Shown: one piece after another, positions 1 through 64,000 of the stretch
Numbering within the stretch: the first letter of the stretch is position 1
How the letters are laid out: each line of letters begins with the position of its first letter
Source: Nitrospirota bacterium
GTDB lineage: Bacteria > Nitrospirota > Thermodesulfovibrionia > Thermodesulfovibrionales > JdFR-86
Direction of reading: 5' to 3'
DNA length: 64,000 nt
Assembly (NCBI GenBank): GCA_963721805.1
Contig: CAVRJY010000001.1
Span: 640,001-704,000, forward strand
The notes under the pieces: model-generated
The model's database searches: none
Told to the model about the DNA's origin: nothing
The model's input: the letters and a program-made list of their open reading frames with translations, nothing else
Position numbers and translations under genes: made by a program

Positions 1-1
1 C

Positions 2-322
2 CTCGACGGCACGCACGGCGTCATCATACCCGCACGCAACGTCCGCAACCTCATGCTCAAAAAAGACGTCGTCGCTGCGGTGGCCGAGGGCAAGTTCAAG
101 ATACACTCCATCAACAGGATGGAGGAGGGGCTCGAGATCATCACCGGCGTGCCCGCCGGGGTGGCCGACGAAAACGGCGAGTACCCCGAGGGCACGATCA
201 ACAACCTCGTGATGAAACGCCTGACGCAGATCACCGAGGCGATGAAGCCGGCGAAGGACGAAGGCGAGGAGAAAAGCGACAAGAGTTCAACTGGCGGAGG
301 CGGATGCGACACCTGCCGCTGA
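2..322 (+). CDS. C-terminal end of Lon-family (S16) ATP-dependent protease, truncated by window start
   Basis: HGVIIPARNVRNLML...GKFKIHSINRMEEGLEIITG...GEYPEGTIN matches the LonC-type protease tail. Confidence 0.8.
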   Translation, partial: LDGTHGVIIPARNVRNLMLKKDVVAAVAEGKFKIHSINRMEEGLEIITGVPAGVADENGEYPEGTINNLVMKRLTQITEAMKPAKDEGEEKSDKSSTGGGGCDTCR

Positions 323-1164
323 CAGCCCTGCTTATCGCGCTCACGCTGCCGCTTGCCATCCTGCCGAAGGGGCTTGCGCTCAGGGCCGGAGAGGCCATTG
401 GCGGGTTGACGTTCCTGCTCTGGGGCTCGCGGCGGCGCATAGCAATATCAAACCTCGATGCCGCGATCAGGCGCGGCGCTATCAAGACGGACCAGACCGC
501 CCGTGCGATCATCCGGCAGAATTTCCGCAACATGGGCCGCTCGCTGGCCGAGCTCGTGAAGGTCTACTACGGGCTCGGGGACCGCATCGTTAAGTCGGTC
601 AGGGTCGAGGGGCTCGATCATTACCAGGCCGCGCTCGATAAGGGCAGGGGCGTGATCTTCGTCGGCGGCCACTGCGGCAACTGGGAACTGATGGTGCTGT
701 GCGTGGCCTCGAAGATCGGCCGGTTCCACGGCGTGGCGCGCAGGCAGAGCAACCCTTATGTCAACAATTTCATAATCAAGGCGAGAGAGAAGTACGGCTC
801 TGGCGTTATCTATAAATCCGGGGCGCTCAAGAAGTTCATCACGATACTCAAAAAGGGCGACGCGGTGGGCGTGCTCATAGACCAGTCGGTGATACCGGAA
901 GAGGGCGTGCTCGTGGACTTCCTGGGCGCTCCGGCATGGACCACGAAGACGCCCGCGCTGCTTGCGAGGAAGACCGGCGCTGCGATTCTCGCGGGGTTCA
1001 TGTACCGCACGCCCGAAGGCTATGTCATACGCATAAACCCGGAGACCGAACTTAGCGGCGACGAGGTCGAAGATACGCAAAAGTTAACGAGGTATATCGA
1101 GGAGTACGTTAGTTCTAACCCTGCGGACTGGCTTTGGATACATAGACGCTGGAAGCGCACGTAG
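304..1164 (+). CDS. Lipid A late acyltransferase (LpxL/HtrB family)
   Basis: GHCGNWE, LIDQS, VDFLG and C-terminal WLWIHRRWK motifs. Confidence 0.9.
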   Translation: MRHLPLTALLIALTLPLAILPKGLALRAGEAIGGLTFLLWGSRRRIAISNLDAAIRRGAIKTDQTARAIIRQNFRNMGRSLAELVKVYYGLGDRIVKSVRVEGLDHYQAALDKGRGVIFVGGHCGNWELMVLCVASKIGRFHGVARRQSNPYVNNFIIKAREKYGSGVIYKSGALKKFITILKKGDAVGVLIDQSVIPEEGVLVDFLGAPAWTTKTPALLARKTGAAILAGFMYRTPEGYVIRINPETELSGDEVEDTQKLTRYIEEYVSSNPADWLWIHRRWKRT

Positions 1165-1179
1165 CGCGTTCCCTTCTTC

Positions 1180-1367
1180 AAAGCGCTCCAAATCGCTTGA
1201 TACTGCGTTGGGCATCAAAGACTCGCCCTCTATGTACGTCTCAGTACACCATCGGGCGGTCTTCTTGCCCTGCCTTGTCTGAAGACGATTTGGGCGCGCT
1301 TTCGGGGGGTGCCACGGGCACCTCTCCTAAAAACCGCCCAGCCGCTGCACCCCCGCTCCCCCGTGGA
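1180..1367 (+). repeat. 123-bp hairpin element copy 1 (core 1180-1302) plus G/C tail
   Basis: AAAGCGCTCCAAATCG...CGATTTGGGCGCGCTTT imperfect terminal inverted repeat; nested stems GGGCA/TGCCC, AAGAC/GTCTT, CGCCC/GGGCG, TGTAC/GTACA. Confidence 0.95.
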
Positions 1368-1456
1368 TTTCAAATGTTATTGAGACAAAGGCATAAGCAA
1401 TATGAGAGGATATAATACGTCAAATATATTATGCCTTCTTAGGTATTCTGTTAGGG

Positions 1457-2044
1457 GTGGAAATGATTAACCTTGAAAACACAAAGCATGCTGTTATCAG
1501 TATCATCGGGCAACATGCTAGCGAATCCATGAATGATATTTTTCTGCGCAAGATAACCGATATAAACACTGTCGGTTTGAGTTACTGGCTTATTAAATCG
1601 CATCAGGCAAAACCTATCATGGTTCAGAGCATTTGCAATATGGCTAAAAGCATATTTCAGCCATGTCCTTGTTTTTTCATTGAAGCAGCAACTAAACAAG
1701 GCGCTGTCCCAACAAAGCATTCTGTTTTTGCATATGAATATTCAAAAGATTCGTTGCATTGGGAGCCATTTCCTAAAGGGTTAAGCCCTGTTACGGGAAA
1801 AATTGATACTACTTCTTATGCCCTAGTGTTCAATCAATTAGAGCTTGTTGACATGACGATTGACTTGTGGAATTATACTGACTTTCGCGATAAAGACAAC
1901 CCAATAAGGATCTATCAGGGGGCTTCAACCTTGTGCGCGGTTAAGCAAGATTTGAATAACCCTTTAGGAAAAATAAAATCACGGTACAGAAAAGTGGTAG
2001 CCGTAGGCATATTAGCCGATCCGTATTGTGTCTATCTTAAATGA
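1457..2044 (+). CDS. AT-rich hypothetical protein (cargo between repeat copies 1 and 2)
   Basis: 195-aa ORF, visibly much lower GC than flanks; no family recognised. Confidence 0.75.
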   Translation: MEMINLENTKHAVISIIGQHASESMNDIFLRKITDINTVGLSYWLIKSHQAKPIMVQSICNMAKSIFQPCPCFFIEAATKQGAVPTKHSVFAYEYSKDSLHWEPFPKGLSPVTGKIDTTSYALVFNQLELVDMTIDLWNYTDFRDKDNPIRIYQGASTLCAVKQDLNNPLGKIKSRYRKVVAVGILADPYCVYLK

Positions 2045-2106
2045 AACTATCGGGCTAACCAACATCCCGACCACACCCGCCATGTATAAGTTCCGATCAA
2101 ATCTAT

Positions 2107-2276
2107 TCCACGGGGGAGCGGGGGTCCAGCGGCTGTGCCGCGTCTAACCCCCGAAAGCGCGCCCAAATCGTCTTCAGACAAGGCAGGGCGAGAAGACCGC
2201 CCGATGGTGTACTTGGACGTACATAGAGGGCGAGTCTTTGAAGCCCAACGACGTATCAAGCGATTTGGCGCGCTTT
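2107..2276 (-). repeat. 123-bp hairpin element copy 2 (core 2154-2276), inverted relative to copy 1
   Basis: Reverse complement matches copy 1, including tail CAGCCGCTG.ACCCCCGCTCCCCCGTGGA. Confidence 0.95.
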
Positions 2277-2309
2277 AAAGAAGGTGACGTGAGCGGGTAA
2301 AGCTTCCGC

Positions 2310-2747
2310 TCACTCCCAGCTGTTGGTGTCCTTATCTTCCCCTTCTCCGCCCTGCTGTCCGTCACGTCCGTAAGAGGACATGTCGTATTCGCCGTGCGTG
2401 CCGGGGCAGACGTAGATATACGGCTTCCCCCAGGGGTCATTCGGCACCGCCTTGGGCAGGTACGGCCCGGCCCAGTTGGGCATGTTCGGGTTGCTCTGCA
2501 GCGAGGCCAGCCCCTCCTGGGTGGTGGGGTAGCGGCCTGTGTCGAGCCTCATCTGGTCTAGTGCGTGGCCCAACAGTTCGATCTGGGCCTTTGCAGCGGC
2601 GAGCTTGCTCGTGCCGACCTTCGGGAAGAGCTTGGGCCCGACGAGCGCGGCCAGAAGCCCGATTATTACCATAACTACGAGCAGCTCCACGAGCGTGAAG
2701 CCCCCGCGGCCCTTAACTCCGGTACTCAAGTCCTGTCTTAGTTTCAT
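2310..2747 (-). CDS. gspG: Type II secretion major pseudopilin
   Basis: GFTLVELLVV prepilin motif, YPTTQEGL, W.GPYL..VPNDPWG. Confidence 0.93.
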   Translation of the reverse strand: MKLRQDLSTGVKGRGGFTLVELLVVMVIIGLLAALVGPKLFPKVGTSKLAAAKAQIELLGHALDQMRLDTGRYPTTQEGLASLQSNPNMPNWAGPYLPKAVPNDPWGKPYIYVCPGTHGEYDMSSYGRDGQQGGEGEDKDTNSWE

Positions 2748-2898
2748 ATTCTAATTATAAAGCTATGCCCACGGTTTCATCAAGTGGGGAGCGGTTCCGC
2801 CTTCATATTTTATGCATATTTTGCACCCCCTCCTTTCTCTGTCAGCGCGGTTTCACATTTGATTTTAGGGTTTAAGCTTGGGTATCATTAAATTTCCC

Positions 2899-4098
2899 AT
2901 GGAAACCAAGCGGATTATAGAAGAATCGGCGGCTTACGTCATGAACACCTATGGCCGCTTCCCCCTTGTGATACGCAAGGGCCGGGGACTGACGGTCTGG
3001 AACCCGGAGGGCAAGGAGTACCTGGACTTCGTAGGCGGCATAGCTACCAACGTCTTGGGCCACTGCCACCCCAACGTCGTCGTCGCGATCCAGAAGCAGG
3101 CCCAGCGCCTGCTGCACGTCTCGAACCTCTACCATATAGAGCCTCAGGTGAAGCTCGCCAAGATGCTCGTCGAGAACTCCTTCGCCTCGAAGGCGTTTTT
3201 CTGCAACTCCGGGGCCGAGGCCAACGAGGCCGCGATCAAGCTCGCGCGCAAATACGCGGTCGAGCACCTGGGCAAGGACCGCCACACGATCATCACCGCT
3301 AAGGGCTCGTTCCACGGCCGGACGTACGGCGCTCTCTCGGCCACCGGGCAGGAGAAGTTCCACAAGGGGTTCGAGCCGATGCTGCCGGGCTTCGTGAATG
3401 TCCCGTTTAACGACGTCCCCGCGATCGAGAAGGCCATCGACAGGCATACCTGCGCGGTGCTGCTCGAGCCGATACAGGGCGAATCAGGGGTGCGCATCCC
3501 GGCCCCCGATTACCTTAAAAACGTACGCCGCCTCTGTGACGAGCACGGCGTCCTGCTGATACTCGACGAGGTCCAGACCGGCATGGGACGCACCGGGAAG
3601 CTCTTCGCATACGAGCACTTCGGCATAACGCCGGACATCATGACGCTTGCCAAGGGGCTCGGCGGCGGCATGCCGATAGGCGCGATGGTCGCGACCGAGA
3701 AGGTCAGCCAGGCGTTCAAGCCCGGAGACCACGCATCGACGTTCGGCGGAAACCCGCTGGCGTGCGCCGCGGCCGTGGCCACGCTCGAGACTATCCTCGA
3801 CAGCGGGCTGCTGCTGGACCAGTGCACCCGCATGGGCGCGCTGCTCAAAGAGAGGCTCCTGAAGATGAAGGAGGAGTTCTCGAGCGTCGTGGTCGAGGTG
3901 CGCGGGATGGGCCTGCTGGTTGGGATGGAACTCACGCACGAGTGCGGCCCGATAGTGAAGGCTTGCCTGGAGCACGGGCTGCTGATTAATTGCGCCTCGG
4001 GCAACGTCCTGCGCTTCATGCCCCCGCTGATCGTGCAGCCCAAGGATATCGAGCAGATGGCCGAGATACTCGAAGAAGTGATGGAGCGGGTCTCGTAG
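2899..4098 (+). CDS. argD: Acetylornithine aminotransferase
   Basis: NSGAEANEAA, SFHGRT, LDEVQTGMGRTG, AKGLGGG, HASTFGGNP; directly upstream of argF. Confidence 0.95.
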   Translation: METKRIIEESAAYVMNTYGRFPLVIRKGRGLTVWNPEGKEYLDFVGGIATNVLGHCHPNVVVAIQKQAQRLLHVSNLYHIEPQVKLAKMLVENSFASKAFFCNSGAEANEAAIKLARKYAVEHLGKDRHTIITAKGSFHGRTYGALSATGQEKFHKGFEPMLPGFVNVPFNDVPAIEKAIDRHTCAVLLEPIQGESGVRIPAPDYLKNVRRLCDEHGVLLILDEVQTGMGRTGKLFAYEHFGITPDIMTLAKGLGGGMPIGAMVATEKVSQAFKPGDHASTFGGNPLACAAAVATLETILDSGLLLDQCTRMGALLKERLLKMKEEFSSVVVEVRGMGLLVGMELTHECGPIVKACLEHGLLINCASGNVLRFMPPLIVQPKDIEQMAEILEEVMERVS

Positions 4099-4103
4099 CG
4101 GCG

Positions 4104-5003
4104 ATGAAGAGGGACTTCCTTACATTAAGGGACATTACGCCTGCCGAGATGGCGGCCCTGCTTGGGCGCGCCGCCGCGCTTAAGTCAGGCGCGGACAAGT
4201 CGAGCTGCCCCCTGATCGGCAAGAGCGTGGGGCTGATATTCGAGAAGAGCTCCACACGGACGCGCGTATCGTTCGAGACCGGCATATACCAGCTCGGCGG
4301 GCAGGCCGTGTTCATAAACTCCGGACAGAGCCAGATGGGCCGGGGCGAGACGCTCTCGGATACCGCGGCCATACTCTCAAGATACCTCCATGCCATCGTC
4401 ATCCGCACCTACGAGCACTCGAGGGTGCAGGAGATCGCCTCACACGCGACCGTGCCGGTGATAAACGGCCTTTCGGACATGCACCATCCCTGCCAGGCCC
4501 TGGGCGACATGCAGACGATAATCGAGCGCAAGGGCCGCCTCCAGGGCGTCAGGCTCGCATACATCGGCGACGGCAACAACGTCGCGCACTCTCTGATCGA
4601 GGCCGCGGTGATGGGCGGCATGGAACTTACGCTTGCGTGCCCGGCAGGATACGAGCCCAACCCCGGCATACTGAAGCGCGCCGAGGCCGAGGGCAAGGTC
4701 AGGCTTACGCGCGACCCCATGGAGGCCGCGAAAGGCGCCGACGTGCTCTATACCGACGTATGGGTGAGCATGGGCATGGAGGACGAGGCCGCGGAGCGCA
4801 GGAAGATCTTCGCCCCATACCAGATCAACGCGGCGCTCCTCTCGGCGGCCGCGCCGGATGCGATAGTGATGCACTGCCTTCCGGCCCACAGGGGCGAGGA
4901 GATCACGGACGAGGTCATGGACGGCCCCCGGAGCGCGGTCTTCGACCAGGCCGAAAACAGGCTCCATTCGCAGAAGGCCCTGCTGGAGTTCCTGATCAAA
5001 TAG
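4104..5003 (+). CDS. argF: Ornithine carbamoyltransferase
   Basis: STRTR, HPCQ, DVWVSMG, HCLP motifs. Confidence 0.97.
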   Translation: MKRDFLTLRDITPAEMAALLGRAAALKSGADKSSCPLIGKSVGLIFEKSSTRTRVSFETGIYQLGGQAVFINSGQSQMGRGETLSDTAAILSRYLHAIVIRTYEHSRVQEIASHATVPVINGLSDMHHPCQALGDMQTIIERKGRLQGVRLAYIGDGNNVAHSLIEAAVMGGMELTLACPAGYEPNPGILKRAEAEGKVRLTRDPMEAAKGADVLYTDVWVSMGMEDEAAERRKIFAPYQINAALLSAAAPDAIVMHCLPAHRGEEITDEVMDGPRSAVFDQAENRLHSQKALLEFLIK

Positions 5004-5019
5004 TGCTAGGCTTCTCCTT

Positions 5020-5652
5020 ATGGACGACAAGAAGCGCGTATCAAAGATCATCGCCCTCCTTAGAAAACAATACCCGGTACTGAAGTGCGCGCTGCACTAT
5101 AAAACCCCCTTCGAACTTCTCGTGGCCACGATACTCTCGGCCCAGAGCACCGACGTGCAGGTCAACAAGCTCACCCCTGCGCTGTTTGCGAGGTACCGCG
5201 ATATAAAGGACTATGCCGGGGCACCAATAGCCGAACTCGAGGCCGCGGTGGGCAGCGTTAATTTCTTCAGGAACAAGGCGAAGAACATACAGGCCTCGGC
5301 GCGCAAGATCGTCTCGGAGTTCGGGGGCGAGGTGCCGCGCACGATGGCCGAACTCATAACGCTGCCCGGGGTGGCGCGAAAGACCGCGAACATCGTGCTT
5401 TCGGAGGCCTTCGGCGTCGTCGAGGGGATAGCGGTGGACACGCATGTCCTGAGGCTCGCAGGGAGGCTCGTGCTCAGCGCCAACACCGATCCGGTGAAGG
5501 TCGAGCGCGACCTCATGGCGAGCGTCCCGCGCAAGGACTGGGCCGCATTGTCGCTCATGCTGATCTCGCACGGACGCGCGGTATGCGCGGCCAAGACCCC
5601 GCGCCATTCGGAGTGCGTGTTAGCGGAGATCTGCCCCTCCAGAAATATTTGA
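5020..5652 (+). CDS. nth: Endonuclease III
   Basis: LSAQSTD, HhH LPGVARKTAN, AVDTHV; Fe-S motif with second Cys replaced by His. Confidence 0.93.
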   Translation: MDDKKRVSKIIALLRKQYPVLKCALHYKTPFELLVATILSAQSTDVQVNKLTPALFARYRDIKDYAGAPIAELEAAVGSVNFFRNKAKNIQASARKIVSEFGGEVPRTMAELITLPGVARKTANIVLSEAFGVVEGIAVDTHVLRLAGRLVLSANTDPVKVERDLMASVPRKDWAALSLMLISHGRAVCAAKTPRHSECVLAEICPSRNI

Positions 5653-5672
5653 AATCGGATTTAAAATCTTAC

Positions 5673-5702
5673 TTGACTTATCCATGTGTGGAGAGCTATA
5701 GT
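5673..5702 (+). promoter_or_regulatory. Sigma70-type promoter preceding a structured intergenic region
   Basis: TTGACT-18 nt-TATAGT. Confidence 0.5.
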
Positions 5703-5746
5703 CTTTGTTGCCTTAACCTTGCTGGAAGGTTTTCGATCCGGATTGA

Positions 5747-5944
5747 CGGGTCGGGGCTCGGCGCCATGCGTAGAAATGGCGGGAGTGACATAAAGAGGGC
5801 CGGCCAGGTGAGAAAGGAGGCGATTGGAGAGGCGGAAGGACGCTTTTCGGACGGGACCCGGTGACAGGGGCGAGAGTAATCTCAACCGCCACGGCCGGAG
5901 GAGGGGAATCACCCGACGATAAGCGAGCTGATAAGCCCGGCCCG
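5747..5944 (+). ncRNA. Candidate structured non-coding RNA or long leader (unassigned)
   Basis: Closing stem CGGGTCGGG/CCCGGCCCG, inner stems GCTCG/CGAGC, CGCCAT/ATGGCG, GGCCG/CGGCC, GAGA-GTAA-TCTC tetraloop; many GGA motifs. Confidence 0.35.
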
Positions 5945-6090
5945 ATTGCGATAAATTTTTAGTTGACGCCTCAGGTTTTGATGTATAATTGACGCAGAAA
6001 ATGAATCCCGTAAACTTTCCTTGAAGGTTCTCGGGAAGAAGTGCCGCATGCACAAGGCATGCTGGATAAAGGAAAAAGGAGAGATCAGGA

Positions 6091-6735
6091 ATGAAGCATG
6101 TAGCAAAATTTCTTCTCGTAGGTATCCTTGCCATAGCGTTTCTGGCCGGTTGCGCCAAGCAGCCCACCCAGGAGATGAATGACACCAAGGCAGCAGTAGC
6201 AGCAGTCGTTGCAGACCAGGGCGACAAGTACTCCCCCGAGGAGACCAAGAAGCTCAACGACGACCTCGCAGCAGCCAACGCCGAAGTGAAGGTCCAGGAC
6301 GAGAAGTTCTTCAAGAACTACGACAAGGCCAAGGGCATGCTCGCCAAGGTCAAGGCTGATTCAGATGCAGTGAAGGCCGCCCTCCCGGCTAAGAAGGAGA
6401 AGGCGAAGCAGGATGCAATGGCAGCTCTCGACGCGGCCAAGACCGCCGCTGCCGACGCGAAGGCTCTTCTTGCAAAGGCCCCCAAGGGCAAAGGCACCAC
6501 GCAGGACATCGAGGCCATGAAGGCTGATATGGCCGGTATCGACGAGTCGCTCCCGCAGATCCAGGGCATGATCGACAACGGTGACTACTTCGGCGCGCTC
6601 GAGAAGGCCAAGGCCGTCTCCGACAAGGCCGCAGCCATCTCCGCCCAGATCACCGAGGCGATGGCCAAGAAGAAGGTAGCAGCCCCGAAGGCCGCCAAGA
6701 AGGCCGCCAAGAAGGCCAAGAAGGCAGCGAAGTAA
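6091..6735 (+). CDS. Helical lipoprotein with Lys/Ala-rich C-terminal tail
   Basis: Lipobox LAGC, Ala/Lys-rich helical body, ends ...KKAAKKAKKAAK; AGGAG RBS. Confidence 0.9.
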   Translation: MKHVAKFLLVGILAIAFLAGCAKQPTQEMNDTKAAVAAVVADQGDKYSPEETKKLNDDLAAANAEVKVQDEKFFKNYDKAKGMLAKVKADSDAVKAALPAKKEKAKQDAMAALDAAKTAAADAKALLAKAPKGKGTTQDIEAMKADMAGIDESLPQIQGMIDNGDYFGALEKAKAVSDKAAAISAQITEAMAKKKVAAPKAAKKAAKKAKKAAK

Positions 6736-6763
6736 GGAGCATTGACGGGAAGCCGACGGTTTC

Positions 6764-7861
6764 GTGATACGGGACCTGATTAGAAGTTTGCTGGCATTGA
6801 CGGTACTGCTGGCCCTCATGGGCTGCAGCACCCCGCCCGCACCTCCAGAGGTTGAGCAAGCCAGAGCTCAGGACCTCAACCTCTGGAGGGAGGGCGCAAA
6901 ACTCCACATCCCCCTTGAGTATTCCGAATACACGGCACGCCTCGATAAGGCGCGCGAGGACTTCGCCAGGGAGTCCGCCAAGCTCCCGATCCTGATAAGC
7001 TACAAGGCTGTCACTGCGGAATTCGCTAACGTCATCACCGACGGTGACGCGCTCATGGGAAGGCTCAAGAGCCTCAAGGCCCAGCGCGAGGCGCTCGTCG
7101 CGTCGCGCATTGCCGAGGTAGAGGATTCGCTCCGGCGCGTGGACGAGCTCAGCTCGATGCTCAACGAAAAGCGCCTGTCGAGCCGCAACATCACCAAGGC
7201 CGAGATATTGATCAAGGAGGCCAGGGGCTACAACGCGAACTATGCCTTCGACAAGGCCGACAAGGCGCTCTCGGAGGCCGGCGTGCTCATCGATTTCGCG
7301 AAGTGCTCGGTCGTGCCCCTCCTGAAGCGCTATGTCGACGTCTCCCACATCAATCAGTGGAAGCGCCAGGTGGACGAGACGGTCGCTGCCTCCTCCGCCA
7401 AAGGCTCATATGCTATCATTATCAGTAAGCTTGACCGCAGACTCATCCTTTATAAGGCCGGAAGGCCATACAAGACCTTCCGCGTCGGCATCGGGCGCAA
7501 CGGCGCCTCGGACAAGCTCCACTCCGGGGACATGGCGACCCCCGAGGGCAGGTACTACATAACGAAAAAGAACCCCCGGAGCAGGTACTACAAGGCCATG
7601 CTCATCAACTATCCCAACGAAGATGACCGCGCCAGGTTCGCCTCGGCCAAGCGCCGGGGCGTGATCGGGCGCTCGGCCGGCATCGGCGGGCTGGTCGAGA
7701 TACACGGAGGCGGCGACGACAGCATGACATACGGCTGCATTGCGCTCGACAACAACGACCTGGACGACCTATATAGGCTGGTTGGGGTAGGCACGCCGGT
7801 GACTATAGTGGGCGTGACGGGCATGGACCCGGCGCTTTGCTCAAAGATGGAGGGCATATAA
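6764..7861 (+). CDS. Lipoprotein with C-terminal YkuD L,D-transpeptidase-family domain, YafK/DpaA-like
   Basis: Lipobox LMGC; TPEGRY, NPRSRYYKAMLINYPNEDD, IHGG...TYGCI. Confidence 0.85.
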   Translation: MIRDLIRSLLALTVLLALMGCSTPPAPPEVEQARAQDLNLWREGAKLHIPLEYSEYTARLDKAREDFARESAKLPILISYKAVTAEFANVITDGDALMGRLKSLKAQREALVASRIAEVEDSLRRVDELSSMLNEKRLSSRNITKAEILIKEARGYNANYAFDKADKALSEAGVLIDFAKCSVVPLLKRYVDVSHINQWKRQVDETVAASSAKGSYAIIISKLDRRLILYKAGRPYKTFRVGIGRNGASDKLHSGDMATPEGRYYITKKNPRSRYYKAMLINYPNEDDRARFASAKRRGVIGRSAGIGGLVEIHGGGDDSMTYGCIALDNNDLDDLYRLVGVGTPVTIVGVTGMDPALCSKMEGI

Positions 7862-7864
7862 TCC

Positions 7865-8491
7865 GTGAAGGCTTTGAAATGGGCTCTCATAGCGGTCTTC
7901 TCGCTGTTCGTGCTGGTCGAGGCGGCCGGGTATATCGTCTCTATCCGCAGCGGCAGGCATACTGAGGCTGTCTCGGAGAAGCCGAAAGACCCAGCAGCCC
8001 TAATGGCGGCGAATACGAAGCTTGAGGCGAAGCTCCGCGCGCTTGCGCCCAAGGGCGTCTACATAGTGATCGATACCGGCGGCAGCCGGCTTTATATCAG
8101 AAACGGCAGCGACGTCGTGCGCGAATGCATCGTCTCAAGCGGCAACGGAAACGTGCTCGAAGACCCCGCGACCGGCAAGAAATGGACCTTCGACACCCCT
8201 AGAGGCGAGTTCACCGTAAAGTCCAAGGCCCGCGAACCGGTCTGGATCAAGCCCAACTGGGCGTTCGTCGAAGAAGGCGAGTCGGCCCCGAAGGATTACA
8301 AGGACAGGGCCGAGGCTGGCGTTCTCGGCGACTATGCCCTGGGGATAGGAAACGGTTTCTTCATGCATGGTACGCTCTATACCAGGCTCCTGGGGCGAAA
8401 CGTAACCCACGGCTGCGTCCGTATGGGCGATGAAGACCTGGAGGCGCTGTTTAAGGCGTCGCCGCTCGGGACCCATGTATACATATTCTAG
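7865..8491 (+). CDS. L,D-transpeptidase (ErfK/YbiS-like YkuD domain)
   Basis: TPRGEF, PVWIKP.W, HGT...LGRNVTHGCVRM catalytic His/Cys motif. Confidence 0.9.
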   Translation: MKALKWALIAVFSLFVLVEAAGYIVSIRSGRHTEAVSEKPKDPAALMAANTKLEAKLRALAPKGVYIVIDTGGSRLYIRNGSDVVRECIVSSGNGNVLEDPATGKKWTFDTPRGEFTVKSKAREPVWIKPNWAFVEEGESAPKDYKDRAEAGVLGDYALGIGNGFFMHGTLYTRLLGRNVTHGCVRMGDEDLEALFKASPLGTHVYIF

Positions 8492-8500
8492 GAAAAGGCG

Positions 8501-9199
8501 ATGAAGATGAAAGCCATATATATGATTGTCTCCGCGCTCGCAGCCGCGCTCGCGCTGTTCATCTGCGCGGCGCCGGCCAGGGCCGCGGCCGACGCTTACT
8601 CTGAAAACAGGCTGCTTCAGGCCGAGCTTGCGCTCGCGATGAAACCCGACATATATTTCATCGTGGACCTGGATGCGAACAAGGTCTACTTCAAGGCGCG
8701 GGGCATAGCGCTGAAGGAGATCGCGATTCTGGGCAAGAGGTTCTGGGGCAGGACCCCGGAGATCGAGGCCAGAGAGCTGATCGGGAAGTCCGTGCCGATA
8801 GTGAGAAAGCGTGAGGAAATCTCCTCTGACGACGAGCCGGTGCCGGGCGCGACCACTCAGCCCCCGGTGCTGAAAAACGCAGCGCCCGCGCCTAACGCAT
8901 CCGCGTTCGAGGTCAATGCCCTCGAACTCAGGGACATGCCCGCCTCTTACAGCATTAAATTCGAAAAGGGCATCAGCCTGGTCGTCCGGCCCGAGCCCGT
9001 TGGGGCGGGGCAGAAGGCCCTTTCGCTGGCCCGCAAGGCAGGGTGGTACGCCTATATGCCGGTGCTGACACTTTGGAAGACCGTGAAGAAAGAGCCCGTC
9101 AGGGTGGTCCAGATCACCCTTAACGCCAAGGACGCGCAGGCCCTGTACTGGGCGCTCCATGACGGGAACTCGGTGATCTTCTACGCGCCGCAGAAGTAA
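8501..9199 (+). CDS. Secreted protein, possibly catalytically dead YkuD-like fold
   Basis: Signal peptide (A-R-A); YFIVDLDANKVYFK and ITLNAKDAQALY resemble YkuD terminal elements; no His-Cys motif. Confidence 0.65.
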   Translation: MKMKAIYMIVSALAAALALFICAAPARAAADAYSENRLLQAELALAMKPDIYFIVDLDANKVYFKARGIALKEIAILGKRFWGRTPEIEARELIGKSVPIVRKREEISSDDEPVPGATTQPPVLKNAAPAPNASAFEVNALELRDMPASYSIKFEKGISLVVRPEPVGAGQKALSLARKAGWYAYMPVLTLWKTVKKEPVRVVQITLNAKDAQALYWALHDGNSVIFYAPQK

Positions 9200-9313
9200 G
9201 TAACAGCCAGTCGACTGCTTATTTAAAGCGCTCCAAATCGCTTGATACTGCGTTGGGCTGCGAAGACGCGCCCTCTATGTACGTCTCAGTACACCATCGG
9301 GCGGTCTTCTCGC

Positions 9314-10408
9314 AGTGGATTGTCAAGCCAAGTGCAACAGGCGCGCATTTGCCGCAACCTCGGCGGGTGCCCTGTAGTCCAGCGTTTTTCTTGGTCTGTT
9401 GTTAATCTCATCAACGACGCGATCCAGCTGCTCCTGCGTTACTGTGTTGAAGTCGATCCCCTTCGGAAAGTACTGCCGCAGCAGCCCGTTGAGGTTTTCG
9501 TTCTGGCCGCGCTGCCATGAGCAATAGGGGTCGGCGAAGTATACGTCGATCCCCATCATGTATTTTAAGTCCCTGTAGCATGCAAACTCGCTGCCCCTGT
9601 CCACGGTCATGGTCATACGCATGCCCTGCCGCAGGCCTCCCAGCGCCGATACGGCGGCCTCCCTCAACGCCTCCGAGCCGGGCCTCGGCATCTTCCTCGA
9701 TATAAGGTAGAGGCTCTTGCGCTCGTTAAACGTTGCGATGCACGTTTTCCCGTCGAACCCGTAGACGGTATCCGCCTCCCAATCCCCGAAGCGTCCCTTC
9801 CGGACCACGATCTCGGGGCGCTGCCTGATGCTCAACGCCCCATTGAACCGGCCCCTGGTCTCAGGCCCCCGGGCTTTTCTGTAGCTCCTTCCCTTACGCC
9901 TCAGCATGCGATGCATCGAGCCCCCCATCGCCCTGTCCTGCCGTATCCATCTGTATAGCGTGGCAAAGGATATCCGCATCTCTGTGCTATGTGGATGGTC
10001 AAGCTTAAGGCGGCCCGACACCTGCTCCGGCGACCAACGCCTGCAAAGTCCCGCCATCGCATAGCCGATCAGGCCGTCCGGCCAGCGCTTCAGGCGTCTG
10101 CTCGCAAAATGCCTTCGGCGGACATAGAGCACGGTTGCGGCGTGCGCGCCATAGAAAGACTTCTTCGTGTTGCGCCGCAGCTCCCGGCTCACGCTCGATG
10201 GCGAGCGGCCAAGCTGGCGCCCGATCTCACGTATGCTCACCCCCGCATAACGCATCCTTGCGATGCCCTCCCGCTCATCAATGCTAAAATGACTGTAGCC
10301 CATCGTCCCTCCCTCTCTGTTTCGTCTGGTTGGTACTTGACTCTAACAGAACAGGATGACGATGGGCTTTTTCTTTCACAGGTGTTGCACTTCACATTAC
10401 AATCCGCG
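9314..10408 (-). mobile_element. IS30-family insertion sequence (~1095 bp) with 2-bp GC target duplication
   Basis: Terminal IRs GGATTGT...AAGTGCAACA at both ends; GC at 9312-9313 and 10409-10410. Confidence 0.92.
9323..10303 (-). CDS. IS30-family transposase
   Basis: HTH SSVSRELRRN, WSPEQ, GDWEADTV, DRGSEFA, PYCSWQRGQNEN.NGLLRQYFPKG. Confidence 0.96.
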   Translation of the reverse strand: MGYSHFSIDEREGIARMRYAGVSIREIGRQLGRSPSSVSRELRRNTKKSFYGAHAATVLYVRRRHFASRRLKRWPDGLIGYAMAGLCRRWSPEQVSGRLKLDHPHSTEMRISFATLYRWIRQDRAMGGSMHRMLRRKGRSYRKARGPETRGRFNGALSIRQRPEIVVRKGRFGDWEADTVYGFDGKTCIATFNERKSLYLISRKMPRPGSEALREAAVSALGGLRQGMRMTMTVDRGSEFACYRDLKYMMGIDVYFADPYCSWQRGQNENLNGLLRQYFPKGIDFNTVTQEQLDRVVDEINNRPRKTLDYRAPAEVAANARLLHLA

Positions 10409-10570
10409 GCCCTGCCTTGTCTGAAGCCGATTTGGGCGCGCTTTCGGGGGGCACGGAAGAAGGTCGCCCCCCGCGCCCCCAAGGTCAACGGCATTAATAA
10501 ATAATGAGCGGGGCAGGGGCCCTGCGAATAAGTGAGCGAAGCGAATAGGGAAAGGTGCCCGTGGCACCCC

Positions 10571-11959
10571 CTAGCGGGACTCGATGCCTTCGAGGGTGAG
10601 GCTGCCCATAGCCGGGGCTATCATGGCCTGCCGGTCGAGCCCCCCGTTTATGAGCCTGATGTGCGAGGCGTCGGCCGGAAACTGCCCGAGCGTCGGGTCC
10701 ACCGGCACCCAGCCGTCGATGTAGACTTCGGGCCACGCGTGGTAATAAAACCTTCCACCCTGATAGACCAGCCCGAGGGCCATCCGCGTCGGGACTCCGG
10801 CCGAGCGCGCAAGCGCGGTATACAGCACCGTGTGCTCGTTGCAGTCGCCCTGCATCGTGCGCAGGACGTCCGAGGCCCGCGGGATGCTCACGGTCGGGGC
10901 CTTCCTGACGTTCCTGTAGACCCACTCGTATATGAGCCTGGCGCGTTCGGTCCGGTCAGAGGCCCCGGCGGTGATCTCGGCCGCTCGGGAGCGGATAGCC
11001 GGATCGTTGTCCTCTACGAACAGAGGGTCCGAGCCTGTGCGCTGCGCGGGCGGGTTGGAGTCGCCGCCTGCCGGGATCTCCATGCGCGCTATCTCGAGGA
11101 TATCCCCGTGGAGGGTCTGGCCGCCGCCCTGGAGGTCATACCGTGACAGTTCGATGCCGCGGAGCCGCAGCTTTAGGTATGAGACGCCGGGATCGAGGCG
11201 CAGGTTAAACGGTATGGACAAATCCGTGATGAGGTCGGCCGTTGCCCCGGTATCCGATACCGCCTGAGACCGGGGCTCTTTGATAAACGTGAGTCCCATG
11301 GATTCCTCCTTGACGATCTCGCCGTCCTTAGTGGCCCAGAGCACGGTCTTTGAGCCCAGAGTGCTGCCCTCGAGCCGCATGGCATCGACTGATTCACCCA
11401 TCACCCTTATGCCCTCGGGCCCGACGACCACGAGTTCGAGCGTGCCTTGTGCCGCGGTCGCGGGGTCCAGCAGCGGAAAGCGGAACCGCGCCCCGGGCTC
11501 CAGCATGCCCTCAAGCGGGAGCACGGAGGTCGATATAAGAGGAGACTCGTTCAGGACGAGCTGCTGCGTGCGGCTCACGCCGCCTGAATCAACCGTCAGG
11601 GCCACCTTGCCGTCTGCAACGTTGCCGGTAATGCGCATAGGGACGTCGGCCGTGACCGTTACCTTAAAGTCTATGGCGCGCATCTTGTCGTCGAGCCTCG
11701 CAGAGCAGTCTATGCGCATCTTCTTTTTCGCGCCCATCATCGCAAGGCGCAGCTCTGCGGTCTCTTCGAGCGAGTAGCCGTAAATCTCCCGCTTGAGCAC
11801 GTGGTGGGTGAAGCCTACCTTCGCGGACTTCTCGTAGATGCCCATCCATTGCTCCTCGAACTGGCGGGCGTAAGCCGGAGCGGCCGCAAGCAGCATCGCA
11901 AGCGCGATGGCGAGGCTAGTTATGAGGTATCTTGCGGTCTTTGTTCCTGAGGTATTCAT
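10571..11959 (-). CDS. Secreted transglutaminase-like domain protein
   Basis: Signal peptide; GDCNEH, HAWPEVY, DPT catalytic triad motifs. Confidence 0.88.
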   Translation of the reverse strand: MNTSGTKTARYLITSLAIALAMLLAAAPAYARQFEEQWMGIYEKSAKVGFTHHVLKREIYGYSLEETAELRLAMMGAKKKMRIDCSARLDDKMRAIDFKVTVTADVPMRITGNVADGKVALTVDSGGVSRTQQLVLNESPLISTSVLPLEGMLEPGARFRFPLLDPATAAQGTLELVVVGPEGIRVMGESVDAMRLEGSTLGSKTVLWATKDGEIVKEESMGLTFIKEPRSQAVSDTGATADLITDLSIPFNLRLDPGVSYLKLRLRGIELSRYDLQGGGQTLHGDILEIARMEIPAGGDSNPPAQRTGSDPLFVEDNDPAIRSRAAEITAGASDRTERARLIYEWVYRNVRKAPTVSIPRASDVLRTMQGDCNEHTVLYTALARSAGVPTRMALGLVYQGGRFYYHAWPEVYIDGWVPVDPTLGQFPADASHIRLINGGLDRQAMIAPAMGSLTLEGIESR

Positions 11960-12797
11960 ATAGCCCCGGCAGGCCCCCTATGGCAGTGGCCAGAAACATC
12001 GAAAACGAGAGCGCGGTCGCCATCGCGGGCTCCACGCCGGCCGATCCAAGCAGCAGCACCGTCGCGCCCTCCCTAAGCCCGATCCCGGAGATCGAGACCG
12101 GCAGAGTCGCTACGGTCGTGATTATCGGTATGAAGGCCAGAAACAGGATGAAAGGCACGTGCATCCCAAGCCCCAGCGACAGCACATAGACCGAGAATAT
12201 GATCGAGAGCTGCACGACGAGTGAGAGCGCCAGCGTCTTGGCGATCACGCCGGGCTTCCTCAGGTACGAGTGGAAGTAGTCGTATACCGAACTCAGGACC
12301 TTCAGCCTCTGGCCTATCCTCAGGCCGAATATCAGGAGGCTGGAAAGCACGGCCGCAAGCACGATCAGCGGGAGCACCCACTCGATCCACGAGCCCCTGA
12401 AATAGCTAAACCCGAAGGGATACGCGACGATGCCGAGGCCCATAAGGGACGTGAACCCGACGAACCGGTCCATGAACACGGACGACAGGGCCTGCGTGCC
12501 CTTGCCGGTCTGTTTGTAGAGGTAATAGATCTTCACCGCGTCGCCGCCGACGAGGCCCGGCAGAAAGGTATTGAAGAACGACCCGAGCAGGTAAAGCGGG
12601 AAGAGCCGCCTGATGCCGAACCGCTCGGGCAGGAGCATCTGCCAGCGAAACGACGAGACGAGCGTGGCGAAGACGTAAGTGACGACCGCGAAGACGAAGG
12701 CCCACGGGTTTATGGCCCGCAGGCTTGAGAATACCTTGTCGATCCCGGCCTTGGAGAAGATCAGATAGAGCGCCCCGCCGCTTACGGCGAGCTTCAC
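11916..12797 (-). CDS. UPF0104 / lysylphosphatidylglycerol-synthase-TM family flippase-like protein
   Basis: FRWQMLL, FFNTFLPG.VGGD, DR, LPVSISGIGLRE; start uncertain. Confidence 0.85.
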   Translation of the reverse strand: MKLAVSGGALYLIFSKAGIDKVFSSLRAINPWAFVFAVVTYVFATLVSSFRWQMLLPERFGIRRLFPLYLLGSFFNTFLPGLVGGDAVKIYYLYKQTGKGTQALSSVFMDRFVGFTSLMGLGIVAYPFGFSYFRGSWIEWVLPLIVLAAVLSSLLIFGLRIGQRLKVLSSVYDYFHSYLRKPGVIAKTLALSLVVQLSIIFSVYVLSLGLGMHVPFILFLAFIPIITTVATLPVSISGIGLREGATVLLLGSAGVEPAMATALSFSMFLATAIGGLPGLYEYLRNKDRKIPHN

Positions 12798-12817
12798 TAT
12801 CAGCAGGAGGAGCTTTT

Positions 12818-13783
12818 TTATTCTTCGCTCCTGAGGCTTTTATTGATGACCCCGAGGGTCTTCTTTAGATAATAGATCGGCTTCCGCTGGCTCTCGTGGT
12901 ATATGCGCACGAGCATCTCGCCAAGCAGGCCCATGCCGATCAGCTGAATGCCGACGATGATCAGCAGCGCGCCCAGCAGCAGCAGCGGGCGGTTGCCTAT
13001 CGGGTTTCCGCGCACGAACTTGTCAAACGTGAGATACAGCGATATCAGCATCCCCGAGGCGCCGAGTATCAGCCCGCCCAGGCCGAAGAACTGTATCGGT
13101 TTGGTCGAGAAGCTCTGGAGGAACTTTATCGTTATAAGGTCCAGAAACACCCTGAAGGTGCGCCCGATGCCGTATTTGGAGACGCCGCGCGTGCGGGGGT
13201 GGTGCGTGACCTCGACCTCGCCTACGGTGACGCCGAACCAGTTGGCGACGGCCGGGATGAAGCGGTGCATCTCGCCGTAGAGGTTTAAATTTTTCACTAC
13301 CTCGCGGCGATATGCCTTCAGGGAGCAGCCGTAGTCGTGCAGGTGCACGCCCGTGACCTTGCTTATGAGCCAGTTGGCGGCCATCGAGGGCAGGCGGCGC
13401 GTGATGAACTTGTCCTTGCGCTGCTTGCGCCAGCCGCTTACGATGTCGTATTCCTTCGCCATCTCGACCAGGCGCGGGATGTCCATGGGGTCGTTCTGCA
13501 GATCGCCGTCCATGGTGACCACGACCTCGCCACGCGAGTAGTCGAAACCGGCCGTGAAGGCCGCGGTCTGCCCGAAGTTGCGCCTCATCCCGAGGACTAC
13601 GACATGGGGGTCGGCCGCGTGCAGGTCCTCGATTATGCGGAGCGTCCGGTCGGTGCTCCCGTCGTCGACGAAGATGATCTCGTAGCTTTGGCCGGTGCCG
13701 CGCAGGGCCGCGCTGAGCCTCTCGTGGAGCTCCGAGACGTTTTCCTCTTCGTTATACACGGGGATGACGACCGATATGTCCAA
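12818..13783 (-). CDS. GT2 polyprenol-phosphate glycosyltransferase (ArnC/GtrB-like)
   Basis: IPVYNE, VDDGSTD, RNFGQ, DGDLQNDP, two C-terminal TM helices. Confidence 0.92.
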   Translation of the reverse strand: MDISVVIPVYNEEENVSELHERLSAALRGTGQSYEIIFVDDGSTDRTLRIIEDLHAADPHVVVLGMRRNFGQTAAFTAGFDYSRGEVVVTMDGDLQNDPMDIPRLVEMAKEYDIVSGWRKQRKDKFITRRLPSMAANWLISKVTGVHLHDYGCSLKAYRREVVKNLNLYGEMHRFIPAVANWFGVTVGEVEVTHHPRTRGVSKYGIGRTFRVFLDLITIKFLQSFSTKPIQFFGLGGLILGASGMLISLYLTFDKFVRGNPIGNRPLLLLGALLIIVGIQLIGMGLLGEMLVRIYHESQRKPIYYLKKTLGVINKSLRSEE

Positions 13784-13874
13784 TGCCGGTTCCTTTCGAG
13801 TGCGATATGCATGTTATCTTAGCAATTCCGTGAGGCGTATGGCAAAATATCGCGTGGGGTTGATAATATAAGGC

Positions 13875-14102
13875 ATGACTATAGACGGCCGTTCACTCTC
13901 ATCGCAGGATATCATGCGCTCGCTGCAGGGCGCCATCCGCGCCAAGTGCGACACCGAAGCGGTGGAGGTCATCGTCTCGGACCAGGCCGAGGCCGCGCGC
14001 GTCAAGGCGTTCATGAAGATGAGCGGCCTGCAGGTCCAGACGCTCCGCCAGGACGGACGGTGGACCGTGCTTGGAAGCGGGTCCGGCTGCCATTGCTGCT
14101 AG
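13875..14102 (+). CDS. Small TusA/SirA-like protein with C-terminal GCHCC
   Basis: 75 aa; IDGRSL...EVIVSD...VKAF pattern of TusA fold, without the CPxP motif. Confidence 0.6.
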   Translation: MTIDGRSLSSQDIMRSLQGAIRAKCDTEAVEVIVSDQAEAARVKAFMKMSGLQVQTLRQDGRWTVLGSGSGCHCC

Positions 14103-14127
14103 GGCTAAGCTTGCTTGCGCCATCCCT

Positions 14128-15567
14128 ATGAGGTGCGCCCTTGTCGTCCCGTCCTGGACGCCCGCCGATATCTTCTCGTCCAAGACCGCCGGATCGCAGA
14201 TCAACTACTGGCAGCCGCTCGGGACGCTCTACGTCGCTTCTAGCCTGCTTCGGGCGGGTCACGAGGTGAGGTTCCTAAACGGTGCCTTCCTCTCTAATGA
14301 CGACGTGCTGGCCCGGATCAAGGAATTCAAACCCTCGCTCATGGGGCTATATAGCACCGCGTTCGGATGGCCCCGCGCTATGCGCACCGCGGCCGCGGTC
14401 AAGGCCGCCCTCGACGATGTCTTTGTAGTTGTCGGGGGGCCTTATCCTGTTGCGCTAAAGTCAGCATGCCTCAGCGACCCCAATGCAGGTGCGATAGACG
14501 CGGTCGCAACCGGCGAGGCCGAGCAGACTATGGCCGAACTCGCCGAGAGGCTAGGGCAGGGCCATGACCTTGCCGGAGTGCTCGGGCTTGCGTACCGCGC
14601 TAAAGACGGCGCTATAGTGGATAACGGCCTCCGGCCGTTCTGCACCGATCTGGATTCGATCCCGTTTCCGGCGCGCGATCTGCTGGGCGATGCGGCCAGA
14701 TACCTGCCGCCCCCGGCGACATACATGCGAAAGCCGGTCGCTGTGATGATAACCTCGCGGGGCTGCAACAGGCGGTGCCTCTATTGCTTCCAGATCGACC
14801 GCGAACGCAGCCACGGGGTCAGGTACAGGAGCATCCCGAACGTTATCGAGGAGATCGAGCTCGTCCTTAAGCAGGGATACCGCGAGATCAAGTTCATAGA
14901 CGATACGCTCGCGGCGGACTACGGCCGGGCGATGGCGCTCGTTCAGGAGATCAAGCGCCGGGGGCTGGACTTCACCTGGTTCGCCTCGGCCTGCGTCAAT
15001 CAGGTCGATGAGCCGCTGTTGAAGGCCTTTAAGGAGGCAGGCTGCTGGGCGATACTCTTCGGGGCCGAAAGCGGTGTCCAGAAAAACCTCAACGCTATCA
15101 GGAAGGGGATCACCACGGAGCAGACGCGGAAGGCAGTGGCAGCGGCGAAGAGGGTAGGGCTTACGGTCCTGACCCCGTTTCTGTTCGGCATACCCGGCGA
15201 GACATACGAAGAGGGGCTCCAGACGATAGAGTTCGCGTGCGAGCTGGATCCGGACATCGCGAACTTCCATGCGATCACCCCGTTTCCGGGGACCGACCTT
15301 TACGACCGGCGGCATGAGCTGGGCACGGTATCGGGGGAGCTGGACGACTACACCTATCAGGGCGCGGCGTTTGTACCGCACACGATGACGAGAGAACAGA
15401 TCGCGGAACTCAGGCAAATAGCGTTCAAACGATTTTATTCACGTCCTTCATATTTGATAAGGCGGGCGTTAAAAGTCAGATCGTTCCATGAAGTTCGAGC
15501 AGCGTTCAGCGGGTTGCGCAGTCTTTTCTGGCTCTGGAGTGAGCGGGGCATATTTAAGAGAAAGTAA
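14128..15567 (+). CDS. B12-binding radical SAM enzyme (class B methyltransferase-like)
   Basis: PLGTLY, VGGPY, TGEAE, SRGCNRRCLYC, GAESG, PFPGT. Confidence 0.93.
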   Translation: MRCALVVPSWTPADIFSSKTAGSQINYWQPLGTLYVASSLLRAGHEVRFLNGAFLSNDDVLARIKEFKPSLMGLYSTAFGWPRAMRTAAAVKAALDDVFVVVGGPYPVALKSACLSDPNAGAIDAVATGEAEQTMAELAERLGQGHDLAGVLGLAYRAKDGAIVDNGLRPFCTDLDSIPFPARDLLGDAARYLPPPATYMRKPVAVMITSRGCNRRCLYCFQIDRERSHGVRYRSIPNVIEEIELVLKQGYREIKFIDDTLAADYGRAMALVQEIKRRGLDFTWFASACVNQVDEPLLKAFKEAGCWAILFGAESGVQKNLNAIRKGITTEQTRKAVAAAKRVGLTVLTPFLFGIPGETYEEGLQTIEFACELDPDIANFHAITPFPGTDLYDRRHELGTVSGELDDYTYQGAAFVPHTMTREQIAELRQIAFKRFYSRPSYLIRRALKVRSFHEVRAAFSGLRSLFWLWSERGIFKRK

Positions 15568-15568
15568 A

Positions 15569-15761
15569 AAAGCGCTCCAAATCGCTTGATACTGCGTTGG
15601 GCATCGAAGACTCGCCCTCTATGTACGTCACAGTACACCATCGGGCGGTCTTCTCGCCCTGCCTTGTCTGAAGACGATTTGGGCGCGCTTTCGGGGGGCA
15701 CGGACAGCGGACGCCCCCCGCGCCCCACAAGGCCAACGTCATGATTGGGAGGGTCAACGGC
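15569..15761 (+). repeat. 123-bp hairpin element copy 4 (core 15569-15691) plus tail
   Basis: Near-identical to copy 1. Confidence 0.95.
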
Positions 15762-15797
15762 ATATTTAAAGTTTTCGCGTGCGCATGGGATACGCTG

Positions 15798-15920
15798 AAA
15801 GTGCGCGAAATTTCGGCAGACAAGGAACGGCGAGGAAAACGTCCGAAGTCGTATATGGACATACGTCGAGGACGGATTTCCGAGCCAGTGACGCAGTATC
15901 CCGGAACTTTCGCGCGCTTT
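15798..15920 (-). repeat. 123-bp hairpin element copy 5, highly divergent, inverted relative to copy 4
   Basis: Same length; GATACTGCGT and CCTTGTCTG kept; stems replaced compensatorily (CGTAT/ATACG, CGTCC/GGACG). Confidence 0.85.
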
Positions 15921-15932
15921 CCCCGTGGCGAG

Positions 15933-15962
15933 TTGACATTACATTGGGGGTTTCATTACTAT
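15933..15962 (+). promoter_or_regulatory. rplM promoter
   Basis: TTGACA-18 nt-TACTAT. Confidence 0.6.
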
Positions 15963-15997
15963 ATAGGCTCTTATTAAACGGCATTAGAGGGTGGACG

Positions 15998-16435
15998 ATG
16001 AAAACAGAATTCGCACATACGACAGATGTGGATCGCAAATGGTACGTGGTTGACGCCAACGAACAGGTGCTGGGCAGGCTTGCCACGCAGATAGCGGTAT
16101 GTCTGAGGGGCAAGGCCAAGCCGATTTTCACGCCTAACGCTGACGCAGGAGACTTCGTCATAGTCGTCAACTGCGAGAAGATCAAGCTCACGGGCAACAA
16201 GCTCGAGGACAAGGTCTACGAGTGGCACACCAACTATCCGGGCGGGATCAAGTCCGAGACCGCCGGCGACAGGATGAAGACGAAGCCCGAGGAGATCATC
16301 CGCGAGGCGGTATGGGGGATGCTCCCCAAGGGACGCCTCGGCAGGCAGATCCTCAAGAAGCTGAAAGTCTACAAGGGGGACGAACATCCCCATAAAGCCC
16401 AGAAGCCAGAGCTTCTGGATATGACGAGGAGTTAA
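15998..16435 (+). CDS. rplM: 50S ribosomal protein L13
   Basis: WYVVDA..LGRLAT, GDFVIVVN, GMLPKG.LGR. Confidence 0.98.
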   Translation: MKTEFAHTTDVDRKWYVVDANEQVLGRLATQIAVCLRGKAKPIFTPNADAGDFVIVVNCEKIKLTGNKLEDKVYEWHTNYPGGIKSETAGDRMKTKPEEIIREAVWGMLPKGRLGRQILKKLKVYKGDEHPHKAQKPELLDMTRS

Positions 16436-16441
16436 CGGATT

Positions 16442-16837
16442 ATGGCGGCAGAAGTGAGCTATTCAGCCACCGGCAGGAGGAAGACCTCCATCGCAAGCGT
16501 GGTTATGACCTCCGGCAAAGGGGCCATTACGATCAACAAGAGGACGTTCGAGGACTATTTCCCGAGGCCGACGCTTCGGATGATGATACGCCAGCCCCTG
16601 GAGCTTACCGGGACGAGCGACCGCTTTGACATCCGCGCCAAGATCACAGGCGGCGGCCCCTCGGGGCAGGCCGGTGCTCTCAGGCACGGCATATCGCGCG
16701 CGCTCCTGAAGGTCGACGGAGAGATGCGTGACAAGCTCAAAAAAGAGGGCTTCCTCACGCGCGACCCCAGGGCCGTCGAAAGAAAGAAGTACGGCCAGAA
16801 GGGCGCACGCGCCAGGTTCCAGTTCTCGAAGCGTTAA
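16442..16837 (+). CDS. rpsI: 30S ribosomal protein S9
   Basis: [30 protein letters not shown]. Confidence 0.98.
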
Positions 16838-16864
16838 CACGGGCCGAATTTTCGGGTATACTAT

Positions 16865-16905
16865 AGCGGCAGGCCCACCAGGGTCTGCCGCTTAATCTTT
16901 TTTTT
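16865..16905 (+). terminator. Rho-independent terminator after rpsI
   Basis: AGCGGCAGGCCC/GGGTCTGCCGCT hairpin followed by T-tract. Confidence 0.65.
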
Positions 16906-16920
16906 GGAGGTGTTCAGAGG

Positions 16921-17967
16921 GTGGCTAAGCTCAAGGTTGCCATATGCGGCGGAAGCGGGTATACGGGGGCTGAACTGCTGCGCATCCTACTGGGGCACCC
17001 CAAGGTCGAGGTTACGGCCGTCACGTCGGAGCAGTCCGCCGGGAAGAGCCCGGTCGACCTGTTCCCCCACCTGCCGCAGTACGCCCACCTCAAATACGAG
17101 CCGCTGGACAAAAAGACGCTGCTTAAGAAGGCCGACCTGTTTTTCATGGCCCTGCCGCACGCGGCCTCGCAGGAGGCGGTCGATTTTTTCTATAAGAAGG
17201 GCAAGAAGGTCCTGGACCTCTCAGCCGACTACCGGCTGAAAAACCCGCTCGTCTACGAGCAATGGTACAAGACTCCGCATAATTATCCAAAGACGCTTGA
17301 AAAGGCGGTCTACGGCCTGCCCGAGATCCACAGAAAGAAGATCGCGGCCTCGCCGCTGATCGCGCTTCCGGGCTGTTACCCTACCAGCGTGCTGCTGGGG
17401 CTGTATCCGCTTTTGAAAGACGACGCTGTCGACACCGGCACGCTGGTCATCGACTCCAAGAGCGGCACCTCGGGCGCCGGGCGCAAGTCGGACGTGGCGC
17501 TCTCGTTTTGCGAGGTCAACGAGGGGTTCAAGGCATACGCCGTCGCCTCGCACCGCCATACCCCGGAGATCGAACAGGAGCTGGCCCTGATCGTAAAGCG
17601 CCCGGTGGCGATAAACTTCACCCCTCACCTGCTGCCGATAAACCGCGGCATGCTCTCGACCATTTACGGGCGCCTCAAGAAGCGCGCCGAGCTGGACGAT
17701 ATCATCGCGCTCTACGCAAAGGCATACGCAAAGGAGCCGTTCGTCCGCGTGCACCCGGCCGGGACGTTTCCGAACATCAACGCCGTGAAGGGCACGAACC
17801 GCTGCGACATCGGCTTTACGCTTAACGAGCGTACGAGCACGGTCATCGTCGTCTCGGTGATCGACAACCTGGTGAAGGGCGCATCGGGGCAGGCCGTGCA
17901 GTGCATGAACCTCGTGATGGGATACCCCGAGACGATGGCGCTTGAGGCGGCCGCGGCATGCCCGTAA
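16921..17967 (+). CDS. argC: N-acetyl-gamma-glutamyl-phosphate reductase
   Basis: GSGYTGAEL, DLSADYRL, PGCYPT, SG.SGAGR, DNLVKGASGQA. Confidence 0.97.
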   Translation: MAKLKVAICGGSGYTGAELLRILLGHPKVEVTAVTSEQSAGKSPVDLFPHLPQYAHLKYEPLDKKTLLKKADLFFMALPHAASQEAVDFFYKKGKKVLDLSADYRLKNPLVYEQWYKTPHNYPKTLEKAVYGLPEIHRKKIAASPLIALPGCYPTSVLLGLYPLLKDDAVDTGTLVIDSKSGTSGAGRKSDVALSFCEVNEGFKAYAVASHRHTPEIEQELALIVKRPVAINFTPHLLPINRGMLSTIYGRLKKRAELDDIIALYAKAYAKEPFVRVHPAGTFPNINAVKGTNRCDIGFTLNERTSTVIVVSVIDNLVKGASGQAVQCMNLVMGYPETMALEAAAACP

Positions 17968-18029
17968 ACGAGCGCGGTAAATTCTCGCTGCGCTCGAATT
18001 TGTCGCGGCGTGCGGAAAGAAATAGATAA

Positions 18030-19223
18030 ATGTCTGACAAATCCATGATGCTGCCCAAGGGATTCCAGTGCTCTACGGTCGAGGCCGCGATCAAGCGGCC
18101 GGGGCGCAAGGACCTGGCCCTGATATATTCCGAATGTGACGCCGCGCTCGCGGCCGTCTATACCACGAACAAGGTCAAGGCTGCCCCTGTCGTACTGGAC
18201 ATCAAGCGCACGCGCAAGGGCACGGCCCGCGCGATAGTCGTCAACAGCGGCAACGCCAACGCGTGCACCGGGGCGCAGGGCATGGACGACGCGGTCGAGA
18301 CCGCCGCGCTCACCGCGCTGGCGCTCGGCATCACGGACGCCGGGGTGCTCGTATCCTCCACCGGAGTGATCGGCGTGCCGATGCCTATGGCGCGCGTGCG
18401 CAAGGCCATCGGCCCCCTCGTAGACAAGCTGGGCAAGGCGTCCTTGGAAGACCTCGCGCGCGCGATAATGACGACCGATACGTTCCCGAAGTTCGTATCC
18501 AAAAAGATAAAGATCGGCACGAAGACCGGGACGGTATCGGCCGCGGCGAAGGGATCGGGTATGATCGCCCCGAACATGGCCACGATGCTAGGCTACGTCA
18601 TGACCGACCTTGCGGTAGAGCTGCCCGCGCTTAAGGCCGCGCTTAAAGAGGCGACCGAGTATACCTTCAACCGCGTCACGGTCGATGGGGACCAGTCGAC
18701 GAACGACAGCCTCATCATCCTCGCAAACGGGATGGCCGGCAATGCGCCAGTCAAGCTTGGCTCGGCCGAGTACAAGAAGTTCGCGGAGGTCGTATTCGAG
18801 GTCTGCGAGACCCTGGCTACGCAGGTTGCGCAAGACGGCGAGGGCGCGACCAAGCTCGTCGTCTTCGAGATCGAGGGCGCGCATAACGAGGCCGAGGCCA
18901 AGGCCGCCGCGCTCAAGCTCGGAAACTCGCCGCTCGTCAAGACCGCGATCTATGGCAAGGACCCCAACTGGGGCCGCATCATGTCCACGCTCGGATCAAG
19001 CGGCATCCGCATGGATGAGGCCCGCGTCGCCATATTTATCGGCCGAGTGCAGGTCGCCAAGGCCGGGCTCAGCACAGGCCGCGAGGCAGATGCGCGCCCG
19101 GAACTCGATAAGAAGGAAGTCCGCATACGCATTAACCTCGGCATGGGCAAGGCCAAAACCCGCGTCCTCACCTGCGACCTGACCGAGGGCTACATCAAGA
19201 TCAACGCGCACTACACCACCTAG
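18030..19223 (+). CDS. argJ: Glutamate/ornithine acetyltransferase
   Basis: NSGNANACTG, STGVIG, KGSGMIAPNMATML, DGEGATK, DPNWGR. Confidence 0.97.
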   Translation: MSDKSMMLPKGFQCSTVEAAIKRPGRKDLALIYSECDAALAAVYTTNKVKAAPVVLDIKRTRKGTARAIVVNSGNANACTGAQGMDDAVETAALTALALGITDAGVLVSSTGVIGVPMPMARVRKAIGPLVDKLGKASLEDLARAIMTTDTFPKFVSKKIKIGTKTGTVSAAAKGSGMIAPNMATMLGYVMTDLAVELPALKAALKEATEYTFNRVTVDGDQSTNDSLIILANGMAGNAPVKLGSAEYKKFAEVVFEVCETLATQVAQDGEGATKLVVFEIEGAHNEAEAKAAALKLGNSPLVKTAIYGKDPNWGRIMSTLGSSGIRMDEARVAIFIGRVQVAKAGLSTGREADARPELDKKEVRIRINLGMGKAKTRVLTCDLTEGYIKINAHYTT

Positions 19224-19238
19224 TCGGCCCGCTTTCTA

Positions 19239-19469
19239 AAAGCGCTCCAAATCGCTTGATACGTCGTTGGGCATCAAAGACTCGCCCTCTATGTACGTCA
19301 CAGTACACCATCGGGCGGTCTTCTTGCCCTGCCTTGTCTGAAGCCGATTTGGGCGCGCTTTCGGGGGGAGAGGATAACGTAGCCCCCCGCGCCCCACAAG
19401 GTCAACGGCTTTGATTAATAGTAAGCGGCGACTCGTCGCCGCGAATAGGGAAGGGGGCCAGTCGGCCCC
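19239..19469 (+). repeat. 123-bp hairpin element copy 6 (core 19239-19361) plus tail and GGGGCCAGTCGGCCCC end
   Basis: Near-identical to copies 1 and 4. Confidence 0.95.
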
Positions 19470-19526
19470 AAAATCTGCTTTGATACCGGCCTGTTACAGC
19501 CCCTTTTTCGGGGCTGTTTTATTTTC

Positions 19527-19556
19527 TTGACATACCACAAGATCTTGTGGTTAAAT
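19527..19556 (+). promoter_or_regulatory. Promoter overlapped by NrdR-box-like palindrome
   Basis: TTGACA at 19527; perfect palindrome ACCACAAGATCTTGTGGT 19534-19551 upstream of a ribonucleotide reductase. Confidence 0.75.
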
Positions 19557-19630
19557 GATGCACTTTGAGGCTATGGACACAATCTGTGGCCCTTGCGCCG
19601 GTGGCGTTTCATGGTATTATATAAGGAGAG

Positions 19631-19822
19631 TTGGGGGCGATGGCGTACTGGAGGGAGAGCAGGCGCATGACGGATTGCAGGGGCGTGCAGGACTGGTTTT
19701 CCTGCATCAACTGCGAGAATATCTGCACCCCGCGTTGCCCGCTCGAGAGCGACGACGTGGTCGGCGAGCTTGCGATGCACCTGCGGGCCGCAGCCAACCT
19801 TCCGGGCCCGGAGCCCGAATAA
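19631..19822 (+). CDS. Small Cys-rich protein (CxxCxxxCxxxCP)
   Basis: AAGGAG RBS; CINCENICTPRCP; between NrdR box and nrdJ; alternative ATG at 19640. Confidence 0.55.
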   Translation: MGAMAYWRESRRMTDCRGVQDWFSCINCENICTPRCPLESDDVVGELAMHLRAAANLPGPEPE

Positions 19823-19871
19823 GCGATCAGATGAAGCAAAGTTTTTTTATATTCCATAAGGGGGATTCATA

Positions 19872-22175
19872 ATGGATTCAGTTACCAGAGGCAGCGGTGC
19901 ATTGGCGTTGAGCCCGAACTCACTAAAGGTCCTCGAGAAACGCTACCTCGCCAAGGACGAAAACGGCGCGCACACAGAGACGCCGGAGCAGCTGTTCGAG
20001 CGCGTGGCCGGGAGCATCGCCGCGGCCGACGCCAACTACGGTGGCGCGCCCGAGCAGGTCCGCGAGACCGCCCGCGCGTTCTACGATATGATGACCTCGC
20101 TTGAGTTCCTGCCGAACAGTCCGACTTTAATGAACGCCGGGCGCAAGCTTGGGCAGCTGAGCGCGTGCTTCGTGCTTCCTGTCGGCGACTCGATGGAGTC
20201 GATCTTCGACGCGGTCAAAAACGCCGCTATCATACACAAGTCCGGCGGCGGTACGGGGTTCAGTTTCTCGCGCCTGCGTCCCTCCGGGGACGTCGTAGGT
20301 TCGACCAAGGGCATCTCGTCCGGGCCGATATCGTTCATGACCGTGTTTGACACCGCGACCGAGGCCGTAAAGCAGGGCGGCACGCGCCGCGGCGCGAACA
20401 TGGGGATGCTCTCGGTCGACCACCCGGACATCATCAACTTCATCAAGTGCAAGCAGGAGAACAAGAAGCTCAATAACTTCAATATCTCGGTCGCGCTCAC
20501 GGACGAGTTCATGAGGGCCGTGGAGCAGGACGGCGAGTACGCGCTCAGAAACCCGCGCACAGGACAGGTCACGGCCCGCCCGAAGGCGCGCGAGGTCTTC
20601 AACCTCATAGTCGAGAACGCCTGGAAAAACGGCGAGCCGGGCATCGTGTTCATAGACCGCATAAACAGCTCAAACCCGACGCCGGAGCTCGGCGCGATAG
20701 AGTCTACGAACCCCTGCGGCGAGCAGCCGCTGCTGCCGTTTGAGTCATGCAACCTGGGCTCGATCAACCTCTCGCGCATGCTCACGCGGCGCGAGGACGG
20801 CACCTGGGAGATCGACTGGCCGACGCTGAAGCGCACCACGCACGAGGCCGTGCACTTCCTCGATAACGTGATCGACGTAAACAAGTATCCGCTGGACAGC
20901 ATCTCTGAGATCACGCGTGCCAACCGCAAGATCGGCCTCGGCGTAATGGGCTGGGCGGACATGCTCATCATGCTAGGCGTGCCTTACAACTCGGCCGAGG
21001 CGGTGCGCGTCGCCGAGGACGTGATGGGCTTTATCCAGCGCGAGGGCCGCGAGGCCACTATAGCGCTTACGAAGGAGCGTGGCGCGTTCCCGAACTTTGC
21101 GCATAGCGTATACGCAGCCAGCAAAAAGCGCGTGCGCAACGCCACGGTCACGACCATAGCCCCCACCGGGACGCTCTCGATCATCGCCAACTGCTCGTCC
21201 GGCGTCGAGCCGCTGTTTGCGGTCAGCTACGTGCGCACCGTGATGGAGGGGACGAAGCTCATCGAGGTGCACCCGCTGTTTGAGGAGGTCGCGAAGAAGC
21301 GCGGCTTCTGGAGCCGCGAGCTCATGGAGCAGATCGCGGAGAGCGGGAGCATACACGAGTTCGAGGAGATCCCGGAGGACGTAAAGCGGCTGTTCGTCAC
21401 CGCGCACGATATCACGCCGGTGGAGCACGTGAGCATGCAGGCCGCTTTCCAGCGGTTCGTCGACAACGCGGTATCGAAGACCGTGAACTTCGCCAATTCC
21501 GCCACTCCGAAGGACGTCGAGGACGTCTACCTGCTTGCGTACCGCATGGGCTGCAAGGGGCTGACCGTGTACCGCGACGGCTCGCGCGACGAGCAGGTGC
21601 TCTCGACCGGAAGCTCGGGCAAGAACGCGACGCCCGCGGAGCAGGAGGCCGAGCAGGGCCGAGGCAAGATCACGCCCAGAAAGAGGCCGGACGTACTGAT
21701 CGGCTCGACCCGGCGGATGAAGACCGGCTGCGGCAATATCTATATCACCATAAACGAGGACGAGGACGGCAACGTGTTTGAGGTCTTCACCTCGATGGGC
21801 AAGAGCGGCGGGTGCGCATCGAGCCAGGCCGAGGCGATGGGCAGGCTTATATCGCTGGGGCTACGCTCGAACCTCGCGCCTGAGGAGATCGTCAAGCAGC
21901 TAAAGGGCGTATCGTGCCACCAGCCTTCGTGGCAGAGCGGCGGCAGGATTCTGTCGTGCGCGGACGCGATAGCGAAGTGCCTCGAGCAATACTCACCCAT
22001 CGCGCGGCAGGCCGCGATAGAGCGCAAGGCCAAGGCAGGGGCGAGCGGCGGCGGCATCTCGAAGCCCTCGGACGAGATCATGCTCATCGGCATGTGCCCG
22101 GAGTGCGGCGGCACGGTCGAACACGAAGGCGGCTGTGCAGTCTGCCACAACTGCGGATTCACCAAGTGTGGATAG
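19872..22175 (+). CDS. nrdJ: Class II (adenosylcobalamin) ribonucleotide reductase with C-terminal TSCPD and Zn-ribbon-like domains
   Basis: PNSPTLMN, SACF, RRGANM, TNPCGEQ, TIAPTGT, VSKTVN, SCADA, CPECG..EGGC..C..CGFTKC. Confidence 0.95.
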   Translation: MDSVTRGSGALALSPNSLKVLEKRYLAKDENGAHTETPEQLFERVAGSIAAADANYGGAPEQVRETARAFYDMMTSLEFLPNSPTLMNAGRKLGQLSACFVLPVGDSMESIFDAVKNAAIIHKSGGGTGFSFSRLRPSGDVVGSTKGISSGPISFMTVFDTATEAVKQGGTRRGANMGMLSVDHPDIINFIKCKQENKKLNNFNISVALTDEFMRAVEQDGEYALRNPRTGQVTARPKAREVFNLIVENAWKNGEPGIVFIDRINSSNPTPELGAIESTNPCGEQPLLPFESCNLGSINLSRMLTRREDGTWEIDWPTLKRTTHEAVHFLDNVIDVNKYPLDSISEITRANRKIGLGVMGWADMLIMLGVPYNSAEAVRVAEDVMGFIQREGREATIALTKERGAFPNFAHSVYAASKKRVRNATVTTIAPTGTLSIIANCSSGVEPLFAVSYVRTVMEGTKLIEVHPLFEEVAKKRGFWSRELMEQIAESGSIHEFEEIPEDVKRLFVTAHDITPVEHVSMQAAFQRFVDNAVSKTVNFANSATPKDVEDVYLLAYRMGCKGLTVYRDGSRDEQVLSTGSSGKNATPAEQEAEQGRGKITPRKRPDVLIGSTRRMKTGCGNIYITINEDEDGNVFEVFTSMGKSGGCASSQAEAMGRLISLGLRSNLAPEEIVKQLKGVSCHQPSWQSGGRILSCADAIAKCLEQYSPIARQAAIERKAKAGASGGGISKPSDEIMLIGMCPECGGTVEHEGGCAVCHNCGFTKCG

Positions 22176-22185
22176 GGTGAGGGTG

Positions 22186-22360
22186 AAAGCGCCCCAAATC
22201 GCTTGATACTGCGTCAGGGCTCGCGGCCTCGTGCTCAACGTATGTACGGATACGCCTCCGCGCGGTCCGTTCGCCCTTCCTTATCTGAAGACGATTTGGT
22301 TGCGCTTTGCGGGGTTGGTCACGGCTCCGCCGCTGGCCCCCGCACCCCGTGGTCAACGGC
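22186..22360 (+). repeat. 123-bp hairpin element copy 7 (core 22186-22308), divergent subtype
   Basis: Same termini and length; inner stems CGTA/TACG, CGTGC/GCGCG; tail GGTCAACGGC. Confidence 0.9.
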
Positions 22361-22435
22361 TTAATTTGATAGCTGCTTTGGTGGGACGTTACATAGGCTA
22401 GATGCGCGAAAGATAAAGAAAGGCGGTATACAGGC

Positions 22436-22582
22436 ATGGCGAACGAAAAGACATCTAAAGCCGTCGCTTCTAAAGCGGCAAAGGCACTTAAAGACCCTAG
22501 CAAATCGACTAATAAGGAGATTCAGTCGATCTCAGGTTCCGCTCTTACTCAGGCGACAGACAAAAAGAAAAAGAAAAAGTAG
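22436..22582 (+). CDS. Small basic hypothetical protein (48 aa)
   Basis: MANEKTSKAVASKAAKALKDP...GSALTQATDKKKKKK; AGGCGG RBS-like; followed by hairpin. Confidence 0.6.
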   Translation: MANEKTSKAVASKAAKALKDPSKSTNKEIQSISGSALTQATDKKKKKK

Positions 22583-22670
22583 TAAAGCGCAAGAGTGATA
22601 TCAAGCCTGGCGGTGAGAGACATCCCGCCAGGTTACTATAATTACAAACTTTGTATTACGAGGTGATCTG

Positions 22671-23483
22671 ATGCTAAGTAAGTTTTATAAAGAAATGAAT
22701 ATAGAGATCTCAATTCAGGAAGAACAAAATAGATTTGTACAAAGAATAAACCAGAGCATTTTTGATTATTTCAAAAAGAATCCTTATTATGAAGAGATCT
22801 TTAGGGGCGTATGCTTTGGTTTAGGAATCAATGCTGATGATCAAATCAGCATTGGTATTGAAAGACTAATTTTCCCGCATTTCCGAGAACTAACTAAAGA
22901 CGATTTCATTAGAACACAAGAACTAATTGTTGTAATTCATAATTATTGTCAAAATAAGAATGTGGGAATTACTAATTATATCAATCATACTGTGAATGTT
23001 GCGCTATCTTTATCAACCTGTGATTTGGGTGTTAGGTGGAGTGAGGGCATGTTTTACAGAAGCGGCGATGAGACGCTTGATAGAACTCTTATCGAGGAAT
23101 CACGATCATGGTTAAAAGGCTATCCCGAAGCTAGCCAATCTTTTGATCTCGCTTTAAAACATTACGCCTCTAAACAATACGGTGATGCCATGACAAATTC
23201 ATTTAGCGCTCTTGAAAGCCTTGCGAAAACATATATAGGCAAGGACAGAACTTTAGATAATTTAGCAGAGGAATTAGTAAAGAAGTTACAGTTGAACGGA
23301 GACTTGGGAGCAGTAGTAAAACATTACTGCAAAATAGCACATGGGATGTCATCACGGCATGGAAAACGAGATGCTAATAATGAAAAGATTGAATTACCGG
23401 AGGACTTGGTTGAATTCTACATATACTTCACTGGAACATTTCTGCGCCTTATTGCTCAGAAGATAGCAGTTTCACGGGAATAA
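22671..23483 (+). CDS. AT-rich protein, AbiJ/abortive-infection C-terminal (HEPN-like) candidate
   Basis: Y.DA...S..ALES..K, TL..L, RHG pattern; GAGGTG RBS; low GC. Confidence 0.55.
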   Translation: MLSKFYKEMNIEISIQEEQNRFVQRINQSIFDYFKKNPYYEEIFRGVCFGLGINADDQISIGIERLIFPHFRELTKDDFIRTQELIVVIHNYCQNKNVGITNYINHTVNVALSLSTCDLGVRWSEGMFYRSGDETLDRTLIEESRSWLKGYPEASQSFDLALKHYASKQYGDAMTNSFSALESLAKTYIGKDRTLDNLAEELVKKLQLNGDLGAVVKHYCKIAHGMSSRHGKRDANNEKIELPEDLVEFYIYFTGTFLRLIAQKIAVSRE

Positions 23484-23567
23484 AGCGTATAGGTGACTAT
23501 TCTATTTATCTATAAGTGTTGCACTTAGATTTTATGCTAAAGTAAAAAGTACGAAGGAGGGCAGCGC

Positions 23568-23759
23568 ATGCCTACCGTAGACACCGAAGAACTGAGGAGC
23601 ATAATAAAGCAGTCCGTCAAGGAGGCCATTGACGAGGAGTTCGCCAAGGTGCGGCTGATGCTGTCGCCGGACGTCTCGGAACGAGAGATGGCCGACATCA
23701 GCGCGCGCTACGGAAAGCCCGAAAAGAAGCGCGTCCGCATAGAAAAACTCGTCCTGTGA
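23568..23759 (+). CDS. Antitoxin of type II TA pair
   Basis: 63 aa, AGGAGG RBS, GTGA overlap with downstream toxin. Confidence 0.7.
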   Translation: MPTVDTEELRSIIKQSVKEAIDEEFAKVRLMLSPDVSEREMADISARYGKPEKKRVRIEKLVL

Positions 23760-24022
23760 GCTGGACGGTCGAGTACTCAAAGCGCGCCGACAACTTCATC
23801 GGAGAGCAAGGCGTCGAGGAAGAGATTCGTGATGCCCTCCGTGACTTCGTGCGCAAGCTCACCGGATTGAACGTCAACATCTCGGTCAAGAAACTAAAGG
23901 GTGACTGGGCGGGACATTATCGCATCCGTAAAGGCAAAATCAGGGTCATCTTCAGGGTCAACACCGAGTCCAAAATCCTTTTCGTCGACGTGGTCGATTT
24001 CAGGGGCAACGTCTACAAATAG
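23756..24022 (+). CDS. RelE/ParE-family toxin
   Basis: W.VEYSKRA, KKLKG.W.GHYRIRKGKIRVIF, FRGNVYK. Confidence 0.88.
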   Translation: MSWTVEYSKRADNFIGEQGVEEEIRDALRDFVRKLTGLNVNISVKKLKGDWAGHYRIRKGKIRVIFRVNTESKILFVDVVDFRGNVYK

Positions 24023-24091
24023 TCTACGCCCAGCGGCTTGGGTGTCTTTAGAATAGTGCCCGAAGCGCCCCCTCCCATACCACATCTCCCC

Positions 24092-24147
24092 GGAACTGGT
24101 CAATAGGAACTGGTTCCTAGGAACCAGTTCCCAGGAATCGGTTCCCA
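24092..24147 (+). repeat. Four tandem 14-bp units, each with a GGAACYRGTTCC-like palindrome
   Basis: GGAACTGGTCAATA GGAACTGGTTCCTA GGAACCAGTTCCCA GGAATCGGTTCCCA. Confidence 0.9.
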
Positions 24148-24182
24148 TGGACGCGTTCCGCTTTTCCGTTCTATCATCGCGC

Positions 24183-24566
24183 ATGAAAAAGACAGATGCA
24201 GTAAAGAGAGACATGGCAAGGGCGATGGTGGAGGCGGGACTCTCGTACCGCGAGGTCGCGGACAAGCTCGATATAAGCATCGGGACGGTGCACAACATCG
24301 TCGTGGACAGGGCCGACGACCCGACACCGCTTGCGCGCGGCTTGCGGAGGAAGTTCAGCGCGCGGTGCATGCTGATGGCTGACGAGATGCTTGAGCAGAT
24401 ACGGAGCTACAAGATAACCACCTCCCCGCTCCAGCAGGTGATAGTCTCGATAGCGATACTGCTGGACAAGGCCGCCGCGCTCGAAAAGGAGCAGACGCCG
24501 CATGAGAAACCATCCGATCCAGATGAAAACGTTTCTGAACGCCTAAACACCGGGGACGAGAAATAG
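24183..24566 (+). CDS. Small HTH protein
   Basis: GLSYREVADKLDISIGTVHNI helix-turn-helix; TATCAT 5 nt upstream of ATG. Confidence 0.75.
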   Translation: MKKTDAVKRDMARAMVEAGLSYREVADKLDISIGTVHNIVVDRADDPTPLARGLRRKFSARCMLMADEMLEQIRSYKITTSPLQQVIVSIAILLDKAAALEKEQTPHEKPSDPDENVSERLNTGDEK

Positions 24567-24663
24567 CGATGAAATCCGCGAGGTTGAGATGCGTTTTGTT
24601 TTTTCATTTGAACGCCCTAAAAAAATACGCGCGGCCGCGCGCGATAACTATGTATATAACTAA

Positions 24664-24835
24664 GCCGTTGACCTTGTGGGGCGCGGGGGGCGTCCTTCGT
24701 CCGTGCCCCCCGAAAGCGCGCCCAAATCGTCTTCAGACAAGGCAGGGCGAGAAGACCGCCCGATGGTGTACTGTGACGTACATGGAGGGCGAGTCTTTGA
24801 AGCCCAACGCAGTATCAAGCGATTTGGAGCGCTTT
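24664..24835 (-). repeat. 123-bp hairpin element copy 8 (core 24713-24835), inverted relative to copy 7
   Basis: Reverse complement matches copy 4. Confidence 0.95.
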
Positions 24836-24849
24836 CAAAAAGGCCCCAT

Positions 24850-24883
24850 AAAAAAAGGGGAGGCCGGTTGGCCTCCCCTTTTT
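24850..24883. terminator. Bidirectional Rho-independent terminator
   Basis: AAAAAAAGGGGAGGCC-GGTT-GGCCTCCCCTTTTT. Confidence 0.85.
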
Positions 24884-24895
24884 AAAGTACAAAGG

Positions 24896-26237
24896 TTAGT
24901 CGAGGTCCATGTCCTGCATCGGCTTGATGAACTTGAAGTACACCATAGTCCAGTTGCCCAGTATGATCGCGATCGTAGCGACTATCGAGCCGATCGAGAG
25001 CGAGGCCACGCCGGTGATGCCCTGTCCCATGTTGCAGCCGCCGGCGATCTGAGCGCCGACGCCCATCATCAGGCTGCCCATGAATACCGTGACAAGCTCC
25101 TTGCCGTTCGGGGCCTTCCAGACGAACTCCTTAAGCTCCCTTGCGCTCATGGAACGCGCCGAGCGGCACGCCGATGATGAAGAAGACCGGCCAGGTAACG
25201 AGCATGTTCCAGAGCTTGTAGCCCACGAACGGGGGCTGCGGCTGCGCGCTCGCGGTCGTGATCGTGAGGAAGAGGTCACGAGACGGGGTCGTGAAGGTCA
25301 GGCCCGAGGCTACGCCGCCGAACTTCTGCGAGGCCCAGAAGGCCGCTATCGCGATGATGCCGAGCATCACGCCGGTGGCGGACCAGAAGTAGCCCTTGGA
25401 CTTGGTGAACGCGAAGGGCTTGCCCTTGTATACGAAGATCAGGCCGGCGATCACGCATACCGCGATCACGCCCCACTTGACGGCCATGCCCTGGTGCGGG
25501 TCGATGACGTTAAAGAGCGTCGGCGCGAGCGAGACCGGGTCGCCGTCGGCGTCCACGGACGATACGTTCAGGATGCGGATGCCGCGCAGCAGCTTGTAGA
25601 ACGGCTGGAACATCCCGTGCGACATCGAGGAGATGCCGAGGAAGAACCCGAGGATCGCGACGAACGAGGCCATCTGGCCCTCGCCGGCGCGGTACCAGAT
25701 GCCCGAGCCGCAGCCTCCGGCGAGCACTATGCCCAGGCCGAAGACGAACCCGCCCAGGATGTCGGCGATGAACCAGAAGGGCTGCGGGACCATGTGGATA
25801 TAGCCCATGTCGTTAAGGACGTTGGCGCCGACTATCGCGATGACGAGCGCGAGGATGTAGGCGCGCATGTAAGTGAGGTCCTGGATGAAGATGGCGTCGC
25901 GGAATGCGGAGTTCATGCAGAACCTGCCGCGCTGCAGGACCCATCCTATCGCTCCGCCGATCAGCAGGCCGGAGAGGACGAAACCGAGCGTGACCGGCGG
26001 GACGGCCGGCTCCTCGTCATCGGCCGGGGCCTCAGCCGCGACATCGGGAGCTGCAGGTGCTGCCGGAGCCTGTGCGGCCTCTGGAGCCGCCGGTGCCGCT
26101 TCGGTCGCTGCCGGTGCAGATGCGGCTTCCTGTTTCGTGCCGGCGTCGCCGGTATCGGCGGCCAGCGCGCAGAGCGGGAGCATGCAAAGCAACAGAGCGA
26201 GCATGAGCCCGAAAATAACCTTAAAACCTTTGTCCAT
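24896..26237 (-). CDS. YeeE/YedE (TsuA-like) sulfur-compound transporter with N-terminal extension; apparent +1 frameshift near 25151
   Basis: QRGRFCM, GGCGSG, AGGCNMG; removing one C joins ORFs 25131-26282 and 24896-25279. Confidence 0.85.
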
Positions 26238-26393
26238 GAAATTCCCCTCCTGATATGTTGTCCTGATAAATTGGATGCGCAACTGCCTCCCCTAAGAGTT
26301 TGTTACATTAGCATCGGGGGCGCGTTTTTGTCAATGTTTTTACGGTGCGCAAACGCAATAAAAGCGCCCCGATCATGCAGGGCCTGCCGGCTG

Positions 26394-26866
26394 TCAGGGC
26401 AGTATGACGTCAGGCTCGGTAACGGCCGGCTGGCTGATGTCCGGCGGCGTACCCGTGGGCTGGGTGACGGGCGGCTGTGTAACGACAGGCGGGGTGACCG
26501 CGGGCTCGGTGACGACCGGCTGGGTGGGAGTGGGCTCGGTGACGGCCGGCGGGGTGATGGCAGGCTCGGTGACGACCGGCTGGGTGATGGTAGGCTCGGT
26601 CACGACCGGCTGTGTGATCGTAGGCTGGGTAACGACCGGCTGATCGATAGTTGGCTGGTTGATGGTCGGCTGATTGATCGTCGGCTGGTTGATCGTCGGC
26701 TGGACGATGGTCGGCTGGCTGATCGTAGGCTGGTTGATCGTAGGGCGGTTGATCGCCGGCGGCTGATCGACGGGAGGTTGACGGCGAACTGCGTGTCGGC
26801 CGCCGGGTTCGACGCAAAGCAAGGCGTGGATATGCAGCATAGGACTGTGATCGCCATGAGCCTCAT
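26394..26866 (-). CDS. Secreted pentapeptide-repeat (QPTIN/QPVVT/EPAIT) protein; apparent -1 frameshift near 26758
   Basis: AGGAGG RBS and signal peptide MRLMAITVLCCISTPCFA in one frame; >20 five-residue repeats in the next. Confidence 0.7.
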
Positions 26867-26984
26867 TGTCAGCCCTCCTCTGAGCTTATTTTATCACGGT
26901 GAGTGCCAGGGTTTAAATAAGAACCGGGCCCCCATCTCTGGGGGCCCGTCGTATGCGCGAATCTGTGCGAGGCGTTTTCGCGGC

Positions 26985-28397
<1,413 letters not shown>

Positions 28398-28448
28398 GCC
28401 ATCCTCCTTAAAGTGAATGAGTCTCAATTTTTAACGGACGACGATACG

Positions 28449-29127
28449 TCATCCGAAGAATCTCGAATAAAACCTCTCGGCCCGCGCCCTGCACCCGGCA
28501 TAGGCTTTTGCGGTCGCATCCATGATGCTCGCATGGTCCGGCCGTCCCTTAAACCACCGCTCTACGATCCCGGGCGTCACCTCTATATGAAACTGGAGCG
28601 CATAGCAGCCGCCCCCGTGCACGAACGCCTGGTTTGGGTACTCCGCCGACGACGCGAGTCTCACCGCGCCTGGCGGCAGGTCGAACGTGTCGCCGTGCCA
28701 CTGGAGCACCGTGAAATTCAGGGCTCTCGTAACCCTCGGTGAGCGCGCCGAAGGCCGAGTCACTCCGGCCTTCCCCGGTGGAAGTGACCGAAAGCCAACC
28801 GGCCTCCTCGCCATGGCCCTTGTATACCCTTGCGCCGAGCGCGTGCGCGAGCATCTGCGCGCCGAGGCAAACGCCCAGAACCTTCAAACCCTTGGCCGAA
28901 GCCTCCTGCATCAGCCTGATTCCCTCGCGCATGTGCGGGTGGCGGTCCAGCTCATATACCCCCATCGGGCCGCCGAGCACAACGAGTGTATCATACCCGT
29001 CAAGCGAAGTCGAGGCAGTGACCTGCTCCGCCTCGAGGACCTTATACCTAAGCCCGTGCGCGTCGAGGTGCTCGGCGATTGTGCCGGGGCCTTCGGAGGC
29101 TATGTTCTTCAGTATCAGGACGGGCAT
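28449..29127 (-). CDS. Class I glutamine amidotransferase; apparent +1 frameshift near 28715
   Basis: LGGPMG, GVCLGAQ in one frame; QWHGDTF, LQFHIE in the other. Confidence 0.85.
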
Positions 29128-29167
29128 ATGGTTCCTTTTCGTCGGCAACCGATTGCCGACGAGCAGT

Positions 29168-29197
29168 ATTATACTAATTCTGGTAAGTTTTTGTCAA
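29168..29197 (-). promoter_or_regulatory. Consensus sigma70 promoter for GATase(-glnA)
   Basis: TTGACA-18 nt-TATAAT on minus strand. Confidence 0.75.
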
Positions 29198-29203
29198 GGG
29201 ATG

Positions 29204-29362
29204 AAAGCGCGCGAAATCGCTTGATACCGCGTCACGACTCGCAGCCTCGTCCTCAACGTACGTCACAGTACGCCTCCGGGCGGTCTGCTCGTCGTTCCTT
29301 GTCTGAAGTCGATTTCTCGCGCTTTATGTTTCCCCTGCATGATCGTGCGAGCGGTCAACGGC
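29204..29362 (+). repeat. Hairpin element copy 9 (core 29204-29325, 122 bp), divergent subtype
   Basis: Termini AAAGCGCGCGAAATCG/CGATTTCTCGCGCTTT; inner CGTAC/GTACG. Confidence 0.9.
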
Positions 29363-29722
29363 TTAGTTAGACCCGCGCCCGGTGCCTTAGTTATATACAT
29401 ACTTATCGCGCGCGGCCGCGCGTATTTTTTTTTAGAGCGTTCAAATGAACCGAGAAAAAACAGTCCAACCATGCGGAAAATAAGCGCTTTCTCCGCATCT
29501 CCGTGTTTAGGCGTTCAGAAACGTTTTTCGCGCACTCAAAAGAATTTTGCGCGATATATTGAGTGAGTGGTTTTTCATGCGCCCTAACGATCTCCGGCCT
29601 CGCTAATATAATCTGTCTGTATATCATGCGCGATGATAGAACGGACAGGCGGAACGCGTCAATGGGAACTGGTTCCTGGGAACCAGTTCCTAGGAACCAG
29701 TTCCTAGGAGTCAGTTCCGGGG
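29363..29722 (-). mobile_element. Internally deleted homologue of the 24070-24835 extended element (14-bp array, promoter, no HTH ORF)
   Basis: Shares AAAACGTTTCTGAACGCCTAAACAC, AAAAAATACGCGCGGCCGCGCGCGATAA.TATGTATATAACTAAG and the GGAACYRGTTCC array (29665-29720). Confidence 0.8.
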
Positions 29723-30922
29723 TGTAAAAGTCCAGTGCTCTCCGGACAGTTTTCCATCTCATCGGTCGCACTGATCAGGCGGCCTCCTCCTCAGCTTTCT
29801 GTCTTAGCTTTTTGCCCAGCTCGATAGTTTCTATTGGCCGTCTGCCCATGTTGCGATAGCCCTTGTGAGGGCGCTCGTTGTTGTAGTGGTGCAGCCACCG
29901 GTCGAGGTCATACTGCAGCTCATCGAGCGATGCGTAGAACCGGTACCTGAACGTCTCCGAGAAGAACTCGTCCAGGATGGTGCGATTAAACCGCTCCACG
30001 AATCCGTTTGTCCTCGGTGTCGCCACCTTCGTCCTTCGATGCGCGATGTCGTGAAGCGCCAGAAACAGCTCGTACGGATGCCGCAGCAGCTTGCCGCAGT
30101 ACTCCGAGCCGTTGTCCGTCAGGACATGCTGGACCCTGATGCCATGGTCCTCGTAAAACGGCAGCACGCGGTCGTAGAGCACGTCGGCCGCCGTCTCGGG
30201 CCTCTTCGACGTGTACAGCTTGCCGAAGGCATAAGAGCCGTACGTGTCCACCACGGCCTGCAGATACACGGTCCCGATGCCCTTGAGCTTGCCCACCGTG
30301 AAGGTGTCCTGGCTGAGCAGATAGCCCGGATATGCGCTCTCCACATGCCTTTCCCTGAAGCACGGATTGGCCCGCTCGATGAGCTTGACCTGCTCCTCCG
30401 TTAGCTCGATCTCCTTGCCGTTAGCCTCCTGCTCAAGCCGGAGGATGCGCTTGGCCTTCGACTCCAGCCCCTCGCGAACCTGGATGCGATACACAGTTGA
30501 GGGACGCACCAATATGCCCTCCAGAAGCAGGTGCTCGAAGATGCGCTGCTTCCCCCACCGGGGGTGAGCAAGGCTCATCTCGATCACTCGCTTGCGGGCC
30601 TCCTCAGGCGTCTTGTGGGGACAGCTACGCGCTATCGGCGGAAGGTCCGCGAGCCCCGCAAACCCCTGCTCCTGAAACGCCCGCTTGTACTCGTAAAACT
30701 GGCTGCGGCTCACCCCCCGGCGGCGACAGGCCTCCGACACGTTCCTGAGCCTCTCGGCCAGCTGAAGCATTGAAAGCCTCCCTTGTGATATCTTTTCTTT
30801 GGCAGTCATGCCCTTCCTCCTTCGGTCTGTGTTTTGTGGTGAAACATTCTAACCGATGGAAGGGCTGGCTGCCGCCTGCTTTTTCCAGCCTGATACTGTC
30901 CGGTAAGAGCGTAACCTTTACA
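29723..30922 (-). mobile_element. IS481-family insertion sequence (1200 bp) with 8-bp direct repeat TTCCGGGG
   Basis: TGT...ACA ends, IRs TGTAAA.GT...CTC..CCGGACAGT; TTCCGGGG at 29715-29722 and 30923-30930. Confidence 0.92.
29775..30809 (-). CDS. IS481-family transposase
   Basis: NVSEACR, SQDTF, TDNGSEY, PRTNG.VERFN, YNNERPH. Confidence 0.95.
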   Translation of the reverse strand: MTAKEKISQGRLSMLQLAERLRNVSEACRRRGVSRSQFYEYKRAFQEQGFAGLADLPPIARSCPHKTPEEARKRVIEMSLAHPRWGKQRIFEHLLLEGILVRPSTVYRIQVREGLESKAKRILRLEQEANGKEIELTEEQVKLIERANPCFRERHVESAYPGYLLSQDTFTVGKLKGIGTVYLQAVVDTYGSYAFGKLYTSKRPETAADVLYDRVLPFYEDHGIRVQHVLTDNGSEYCGKLLRHPYELFLALHDIAHRRTKVATPRTNGFVERFNRTILDEFFSETFRYRFYASLDELQYDLDRWLHHYNNERPHKGYRNMGRRPIETIELGKKLRQKAEEEAA

Positions 30923-31100
30923 TTCCGGGGTGTCGTGGTGGGGGCAACCAGAAGACAAAAATAAGGAATGACCGAAATTGGACAATTGAATAATACCGTT
31001 TTCGCAAATTGCCTCCGCAAAAGAATGGACCTATCACTATTACCCGTCTTGTCATTTTAAATCTATTGTATTTAATGCTAAATAAAGTTACACTTATCGA

Positions 31101-32093
31101 ATGAAATTGGATAGTAAATTAATATACGTTTGGGGATTCATATGGGTGCTAATAGGAACACTGATGCTGTATGTAACTGAAAGCATTTTCTCTACAGACA
31201 AATCAATGGTGGCCGAAAATTTATTCATAAATATTTCAGTAGGTCTAATAGCCTTGGGAATTGTAGCTCTTATCCTTCAGTTGCCAGACTGGAGAAATTA
31301 TTTCCAGGATCGCGTTAAAGAAACGGTTATTGATCGCACGTACCTGAATAGTCTGAGCGAAGAGGAGCTATCTTCTTTGCAAATTTCTACTCTAAAAGCA
31401 AAATACAAGAATACGGATATAGACAGAGAAGGTTCTTTTTTGCAATATTTTCAGAAGCGAATTGAGGATTATATCGGTAAACCTTATAGGGAAAATGTAA
31501 ATACAGCCATGGTAATTAAAGAACATGACAGCAATCCAGATTTTTTTGTAGTGACTGATTCCATCTCATATATTTGCAGAAAACTAGGCAGCAAGATTCA
31601 AGAAGATGTGAGGTGGCTTTATGAACACGGCGAATTTGAGGAAATTATTGATATCGTTGTAATACTTATATGCCCAAATAGTAACCAGAACAACTGCTCT
31701 AATTCTTGTAAAGATAGATGTATAGAAGGGAGGATAACGCTCACAAAAGAGACTTTGGATAAAGATTTCTTTTCAAATACAGAACATGAAAGTGGTTATA
31801 TTGTCAGACTTAAGGAATTACTGCCTGAAAGCGACAAAATTGAAGTTCAAATGTCCACGATTTATAGCATACGAAAAGACAGATTTTTTACATGGGCGAT
31901 GACTCACCCGTCCAAAAACATTAATTTCACTATTATTTATCCCGATGCATATCAAATTCAAACATTTGTGGGCGGTATTGAACCAAAGGAATATTCCAAA
32001 AACATTAAGAGTAATATGTATGTTTTTAACCATCAAGGATGGTTTCTACCAAGAACTGGATTGGCATACTTGTTAAAAAGGAAGTCAGAATAA
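31101..32093 (+). CDS. AT-rich hypothetical protein with two N-terminal TM helices
   Basis: 330 aa, very low GC, two hydrophobic segments then soluble domain. Confidence 0.8.
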   Translation: MKLDSKLIYVWGFIWVLIGTLMLYVTESIFSTDKSMVAENLFINISVGLIALGIVALILQLPDWRNYFQDRVKETVIDRTYLNSLSEEELSSLQISTLKAKYKNTDIDREGSFLQYFQKRIEDYIGKPYRENVNTAMVIKEHDSNPDFFVVTDSISYICRKLGSKIQEDVRWLYEHGEFEEIIDIVVILICPNSNQNNCSNSCKDRCIEGRITLTKETLDKDFFSNTEHESGYIVRLKELLPESDKIEVQMSTIYSIRKDRFFTWAMTHPSKNINFTIIYPDAYQIQTFVGGIEPKEYSKNIKSNMYVFNHQGWFLPRTGLAYLLKRKSE

Positions 32094-32151
32094 TTGAATC
32101 AAAATGGGATGATTCTATAAATCGTGTACGCGCGAGCAACTATTTATATAA

Positions 32152-32328
32152 GCCGTTGACCTTGGGGGCGCGGGGGTCCAGCGGCTGTGCCGCGTCTAAC
32201 CCCCGAAAGCGCGGCCAAATCGTCTTCAGACTAGGAATGACGAGCAGACCGACCGGAGGCGTATATGGACATACGTTGAGGATCGGGCTGCGAGACGTGA
32301 CGCAGTATCAAGCGATTTGGAGCGCTTT
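32152..32328 (-). repeat. 123-bp hairpin element copy 10 (core 32206-32328), inverted relative to copy 9
   Basis: Core resembles copy 9; tail hairpin identical to that of copy 2. Confidence 0.92.
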
Positions 32329-32330
32329 AA

Positions 32331-32897
32331 TTAAACCCTCAGTTTTAATGAATAACCTTTTCTACTTGCGATCTCATCGAGGATCGCATGGAGGATCGAG
32401 GATTTCCTTCGCACCTCGCACCTGTAGGCTTCCACCCTCGCCCTGGTCATCGCCTCGATCAGCTCGTCGACCGAAAGGACCGCGGCCGCGATGCAGTAAT
32501 AAACCTTCGAGCGGCCCTCGTCAAAGCTGCGCAGCATCTCATTGAGCATCTGCTCCTTCGCCTGCTGATCTCTCTCGAATTTCTTGATGCCGATCTCATC
32601 TATTAGGGCCAGGTCGGCTTCGAGCGTCTGGCAGCACCTGAACGTATCATGCTGTTTTGCTTTTTCTCGGTGCTTCTTCCATCTCTCACAGGCCCCGCTC
32701 TCGTCGCAGTCCCAGCAAAACGCGATCCCCTTTTCCTTAACCGCACAGGTTATGAATGGGCATCCTATCGCCACGCGGGACTTGCTCTTGCACCCCTCGC
32801 ACTTTTCTTTCCCTTCGGTATGATACCGGGGACAGAGCCTGCATGAAAAACCGCATATCCCTATCTCGGGGTATTTTATCTCAGTGGCTCTACGCAT
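32331..32897 (-). CDS. DUF3795-like Cys-rich protein
   Basis: CG.SC.LCP, C.GC, C....CA, C.DC....C. Confidence 0.75.
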   Translation of the reverse strand: MRRATEIKYPEIGICGFSCRLCPRYHTEGKEKCEGCKSKSRVAIGCPFITCAVKEKGIAFCWDCDESGACERWKKHREKAKQHDTFRCCQTLEADLALIDEIGIKKFERDQQAKEQMLNEMLRSFDEGRSKVYYCIAAAVLSVDELIEAMTRARVEAYRCEVRRKSSILHAILDEIASRKGYSLKLRV

Positions 32898-32950
32898 CGG
32901 ATATCTTAACAGATAGAAAACCAGTTTACGTACCGCGCATTCAAATCAAA

Positions 32951-33121
32951 GCCGTTGACCTTGGGGGCGCGGGGGGCGCCATTTTTACTTGCCCCCCGAA
33001 AGCGCGCCCAAATCGGCTTCAGACAAGGCAGGACGAGAAGACCGCCCGATGGTGTACTGAGACGTACATAGAGGGCGAGTCTTCGATGCCCAACGACGTA
33101 TCAAGCGATTTGGAGCGCTTT
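32951..33121 (-). repeat. 123-bp hairpin element copy 11 (core 32999-33121)
   Basis: Reverse complement near-identical to copies 1 and 6. Confidence 0.95.
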
Positions 33122-33156
33122 AAAGATAACGCCCGAAATAGTATAATTGCTCCACT

Positions 33157-35718
33157 ATGCCTGAGCAGAACTCAACCCCTTTGATGAAGCAGTACAATGA
33201 GATCAAGGAGCGCCACCGCGACGCTATCCTGCTGTTTAGGCTCGGGGATTTCTACGAGATGTTCGGCGACGATGCTAAGGTCGCATCTAAGGTCCTGCAG
33301 ATCGCGCTCACCTCGAGAGACAAAAACAAGGAGCACCCGGTGCCGATGTGCGGCATACCGTACTTCGCTGCCGAGGGCTACATAGCCAAGCTCATACACG
33401 CGGGCCACAAGGTCGCGGTATGCGAGCAGGTCGAGGACCCCAAGGACGCCAAGGGCATCGTCAGGCGCGAGGTCATCCGCGTCATCACGCCCGGCACCCA
33501 CACGCCCGAGTCGCCGAAGGAGAACAACTACGCGCTCGCTTTTTATCCGGCAGGGGAGGGCCACGGCATCGCCGCGGCGGACGTGTCGACTGGCGAGTTC
33601 ATCGTATACGAGACCTCACGCCCGCTTGAGGACGAGCTTGCGAGGCTCGCCCCGTCCGAGGTCCTGGTGATGGAGGGCCTCGGCGGCGACATCCACTACT
33701 CCGAGGCGCTCGATGGCTACCACATCTCACCGGTAAGCGACTGGAAGTTCGACTACCCGGACGCCTACCGCACGCTCTTGCAGTACTTCCGCGTCAGTTC
33801 GCTCGAGGGTTTCGGCTGCGAGGGGATGCGCGCCGCGATCTCCGCCGCCGGGGCGCTGCTTGGGTATCTGAGCGAGGCCCAGCGCGGCGCGCTCGGGTTT
33901 CGGAAGCTTACGCCGCTTAATCAGGCTGACTATATGTTCCTCGACTCCCAGACGCAGCGCAACCTCGAACTCCTGCGCACCTTAAAAGACGGCGGCCACG
34001 AGGGCAGCCTGCTCTGGGCGCTCGACGAGACGCTGACCCCGATGGGCGGCAGGCTTATGCGCAGCGCGGTGGTCAGGCCTCTGATCAATGCCGATCAGAT
34101 AAAGAGACGGCAGGGCGCTGTGAGCCAGATCATAGAGGACTACGAGCTCTCGGACGCGCTGAGGAAGGGTTTCCGCAACATACAGGACATCGAGCGGCTC
34201 GCGCAGCGCATCGCCTCCGGGGCGGCCAACGCGCGTGACCTCGTCGCGCTCAAGCTCTCGGTATCCTACCTTCCCGATATCGCGGCCGCACTCGATGCCG
34301 CGCCGGATCAGTTCCTTAAGGATCTCCGTAAGGGCATCCCGGATTTCACCTCCATGCGCGAGCTAGTCGGCAAGGCGATAGTCGACCACCCGCCGATACC
34401 GCTTCGGGAGGGCGGCATCATCCGCGAGGGCCATAACGCCGAACTCGACGAGCTCCGCTCGATCTCCGTAACCGCCAAGGACGTTATAGCGCGCATCGAG
34501 ACCGAGGAGAGGAAGGCCACCGGGATCAACTCGCTGAAGGTCGGGTTCAACCGGGTATTCGGCTATTACATCGAGGTCACGAAGCCGAACCTCCCGCAGG
34601 TGCCGGAGCGGTATATCAGAAAGCAGACGCTCGTAAGCGGCGAGCGGTTCATCACGCCGGAGCTCAAGGAATACGAGGAGAAGGTCCTCGGCGCGGAGGA
34701 GCGGATCAAGGCCATCGAATACAGGCTGTTTACCGAGGTGCTCGACAAGTGCCGGGCCTCGGTGCCCGCGCTGCTCGACGCGGCGGCCTCGGTGGCGCAG
34801 GCGGATTTCCTCGTATCGCTCGCCGTATCGGCCAAGCGGCATAATTATGTGATGCCCACGGTCGACGAGGGCGAGGCGATAGAGATACAAAACGGCCGCC
34901 ACCCCGTGCTCGAGCGCTTGTCATTGGGCGAGCGGTTCATCCCGAATGACACGCAGATGGACATGGAATCGGCGCGCGTGCTCGTGATAACCGGCCCGAA
35001 CATGGCCGGGAAGTCCACGTACATGAGGCAGGTCGCGCTCGCGGTCCTGATGGCCCAGATCGGCGGCGGAGTGCCTGCCGAGGCCGCGCGCATAGGCATC
35101 GTGGATCGCATATTCACGCGCATCGGGGCCTCCGATTTTCTTACCAAGGGCCAGAGCACCTTCATGGTCGAGATGATAGAGACCGCGAATATACTAAATA
35201 ACGCCACGGCGCGGAGCCTCGTCATACTCGACGAGGTAGGGCGCGGCACGAGCACCTTTGACGGGATCAGCATCGCGTGGGCCGCGGCCGAACACATAGC
35301 ATCCACTATAGGCGCGCGCACGCTCTTCGCCACCCACTATAACGAGCTTACGGAACTCGCGCATATAGTTGAAGGCGTGCGCAACCTCAACATAGCGGTG
35401 CGCGAGTGGGGCGAGGAGATCATATTCCTTAGGAAGATCGAGCCCGGCCCGGCGGACAAGAGCTACGGCATACAGGTGGCAAGGCTCGCCGGGCTCCCGG
35501 CCGAGGTGCTCACGGCCGCCAGGGCTGTGCTTGAACGTTTAGAGAAGCGCCAGCGCGGGGAGTACGCCTCAAAGAACATCCGCCAGCTCGACCTCTTCGG
35601 GCAGGAGGCCGACCCCATAGAGCAGGAGCTTGCGAAGCTCGACCTCACGGGGCTCTCGGGCGAGGACGCGCTTAGTAAACTCGCCAGACTTAAGGCCCTA
35701 TACGCCAAGGGCGCGTAG
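33157..35718 (+). CDS. mutS: DNA mismatch repair protein MutS
   Basis: TPLMKQY, GDFYE, TGPNMAGKST, STFMVEM, DEVGRGTST, SYGIQVA. Confidence 0.98.
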   Translation: MPEQNSTPLMKQYNEIKERHRDAILLFRLGDFYEMFGDDAKVASKVLQIALTSRDKNKEHPVPMCGIPYFAAEGYIAKLIHAGHKVAVCEQVEDPKDAKGIVRREVIRVITPGTHTPESPKENNYALAFYPAGEGHGIAAADVSTGEFIVYETSRPLEDELARLAPSEVLVMEGLGGDIHYSEALDGYHISPVSDWKFDYPDAYRTLLQYFRVSSLEGFGCEGMRAAISAAGALLGYLSEAQRGALGFRKLTPLNQADYMFLDSQTQRNLELLRTLKDGGHEGSLLWALDETLTPMGGRLMRSAVVRPLINADQIKRRQGAVSQIIEDYELSDALRKGFRNIQDIERLAQRIASGAANARDLVALKLSVSYLPDIAAALDAAPDQFLKDLRKGIPDFTSMRELVGKAIVDHPPIPLREGGIIREGHNAELDELRSISVTAKDVIARIETEERKATGINSLKVGFNRVFGYYIEVTKPNLPQVPERYIRKQTLVSGERFITPELKEYEEKVLGAEERIKAIEYRLFTEVLDKCRASVPALLDAAASVAQADFLVSLAVSAKRHNYVMPTVDEGEAIEIQNGRHPVLERLSLGERFIPNDTQMDMESARVLVITGPNMAGKSTYMRQVALAVLMAQIGGGVPAEAARIGIVDRIFTRIGASDFLTKGQSTFMVEMIETANILNNATARSLVILDEVGRGTSTFDGISIAWAAAEHIASTIGARTLFATHYNELTELAHIVEGVRNLNIAVREWGEEIIFLRKIEPGPADKSYGIQVARLAGLPAEVLTAARAVLERLEKRQRGEYASKNIRQLDLFGQEADPIEQELAKLDLTGLSGEDALSKLARLKALYAKGA

Positions 35719-35795
35719 GCGGTTGATATTTTATCTGGTTTAGGCTATAGTGCTCTATACCGGCATTTCAAGACCAATTGGGAGGTAAGTAAAAA

Positions 35796-36182
35796 ATGTA
35801 TCCTGACGACCTGAAGTACCACAAAGAGCACACGTGGATACGTGTCTCCGGCAAGAAGGGGACCATCGGAATCACCCACTACGCGCAGCAGTCCCTCGGC
35901 GACATCGTCTACCTCGACGTGCCCGAGGTGGACACGAACATAGAGGCCAACACGGAGTTCTCCGAGGTCGAGTCGACGAAGGCCACCTCGTCCATAATAG
36001 CCCCGGCCAGCGGGACGATCATCGAGGTCAACGAGGACCTCGGCGACACGCCCGAGATCATCAACGAGGACCCGTACGGCAAGGGCTGGATCGCGGTCAT
36101 CGAGCTCAGCAACGAGGGCGAACTCGCCAACCTGCTTGACGCCTCCGACTATGAGAAGCTCGTGGCGGAAGAGTCCAAATGA
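35796..36182 (+). CDS. gcvH: Glycine cleavage system H protein
   Basis: GIT.YAQ..LGDIV, VESTKA lipoyl-Lys, NEDPYG.GW. Confidence 0.95.
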   Translation: MYPDDLKYHKEHTWIRVSGKKGTIGITHYAQQSLGDIVYLDVPEVDTNIEANTEFSEVESTKATSSIIAPASGTIIEVNEDLGDTPEIINEDPYGKGWIAVIELSNEGELANLLDASDYEKLVAEESK

Positions 36183-37533
36183 GGCTGACCGTAATCGGGG
36201 CAGGCCCCGGAGGATACGTCGCCGCGCTTAAGGCCGCACAGCTCGGCGCACAGGTAACAGTCATAGAGGACACCGAGGTCGGCGGGACCTGCCTGAACCG
36301 CGGCTGCATACCGACGAAGGCCCTGCTTGCTTCCGTCGAGGCGTTCCACCAGGCGAAGAACATAGCCGACTTCGGCATCGAGTTCAGCGGCACGCTCACG
36401 CCGAACCTCCAGAAGATCATGGACCGCAAGAACAAGGTCGTCGACGTGCAGGTCAAGGGCATACGCGGCCTGTTTAAAAGCTGGGGCGTCACGCTCATCG
36501 AGGGCAGGGGCAAGCTCACGAGCCCCAATACGATAGAGGTCACGAAGAAAGACGGCGGTATCGAGAAGCTCGACACCGAAAAGACTATCATCGCTACCGG
36601 CTCCCGCCCGGCCCGCATCCCGACGTTCCCCTTCGACGGCAAGAACATACTTAGCAGCGACGACGCGCCTGAAGCTCACCGAGATCCCAAAGAGCATCCT
36701 CATCGTCGGCGCCGGAGTCATCGGCTGCGAGTGGGGCTGCATCCTGCGCGAACTCGGCACCGAGGTCACGATGGTCGAGATGCTGCCAAGGTGCATAGCC
36801 ACCGAGGACATGGAGATCTCCGAGACCATGGCCAAGGAGCTAAAGAAAAAGAAGATAAAGCTCCTTACCGGAGTGGGCGCGCAGAAGGTCACGATCGAGG
36901 CCGACGGCGTCCATGCGATGCTCAGCGACGGCAAGGAACTGGTAGCCGAGAAGATGCTCGTCTCTATCGGAAGGTCGCTGAACTCCGAGAACCTCGGGCT
37001 CGATGCGGCAGGCGTGGCGCAGGGCGCCCGCGGCTCTATCACAGTGGACGACCACATGCAGACGAACGTGCCGGGCATATACGCCATCGGCGACGTAAGC
37101 GGCGGGATCATGCTCGCGCATACGGCCTCAACCGGCGGGCTCGTCGCGGCGACCAACCTGATGGGCGGCGACAAGCGCATGGACCTCTCGTGCGTGGCGG
37201 CCGCGATATTCACCTCACCGGAGATCGCCTCCGTCGGGCTGCGCGAGTTTCAGGCCGAGGAGCGCGGGATCAAGGTCAAGACCGGGCATTTCCAGTACCG
37301 CGCGCTCGGCAAGGCCCACGCGATGGGCGAGATATCCGGGTTCTTCAAGCTCGTTGCGGACGCCTCGACGGACAAGCTCTTGGGCGCGCACATCATCGGC
37401 GCGCACGCGGCCGACATCATCCACGAGGCCGCGCTCGGCATCCACATGGGCCTGAAGGCTGCGGACATCGCCGAGACGATCCACGCGCACCCCACGCTCT
37501 CAGAAGGACTAATGGAGGCGGCCGAGGACGTCC

Positions 37534-40521
<2,988 letters not shown>

Positions 40522-40553
40522 CACTCCGCCGCAACTCCCTTAAGACAGCCCGC

Positions 40554-41414
40554 CTAGCGCCGGCGCGCCCTGAAGGCCGAGATCGCGTTTGATATCAGCG
40601 GCAGCGCATTCGTCGCGGCCCTCTCGCCTTCGAGTATCGCCTCGTTGCGCCTCGTGAAGTCCGAAGACGGTATGTTCCCGACGTCCGGCCTGATCACGAC
40701 GTCCGCGCGGCTGAGCTGCCCGGCCGAAAGCCTCGAGTACATGATGCCTATCGACTGGAGTATCGTATCGACCATGCCGGTCGGCTTCGCGGCGTCACGG
40801 TCCGGCGAGATGTCCACCGCGATAACTACGTCGGCCCCGAGCCTGCGTGCGGCGTCCACCGCTACGGGGCTCACCACGCCGCCGTCCACGTACAGACGGC
40901 CCCCGACGGGCGCGGGCGGGTATATGCCGGGGATCGCGCAGCTTGCCCTGACGGCGGCCCCGGCGTCTCCGCTCGTAAAGACGTGCTCCTCGCCGGTCTG
41001 GATGTCCGTGGCCACCGCGGCGAAAGGTATCCTGAAGCGCTCTATCGGGGTGTTGTTGACGGCCTTGTTAAAATACTTCTCTATCAGATCGCCCTTGACT
41101 ATGCCGCCGGAGCCGAAGATCGAGAACTCGGCGAGTTGCGAGCGCTGCATGCCGAGCGCCATCTTCTGGAGGTCGTATGCGCTTATGCCGTATGCGTAGA
41201 GCCCTCCGGCGAAGCTCCCGGCGCTCGTCCCCACGATCAGATCGATAGGGACCTTCCGGGCCTCCAGCACCTTCAGCACCCCTATGTGCGCAAACCCGCG
41301 CGCCGCGCCGCCTCCGAGCACCACCGCGACCTTCGGCTCGCGCGGCGGCTTCGTCGGCGCGCACGCTGCGACGAACGCCAGCATCATCATCAGGGCTATG
41401 AGTTTGTTGAGCAT
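40554..41414 (-). CDS. Patatin-like phospholipase, lipoprotein
   Basis: GGGAARG, GTSAG, DGG; lipobox VAAC. Confidence 0.92.
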   Translation of the reverse strand: MLNKLIALMMMLAFVAACAPTKPPREPKVAVVLGGGAARGFAHIGVLKVLEARKVPIDLIVGTSAGSFAGGLYAYGISAYDLQKMALGMQRSQLAEFSIFGSGGIVKGDLIEKYFNKAVNNTPIERFRIPFAAVATDIQTGEEHVFTSGDAGAAVRASCAIPGIYPPAPVGGRLYVDGGVVSPVAVDAARRLGADVVIAVDISPDRDAAKPTGMVDTILQSIGIMYSRLSAGQLSRADVVIRPDVGNIPSSDFTRRNEAILEGERAATNALPLISNAISAFRARRR

Positions 41415-41418
41415 TGCG

Positions 41419-42198
41419 CTATCCCTTCCGTTCGAAAAGTTTGGCCGAGAGCGCGACGAACGCGAGCGTCGAGACCGCCATCACGAGCAGGTCGACCCAG
41501 AACGGGATGTCCGGAGCCATCGGGCCTGAGGCCACCGGCGTTATCAGGTGCTTCAGGCCGTCGACCCCGTAAGTGAGCGGGTTGATCGTGGTCGCTAGGC
41601 GAAGCGGCGCCGGCAGGAGTTTTAGCGGGTACATCGCCCCCGAGAGGAAGAACATCGGCATCACGATGAAGTTCATGATCACGCTGAAGCTCTCGTAGCT
41701 GTCATAAAACGTCGCGAGCACGATCCCGAAGGCCGAGATGCAGAACGAGACGAGCATGCACAGCAGCACTACCTCTATGACCGTAAGCGGGCTGAGCGAG
41801 ATCCCTAAAAACGGAAACAGCATCAGGATGATCAGCGCCTGGATAGTCGAGACGACCGTGCCGCTTAAGGCCTTGCCGACGACGACCGATACGCGCGAGA
41901 CCGGCGCAACGAGTATCTCCTTCATAAACCCGAACTCCTTGTCCCAGATTATCGAGATCGAGGAGAAGATAGAGCTAAACAGTATCGTCATCCCCAGTAT
42001 GCCGGGGAACATGAACTGCGTGTAAGTGACGCCCTGCACCGTGCCAACGAGCCTGCTCATCCCCGCGCCTACGAGAAACAGCCATATGAGCGGACGGGCG
42101 AGCGATGCGACAAGGCGGCTCCGCTCGCGGACGAACTTCTTGAACTCGCGCGCGACGAGGACGTATACGACCCTCAGCTCCGACACGTTACCCGCCAC
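41419..42198 (-). CDS. ABC-2 (DrrB-like) permease
   Basis: Multi-TM, FMFPGI, PMFFLSG, NPLTY.VD. Confidence 0.9.
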   Translation of the reverse strand: MAGNVSELRVVYVLVAREFKKFVRERSRLVASLARPLIWLFLVGAGMSRLVGTVQGVTYTQFMFPGILGMTILFSSIFSSISIIWDKEFGFMKEILVAPVSRVSVVVGKALSGTVVSTIQALIILMLFPFLGISLSPLTVIEVVLLCMLVSFCISAFGIVLATFYDSYESFSVIMNFIVMPMFFLSGAMYPLKLLPAPLRLATTINPLTYGVDGLKHLITPVASGPMAPDIPFWVDLLVMAVSTLAFVALSAKLFERKG

Positions 42199-43177
42199 CC
42201 GTGCGCCTCCTGTATGCCCTGACCTCGCCCTTTATGTTGTCCATCCCGTTTTGTTCCTCGTCCCTGATCGCCTTGCCGGTATGCGCGAGGAAGACGTCGT
42301 TTAGCGTGGGCCGCTCCAGCCGTATCGATATGACGGAATCCCCCAGCGCCCGGATGAGCTCGGGGATACAGCGGTCGCCGCGCTGGGCCTTGATGTATAT
42401 GTCCTTGCCCCTGAGTTCGCCCTCGATCTTAAGCGCGGCTAATGTCTTTACCGCCTCGGCGTTGTCCGCGGCGCGCAGGTATACGACGTCGCCCCCGATG
42501 GACTTCTTCAGCTCGTCCGGCGAGCCCTCCAGCACGATCCTGCCCTTGTCGATGATCGCGATGCGGTTGCAGACCTCGGCCTCTTCCATGTAATGCGTGG
42601 TCATGAACACGGTCATCCTGTGGCGCGCGGGAAGCTCGGTGATGAACTCCCAGAGGTTCGCGCGGCTCTGGGGGTCCAATCCGAGCGTCGGCTCGTCGAG
42701 GAATAATACGCGCGGCCGGTGGATCATCCCCCGCGCGATCTCGAGCCTTCGCTTCATGCCGCCCGAGAACTTCTTTACTAAGTCGTCGCGGCGGTCCTGG
42801 AGCTGCACGAACCCCAGCGCATCGCCCACGCGCTCCTTGATCTCGCGCCGGGGCACCCCGTACAGATATGCGTGAAACGCGAGGTTCTCGTATGCGGTCA
42901 GGTCCTTATCGAGTGTCGTGTCCTGAAACACGATCCCGATGGACCTGCGCACCTGCGATGGCTCCTGCATGCAGTCGTGGCCGTCTATCGAGGCGCTCCC
43001 GGAGGTCGGCGCAAGCAGGGTGCAGAGGATGTTGATCGTCGTGGTCTTGCCCGCGCCGTTTGGGCCGAGGAAGCCGAATATCGTGCCCTCCTCGACATTG
43101 AACGAGACGTCGTCGACCGCGGTGATCCCGCCGAAACGCTTGGAGAGGTGCTCGACCGATATTACGTTTTGAGCCAT
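42188..43177 (-). CDS. ABC (DrrA-like) ATP-binding protein
   Basis: GPNGAGKTT, FSGGM, LDEPT, TTHYMEEA. Confidence 0.93.
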   Translation of the reverse strand: MAQNVISVEHLSKRFGGITAVDDVSFNVEEGTIFGFLGPNGAGKTTTINILCTLLAPTSGSASIDGHDCMQEPSQVRRSIGIVFQDTTLDKDLTAYENLAFHAYLYGVPRREIKERVGDALGFVQLQDRRDDLVKKFSGGMKRRLEIARGMIHRPRVLFLDEPTLGLDPQSRANLWEFITELPARHRMTVFMTTHYMEEAEVCNRIAIIDKGRIVLEGSPDELKKSIGGDVVYLRAADNAEAVKTLAALKIEGELRGKDIYIKAQRGDRCIPELIRALGDSVISIRLERPTLNDVFLAHTGKAIRDEEQNGMDNIKGEVRAYRRRTGGG

Positions 43178-43211
43178 TGTTTGATTATAACAGAGGGGGG
43201 CCAGTCGGCCC

Positions 43212-44087
43212 CTACGAGGTGAGGATGTTCAGGATCTCCTGATACCTGCGAGCGGTCTTCTCTATGATCTCGGGCGGGAGCTCCGGGCCGGGATACTGCT
43301 TGTTCCAGTCGAGCGTAAGCAGGTAGTCGCGGACGATCTGCTTGTCGTAGCTGTCCTGGGCACGGCCGGGCTTGTACCCGCTCGCGGACCAGAAGCGCGA
43401 GGAGTCCGGCGTGAGTATCTCGTCTATCAGTATGAGCTGGCCGTTGTGCGTGCCGAACTCGAACTTCGTGTCAGCTACGATGATGCCCTTGTGCTCCGCG
43501 ATCTCTCTGGCCCTGCCGTATACGCGCAGGCTCAGCTCGCGCAATTTCGATGCGGCCTCCTCGCCCATCGACATCACTACCTCGCCGAAGGAGATGTTCT
43601 CGTCGTGGCCCTCCTCGGCCTTGGTCGAGGGGGTGAAGATCGGCTGGGGGAGCTTGCCGGATTCCTTGAGCCCGCGCGGAAGCGCGATGCCGCATACCGT
43701 GCCGTCCTTCTTGTACGACTGCCAGCCGCTGCCGGAGAGATACCCGCGCACGATGCACTCTATCGGGACTACCTTGGCCTTCTTCACGAGCAGGCTTCGG
43801 CCTTCCAGCATCTCGGAGTATTTCTGGAGGTTCTTGGGGAAATCGCGCACATCGGTTGCGACGATGTGGTTTCTTACGATCTCCTCCATCTGCCTAAACC
43901 AGAAGACCGAGATCGCGGTCAGGATCCTGCCCTTGTTGGGGATGCCGTCCGGGAGCACGACGTCGAAGGCCGAGAGGCGGTCCGTGACCACGAGCAGCAG
44001 GTGCTCGCCGAGGTCATAGATATCGCGGACTTTCCCGCGCCTGGGCGTCCCGATATCCGGCATCTCGGTCTTAAGTACAAGTTCCAT
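43212..44087 (-). CDS. purC: SAICAR synthetase
   Basis: [32 protein letters not shown]. Confidence 0.97.
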
Positions 44088-44181
44088 CGGAAATATTATG
44101 TATCCCTGCCCCGCTGTTTGTAAAGCCGAGACGCGTGCTATAACGGACTATATTCCTGCCCGGCATGATATATTATCTCCC

Positions 44182-44964
44182 ATGCCGCCCGTCATCGAGC
44201 TAAAAGAGGTCACATGGATCGAGTCCGGCCGCCGGATACTCGACGCCATCTCGTGGCGTATCAGTCCCGGTGAGCACTGGGCGCTGCTCGGGCTTAACGG
44301 CTCAGGGAAGACCTCGCTTTTAAAGCTCATCTGCGGATATATCCCGCCTTCTTCGGGCACGCTAAGCATACTGGGAGATGAGTTCGGACAGGCCGACTGG
44401 CGCGAGGTAAGGCGGCGAATCGGGTTTGTGAGCTCCGCGCTTCAGGAGCGGCTCTATGGCGGCGAGACCGCGCTTGAGATAGTGCTAAGCGGCATCTATG
44501 CGACGATCGGCCTCTACGACACGCCCGAGCCGCGCGATATAAGGCATGCGAGGGCGACGCTTCGATCTCTCGGAGCGGGAAAGACCGCGGATCGGCCATA
44601 CTCAACGCTCTCGCAGGGCGAGCGCCAGCGCGTGCTGGTCGCACGCGCGCTGGCCGGAAGGCCAGGCATACTCATACTCGATGAGCCCTGCGAGGGGCTG
44701 GACATCATCAGCCGCGAGGGGCTGCTCCGCGCTATAGAATCCATCGCGAACGCAAAGCACGCGCCCGTGATGATATACGTCACTCACCGCGCCGAGGAGA
44801 TCACTCCGGCCTTCACCCATGCGCTCCTTCTGCGGGCCGGGCGCGTCCACCTCGCGGCCCCGACCCGCGATGCGCTCACGTCGAGGGCCATGACCGCGTT
44901 TCTTGAGACCCCGGCCGAGGTACATTGGCGGGGCCGGAGGCCCTTTATCTCACTGAAGGGCTAA
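44182..44964 (+). CDS. Stand-alone ABC ATP-binding protein (ModF/YlmA-like)
   Basis: GEHWALLGLNGSGKT, LSQGE, LDEP, YVTH. Confidence 0.88.
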   Translation: MPPVIELKEVTWIESGRRILDAISWRISPGEHWALLGLNGSGKTSLLKLICGYIPPSSGTLSILGDEFGQADWREVRRRIGFVSSALQERLYGGETALEIVLSGIYATIGLYDTPEPRDIRHARATLRSLGAGKTADRPYSTLSQGERQRVLVARALAGRPGILILDEPCEGLDIISREGLLRAIESIANAKHAPVMIYVTHRAEEITPAFTHALLLRAGRVHLAAPTRDALTSRAMTAFLETPAEVHWRGRRPFISLKG

Positions 44965-45016
44965 CATGCTGGAAAAGCTCTGAATTTTCAATAGGTTGTG
45001 AATTAATCTACCCCGC

Positions 45017-45192
45017 TTGACATATATACCCTGGTTCATGGATAATGTATGCAGTTGTTCGGAAGAGAGCAGACTAAGTCTGACGGCTTGTGTCGCCTTA
45101 AATTCCGGTTGTTCTTTACAAGCGTGATCGCCCCATTCTCTTTTGGGCTTCATATTCGTTCCCGCGTTGGCGGGGCGGATGCTCTTTGAAAA
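45017..45192 (+). promoter_or_regulatory. rRNA promoter and boxA antiterminator
   Basis: TTGACA at 45017 with GATAAT downstream; TGCTCTTTGAAAA at ~45180. Confidence 0.7.
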
Positions 45193-45232
45193 CTACAGCA
45201 GTAGGCATCCAGTCATTAAGTTTTGCAGGAAA

Positions 45233-46817
<1,585 letters not shown>

Positions 46818-46954
46818 ATGACTTCGGGTCTTCATGTCCCGACACATCCGGCGAAAACCAAGAAACACCGACTGTGATGCCTACTGCGTAGTTTTAATAG
46901 ATGTCTTATAGGGACGTCTTTTTGTTCTTTGAAAACAGAGGGAAGAAGAATAAG

Positions 46955-50105
<3,151 letters not shown>

Positions 50106-50334
50106 ATTTTTCCACTCCCTCTGTTTTTATGGAACAAAAAGGCATCCATCTCTGACCGGTGCGGGGATGGGGGTTGAAAAAACTCCGTTTTCATGTATGA
50201 TGTAAGGTGTCCCCTGCTTCGGGCCGGATGCCTGAAGGGAAGGCGTGCCGAGGGGAGACGTGCGGCATGCCGGTTTTTGTTTGTGCGCCGGCCACTCCGG
50301 CAGCCCTGATCGCTAGGACGGAAACAACGCGGGC

Positions 50335-51774
50335 ATGAGAGAAAAAGACATCTTCGAAGAGATCATCGACATCGGCAAACGCCGTGGCGTGCTCACCTAT
50401 GACGAGATCAACGAGGCCCTTCCGGCCGAGTTCTTTTCCCCGGACGAGATGGAAGACCTCATGGAGCTCCTCCATGAGCTCGGCATCAAGGTCGTCGACG
50501 ACGACACCCTCGTCCCCGAGGAGGAGCCTGAGGAAGAGGAGGAGGTCACCGAGTACGAGAAGACCGAGGACCTCGTCCAGGCCTATTTCCACTCGATGGG
50601 CAACATCTCGATCCTGACCAAGGACGAGGAGACCCACCTCGCCAAGCAGCTCGAAGAGGGCCGCGAGATCATGAAGGGCATCCTCGGCAAGATGGCCATC
50701 TACGAGCACCCGGAGCCGACCGAGGTCATAGGGACCGAGGAGGGCGCCGAGGAGGCCGCAGCGGACGCCGACGAGGACAAGGACATCCTCGCGATCGCTT
50801 TCAGCTACCAGCGCCTCGAGGCGATCATGGCCCGCGTGGCCGAGCAGGACCGCAAGATCGAGCGCTTCGGCAATGTCAAGGCCCTCAGGAAGTCCGTCGC
50901 CGACAAAAAGAAGCTCGGCAAGAACGTCAAGAAGGCCGACGCCCTGCTGAAGGAAGTCCAGAAGGAATACAAGCGCGTCGAGCAGGAGACCGGCCTCAAG
51001 ATGGACCAGATCCGCGAGGACTGGGTCCGCCTGAGCAAGGTGCGCGAGATGATGGAGACCGCCAAAAACGAGCTCATCACCCGTAACCTGCGCCTCGTCG
51101 TCAACATCGCAAAAAACTACGTCGGCCGCGGCCTGCCACTATTGGACCTCATACAGGAAGGCAACATCGGCCTGATGAAGGCAGTGGACAAGTTCAAGTA
51201 CGAGAAGGGTTTCAAGTTCAGCACCTACGCGACGTGGTGGATCAGGCAGGCCATCACGCGCGCGCTTATCGACCAGACGAAGACCATCCGCGTGCCCGTG
51301 CACATGATGGAGTTCTATAACCGCGTTACCAAGGCCGCGCGCGAGCTCACGCACCAGCTCGGCAAGGAGCCGGACAACGAGGAGATCGCAAAGAAGCTCG
51401 CCGTGCCCTCAAAGAAGGTCGAGGAGGTCTTCCGCGCCATACAGGACCCGATCGCGCTTCAGACCCCGATAGGGGACGAGGACACCGAGCTTGAGGACTT
51501 CATCGGCGACAAGGTCAGCCCGTCTCCGTATTCGGACGCCGAGCGCATCGAGAGCTCCGAGCAGCTTCAGCGCGTGCTCCGCACCCTCTCGCCCAAGGAA
51601 GAGAAGGTCATCAAGATGCGCTTCGGCATCGGAGCCGACCGCGACCATACGCTCGAGGAGGTCGGCCGCTACCTCTCGATCACCCGCGAGCGCGTCCGTC
51701 AGATCGAAGCGAAGGCGCTTCGTAAATTGAAACACCCCTCGCGCCTCAAGGCCCTTCGCCTGCTGATGTCCTAG
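50335..51774 (+). CDS. rpoD: RpoD-type sigma factor with region 1.1
   Basis: [62 protein letters not shown]. Confidence 0.93.
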   Translation: MREKDIFEEIIDIGKRRGVLTYDEINEALPAEFFSPDEMEDLMELLHELGIKVVDDDTLVPEEEPEEEEEVTEYEKTEDLVQAYFHSMGNISILTKDEETHLAKQLEEGREIMKGILGKMAIYEHPEPTEVIGTEEGAEEAAADADEDKDILAIAFSYQRLEAIMARVAEQDRKIERFGNVKALRKSVADKKKLGKNVKKADALLKEVQKEYKRVEQETGLKMDQIREDWVRLSKVREMMETAKNELITRNLRLVVNIAKNYVGRGLPLLDLIQEGNIGLMKAVDKFKYEKGFKFSTYATWWIRQAITRALIDQTKTIRVPVHMMEFYNRVTKAARELTHQLGKEPDNEEIAKKLAVPSKKVEEVFRAIQDPIALQTPIGDEDTELEDFIGDKVSPSPYSDAERIESSEQLQRVLRTLSPKEEKVIKMRFGIGADRDHTLEEVGRYLSITRERVRQIEAKALRKLKHPSRLKALRLLMS

Positions 51775-51849
51775 GTGCCATAGGCACCTCTCATTAAAGG
51801 CAGCCACGGGGTGCCATGGGCACCCCTTACATAACATGGCATATATCTC

Positions 51850-51880
51850 AAGCCGCTCCGAACCACGGGGCGGCTTTTTT
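51850..51880 (+). terminator. Rho-independent terminator after rpoD
   Basis: AAGCCGCTCCG/CGGGGCGGCTT hairpin plus T-tract. Confidence 0.8.
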
Positions 51881-51936
51881 GTTTGTCCATAACCGTTCGC
51901 CTTGCTAATCATCCCGGATAACCTTATCATTGGTTT

Positions 51937-53094
51937 ATGGCTCCCATCAATAAAGTCATGCCTGGCAGGCTCTTCCTTTCCTTCCTGAGGCTCGGGCTCA
52001 CGGCATTCGGGGGGCCCGCGATGGTCGCGTACATCAAGGAGATGTCCGTGGGCCGCCACGCCTGGCTCGACGAGGAGACGTTCAAAGACGGCGTGGTGCT
52101 GGCTCAGTCCGTGCCGGGTGCGACCGCGATGCAGACGGCCGCGTATGTCGGGCTCAGGGCCGGAGGGATACCCGGTGCGCTCGCGGCTTACATCGGATTC
52201 GGGCTGCCCGCGTTCGTACTGATCGTGGCGCTCTCGGTGCTCTATGCCGCGTATCACGAGGTCCCCTCCGTGGTATCGGTCTTCAGCGGGCTACAGGTCG
52301 TGGTCGTCGCGATCGTCGCGAACGCGACGCTGACATTCGGCAGGAGCACGTTTAAATCATACCGCGACGCGCTATTCGCTGCTGCTGCCTCAGGGCTATT
52401 TCTGGCCGGAGTGAGCCCGTTTGTGGTGATCGCCGGGGCGGCCCTCGCAAGCGCGTTGCTTTACAGGACAGAGGGGATTGCCGCGAGTGACGAGGGCAGG
52501 GCCGGCGGTATTGGCTTCAGGCGGATGATCGCGGTCCTTGCGGGTCTGCTGTTGGCGCTGCTTGCGTTATACGCAATTAATGAACGGCTCTTCGAGCTCG
52601 CGTCCGTGATGATCAAGGTGGACCTCTTCGCATTCGGCGGCGGGTTCGCCTCTCTGCCGCTGATGCTGCACGAGGTCGTAGGCGTGAGGGGCTGGATGGA
52701 CCAGCGGACGTTCATGGACGGCATCGCGCTCGGGCAGGTGACGCCGGGGCCGATAGTCATCACCTCGGCCTTCGTCGGGTATATGGTCCATGGCGCCGCG
52801 GGCGCGCTCGTTGCGACCGTCTCGGTCTTTACCCCATCGTTTTTGATGGTGATAACGATGACCCCGGTGATGGACCGGCTTAAGGCCTCCGCGGTATTTC
52901 AGAGGGCGACGAGGGGAATACTCGCCTCGTTCGTCGGGCTGCTATTTTTTGTGACCGTTAAGTTCAGTCAGACCGTGCACTGGGATATCTTGCGGGTCTT
53001 GATCGCCGCCGCTGCCTTCGCCGCGTTAGTGAGGAAGGTGGACATCCTTGTCATCGTGGCCGTGGCCGTGGCGGTCTCGCTATTGCTGCTGTAG
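51937..53094 (+). CDS. chrA: Chromate efflux transporter (long-chain CHR)
   Basis: Two repeats: AFGGP / QSVPG and AFGGG / GQVTPGP. Confidence 0.92.
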   Translation: MAPINKVMPGRLFLSFLRLGLTAFGGPAMVAYIKEMSVGRHAWLDEETFKDGVVLAQSVPGATAMQTAAYVGLRAGGIPGALAAYIGFGLPAFVLIVALSVLYAAYHEVPSVVSVFSGLQVVVVAIVANATLTFGRSTFKSYRDALFAAAASGLFLAGVSPFVVIAGAALASALLYRTEGIAASDEGRAGGIGFRRMIAVLAGLLLALLALYAINERLFELASVMIKVDLFAFGGGFASLPLMLHEVVGVRGWMDQRTFMDGIALGQVTPGPIVITSAFVGYMVHGAAGALVATVSVFTPSFLMVITMTPVMDRLKASAVFQRATRGILASFVGLLFFVTVKFSQTVHWDILRVLIAAAAFAALVRKVDILVIVAVAVAVSLLLL

Positions 53095-53099
53095 GGGCG

Positions 53100-53501
53100 T
53101 TACTGCGCCCCGACCATCTTTTCGTATAGCGCGCGGCCGACCAGAAAATCCGCCCAGGCGATGCCTATGTCAGGCAGCATCGAGTTGAGGATCGGCCCGC
53201 CGGGCGGGATGCCCTTTGCGATGAAATAAGCGATGCTGAAGTGTGTCATCAATATGGTGCCGAGGATGACGAGCATGCCGTTTAGGAGATACCCGTAGAT
53301 CGCGGTCTTTCTGGACGTAAAAAGCAGCGTCACGACGAAGACGTCCGTGAGGCCCGCCACAGATGCGATGAGTTTCGTGCCGTCGAAAGTTACCGAGCCC
53401 GTTGCCTTGTCGGCCACCAGGAAAGGGTGTATGCGGTAGTGGAGCATGAAGCCGCCCACGCCGAGCAGAATGAGCGCGCTAAACAGGCTGCGGTAGGACA
53501 T
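53100..53501 (-). CDS. Small membrane hypothetical protein
   Basis: 133 aa, several hydrophobic segments. Confidence 0.7.
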   Translation of the reverse strand: MSYRSLFSALILLGVGGFMLHYRIHPFLVADKATGSVTFDGTKLIASVAGLTDVFVVTLLFTSRKTAIYGYLLNGMLVILGTILMTHFSIAYFIAKGIPPGGPILNSMLPDIGIAWADFLVGRALYEKMVGAQ

Positions 53502-53567
53502 AGCCGATTATATCAAAGAGTACCTCGGGGCGCCAGCCGGCGATGGCGGGCCGCGAAGGGGCCGCGT

Positions 53568-54662
53568 TTAAAGCAGCCCGAGCCTGATCGCCTTCACCGC
53601 GGCCTCGGTGCGGTTTTGGGTGTTGAGTTTGGCAAACAGGCTCTGGATGTAGGTCTGGACGGTCCTTTCGGCGATGCCGAGCTCGAATGCAATCTCCTTG
53701 TCCTGCAGGCCCTGGGCCAGGCGCCTGATGACCTCGAGCTCGCGCCTGGTGAGGTGCGCCCTCGCATCGCCATCCTTTTTCCTTGAGTCGATCAGGGACA
53801 CCCAGCCGCTGCCCTTCACCGGCAGGTACTGGCCGCCGTGCGTCTCGTCGAACCTGTAGCATATCGCCATCCCGTATGGCGGCGCGTAGGCCTCGATCTC
53901 CTGAAATATAAGGCAGGGTTTGGTGTCGTCATGCCGCGGGACGGTCTTAAGCCGACGGATCTGCTCCATGAGCGGCATCGGGAGCGAGGCCGGCACGCTG
54001 CCGTCGATTCCTTTTATCACCCTCCTGGCGGTCTCGTTGATGAACGTGATCTTACCCTCGTCGTCGGAGGTGATGATCCCGAACGGGAATGCGTCGAAGC
54101 AAGACACCGTGAAGAAGTCCGTGCCGAGCAGCCAGCGATAACGGAGGAAGCTATAAAAGACATAGGGTGAGATCCTGCTAATCGCCAGCATTTCCTGATC
54201 GGATGACCTCGGCGCATCGGCTCTTATCCCGCCGACTATCCCTGTCTGGACCCCTGACTCGCTGCAGAATACGGTTTCGAAGCCGCACAGGAAACCAAAC
54301 GGCTTGTATAACTCATCGTAGTCCACGGGGTAGTTTTTCTCGACGTCGTTGAAGATCTTTGTCGCATACCCGAACTTTTGGGCGGCCGCGACGTGGTCTT
54401 TGTATAAGGGCATGTTCGCGTGGTCTTTATTGACGTATCCGGTCAGAAACTCAGGGGGGAAGCCGCAGAAAATGCCCCTGAAGTCGTATCCCGTGCCCGA
54501 GACCCCCGTGACGCAGATCGGGGTGAATGCGATATCCTGCTTGATCCGCTCGAAGATGGATTCGATGTAGGTCTCGCGGTCCAGAAGGTATATGGAGCGC
54601 TCCTTGATGTCGCGCACCAGCTGCGCGAGCAGGTCTGTCCGGCTGGAGGCCCTGGGTCCCAT
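53568..54662 (-). CDS. LuxR-type regulator paralogue 2 (sensor + PAS-like + HTH)
   Basis: LTRRELEV..LAQGLQDKEIA..LGIAERTV. Confidence 0.9.
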   Translation of the reverse strand: MGPRASSRTDLLAQLVRDIKERSIYLLDRETYIESIFERIKQDIAFTPICVTGVSGTGYDFRGIFCGFPPEFLTGYVNKDHANMPLYKDHVAAAQKFGYATKIFNDVEKNYPVDYDELYKPFGFLCGFETVFCSESGVQTGIVGGIRADAPRSSDQEMLAISRISPYVFYSFLRYRWLLGTDFFTVSCFDAFPFGIITSDDEGKITFINETARRVIKGIDGSVPASLPMPLMEQIRRLKTVPRHDDTKPCLIFQEIEAYAPPYGMAICYRFDETHGGQYLPVKGSGWVSLIDSRKKDGDARAHLTRRELEVIRRLAQGLQDKEIAFELGIAERTVQTYIQSLFAKLNTQNRTEAAVKAIRLGLL

Positions 54663-54676
54663 CGCGCTCTCTTTCT

Positions 54677-55774
54677 TTAAAGCAGCCCGAGCTTGATCGC
54701 CTTCACGGCGGCCTCGGTGCGGTTGTGTGTCTCGAGCTTTGCAAACAGGCTCTGGATGTAGGTCTGGACGGTCTTCTCGGCGATGCCGAGCTCGAAGGCG
54801 ATCTCCTTATCCTGAAGCCCCCGGCCGATGAGGCGGATTACCTCGAGCTCGCGCTGAGAGATCAGGGCCTTCTGGGCCATGTCCTTTTTCCTTGAGTCGA
54901 TGAAAAACACCCAGCCGCTGCCCTTGACCGGCAAGTATCTTCCTCCGAAGTCCTCATCGAACCTGTAGCAGACCGTCACCCCGTACGGCGGGACGTACGC
55001 CTCGATCTCCTGGAATATCAGGCATGGCTCACTATAATGTTTAGGGACCTCATCCAATAGCCGCATCTGCTCCATAAAGCGTGCTGGAAGAACGCTGTGG
55101 GCCTGCCTGCCCGTGCTCCCTATAAGCTGCCTGGCGGCCTCGTTTAGGTATGTGATGTTCCCCGCACGATCCGAGGTGACGATCCCTAACGGGAACTCGT
55201 CATAGCAGACCACTGTGAAGAAGTCCGCCTCTACTAGCCAGCGGTAGCGCTGAAAGGCATAAAATATAAATGGCGCAATCTGGCGCACGGCTGACATTTC
55301 ATCTTCCGCAAAGACAACCTCAGCGCTCTTTAATGCGCCCCAGACACCGATAACATTGCCGGACTGATCGCAGAATACCGTCTCCATGCCGCACTGAAAC
55401 CCGAATGGTTTAAAACGCTCATCATAGTCCTCGGGATAGTTATGGGCCATGTCATCAGAAAACTTTGTCGCGTACCCGAGTTTTTTTGCGGCAGCAATAT
55501 GGTCACGGTAGAAATCCAGTTTTGCATGGTTTTTGTTCAGGTAGATTGCGAGGTACTTCGGGGGATAACCGCACATTATGCCCTTGAGGTCATACCCGGT
55601 GCCGGAGACCCCGGTGACGGTGATCGGGACAAACGCTATGTCCTTCTTGATGCGGTCGAAGATGGATTCGATATATGTCTCACGGTCAAGGAGATAAACG
55701 GCGCGCTCCTTGATATCGGCTACAAGCTTGTTAAGCCCGCTGAGTTTGGCCATATATGGAGTCGAGGAACTCAT
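54677..55774 (-). CDS. LuxR-type regulator paralogue 1
   Basis: Collinear with 53568-54662 over its full length. Confidence 0.9.
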   Translation of the reverse strand: MSSSTPYMAKLSGLNKLVADIKERAVYLLDRETYIESIFDRIKKDIAFVPITVTGVSGTGYDLKGIMCGYPPKYLAIYLNKNHAKLDFYRDHIAAAKKLGYATKFSDDMAHNYPEDYDERFKPFGFQCGMETVFCDQSGNVIGVWGALKSAEVVFAEDEMSAVRQIAPFIFYAFQRYRWLVEADFFTVVCYDEFPLGIVTSDRAGNITYLNEAARQLIGSTGRQAHSVLPARFMEQMRLLDEVPKHYSEPCLIFQEIEAYVPPYGVTVCYRFDEDFGGRYLPVKGSGWVFFIDSRKKDMAQKALISQRELEVIRLIGRGLQDKEIAFELGIAEKTVQTYIQSLFAKLETHNRTEAAVKAIKLGLL

Positions 55775-56573
55775 TCAGTATGAGGTTGAAGCGGCCCGGC
55801 TGCTCCATGTGGGGCGTATGCGTCGCGCCCTCGATCACCTGCACGCGCCCGCGCCAGAGGGTCGGTATCCGCAGCGATTCAATATAGGCAAGATTTACCA
55901 GCTTGTCACCGGAGCCATGAACAAATGCTATCGGCACGCGGAGTTCTTCGACCGCCCGGCGCTCGTCGCGGTACCAGCCCTTCGGCAGGCTCATGAAAAA
56001 CGCCCGTCTCGCCCGCCCGTCGGACCGCTGCATGTCGTCTTTAAGCAGCATGGAAGCCTCTTCGTGGCCGGGTCCGATGAAGATATCGAGCATAGGGTCG
56101 AAATCCCCCGGAGCGAAGTCTTTCTTCCAAACGAGTTCAAGGGCCTTGGTCGTCAGAAACGCCGGCCCGAAATCCTGCAGACCTGACAGTGGCGGCGCGG
56201 CGACAATAAAGTAGCCGCGGCTGGGCAACAGGTCAGTCGCCTCAAGCAGTAAATGTCCTCCGAGGCTCCAGCCGACGAACACCGCGTCCTTGATCCCCAT
56301 GGCCTCGCAAAACGATGCAAGCAGCGTTGTGTACCCTTTGGCGGTGTTGGTCTCGTCCGGGTCGCGAGCCGGCTCACTCCTGCCGTACCCAGGCAGGTCA
56401 AGCGCGATCATGCGGTATTGTCCGCCAAGCGGGCTGTCGAGCTGATATCGGAAGCATTCGCCCGAGACCGGGTTGCCATGCACGAATACGACCGCCGGCC
56501 CCCTGCCGGAGCTTTCTTGATAGGCGATTCGCTGACCGCCCTGGCACGTGACAACGCCTCCCCCATACCCCAT
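55731..56573 (-). CDS. Alpha/beta hydrolase resembling AidH-type AHL lactonase
   Basis: HGN..S, DLPG.G.S, DAVFVGWSLGGH, SDGRARR, LW.G...I..A.H.P..E.P..F. Confidence 0.8.
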   Translation of the reverse strand: MGYGGGVVTCQGGQRIAYQESSGRGPAVVFVHGNPVSGECFRYQLDSPLGGQYRMIALDLPGYGRSEPARDPDETNTAKGYTTLLASFCEAMGIKDAVFVGWSLGGHLLLEATDLLPSRGYFIVAAPPLSGLQDFGPAFLTTKALELVWKKDFAPGDFDPMLDIFIGPGHEEASMLLKDDMQRSDGRARRAFFMSLPKGWYRDERRAVEELRVPIAFVHGSGDKLVNLAYIESLRIPTLWRGRVQVIEGATHTPHMEQPGRFNLILNEFLDSIYGQTQRA

Positions 56574-57048
56574 GAATTTATCTTACCTGGCTTACGAGAA
56601 TTAATCAATGATTACAGTATGATATAGTCGGATCCGAAACTCAGCGGCGTGAATTCGCTGCGAGCCCTCAAGCCCATTGCAATTAAACGATTAATTGCGG
56701 GGTTCACGCGCGCATCACCCTTTATAGTATCAAATTCAAGATATCTAATATCCCGTAATGAGAAAATAGTAGGTGAAATTATCTACTCCAAATGCATCGT
56801 TTTAGGGGAATAAATATCAATATTTAAACCGGACAAGTTCTATCCTGAATAGTTTTCCCTGACGCCGCCACCCCAATAATTAGGATTACGCTCAGTAGAA
56901 TTACCGAATTGATTAACCGCACGGATGGGAGTAAAATTATTCGGTTATGTGTAAAAAAATGTTACAAGGGCGTGTAATTGCGTAACCGGCTGAGTTGGAC
57001 AGTATGCAAATGTCATGGCGGCAACAGAGGGGCGGGGAGTTCATCGCG

Positions 57049-57432
57049 ATGAAAAAGGTCCTGATAGTCGAGGACAACAGGCTCCTGTCGATGCTGATAG
57101 AGGAGACGGTCTCCGCGATGGGCTACCACGTCATCGCGAAGATGGACACCCCGCTTGAGGCGCTGCTGCAGATCAAGCGCCTGGAGCCGCACGCGGTGCT
57201 CCTGAACATCTCGCGCACCGGCGGGCATGACGACATCGAGGTGGCTGAGCGGATCCAGGAGGCCTACGGCGTGCCGGTGATATTCATGACCACTCATATG
57301 GATGGCGCTATCAGGCACAGGGCGCTGGAGGTCGCAAGCGGCAGGCTGCTGGACAAGCCGTTGGACGAGCTTGAGCTTCAGCGGCACCTTGAGGGCATAT
57401 GCGGGGTGCCTGACATAAGGCGGACGCCATAG
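57049..57432 (+). CDS. Single-domain response regulator with Asn at the phosphoacceptor position
   Basis: VLIVEDN, VLLNI, PVIFMT, KP. Confidence 0.85.
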   Translation: MKKVLIVEDNRLLSMLIEETVSAMGYHVIAKMDTPLEALLQIKRLEPHAVLLNISRTGGHDDIEVAERIQEAYGVPVIFMTTHMDGAIRHRALEVASGRLLDKPLDELELQRHLEGICGVPDIRRTP

Positions 57433-57469
57433 CGGCCGGGTGCGCATCCGGTCCGGATCACGGAGGACG

Positions 57470-58900
57470 GTGAAGAAGCTAATCAGCATTGACGAACTCA
57501 GGGTCGGGATGTACGTCTGCGGGCTCGGACGCGCATGGATCGAGACGCCGTTTTTCAGCCACAGTTTTCTCGTGTCAGGCCGCGAGACCATAGAGAAGCT
57601 CCGCAGCGCGAAGATCGGGCAGCTGTATATCGACACCGAGCGCGGCATCGACGACCCGCCCGCCCCCGGGCCTTCGGCCGCAGCCCAGCCGGATGACGGG
57701 GAGTTCATGGCCGTAAGCCTCTCGTCGCTCAAGCCCGGCACGGTGCTGCCGTTTGACGTGTTCCGCAACTCAGGCTCGGGCAGGGAGCTCACCATCGAGA
57801 AGGGCTCGGAGTACTCGGCCCCGCTGAGCAAGGCCGTCAAGTTCGGCGGCTCGCTAACGGCCTTCATCAGGAAGGATGACGAGGAGGCCTACCTGCTTTA
57901 CAGCGACTCGCTGCGCCACGGGCCGGGCGGGATTATTTTCTATACCCAGAAGGAGTTCAGCCGCTATAACCGGGACAAGGAGATCCATTATCCTATCTCG
58001 CGCGAGCTGCTCTCGGCCGGGACCAGGGTGGATTTCTCGATACTCGTAAAACGGGGGTTTTTCTACGCCCCGCTCCTGATGGTCGAGCGCGGCTCAGAGG
58101 CTGCGGTCACCGAGCGGGACCTCCAGGCCCACGGTGAGTTCGTCATCGTCCAGGAGGACATCCAGAGGTATCAGGACTATATAGCGCGCCGCCTCCGCCA
58201 AAGCGGCAACGACCAAAAGATGGCCGCGGCCGTCACCCGCGAGACCGCGAAGGTGCGCGTGCGCGAGATCCTCGGCTCGTACCGAGACGGCAGGCTGGTG
58301 AAAAAGTGCGTCGAGGACACGGTGCAGGAAATGCTGGCGCTCATCACGAGCAGCCAGGGCGCCTTCGCCGGACTGCTGAGCCTCAACGCGCAGGACACCT
58401 ATACGTACGTGCATTCGGTCAACGTCGCGGCCCTCTCGATCAGCCTCGGAAACGCGATCGGACTCGGGCAGGGCGAGCTCTTCGAGCTGGGCATGGGCTG
58501 CATCCTGCACGACATCGGCAAGGTCATGGTGCCGGTAGAGATACTGAACAAGCCAAGCCGCCTGACCATACAAGAGTATAAGGAGATAAAAAAGCACGTG
58601 CTGTACGGGCGTGACATCCTAAACGGATACGGCGACATCCCGGAGGGCGCTTACATCCCGGTCTTGCAGCACCACGAAAAGCTCTCAGGCAAGGGCTACC
58701 CGTTCAGGCTCAGCGGCGCGGACCTCCACGACATGGGGAGGATCGCCTCGATGGTCGATACCTATGACGCCATCACGACCAGCAGGCCGTACAGAAAGGC
58801 GCTCTCTGCGTACTACGCCCTCAAGGTCATCTCCAGCGAGAACGAAAACTACGCCCCCGCACTCTATTCCGAATTCGTAAAACTCCTCGGCCGCGCCTAG
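57470..58900 (+). CDS. HD-GYP phosphodiesterase with DUF3391-like N-terminus
   Basis: ELRVGMYV, HSVNV, HDIGK, HHEK..G.GYP, D.YDA....RPY. Confidence 0.92.
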   Translation: MKKLISIDELRVGMYVCGLGRAWIETPFFSHSFLVSGRETIEKLRSAKIGQLYIDTERGIDDPPAPGPSAAAQPDDGEFMAVSLSSLKPGTVLPFDVFRNSGSGRELTIEKGSEYSAPLSKAVKFGGSLTAFIRKDDEEAYLLYSDSLRHGPGGIIFYTQKEFSRYNRDKEIHYPISRELLSAGTRVDFSILVKRGFFYAPLLMVERGSEAAVTERDLQAHGEFVIVQEDIQRYQDYIARRLRQSGNDQKMAAAVTRETAKVRVREILGSYRDGRLVKKCVEDTVQEMLALITSSQGAFAGLLSLNAQDTYTYVHSVNVAALSISLGNAIGLGQGELFELGMGCILHDIGKVMVPVEILNKPSRLTIQEYKEIKKHVLYGRDILNGYGDIPEGAYIPVLQHHEKLSGKGYPFRLSGADLHDMGRIASMVDTYDAITTSRPYRKALSAYYALKVISSENENYAPALYSEFVKLLGRA

Positions 58901-59148
58901 GGGGCCGACTGGCCCCTCTCCCTATTCGCGTCGCTCACTTATTCGCGCAAAGCGCTCATCTCATATCATATCAATGACTTTGACCTCGGGGGGACCGGGG
59001 GGCTTCCGTTGGCCTCCGCGCCCCCGGAGGCGCGCCAAATCGTTTTCAGACTAGGCAGGGCAAGAAGACCGCCCGATGGTGTACTTGGGCGTACATAGAG
59101 GGCGAGTCTTTGAAGCCCAACGACGTATCAAGCGATTTGGAGCGCTTT
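58901..59148 (-). repeat. Hairpin element copy 12 (core ~59027-59148) plus tail and GGGGCCAGTCGGCCCC end
   Basis: Reverse complement matches copy 2/6; abuts CTAG stop. Confidence 0.92.
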
Positions 59149-59185
59149 GAAAAGGACGTGGTTGCTGTCGAGGAATTCCCTTGTT

Positions 59186-60724
59186 TTAGTTGCTATCCAG
59201 GAAGTCCTTGAGCCAGCGACTTCTTGAGGGATGTTTTAATTTCTTGAGCGCCTTCACCTCGATCTGCCTGATGCGCTCCCGCGTAACCTCAAACTCCTGC
59301 CCTATCTCCTCCAGCGTCAGCGGCGAGTCGTCGCCAATCCCGAACCGGCGGCGCAGGACCATCGCCTCTTTGTCGTTAAGCGAGTTCAATAGCTTCTGGA
59401 CCTTGTTGCAGAGGTCCTCGTTGATCGCCTCCTGAAGGGGCGAGGCGTGCGACTTGTCCTCGATGAAATCCCCGAGGCTGCTGTCCTCGTCCTCGCCTAC
59501 GGGCGTCTCGAGCGATATGGGCTCCCGCGTGATCTTCTGGATGCCCTTGACCTTCTCCACTGGCAGGTGCAGGCGGGCCGCGATCTGCTCGGGCGTGGGC
59601 TCCGCGCCGAGCTCCTGGAATATCTCGCGCGAGATGCGTATGATGCGGTTTATCGTCTCGACCATGTGCACCGGGATGCGGATCGTGCGCGACTGGTCCG
59701 CCAGCGCGCGCGTGATGGACTGCCTGATCCACCAGGTGGCGTAGGTCGAAAACTTATACCCGCGCGCGTACTCGAACTTCTCGACCGCGCGCATCAGCCC
59801 GATGTTGCCCTCCTGTATGAGGTCCGACAGGCTCAGGCCCTTGCCCATGTGGCGCTTGGCTATGCTGATGACGAGCCGCAGGTTGGCCTCGATCAGCTCG
59901 CGCTTGGCGTCCTGCAGGTTGAACTCCTCGGTCTCGATCGCGCCGAGGGCGTCCCTCAGCTCCGATGGGGCGAGGTCCAGCGATGCGCACATCTCACCCA
60001 GAAGGCGGCGGCACTCGATGTACCGGGCCGCGGCCGCGCGAGTCTCGGCCGACTTGATCCCGGCCGGTACGGACTTGAGCGTACCGGGCTTGATGCGGGC
60101 CGACACGAGCCGCCTGGTCAGGCCCTTGATGTCGGCCTCGGTGTCCAGGGCCGCGATGATCTCTTTCTTGAGGTCCTCGGAGAAGCTCATCACGACCTCT
60201 TCTTTGAGGCTCAGCGCCTTGATGCCCTCAAGGAGCGCGGCCTTGGCCGCATCCACGGACTTGGTCGAAGGGCTTTTGGCGCGCGAGGCGGCGAGCTTCT
60301 TTGCGGCCTTCTGGTAGGCCTCCATGAGCTTGCCTGCGCGGACCGTATCTTTATATAGCTTGCCGCGCTCCTCGGTCATGTCCTCGTCTGAGGTCTCGTC
60401 GACGCCGATGACGACATCGCCGATCGGGGCCTCGCCGCGCTCGACGCGCTCGCCTAATGCGAGGAGCTTCTTGAGCGTCAGCGGGCGCAGGAAGACCACG
60501 CAGGTCAGTTCCTTGCGGCTCTTTTCGATCTTGCGCGCGATCCTGACCTCGCCCTCGCGCGTAAGCAGAGGGCGGTGGGCCATCTCCCTCAGGTAGACCT
60601 TTACCGGCTCGTACTCGCCCTCGTAGGGCAGGGGTACCGCGACCTCTTCCTCCTCGGCAGGGGCCTCGGGGTCTTCGATCGCGTCGGAGTCGTATGTCTC
60701 TTGCGGTTCGTCAAACCTTTTCAT
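59186..60724 (-). CDS. rpoD: RpoD-type sigma factor downstream of dnaG, no recognisable region 1.1
   Basis: [43 protein letters not shown]. Confidence 0.92.
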
Positions 60725-62427
60725 TCGCTTACCTTTTCGGTCATGATCTGCTGCCTGCGGCGAAGGAGGCTGTCAAGTGTGGCGTCGTCTCCCGAGGCCG
60801 CTGCATTTTTTATCCCTTCCTCAATCAGCCTTATCTCGGCCATGGTGCGGCGCAGCCTCATCTTATTGAGGCAGTCCTCGACTATTGTAGCAATATCTTC
60901 GCTATCTTCCAAGCCCGAATTTATAAGCAGCCTCGATATGAAGCCCTGGAGCTCCTCCGGCGCGGTCTCCGCCGAGAAGATCCAGCCCCCCGAGAGGCGC
61001 GACATCGCCTCGCGGACCTGGGGGTCGCGGAACTCCTCGACCGAGCACCCGCCTAGTATCCGGCCCAGCAGCTCGGGGTGCGTGAGCGCGGCCGCAAGCA
61101 GCAGGGACTCCTCGTCCGTGAAGCTGCGCCTTTGGGGTGCTGCTGCGGGCCGCTTCGCGGTCTCGTGGTGCGCCGCGGTGCTGCGCCTGAGCTTGCGAAG
61201 CTCCTCGCGTATGCTCTGCTCGCGCGTGCCTGTAAGCTCGGCGAGCTCGCGTATCAGGTCGTCTATCGCCAGGGCGTCCGACACGTGGCCCAGCACGTCT
61301 AAGGCTTCACGCGCGGCCTCGCTGCCCTTATGGGTCGACGTCTCGATCAGGAACCCGACCGGAGAGGATGCGTTATCTATGAGCCCCTTTAAATGTTCGG
61401 CCCCCTGCTTTTTGATAATGCCGTCCGGGTCGTCGCCTCCGGGGAGCATCAGGACCTTGACCTTCAGGCCGCCCTCGAGCGCGAGCCCCATCGAGCGGCG
61501 GGCCGCGGCAATCCCGGCACGGTCGCCGTCAAAGAGCAGCACCAGGGTCTCGGCGAGCCTTCTGAGGCGCTCGACGTGGCCCTGCGTAAGCGCCGTACCG
61601 AGCGGGGCGACGACGTTATTGATCCCGCCCTGATGGCAGGCTATCGCGTCCATGTACCCCTCGACCACTATCGCGGAGTTCGCGCGCCTGATCTCCTCGC
61701 GTGCCATGTTAAGAGCATACAGGGTTTCGCCCTTTTTGAATATAGGGGTCTCGGGGGAATTCAAGTATTTGGGCTCGCCCTCGCCCATCACGCGGCCTCC
61801 GAACGCTACCGGCTCCCCGCGCAGGCCCATGATCGGGAACATAACCCTGTGGCGGAACATGTCGTACGGGCCCTTCGCGCCAGCTACCACGAGGCCGCTC
61901 TGGATGATGATCTGCTCCTTGAATTTCTTGCGGCGGAGGCGGTCCAGAAGACCATGCCAGCCATCGGGCGCATAGCCCAGCGAGAAGGCGGCGACGGTCT
62001 CGTCCGTGAGCGCGCGCCCCGTTATATAAGACATTGCCTCGGTGGATTTGCTCAGGTTTTCGCTAAAGTACGCGAGCGCCTCTTTCTGCATCGCGTAGAC
62101 AGACTCGTTCAGGCCCTGCTCGCCGGGTTTCTGGTAGGCGCGCTTGATCTCGACCCCGGCGCGGCGCGCGAGCATCTCGACCGCTTCGCGGAACTCTATG
62201 CCCTCTTTCTTCATCACGAACGTGATGAGGTCGCCCCCGCTCTGGCAGCCGAAGCAGTGGAACATCTGGCGGTCGGGGCTTACGATGAACGAGGGGGTCT
62301 TCTCGCCGTGGAACGGGCAGAGGCCCTTATACCGGTTGCCGGCCTTCTTGAGGTTGACGTACTCCGATACCACGTCGACGATGTCGAGGCGGCTCTTGAT
62401 CTCTTCGACGGTGGAGTCGTTCTGCAT
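60721..62427 (-). CDS. dnaG: DNA primase
   Basis: [43 protein letters not shown]. Confidence 0.97.
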
Positions 62428-62454
62428 GGGATGGAGCCGAGCCCCCCGGGGCGG

Positions 62455-63414
62455 TTAAGTGCGGCTTACGCGTTCGAAGCCGGAGCACTCGATCACCCTG
62501 ATCGGTGCCGTGCGCATGACCTCATCCAGCAGGAGGTTGACGCCGAGGGTGTCGCTCGCGATGTGTCCGGCGATGACGACGTTGAGGTGGTGCTTCTCGG
62601 CCTCTTTGCGGTGCTCCTCGCCGATGTGCATGCCGACTATCGTGTTGATGCCGCCTGAGGCGATGCTTTCAAATATCTTCTCAGGCCCCCCGGTGCCCCC
62701 GGTCATGTCGACGAAGACCTTCCCGGCGGTGCGCTTCTTGGCCCCGGCGAACAGCTTGGGCCCGGTGCCGAACTTCGCGGCGGAGCGGTATTCGGGGATC
62801 GCCTTCAGCAGGTCGAGCAGGTCGCCGATAGTATCGGGCGACTTATCGTCGAAGAGGCGCTGCAGGTATGTCGCGACCATGTTGTCGGCCGGGGTGTGCA
62901 GGCACATAAACGGGATGCCCAGGAGCCGGGCCGCGTCGACCGCGCGAGAGTGGTTGGCGGGCATGAGCTTGCGCTCGACGTCCCTGATCCGCTTTTCCAT
63001 AAGGTCCTCGGCCGCGCTGATCGGGACGCCGAAGCGGCCCATGATCTCCGACTGCATGCCCATGACCTCGTAGAGGTTTGCGTAGGGGCGGCCCTCGGGG
63101 TGGTGGGCTATCATCATGTCGGGCCCGTTACCCCTGAGGCGCAGGGCGTCGGCGAGCATGACCTCCCCGACCTCGATGTCTATGCCCACGAGCGCGGTAG
63201 AGATCTCCTCGTCGCCCGTGCCGAAAAGTATGCGCGAGTCCGCGTAAGGGTTCGTCAGGCTCTCTTGGTCGAACGTCTCGCGTTCGTCCTCCTTGAGCGA
63301 GTCGAAGTCCTTCTTGCGTCTGTCGAGAGCGCGAGCAACGCCGTCCTTGCCTCTGGGGTCGTTTTCGATCCCTGCGGCAATGGCTTTCCTGTAAAGTTCG
63401 CTGAGCCTCATCAT
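62455..63414 (-). CDS. NIF3/NGG1-interacting-factor-like metal-binding protein
   Basis: NPYADSR, HHPEG, HTPADN, GMH, AGHIASD. Confidence 0.8.
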   Translation of the reverse strand: MMRLSELYRKAIAAGIENDPRGKDGVARALDRRKKDFDSLKEDERETFDQESLTNPYADSRILFGTGDEEISTALVGIDIEVGEVMLADALRLRGNGPDMMIAHHPEGRPYANLYEVMGMQSEIMGRFGVPISAAEDLMEKRIRDVERKLMPANHSRAVDAARLLGIPFMCLHTPADNMVATYLQRLFDDKSPDTIGDLLDLLKAIPEYRSAAKFGTGPKLFAGAKKRTAGKVFVDMTGGTGGPEKIFESIASGGINTIVGMHIGEEHRKEAEKHHLNVVIAGHIASDTLGVNLLLDEVMRTAPIRVIECSGFERVSRT

Positions 63415-63499
63415 TGGCGGCCTCCGGGGCGCAAAGGCCCGGTGGATGCTGAGTGGTTATGGCGCAGGAGTGAGGAAACCCTCAGAGGAAAAGGGAGAC

Positions 63500-63691
63500 C
63501 TACGACGAGCGGAATTTCTTTGAGGCCTTTTTCCGCGCCGCGATGGTCTTCTTTTTCTTCTTTATGCTCGGCTTCTCGAAATGTTCCCTTTTCTTGACTT
63601 CCGAGAGAATGCCCTCTTTCTCGCACTGACGTTTGAATTTCTTGAGGGCGCCCTCGAGGGAATCCCCTTCGAGTACTTTAATTACCGGCAT
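63500..63691 (-). CDS. rpsU: 30S ribosomal protein S21
   Basis: [29 protein letters not shown]. Confidence 0.96.
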
Positions 63692-63796
63692 CCAGTTCTC
63701 ACTCCCCTCCGTAGTTGAAATAATAGAGCATATATAATCATATATCATTAACCTATAAGTCAAGGGGGCGTTTTTAAAAGCGAACACCCGCGCTAA

Positions 63797-64000
63797 TTAC
63801 GTTCTAATCTGTCCGTCCCCCAGTACGATAAACTTCATGCAGGTTAGCTCTTCCAGCCCCATCGGCCCTCTGGCGTGGATCTTGTCCGTGGCTATCCCGA
63901 TCTCGGCCCCCAGGCCGAACTCAAATCCATCACTAAAGCGGGTAGACGCGTTTATCATCACCGCGGCGGAGTCGACCTCGCGGATGAAGCGCATGCCCTT
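63797..64000 (-). CDS. proA: Gamma-glutamyl phosphate reductase, C-terminal part (truncated by window end)
   Basis: [24 protein letters not shown]...HARGPMGL. Confidence 0.93.

Follow-up and report, generated by a model that had tools for sequence, protein, structure and literature searches.

Inverted pairs of a hairpin repeat, set with their GGTCAACGGC-box ends facing inward, are associated throughout a 2.78-Mb Nitrospirota genome with low-GC accessory DNA of toxin-antitoxin and defence flavour, and the link is strong. The first-pass annotation of a 64,000-nucleotide stretch of this genome (the window) had listed 12 intergenic copies of the repeat and had read inverted copies and the DNA between them as non-autonomous composite elements. 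Its interpretation is supported in part, as regards the family, its polarity and this link; the composite-element reading is not supported. All 12 copies were recovered, both by repeat finding (the copy positions fall in direct-repeat families D2, D3 and D5 and in inverted pairs I2-I25) and by nhmmer with a profile made from 10 of the window copies. The profile yielded 13 rows in the window, the 12 copies plus a detached 3′ piece of the copy at 9225, and 227 matches in the genome, over 7 of its 9 contigs.

The repeat unit spans about 190 nt and comprises, in order, a T-rich leader, a 123-nt hairpin maintained by compensatory changes, a short GC hairpin and a near-invariant GGTCAACGGC box; it is polar, and from leader to box it is asymmetric. 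The hairpin (AAAGCGC...GCGCTTT) has the length initially described. Its inverted ends, AAAGCGCNCSAAATCG and CGATTTSSNGCGCTTT, are the terminal inverted repeats expected of a MITE, and the single imperfect 123-nt hairpin with its tail is unlike the 20-40-nt palindromes or doublets of REP and REPIN elements. The box, a 10-mer, is specific to the repeat: of 154 genomic occurrences, 142 directly follow a hairpin. Conservation ends some 20 nt beyond the box. When the fold of one copy is mapped onto the alignment, which biases the count toward that structure, 79.5% of cells are paired (35-45% in slid controls) and 20 pairs are altered on both sides (7-12 in slid controls). The RNAalifold consensus on the MAFFT alignment of the copies was poor. 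G-T wobbles in the hairpin outnumber A-C mismatches by 74 to 44, a ratio that does not settle which strand folds. Rfam covariance models found nothing but rRNA at gathering score in the window, nothing between 1100 and 2400 at E values up to 1 and, in the copies of relatives, a sole match to one IRES at chance level. No described repeat family and no Rfam model matches the repeat.

The window holds three strongly AT-rich ORFs that had been described as bracketed by the repeat, and each indeed lies between a plus-strand and a minus-strand copy with tails pointing inward. In slot 1, copy 1 (1172-1369, plus strand, hairpin 1180-1302; 145.0 bits) has its head 16 nt past an lpxL-like stop (1164), and carries the leader and a CCCCCGTGGA-variant tail with no GGTCAACGGC box. 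Copy 2 (2087-2284, minus strand, hairpin 2154-2276; 143.8 bits) has the same variant tail, and its head adjoins a gspG-like stop (2310). The ORF between them (1457-2044, plus strand; 195 aa, GC 0.39) has no Pfam or PADLOC match, and its look-alikes in the protein atlas fall in unnamed clusters only. Slot 2 is capped on the left by copy 7 (22178-22371, plus strand, hairpin 22186-22308, box 22351-22360; 117.3 bits), whose head lies 11 nt past an nrdJ-like stop, and on the right by copy 8 (24653-24843, minus strand, hairpin 24713-24835, box 24664-24673; 144.6 bits). Its cargo ORF (22671-23483, plus strand; 270 aa, GC 0.36) has no Pfam match; in PADLOC it hits PDC-S32, a candidate defence model, with E 9.7e-13. 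Slot 3 lies between copy 9 (29196-29373, plus strand, hairpin 29204-29325, box 29353-29362; 118.6 bits), with its head toward the 5′ end of a GATase-like gene, and copy 10 (32141-32336, minus strand, hairpin 32206-32328, box 32152-32161; 124.1 bits), with its head touching the stop (32331) of a DUF3795 gene. The cargo ORF here (31101-32093, plus strand; 330 aa, GC 0.35) has no Pfam or PADLOC match. This third bracket also encloses an IS481-like insertion sequence (29717-30928, minus strand; transposase 29775-30809 with rve, rve_3 and HTH_32), an element present in 10 near-identical genomic copies.

The remaining copies show the repeat alone, interrupted or paired without cargo. Copy 3 (plus strand) is interrupted within the 3′ arm by an inserted IS30-like element (9314-10407, minus strand, bounds placed by eye; transposase 9323-10303, HTH_38), leaving a 5′ part at 9217-9313 (hairpin from 9225) and a remainder at 10408-10498 (hairpin 10408-10441, GGTCAACGGC box 10478-10487). 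Copies 4 (15561-15761, plus strand, hairpin 15569-15691; 146.2 bits) and 5 (15798-15928, minus strand, hairpin 15798-15920; 53.3 bits) are the left and right halves of an empty pair, with 97 nt separating their model matches. Copy 4 has a GGCCAACGTC box at 15731 and a GGTCAACGGC box at about 15752; copy 5, which belongs to a divergent subtype, lacks a box. Copy 6 (19231-19420, plus strand, hairpin 19239-19361, box 19400-19409; 143.3 bits) is solo, its head 16 nt past the stop at 19223. Copy 11 (32940-33129, minus strand, hairpin 32999-33121, box 32951-32960; 142.5 bits) has its head about 35 nt upstream of the mutS start, and copy 12 (58965-59156, minus strand, hairpin 59026-59148, box 58976-58985; 131.0 bits) is again solo. 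Overall, the oriented tail of G-run/C-run hairpin and GGTCAACGGC reported earlier is found in 8 of the 12 copies, or in 9 if the GGCCAACGTC/GGTCAACGGC sequence at 15731-15761 is included; the copies at 1180 and 2154 have the CCCCCGTGGA variant and that at 15798 is boxless. The window had been said to hold no transposase or integrase matching the repeat. Two transposases, the IS30-like and the IS481-like, are in fact present. Repeat-like ends were seen on neither, those of the IS30-like element reading GGATTGT...AAGTGCAACA.

Genome-wide mapping extended the orientation rule seen in the window. Among 199 near-full copies, neighbours no more than 2500 bp apart form 46 inward (+-), 4 outward (-+), 9 ++ and 10 -- pairs; orientation is thus far from random (46 versus 4, binomial p = 4.5e-10). 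Median GC inside the inward pairs is 0.44, compared with 0.60 for the genome, and their interiors contain toxin-antitoxin, defence-like, orphan and IS genes. Interiors of the other arrangements have median GC of 0.635 (-+), 0.60 (++) and 0.59 (--) and hold mostly host-like genes. Of 437 low-GC windows, 127 fall inside pairs, that is, in 3.1% of the genome. The same polarity is evident at single copies (n=187): GC measured 100-600 nt past the hairpin end is 0.62, with 1% of copies below 0.50, versus 0.50 past the box end, with 49% of copies below 0.50.

The hairpin end lies at a median of 26 nt from a host-like gene, and within 100 nt in 161 of 188 copies (119 at gene 3′ ends, 42 at 5′ ends); on the box side the median distance is 499 nt. 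Where gaps of at least 400 nt between host-like genes are taken as slots, all 121 repeats at slot edges turn the hairpin toward the host gene and none is reversed. The chance that an edge is capped climbs with gap size from 0.12 to 0.56, and in gaps of 1.5-6 kb about one edge in two bears a cap, counts by gap class being approximate because host genes were called with a home-made codon-usage caller. Double-capped gaps number 26, against 21.0 expected were the two edges independent. Of 120 other genomes from the order, 15 carry a related hairpin repeat. It is box-less there and lacks GC polarity, head GC exceeding tail GC in 23 of 50 cases in other genera; polarity therefore goes with the box-bearing derivative rather than with the hairpin itself.

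The explanation that best accommodates these findings, to which we would give slightly less than an even chance, is that a structured REP/MITE-like repeat, polar and non-coding, has expanded to about 200 copies specifically in this lineage, each copy serving as an independent cap. Every cap would set its hairpin end against the end of a host gene and turn its GGTCAACGGC-box end toward the variable DNA of the intergenic space; an inverted pair with cargo would then be a slot with both edges capped, not a transposon. Much as REP/BIME sequences do, the hairpin end may have a function for the gene beside it, as a 3′-UTR hairpin, a terminator or an insulator. If so, insertions between gene and hairpin would not be tolerated, and the box side would be free to receive DNA and perhaps prone to recombination. 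Borders between a host gene and foreign DNA might also be where caps are preferentially acquired or retained. The 42 heads at gene starts, where a 3′-UTR role is inapplicable, run counter to this account. An active role in acquisition would also fit the strong low-GC enrichment and the capping of half of the 1.5-6 kb edges; on these data, gene capture at the box end is a possibility.

Such a role defines the principal alternative, in our view possible but doubtful, namely that the GGTCAACGGC-box end is the working site of an undescribed one-ended system of DNA acquisition or exchange, with about 200 portable docking points placed beside host genes. Foreign DNA would be joined or exchanged at the box end, which would act as a recombination site or homology anchor; on this reading the caps would be the cause of the slots. 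The genes concerned would be toxin-antitoxin, defence and orphan genes, moved by an unlinked recombinase or nuclease encoded elsewhere, or by homologous or homology-facilitated illegitimate recombination anchored on the many repeats after DNA uptake. This alternative draws on the strict polarity (121:0) and its absence from the box-less relatives, on the near-invariance of the box and the abrupt end of conservation behind it, and on the 4- to 9-fold enrichment of accessory DNA on the box side, where three IS families and iteron-bearing non-coding modules also gather. It is also consistent with six empty pairs whose box ends lie only 62-139 nt apart, one of them forming a palindrome, GGTCAACGGCAT..N..GCAGTTGACC. 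However, the drop to low GC does not coincide with the box end (values of 0.52-0.53 persist at +20 to +60), the junctions carry a half-site only, and uncapped slots exist, 8 of 33 gaps of 1.5-3 kb having no cap. Counts of slots with both, one or no edge capped are fitted about as well by independent capping of existing slots. Finally, none of the genome's recombinases (7 tyrosine, 1 serine) is linked to the repeats by genome position.

That the repeats serve a tyrosine recombinase as its recombination sites, comparable to pdif/Xer or integron attC sites, is improbable. Integron attC sites are likewise structured hairpins of similar size. In dif modules of Acinetobacter, small sets of accessory genes, for resistance, toxin-antitoxin and other functions, lie between copies of one repeated site in inverse orientation (PMC13141974). 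IS1202-family elements are reported to target pdif. Both the inversely oriented flanks (46 inward versus 4 outward within 2.5 kb) and the targeting by IS elements have their parallel here. Yet pdif is a 28-bp two-arm Xer site on plasmids, whereas the repeat is a 190-nt chromosomal unit with a single 10-nt box and independently capped edges. A two-arm (11-6-11) site is missing at the box: an inverted arm occurs within 130 nt in 8 of 189 boxes, and within 40 nt in 3. The best match to the integron integrase model TIGR02249 scores 68.8 bits against a cut-off of 265, and attC-like arrays are absent, the copies being dispersed over the chromosome and the cassettes lying between inverted rather than direct sites.

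Comparison of recent copies identified what spreads. Among 434 copy pairs at least 93% identical, 295 share only positions -9 to 129 and 106 extend to 160-190; overall, the shared segment runs from -9 to about 185 and never includes cargo, showing that the repeat multiplies, or is homogenised, as a ~190-nt unit without its neighbours. Direct repeats of at least 7 nt around pairs did not exceed the control, and when, for single copies, the 45 nt preceding the head were compared with the 260 nt following the hairpin, the longest direct matches resembled the inverted control in their distribution, reaching 10 nt or more in just 2 of 188 cases. Among 48 pair interiors there is not one with a second copy that includes its flanks; 7 have a non-IS match of at least 250 nt, 6 of these to tail-side non-coding modules and one to a possible paralogue. 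Partner subtypes are random (16 alpha/beta pairs, 15.5 expected). Bacterial MITEs and mobile insertion cassettes are small, non-coding, multi-copy elements with terminal inverted repeats, pairs of which can flank passenger genes devoid of a transposase. The repeat resembles them in its long inverted ends around such genes and in hairpin termini that are themselves inverted repeats. It differs in its strict orientation relative to host genes, and no cognate IS was seen among the IS30-like, IS481-like and IS200-like elements. The lack of flanking duplications and of joint copying of pair and cargo, together with the random partners and the nearly independent edges, makes the composite elements of the first-pass annotation, mobilised by a transposase encoded elsewhere, highly unlikely.

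Neither a RAYT nor an integron integrase was found in the genome, and no IS with matching ends was seen among the three IS families considered. The six PF01797 matches have equal scores and correspond to 100% identical copies of one IS200-like gene (143 aa, within a 600-nt element) and not to a RAYT. The ends of the IS30-like element differ from the repeat, and copies of the IS481-like and IS200-like elements lie at variable distances from the hairpins.

Among known systems, REP/BIME and REPIN-RAYT sequences come close: as described in the literature (PMC3116915, PMC2817692), they are high-copy intergenic hairpins, often at gene ends, that form mosaics with other short motifs, are specific targets of IS insertion and keep their fold by compensatory change. 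The present repeat differs in its hairpin size, in its polar tail with an invariant box and in having no RAYT. REP, BIME and REPIN elements are not known to point one end at foreign DNA. The minimal mobile elements of Neisseria are small accessory cassettes that occupy fixed intergenic slots without mobility genes, homologous recombination after DNA uptake being their proposed vehicle. They are defined by conserved flanking genes and strain comparison, the slots described here by a repeated flanking element in one genome. Small accessory islets without a mobility gene are common in bacteria and how they arrive is an old question, for which the present genome is an unusually clear example: a single repeat family marks about half of the edges of its 1.5-6 kb accessory slots, and no edge copy departs from the orientation rule. 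Should the repeat take part in acquisition, it would be a new kind of gene-capture site and, as a set of docking points, a dispersed chromosomal counterpart of integrons and dif modules; should it insulate host genes from foreign DNA, it would reveal a new role for REP-like repeats. In both cases the repeat gives a practical means of locating the accessory and defence-like genes of this lineage.

The iteron-bearing non-coding modules on the tail side of the repeats include ATCCGAACA and GGAACYRGTTCC modules. In slot 2 such a module contains an array of 14-nt GGAACYRGTTCC palindromes (24091-24174; repeat family D6), and a second array of this family (29636-29733) adjoins the IS481-like element. 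An ORF running from an iteron module through tail and hairpin was judged not to be coding, since the reading frame across the conserved iterons varies from copy to copy. An outward promoter using the TTGACC of the box was likewise discarded, as no -10 element was recognised downstream by eye.

Outside this genome, exact scans of genome contigs and of metagenome contigs for the 24-nt head motif gave 0 matches each, and BLAST of a full copy against 40 relatives returned only one 26-nt, chance-level match. An extended-box pattern, too strict as it turned out, found 12 sites in the home genome and one elsewhere among 400 genomes of the phylum. Searches for related loci with MutS and NrdJ gave best identities of 61% and 66%, indicating no close relative, and contigs from two DNA runs containing small shares of the sequence words were short and of low depth, none bridging a cargo slot. 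A sister lineage of about 87% identity was seen in one sequencing run. The comparison of alleles proposed for lpxL-gspG was informative as to insertion, though not as to the order in which repeats and cargo arrived. Four relatives of the same family (about 50% LpxL identity) retain the two convergent genes, 65-735 nt apart, and show nothing repeat-like in this spacer by eye or by fold. The spacer comparison thus shows that the whole repeat-cargo unit at this locus is an insertion in the present genome.

The window corresponds to positions 640001-704000 of contig C1 in the home genome (G000), which spans 2.78 Mb in 9 contigs with a GC content of about 0.60; the MutS protein of the window is nearest to proteins of MAGs labelled Nitrospira/Nitrospirota (61% and 53-54% identity). 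Repeat detection in the window recovered all 12 copies listed by the first-pass annotation at their coordinates, as well as the hairpin length of 123 nt it had proposed (AAAGCGC...GCGCTTT), and alignment of these copies revealed one shared architecture. An nhmmer profile made from 10 window copies (129 positions: the hairpin plus 6 nt of tail) yielded 227 genome matches at E values up to 1e-3, of which 199 (104 plus-strand and 95 minus-strand matches) span 100 or more model positions. In position logos of 145 copies, the 6-8 nt immediately preceding the hairpin head form a T-rich leader (TTYTTS) that is conserved in part, with no information upstream from it. The hairpin is followed by a variable GC hairpin or AT-rich linker of 21-43 nt and, in 153 of 188 strong copies, by the box GGTCAACGGC, past which conservation continues as WT.R.TT.RA to end about 20 nt from the box start. 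Of the 154 genome occurrences of the 12-mer GGTCAA[CA][GA]GC[AT]T, 142 directly follow a hairpin and share its orientation; most of the other 12 are recognizable as remnants of tails. In 27 divergent copies, the hairpin nearly always folds as a single, long, imperfect stem. In the hairpin alignment, 79.5% of the cells are paired, versus 35-45% after a shift of the partner by 1-3 columns, and changes on both sides are found in 20 of 45 pairs versus 7-12 in the shifted controls; none of 500 shuffles attained the observed values, the count being biased in favor of the structure used, which came from one member. No Rfam family matches the repeat. Its anatomy thus defines a self-contained, structured, polar unit of approximately 190 nt.

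This polarity is reflected in the surrounding DNA. Neighboring near-full copies no more than 2.5 kb apart form 46 pairs with boxes facing inward, 4 with boxes outward and 19 in tandem (46 versus 4, binomial p 4.5e-10). Median GC in the inward interiors is 0.44, so that the association of inward pairs with low-GC DNA, initially noted in the window, holds genome-wide. Within 5 kb there are 54 inward pairs; 48 have an interior longer than 300 nt, with a GC content below 0.52 in 41, and six are empty (140 nt or less between model matches). Interiors of the other three orientations have a GC content of 0.59-0.635 and contain mostly host-like genes. The same asymmetry is seen with single copies: at 100-600 nt, GC is 0.62 past the hairpin end versus 0.50 past the box end, and falls below 0.50 in 1% of copies on the hairpin side and 49% on the box side. 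Pair interiors make up 3.1% of the genome but hold 127 of the 437 low-GC windows (<0.45), and 185 of the 437 lie within 2 kb of a box end, in zones covering 10.8% of the genome.

We called 2583 host-like genes on the basis of codon usage, with a caller of our own trained on long ORFs. The median distance from the hairpin end to such a gene is 26 nt, and 161 of 188 copies have one within 100 nt (119 at gene 3′ ends, 42 at 5′ ends); on the box side the median distance is 499 nt. We then considered gaps of at least 400 nt between host-like genes, with IS genes set aside. Twenty-six gaps are capped by a repeat at both edges, 69 at one and 157 at none; edge independence within size classes predicts 21.0 double-capped gaps. 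The share of capped edges climbs from 0.12 in gaps of 400-800 nt to 0.56 in those of 1.5-3 kb, and all 121 edge repeats have the hairpin towards the host gene. Other thresholds gave the same picture. Hence, the repeat sits hairpin-first against host genes, capping slot edges independently.

Pfam analysis of 117 ORFs of at least 80 aa from pair interiors identified toxin-antitoxin components (MazE, PemK, ParE, Phd/YefM, Gp49 with HTH_3, NTP_transf_2 with HepT, DUF4160/DUF2442), defence-like proteins (Abi_C, KAP NTPase, a HEPN, DUF5677, PLD and HNH nucleases, an N6_N4 methylase fused to Mrr), GNATs, SRAP, phage-tail-like proteins and three kinds of transposase; many ORFs have no Pfam match. PADLOC (E up to 1e-5) gave matches in 10 of the 57 larger non-IS interior ORFs, including window ORF 22671-23483 (candidate model PDC-S32). 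The other two cargo ORFs of the window, 1457-2044 and 31101-32093, have no Pfam or PADLOC match, and their atlas look-alikes are unnamed clusters of other phyla, a lead only.

Mobile elements and non-coding iteron modules of 300-400 nt also gather on the box side. Among them are a 1.2 kb IS481-like element, whose 10 near-identical copies are all located about 700 nt or less from a hairpin, and six copies of an IS200-like element. The first type of module (about 18 copies; e.g., G000 C1:1011400-1011725 and C5:49987-50312) comprises five ATCCGAACA iterons, an extended -10-like TGTATAGT and an intrinsic-terminator-like GC hairpin with an A/T run; it has a sharp cargo-side boundary and always lies between the cargo and one box end. 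An ORF traverses it, but the frame of the iterons differs between copies. The second type consists of arrays of the 14-nt palindrome GGAACYRGTTCC (window 24091-24174 and 29636-29733), which contains CTAG, the preferred target of IS481. The IS481-like copy of the window (29717-30928) adjoins the latter array; the former has no IS and overlaps a 139-aa HTH ORF (24147-24566). About half of the filled pairs carry an iteron module, always at one end only. Finally, five of the seven genome copies of an IS30-like element (326-aa transposase) cut the 3′ arm of the hairpin at the identical position (window 9314-10407; G000 C1:387-388 kb, C1:759-760 kb, C2:367-368 kb and C2:397-398 kb), indicating that this element targets the repeat specifically.

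When 120 other genomes of the order were searched with a covariance model of the hairpin, 15 gave full-length matches. These 15 are distributed among four families (3/10, 4/12, 1/11 and 7/11), and the number of matches per genome reaches at least 27. In these relatives, a longer outer stem, CTCAAAATTGCTTC...GAAATCAATTTTGAG, takes the place of the T-rich leader and box tail. Three weak matches in the home genome (C1:175872, C2:542635 and C4:94196) have relative-type flanks (AAGAGGCTGAAATCG...AATCAATTTTGAGAYAGGTTC) and resemble leftovers of the ancestral type in a genome with about 200 copies of the derived type. GC is higher on the head side in 23 of the 50 relatives' copies with both sides measurable (mean difference 0.005), and a second copy is present at only three loci in the 6 kb around each copy. 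A strict pattern for the extended box, which matches only 12 sites in the home genome, had no match in the 400 other genomes of the phylum searched apart from one by chance. Thus, cargo polarity belongs to the box-bearing derivative of the home lineage. As a separate observation, at the lpxL-gspG site the family relative L144 (G004) has some 735 nt of low-GC DNA without such a repeat, so that insertions at this site are not confined to the home genus.

We tentatively favor, at somewhat short of even confidence, a model in which the hairpin end is functionally coupled to the adjacent host gene, as a REP-like 3′ hairpin, terminator or insulator. With the hairpin end tied to the gene, only the box side could accumulate DNA, and caps would arise or persist at the junction of a gene with foreign DNA. 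The main rival, which we consider doubtful though a serious contender, holds that the box end is itself recombinogenic and the cause of the slots. In its favor are the near-invariance of the box, the pairs that face each other box to box with nothing inside, the accumulation of ISs and iteron modules on the box side and the lack of polarity in relatives that have no box. However, junctions show half-sites only, the drop in GC comes about 40 nt past the end of the conserved stretch around the box, some 60 nt from where the box starts, rather than at that end, and many slots have no cap.

An Xer- or integron-like reading is highly improbable, having failed its defining tests. The genome has seven tyrosine recombinase matches (one a 294-aa Xer-like ORF 2.2 kb before the window), one serine recombinase and six IS200-like Y1 genes; no integron integrase was found in it, and among the recombinases examined none adjoins a repeat in a way that singles out one gene.

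Least probable is the composite-transposon reading, in which a pair and its cargo form one element as the first-pass annotation had proposed: it failed its defining tests of duplications, shared stretches, partners and edges. The outer flanks of a pair share direct repeats no longer than those of the inverted control (8 nt reached by 1 of 54 in each), and only 2 of 188 single units have a flanking repeat of 10 nt or more, one being window copy 15569 (11 nt, including part of the box). Duplications of such length are therefore rare. Among 92 high-scoring copies, 434 copy pairs are at least 93% identical; the common stretch starts at -9 to 0, and its end falls at the hairpin for 295 pairs and inside the tail for 106, with a single pair extending past 300 nt. 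The repeat spreads, or is homogenized, without its neighbors and without target duplication. Seven of 48 pair interiors have a non-IS match elsewhere in the genome (≥250 nt, ≥88%), six to iteron modules and one to a possible paralogue; none of the 48 has cargo duplicated together with its caps. Tail subtypes of partners are random (16 mixed pairs versus 15.5 expected, p 0.51). Together with the edge independence and uniform orientation of edge repeats, these results identify the single cap, not the pair, as the unit of biology.

The closest kinds of element, in the sources as partially consulted, are REP/BIME/REPIN, MITEs and mobile insertion cassettes, Acinetobacter dif modules and Neisseria minimal mobile elements, yet each differs somewhere in its membership tests. 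Among the matches listed by full-text searches on Nitrospirota repeats, cassette-flanking palindromes and MIC/MITE passengers, the portions consulted describe no such repeat. Compared with these portions, it is a structured repeat of REP/MITE-like kind whose polarity towards accessory DNA has neither exception nor precedent.

A freshwater-sediment sequencing run (X2) contains contigs about 87% identical to the window, with a summed depth of 82-177 over repeats versus 10-50 nearby. One contig, weak evidence at a depth of about 4 and a likeness threshold of 85, has 29 other letters in place of window 15558-15949, an empty pair. This suggests that a sister lineage has the repeat family but lacks it at this site. 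Another contig (depth 3, likeness 85%) joins window 29164 to 24856, the outer edges of two neighboring slots, through 14 other letters. This would fit a circular permutation, or another order, of the intervening 4.3-kb host segment in the relative; at this depth and likeness, the join may be an artefact.

Elsewhere in the window, at 26398-26763, a region with gene calls on the minus strand, 19 head-to-tail copies of a GGCTGGGTGACGACC-like unit of 15 nt probably represent a 5-residue protein repeat. Segments recurring every 1106-1109 nt at 53567-55658 (families D4, D8 and D9; 69-87% identity) probably represent a tandem pair of paralogous genes. An rRNA operon occupies 45233-50106 (16S, 45233-46810; 23S, 46955-50106).

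Follow-up and report, generated by a model that had tools for sequence, protein, structure and literature searches.

Four adjacent genes in the window (the whole 64,000-nucleotide stretch of DNA that we analysed) encode a helical lipoprotein (g1), a second lipoprotein with a DpaA-like YkuD domain (g2), a YkuD protein of the L,D-transpeptidase type (g3) and a secreted YkuD-fold protein that appears to be catalytically dead (g4). We propose, with a probability that we put at about 0.5, that g3 joins g1 covalently to peptidoglycan, that g2 reverses this attachment or trims stem peptides, and that g4 has an accessory function. What we observed is how the genes are ordered and how widely this order is kept, which folds and catalytic residues the proteins have, that the stalk of g2 is homologous to g1, and that g2 is of the hydrolase type and g3 of the transpeptidase type; from this we infer the covalent link, the roles of g2 and g4 and every step of the mechanism set out below.

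Organization and conservation of the gene cluster

The original prediction had described a four-gene cluster on one strand, and this was confirmed at positions 6,091 to 9,199 of the forward strand, where four tightly spaced open reading frames are separated by 28 nt (g1/g2), 3 nt (g2/g3) and 9 nt (g3/g4). The gene g1 (6,091–6,735, + strand) encodes 214 residues, starting with MKHVAKFLLVGILAIAFLAGC and ending with KKAAKKAKKAAK, and is followed by g2 (6,764–7,861, +; 365 residues), g3 (7,865–8,491, +; 208 residues) and g4 (8,501–9,199, +; 232 residues). The only strong ribosome-binding site in the cluster stands before its first gene, where a Shine-Dalgarno sequence, AAGGAG, was read at 6,076–6,081 (+), 9 nt 5' of the g1 ATG. 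Further upstream on the same strand, promoter-like hexamers TTGACG (5,963–5,968) and TATAAT (5,984–5,989) with a 15-nt spacer were read by eye and a motif scan gave TTGACG-16-TAAACT (5,989–6,016), these sites being consensus matches and weak as evidence; the scan of the 4-kb region returned 2 sites versus 1.2 expected from shuffled sequences.

The four proteins were run by tblastn against the 80 best loci retrieved with a g1 profile, and were present in 80 (g1), 79 (g2), 75 (g3) and 71 (g4) of them. Wherever g2 to g4 were found they lay directly downstream of g1 on one strand, and the open reading frames abut or overlap across the homologous loci. Flanking genes are variable, the commonest flanking family being found in just 24 of the 80 loci. 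Missing genes were mostly at contig ends, with one true lone g1 (locus L009). In some genomes the locus contained g1 and g3 only (L086, L089) or g1 and g2 only (L087, L088, L090). The carriers are labelled Nitrospirota, Aminicenantes/Acidobacteriota and Thermodesulfobacteriota, and so represent at least three phyla. Among 401 genomes of the window's own phylum, g1 and g4 occurred together in 68, g1 only in 11, g4 only in 3 and neither in 319; some of the carriers in this phylum are complete single-contig genomes.

This recurrence is far above chance, and that the four genes belong together as a conserved unit was borne out both by the order kept in 71 to 79 of the 80 loci and by the co-occurrence of g1 and g4. 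That the four genes stand together only through an artefact of gene calling, or as a peculiarity local to this genome, is hardly credible, being refuted by the same order in several phyla and by the 68 genomes with g1 and g4 together against 3 with g4 only; nothing was found in its favour, and what is indeed local is the long Ala/Lys tail of g1 by itself. A literature search found no paper on this operon.

A lipoprotein predicted to form a two-bundle rod

The description of g1 as a helical lipoprotein was supported by its lipobox LAGC (residues 18–21), of which Cys21 is invariant in alignments of 30 and of 73 homologues, and by a structural model (pLDDT 89) with helices at residues 26–41, 49–70, 78–128, 137–162 and 166–213. 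The predicted fold consists of two three-helix bundles sharing the one continuous helix 78–128, which is followed by a loop (129–136), and the protein ends in a basic C-terminal tail (193–214). In Pfam, g1 reached a sub-threshold 22.9 bits with DUF4398 (PF14346, cut-off 27.9) and matched no other family, while many of its homologues have precomputed PF14346 matches. The top structural match of the first bundle was the solved DUF4398 protein 4fm3 (Z 11.2, 93 residues aligned, rmsd 3.9), and the second bundle matched the single-chain three-helix bundle 9rgv (Z 10.0, rmsd 1.9). As a whole, g1 matched the N-domain of Borrelia BB0323 with a Z of 10.4, which is within the range usual for helical proteins (160 residues aligned, rmsd 7.0; Foldseek probability 0.93). 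With its geometry taken from helix topology and fold matches, not from coordinates, the rod would be about 7–8 nm long, and its location is probably the outer membrane. The Lpp family PF04728 had no match in g1 (E ≤ 0.1) and 0 matches in the whole genome (94% complete), which contained no Lpp homologue.

A terminal Lys was seen in 103 of the 120 g1 homologues nearest to the window's protein and at 60 of the 80 loci. Among 144 family representatives, drawn from clusters at 50% identity, Lys is the last residue in 48 and is no general trait, 43 ending in Arg and 53 in other residues; in a more distant branch of the phylum with the full cluster the terminal residues are Q, H, K, Q and K. The original prediction of multiple acceptor lysines in a long tail did not extend to the family, the long Ala/Lys tail being found in the window and its nearest relative only and the other homologues having a short basic tail. 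Absence of the Lys tail from orthologues, which had been named as a finding that would refute the original prediction, is thus observed in part. The loop 129–136, on the other hand, reads K-A-P-K-G-K-G-T, and places K134 in a motif A-P-x-G-K-G. This position is Lys in 141 of the 144 representatives and Arg in only 1, the motif AP[KRA]GKG is present in g1 of all 80 loci, and the tip loop with K134 is the most conserved surface of the protein. Because K134 is almost never Arg while other basic positions swap freely (position 75, for example, has R in 98 of the representatives and K in 40), the pattern fits a need for the amine itself. To judge from these alignments, the loop lysine is a better candidate acceptor than the tail; the lysine used may be K134, a tail lysine or both.

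Two YkuD proteins of different types

Following its lipobox (LMGC, Cys21), g2 has a stalk of which the first 174 residues are, on profile comparison, homologous to g1 (hhalign probability 98%, E 1.5e-13, 172 columns; g1 residues 1–178, g2 residues 1–174). The stalk leads to a putative hydrolase-type (DpaA / LD-carboxypeptidase) YkuD domain at about residues 212–350, where Pfam YkuD matched residues 216–348 with an E of 1.7e-19. The best NCBIfam model was LdtF_DpaA_YafK (NF040599), at 38.8 bits far under its equivalog cut-off of 365. The best solved relative was DpaA (8ikr, E 2.3e-7), while true transpeptidases gave E values of at least 0.67; Pgp2 and Csd6 likewise matched g2 (E about 2e-4). 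A tree of YkuD domains separated 36 g2 sequences and E. coli DpaA from 33 g3 sequences, LdtA–E and this genome's YcbB-like protein with an SH-aLRT of 99, in a quick search with a DpaA branch 3.53 long and with DpaA as the only hydrolase-type reference. The match to 8ikr and the tree agree with the original prediction of a DpaA-like YkuD domain on a lipoprotein with a helical stalk. A grouping of g2 with the 3-3 cross-linkers, named there as a refuting result, did not arise, since g2 and E. coli DpaA were split from all transpeptidases.

Of the catalytic residues of g2, His314 does not vary in the 36-row alignment, and 35 of these rows have Cys325. The Cys is found in all 76 full open reading frames and the residue at +2, Ala327 in the window, is Ala in 56, Ser in 16 and Gly in 4, and never Arg. 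The criterion applied here, a catalytic Cys and His with no Arg at Cys+2 (Ala145 in DpaA), is taken from the DpaA structure paper PMC10653827, which also ties Lys83, Arg108 and Tyr109 of DpaA to the binding of substrate. The position of the mDAP-binding Lys83 of DpaA is K in 36 of 36 g2 rows, and that of the Lys-packing Tyr109 is Y in 22 and F in 14. Among DpaA-specific cleft residues Arg108 alone is kept (R in 18 and K in 12 of the 36), the same rows having mostly Ala in place of Gln86, Gly in place of Lys130 and Leu in place of Tyr131. Since Lys83 is common to DpaA and LD-carboxypeptidases according to the same account (PMC10653827), it does not separate the two activities for g2, and on the present sequence comparison g2 is not distinguishable from an LD-carboxypeptidase.

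In g3, Pfam YkuD (PF03734) matched residues 65–207 (E 2e-20, 74.3 bits versus a cut-off of 23.4), and two NCBIfam models of E. coli-type L,D-transpeptidases gave the best scores, 35.3 and 33.5 bits, where their cut-offs are 583 and 517. The residues expected of a canonical transpeptidase are all there, in keeping with the original prediction of a transpeptidase: they read His168 ... Thr-His182-Gly-Cys184-Val-Arg186, with H168, H182, G183 and C184 invariant in 34 rows, R186 at least 90% conserved, and an Arg two residues after the Cys in all of 73 open reading frames. A specific kinship to the Lpp-attaching enzymes LdtA–C was not found, the g3 clade lying on the transpeptidase side of the tree as sister to all E. 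coli transpeptidases together, and g3 could be a plain 3-3 cross-linker. Elsewhere, the genome encodes a 524-residue YcbB/LdtD-like enzyme that could make 3-3 cross-links. At its N-terminus g3 has one hydrophobic helix, in which a Glu and a Gly are conserved. This helix resembles a membrane anchor more than a signal peptide cleaved from a soluble periplasmic enzyme, and a membrane-anchored g3 would also fit a regulated inner-membrane enzyme.

A YkuD-fold protein without conserved catalytic residues

The g4 protein has a signal-like N-terminus (...ARA/AAD). A structural search of the PDB with its model (pLDDT 88.7) gave L,D-transpeptidase-fold chains in all of the top 20 rows (Z 8.5–4.3), followed by an unrelated one at Z 3.4, and the best Foldseek match was 2hkl (E 2.2e-3). 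A 39-row alignment contained no conserved His or Cys, Pfam and NCBIfam searches gave no match, and the g4 profile showed no similarity to g2. What is conserved is a motif A-L-E-L-x-D-M-P (E142, D145, M146, P147) together with Y216-W217. Because of the YkuD fold in the model with neither conserved His/Cys nor a family match, we filed g4 as a pseudo-enzyme, as foreseen in its description as a secreted, possibly inactive YkuD-like protein.

Proposed mechanism and alternatives

In the mechanism that we propose, g1 would be a rod at the outer membrane, made of spectrin-like bundles with a shared helix of 50 residues, with the lipid anchor at one end and the K134 loop and short basic tail at the other. 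The acyl donor for the transpeptidase g3 would be a tetrapeptide stem of the peptidoglycan, which the enzyme would transfer to the epsilon-amine of a lysine at the g1 tip, be it K134, a tail lysine or both, and the outer membrane would thereby be tied to the wall. Since the stalk of g2 is homologous to g1, the g2 active site should lie level with the g1 tip, where it may cut the bond between g1 and mDAP or trim stems, making the tether reversible. The g4 protein would assist without catalysing anything itself, as a regulator or as a partner that presents the substrate. In favour of the mechanism are the conserved operon, the anatomy of g1, the near-invariant K134, the types of g2 and g3, the g1-like stalk of g2, the precedents for attachment through non-terminal lysines described below, and a genome in which a separate YcbB/LdtD-like enzyme could make 3-3 cross-links and no Lpp homologue was found. 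Against it speak the terminal lysine, which is defining for Lpp and no trait of the g1 family, the lack of any special kinship of g3 to LdtA–C, the resemblance of g2 to LD-carboxypeptidases, the anchor-like N-terminus of g3, and the loci with g1 and g3 only, with g1 and g2 only or with g1 alone. We regard it as possible, and hold it tentatively, that tethering arose independently outside Proteobacteria, using a near-invariant internal loop lysine at the rod's tip in place of the C-terminus, a dedicated transpeptidase, a stalked DpaA-like amidase and control by a dead paralogue; in that case the release amidase would be held at matching height by a copy of the g1-like rod, as a built-in ruler.

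In E. coli, the lipoproteins LpoA and LpoB switch on PBP1A and PBP1B. On this model, g1 might be a non-covalent regulator at the outer membrane that reaches the wall or an inner-membrane-anchored g3 and switches on g3 or g2 with its loop as docking site, and the effect of the module would be to adjust 3-3 cross-linking and the trimming of stems without any membrane tether. A conserved tip loop is as expected of a protein contact, the hydrophobic N-terminal helix of g3 with its Glu and Gly could anchor it in the membrane, a dead paralogue would be at home in a regulatory complex, and the variable end of g1 also agrees with such a role. However, a docking lysine should accept Arg more often than in 1 of 144 representatives, and g2 is nearest to the sole YkuD enzyme known to cut a bond between protein and wall. 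The g1-like stalk of g2 is more simply explained by action at the g1 tip and, besides, a cross-linker of the YcbB type is already in the genome, so that we consider such a regulator somewhat doubtful. Less probable again, and in our judgement unlikely, is a wall-remodelling operon in which g3 is a 3-3 cross-linker and g2 an LD-carboxypeptidase trimming tetrapeptides on the outer side of the wall, like Pgp2 and Csd6 of Campylobacter and Helicobacter, with g1 a passive periplasmic strut or a stalk-only paralogue competing with g2. The matches of Pgp2 and Csd6 to g2, the three DpaA-specific residues missing from g2 and the loci with g1 plus only one of the two enzymes are consistent with remodelling, and g2 has the features that PMC10653827, in its comparison of these enzymes, describes as common to all hydrolase-type YkuD proteins. 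Nevertheless, remodelling would leave unexplained the near-invariant lysine loop of g1, the fact that no other gene accompanies the YkuD genes as constantly as g1, and the position of g1 as first gene behind the only strong ribosome-binding site.

Comparison with known systems

New in this work are the two-bundle model of g1, its homology to the g2 stalk, the placing of g2 with DpaA and of g3 with the transpeptidases in the tree, and the observation that g2 retains the mDAP-binding Lys of DpaA and never has the transpeptidase Arg. If the tethering mechanism is true, covalent tethering would be an old or a repeatedly invented solution, present in at least three further phyla, and the cluster would offer a self-contained operon of substrate and enzymes for in vitro study. 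It would also give DUF4398-type lipoproteins a first role and provide a first example of a YkuD pseudo-enzyme, of which our literature search found none. The stalk-mounted hydrolase g2 suggests a way of placing an enzyme at the wall from the outer membrane. Where cultures of carriers with complete genomes exist, a practical test of tethering is possible.

[quoted passage not shown] Like the E. coli system of Lpp, LdtA–C and DpaA, the cluster would combine an outer-membrane lipoprotein with transpeptidase-type and DpaA-like YkuD enzymes, and the modelled g1 rod of about 7.5 nm (50-residue helix) comes near the distance between outer membrane and wall in E. coli, given as about 85 Å in the relevant part of PMC12729407. 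Lpp, however, is a 58-residue coiled coil whereas g1 is modelled as a 190-residue double three-helix bundle with no sequence similarity to it, the terminal Lys is variable in the g1 family and the internal loop Lys conserved, and substrate and enzymes are encoded in one operon. The DpaA-like enzyme g2, unlike that of E. coli, is a lipoprotein in its own right and has a g1-like stalk, and a dead YkuD paralogue, g4, is added. The carriers lie outside Proteobacteria, in contrast to Lpp, which bioRxiv 10.1101/2021.05.31.446380 describes as reported only from four gammaproteobacterial orders, and the wall-tethered proteins other than Lpp that are named in excerpts of a 2025 review are all from Proteobacteria (PMC12729407).

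Two of these, LimB of Coxiella burnetii, attached to the wall via Lys21, and Lpg1810 of Legionella, attached via a C-terminal Lys-Thr (PMC12729407), are outer-membrane proteins joined to mDAP by a lysine other than the terminal one. They offer a precedent for attachment through K134 or through a tail lysine just short of the end. By their published description both are restricted to Gammaproteobacteria and unrelated to g1; the LimB enzyme is given as unknown, and no dedicated operon or detaching enzyme is described for either protein (PMC12729407). Like g1, WP_009060351 of Methylacidiphilum fumariolicum is a non-proteobacterial lipoprotein; it is abundant, was found in the peptidoglycan fraction and has been proposed as a link between outer membrane and wall (PMC10260701, abstract). 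By this description the protein is 139 residues long and confined to Verrucomicrobiota, and the abstract names no linked YkuD genes.

PA2901 of P. aeruginosa (4fm3, DUF4398) consists of one bundle, 95 residues in size, whereas the model of g1 shows two bundles and the Lys loop; among the titles and abstract beginnings returned by a full-text search, no paper on the function of DUF4398 was found. The best whole-length structural match of g1 is the N-domain of BB0323 of Borrelia burgdorferi (6rjw/6rjx), a helical lipoprotein that likewise has two bundles. With a LysM domain at its C-terminus that binds the wall, BB0323 would be a non-covalent counterpart of g1. Unlike BB0323, with which it shares no sequence similarity, g1 has in place of a wall-binding domain only its loop and tail.

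Organization of the g1–g4 gene cluster

The four genes, g1 to g4, are closely packed on the forward strand. The first, g1 (6091-6735), encodes a protein of 214 aa with the lipoprotein signal sequence LAGC, and it is followed by g2 (6764-7861; 365 aa, lipoprotein signal sequence LMGC), by g3 (7865-8491; 208 aa, with a single N-terminal hydrophobic helix) and by g4 (8501-9199; 232 aa, with a signal-like N-terminus), the intergenic gaps being 28, 3 and 9 nt. On the 5' side are found argD-like, argF-like and endonuclease III genes, the last of these separated from g1 by a non-coding leader of about 440 nt (5653-6090), GC-rich in its middle part. Two overlapping promoter-like sites (hexamers) lie at the 3' end of the leader, ahead of g1, and a strong ribosome-binding site, AAGGAG, is positioned 9 nt 5' of the g1 ATG. 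No Rfam match at E <= 0.1 was found for 5500-6200, the region containing the leader. Directly past g4, on the opposite strand, is a transposase-like ORF of 326 aa (9323-10303) whose N-terminus carries an HTH_38 domain (E 7.5e-16), presumably IS30-like. It looks like an insertion-sequence copy and stands between the operon and two further reverse-strand genes, for a transglutaminase-like protein (10571-11959) and an LPG_synthase_TM protein (11916-12797).

Conservation of the gene order

Among 8000 candidates scored, 841 g1 homologues were found at E <= 1e-3. A profile of 30 homologues retrieved 380 relatives from a species-representative genome collection, and the best 80 of the 380 loci were kept. 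Searching these with the window proteins by tblastn gave g1 in 80/80, g2 in 79/80, g3 in 75/80 and g4 in 71/80. The order g1, g2, g3, g4 was constant, with all genes on one strand directly downstream of g1 and the ORFs abutting or overlapping, and contig ends account for most of the missing genes; one locus, L009, carries a genuine solitary g1. The cluster described in the original prediction is thus confirmed, and it recurs well outside this genome. According to the records' own labels, which for MAGs are unreliable in detail, the 80 loci come from Nitrospirota (28), Thermodesulfobacteriota (12), 'Deltaproteobacteria' MAGs mapped to Myxococcota (9), Aminicenantota (7), Bacillota-labelled MAGs (6), Acidobacteriota (4) and Pseudomonadota (1), with 13 unlabelled. 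When named cultured carriers were sought with the Geobacteraceae-labelled g1 (L049), the 120 matches listed were metagenomic proteins only.

Within the window's phylum, 401 genomes were sampled and the g1 and g4 profiles matched 79 and 71 of them respectively: the two occurred together in 68 genomes, g1 without g4 in 11 and g4 without g1 in 3, while 319 had neither. One of the three g4-only matches is at a contig start and another is weak (E 7.5e-6). A more remote lineage within the phylum (family f29, in which g1 scores E ~1e-44) retains the complete cluster in the five loci L081-L085. Five other fetched loci were partial, with g1 and g3 only (L086, L089) or g1 and g2 only (L087, L088, L090).

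No conserved genes flank the four, the commonest flanking family occurring in only 24/80 loci. This family is a HAMP histidine kinase, and the next in frequency is a sigma-54-dependent response regulator (23/80); roughly one locus in four has such genes up- or downstream on the same strand as the cluster (for example, L049 9209-10660 and L013 3894-5294). Neither was found near the cluster in the window, and a scan with a sigma-54-type consensus gave no site 5' of g1 and 14 sites in the whole window versus 24 expected. Just 5' of g1, on the same strand, 13/80 loci encode a small secreted protein (about 137-139 aa) that has one stretch rich in Pro/Ala and is rich in Lys at its C-terminus (for example, L056 5347-5766 and L009 160-573). 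We regard g1–g4 as one functional envelope module, with much higher confidence than we attach to any covalent-tether mechanism.

The g1 lipoprotein and its conserved lysine

The only Pfam similarity of g1 was a DUF4398 match below threshold, and Foldseek gave no PDB match at E <= 0.001. The AlphaFold model (73-row alignment; pLDDT 89, pTM 0.70) has helices at residues 26-41, 49-70, 78-128, 137-162 and 166-213. In a structural search of the PDB, residues 22-122 of the model matched PA2901 (4fm3), a solved DUF4398 protein (Z 11.2, 93 aligned, rmsd 3.9), residues 102-190 matched 9rgv, in which one chain forms a three-helix bundle (Z 10.0, 88 aligned, rmsd 1.9), and the N-domain of Borrelia BB0323 (6rjw; Z 10.4, 160 aligned, rmsd 7.0) spanned both regions. 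From the model helices and the matches to both bundles, g1 is predicted to consist of two three-helix bundles that have one continuous 50-residue helix in common, as in spectrin repeats. By this helix topology, the lipidated N-terminus would lie at one end of the rod and the loop 129-136 together with the C-terminal tail at the other, some 7.5 nm away if the estimate is made from 50 residues at 0.15 nm each rather than from coordinates. A search for fused, longer g1 forms (376-2000 aa) found none at E <= 1e-5, a result of little weight. Two profile matches are unusual: in P0181 (897 aa) a subtilase domain is joined to a g1-like region whose loop motif reads APAGKD, and P0122 (275 aa) has an additional copy of the first bundle, giving a three-bundle and presumably longer rod in which the APKGKG loop is retained.

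It had been proposed that g1 is attached to peptidoglycan, in the manner of Braun lipoprotein (Lpp), through a lysine-rich tail with multiple acceptor lysines. The tail is real in the window, but its long Ala/Lys form is present only there and in the nearest relative, and we dropped it as a source of multiple acceptor sites, since it is not conserved across the family. The terminal residue was K in 103, R in 12, Q in 3, M in 1 and N in 1 of the 120 closest homologues, and K in 60, R in 17, Q in 2 and S in 1 of the best 80 loci. When 1.84 billion cluster representatives were searched with a profile, 2980 family members scored E <= 1e-3, of which 1268 passed 1e-10 and 302 passed 1e-30, and from the best 150 we used the 144 of 185-250 aa, 6 being dropped for length. 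These end in K (48), R (43) or another residue (53), although 104/144 have K among the final five residues and 130/144 have at least two K/R in the final six. A basic tail is thus general in the g1 family, but a terminal lysine is not.

A different lysine is far better conserved. Position 134, the lysine of the loop motif A-P-x-G-K-G, is Lys in 141/144 representatives and Arg in one, which makes it the second most conserved position behind P25 (142); its neighbours A130, P131 and G133 are kept in 133, 135 and 124 sequences respectively, and the other basic positions swap K and R freely. The motif AP[KRA]GKG was found in 80/80 loci. The one fetched locus without the loop lysine is L087 (1983-3775), a two-gene variant in which YPETEH replaces the motif, neither g3 nor g4 is nearby, and the g2 catalytic Cys is changed to Ser. 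It looks as if substrate site and enzyme decayed jointly at this locus. Acceptor lysines away from the terminus are described in parts of a review, for LimB (Lys21) and Lpg1810 (Lys-Thr) (PMC12729407).

The three YkuD-type proteins

The g2 protein matches Pfam YkuD (E 1.7e-19), and its top NCBIfam model is the DpaA/LdtF/YafK amidase, the E. coli enzyme that releases Lpp, at 38.8 bits versus a cut-off of 365. Its residues 1-174 are homologous to g1 1-178 (profile-profile probability 98%, E 1.5e-13, 172 columns), without the lysine loop. Compared with solved structures, the YkuD domain is closest to DpaA (8ikr, E 2.3e-7), then to the LD-carboxypeptidases Pgp2 and Csd6 (E ~2e-4), and reaches true transpeptidases only at E >= 0.67. 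Sections of one report (PMC10653827) describe for hydrolase-type YkuD enzymes a common mDAP-binding lysine (DpaA Lys83), long L1 and L3 loops, and a buried Ala two residues after the catalytic Cys, where transpeptidases have an exposed Arg. Among 36 g2 sequences the equivalent of Lys83 is always K, that of Tyr109 is Y (22) or F (14), and that of Arg108 is R in 18 and K in 12; Gln86, Lys130 and Tyr131 are not kept. All 76 full-length g2 ORFs of the best 80 loci have the catalytic Cys (the L035 ORF is truncated); the residue at Cys+2 is Ala in 56, Ser in 16 and Gly in 4, and never Arg. These results suggest that g2 is of the DpaA-like hydrolase type, a class in which it is not separable from LD-carboxypeptidases.

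In g3, a Pfam YkuD protein (E 2e-20), the best NCBIfam models are two for E. coli-type L,D-transpeptidases, far under their cut-offs, and the solved structure nearest to g3 is 4lzh, an L,D-transpeptidase from Klebsiella (E 6.7e-8). H168, H182, G183 and C184 do not vary across 34 aligned rows, and Arg follows at Cys+2 in 73/73 ORFs. Besides g2 and g3, a single further YkuD match was found in the whole genome (2.78 Mb, 94% complete), a YcbB/LdtD-like protein of 524 aa (G000:C1:1008071-1009645, forward strand; 1071-2645 in locus L097). A tree was made of 76 domains: all 36 g2 rows (alignment A5), 33 of 34 g3 rows (A6; L008 was left out for a masked X), six from E. coli K-12 and this YcbB-like protein. 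A quick search, with a long DpaA branch (3.53) and a sample exclusive of LD-carboxypeptidases, placed g2 with DpaA on one side and g3 with LdtA-E and the YcbB-like protein on the other (SH-aLRT 99). The YcbB-like protein and LdtD form a pair (support 99), and g3 forms one clade (support 85) that is sister to the E. coli transpeptidases collectively, so that no specific affinity to LdtA-C, the enzymes that attach Lpp, is apparent for g3.

No Pfam match was found for g4, and its profile showed no similarity to that of g2, so the link to YkuD is by fold alone. In a structural search with the g4 model (pLDDT 88.7), the first 20 rows are chains of the L,D-transpeptidase fold (Z 8.5-4.3), and the next, at Z 3.4, is unrelated; the top Foldseek match was Ldtfm (2hkl, E 2.2e-3). 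In the ESM Atlas g4 falls among unnamed 'hypothetical protein' clusters, the closest named cluster being YkuD (0.78), which is a lead only. L39, Y52, G68, E142, M146, P147 and W217 are invariant in an alignment of 39 rows, picked from 71 g4 ORFs, and no His or Cys is conserved in it. The g4 protein is therefore predicted to be a catalytically dead YkuD-fold protein. Co-folding of g1 (22-214), g3 (45-208) and g4 (29-232) scored 0.74, 0.76 and 0.73 and fell to 0.00 and 0.00 when g4 was swapped, but a swapped g1 still gave 0.67; the score therefore does not depend on g1 and speaks neither for nor against binding.

A putative tether between outer membrane and cell wall

We would describe the system as a putative tether between outer membrane and wall, mediated by an L,D-transpeptidase and built on an unrelated lipoprotein family with a new enzyme architecture, and we give the covalent mechanism a probability of about 0.5. 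The original interpretation is partly borne out, by the DpaA-like g2, the transpeptidase-type g3 and the apparently dead g4, but not by the terminal lysine. We favour a tether over a plain wall-remodelling operon because a rod-shaped lipoprotein is constantly paired with YkuD genes, because the conserved position at the rod tip accepts almost only Lys, because the DpaA-like hydrolase rides on a copy of the g1 rod, and because the YcbB-type enzyme encoded at a distance from the cluster could serve ordinary cross-links. The weak points of the tether reading are that g2 is not separable from LD-carboxypeptidases, that g3 shows no particular closeness to LdtA-C and that conservation of the terminal lysine is lacking. 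The main rival is that g1 acts non-covalently, as an Lpo-like activator. Full-text searches of the main text of openly accessible papers, on DUF4398, transpeptidase/lipoprotein tethers, inactive YkuD proteins, C-terminal lysine with YkuD and tethering systems, found nothing on the operon.

The whole genome (94% complete) yielded seven matches to the OmpA domain and none to Lpp. Passages of a preprint record Lpp from four orders alone, Aeromonadales, Alteromonadales, Enterobacterales and Vibrionales (bioRxiv 10.1101/2021.05.31.446380). The wall-tethered proteins named in passages of a December 2025 review on L,D-transpeptidases, Lpp, LimB, Lpg1810, OutB and Coxiella/Brucella beta-barrel proteins, are all from Proteobacteria (PMC12729407), and part of another report places a Methylacidiphilum lipoprotein in the peptidoglycan fraction (PMC10260701). 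In E. coli K-12 (L096 5422-6726), lpp and ldtE adjoin in convergent orientation; tether and YkuD genes can thus be linked in the Lpp system too.
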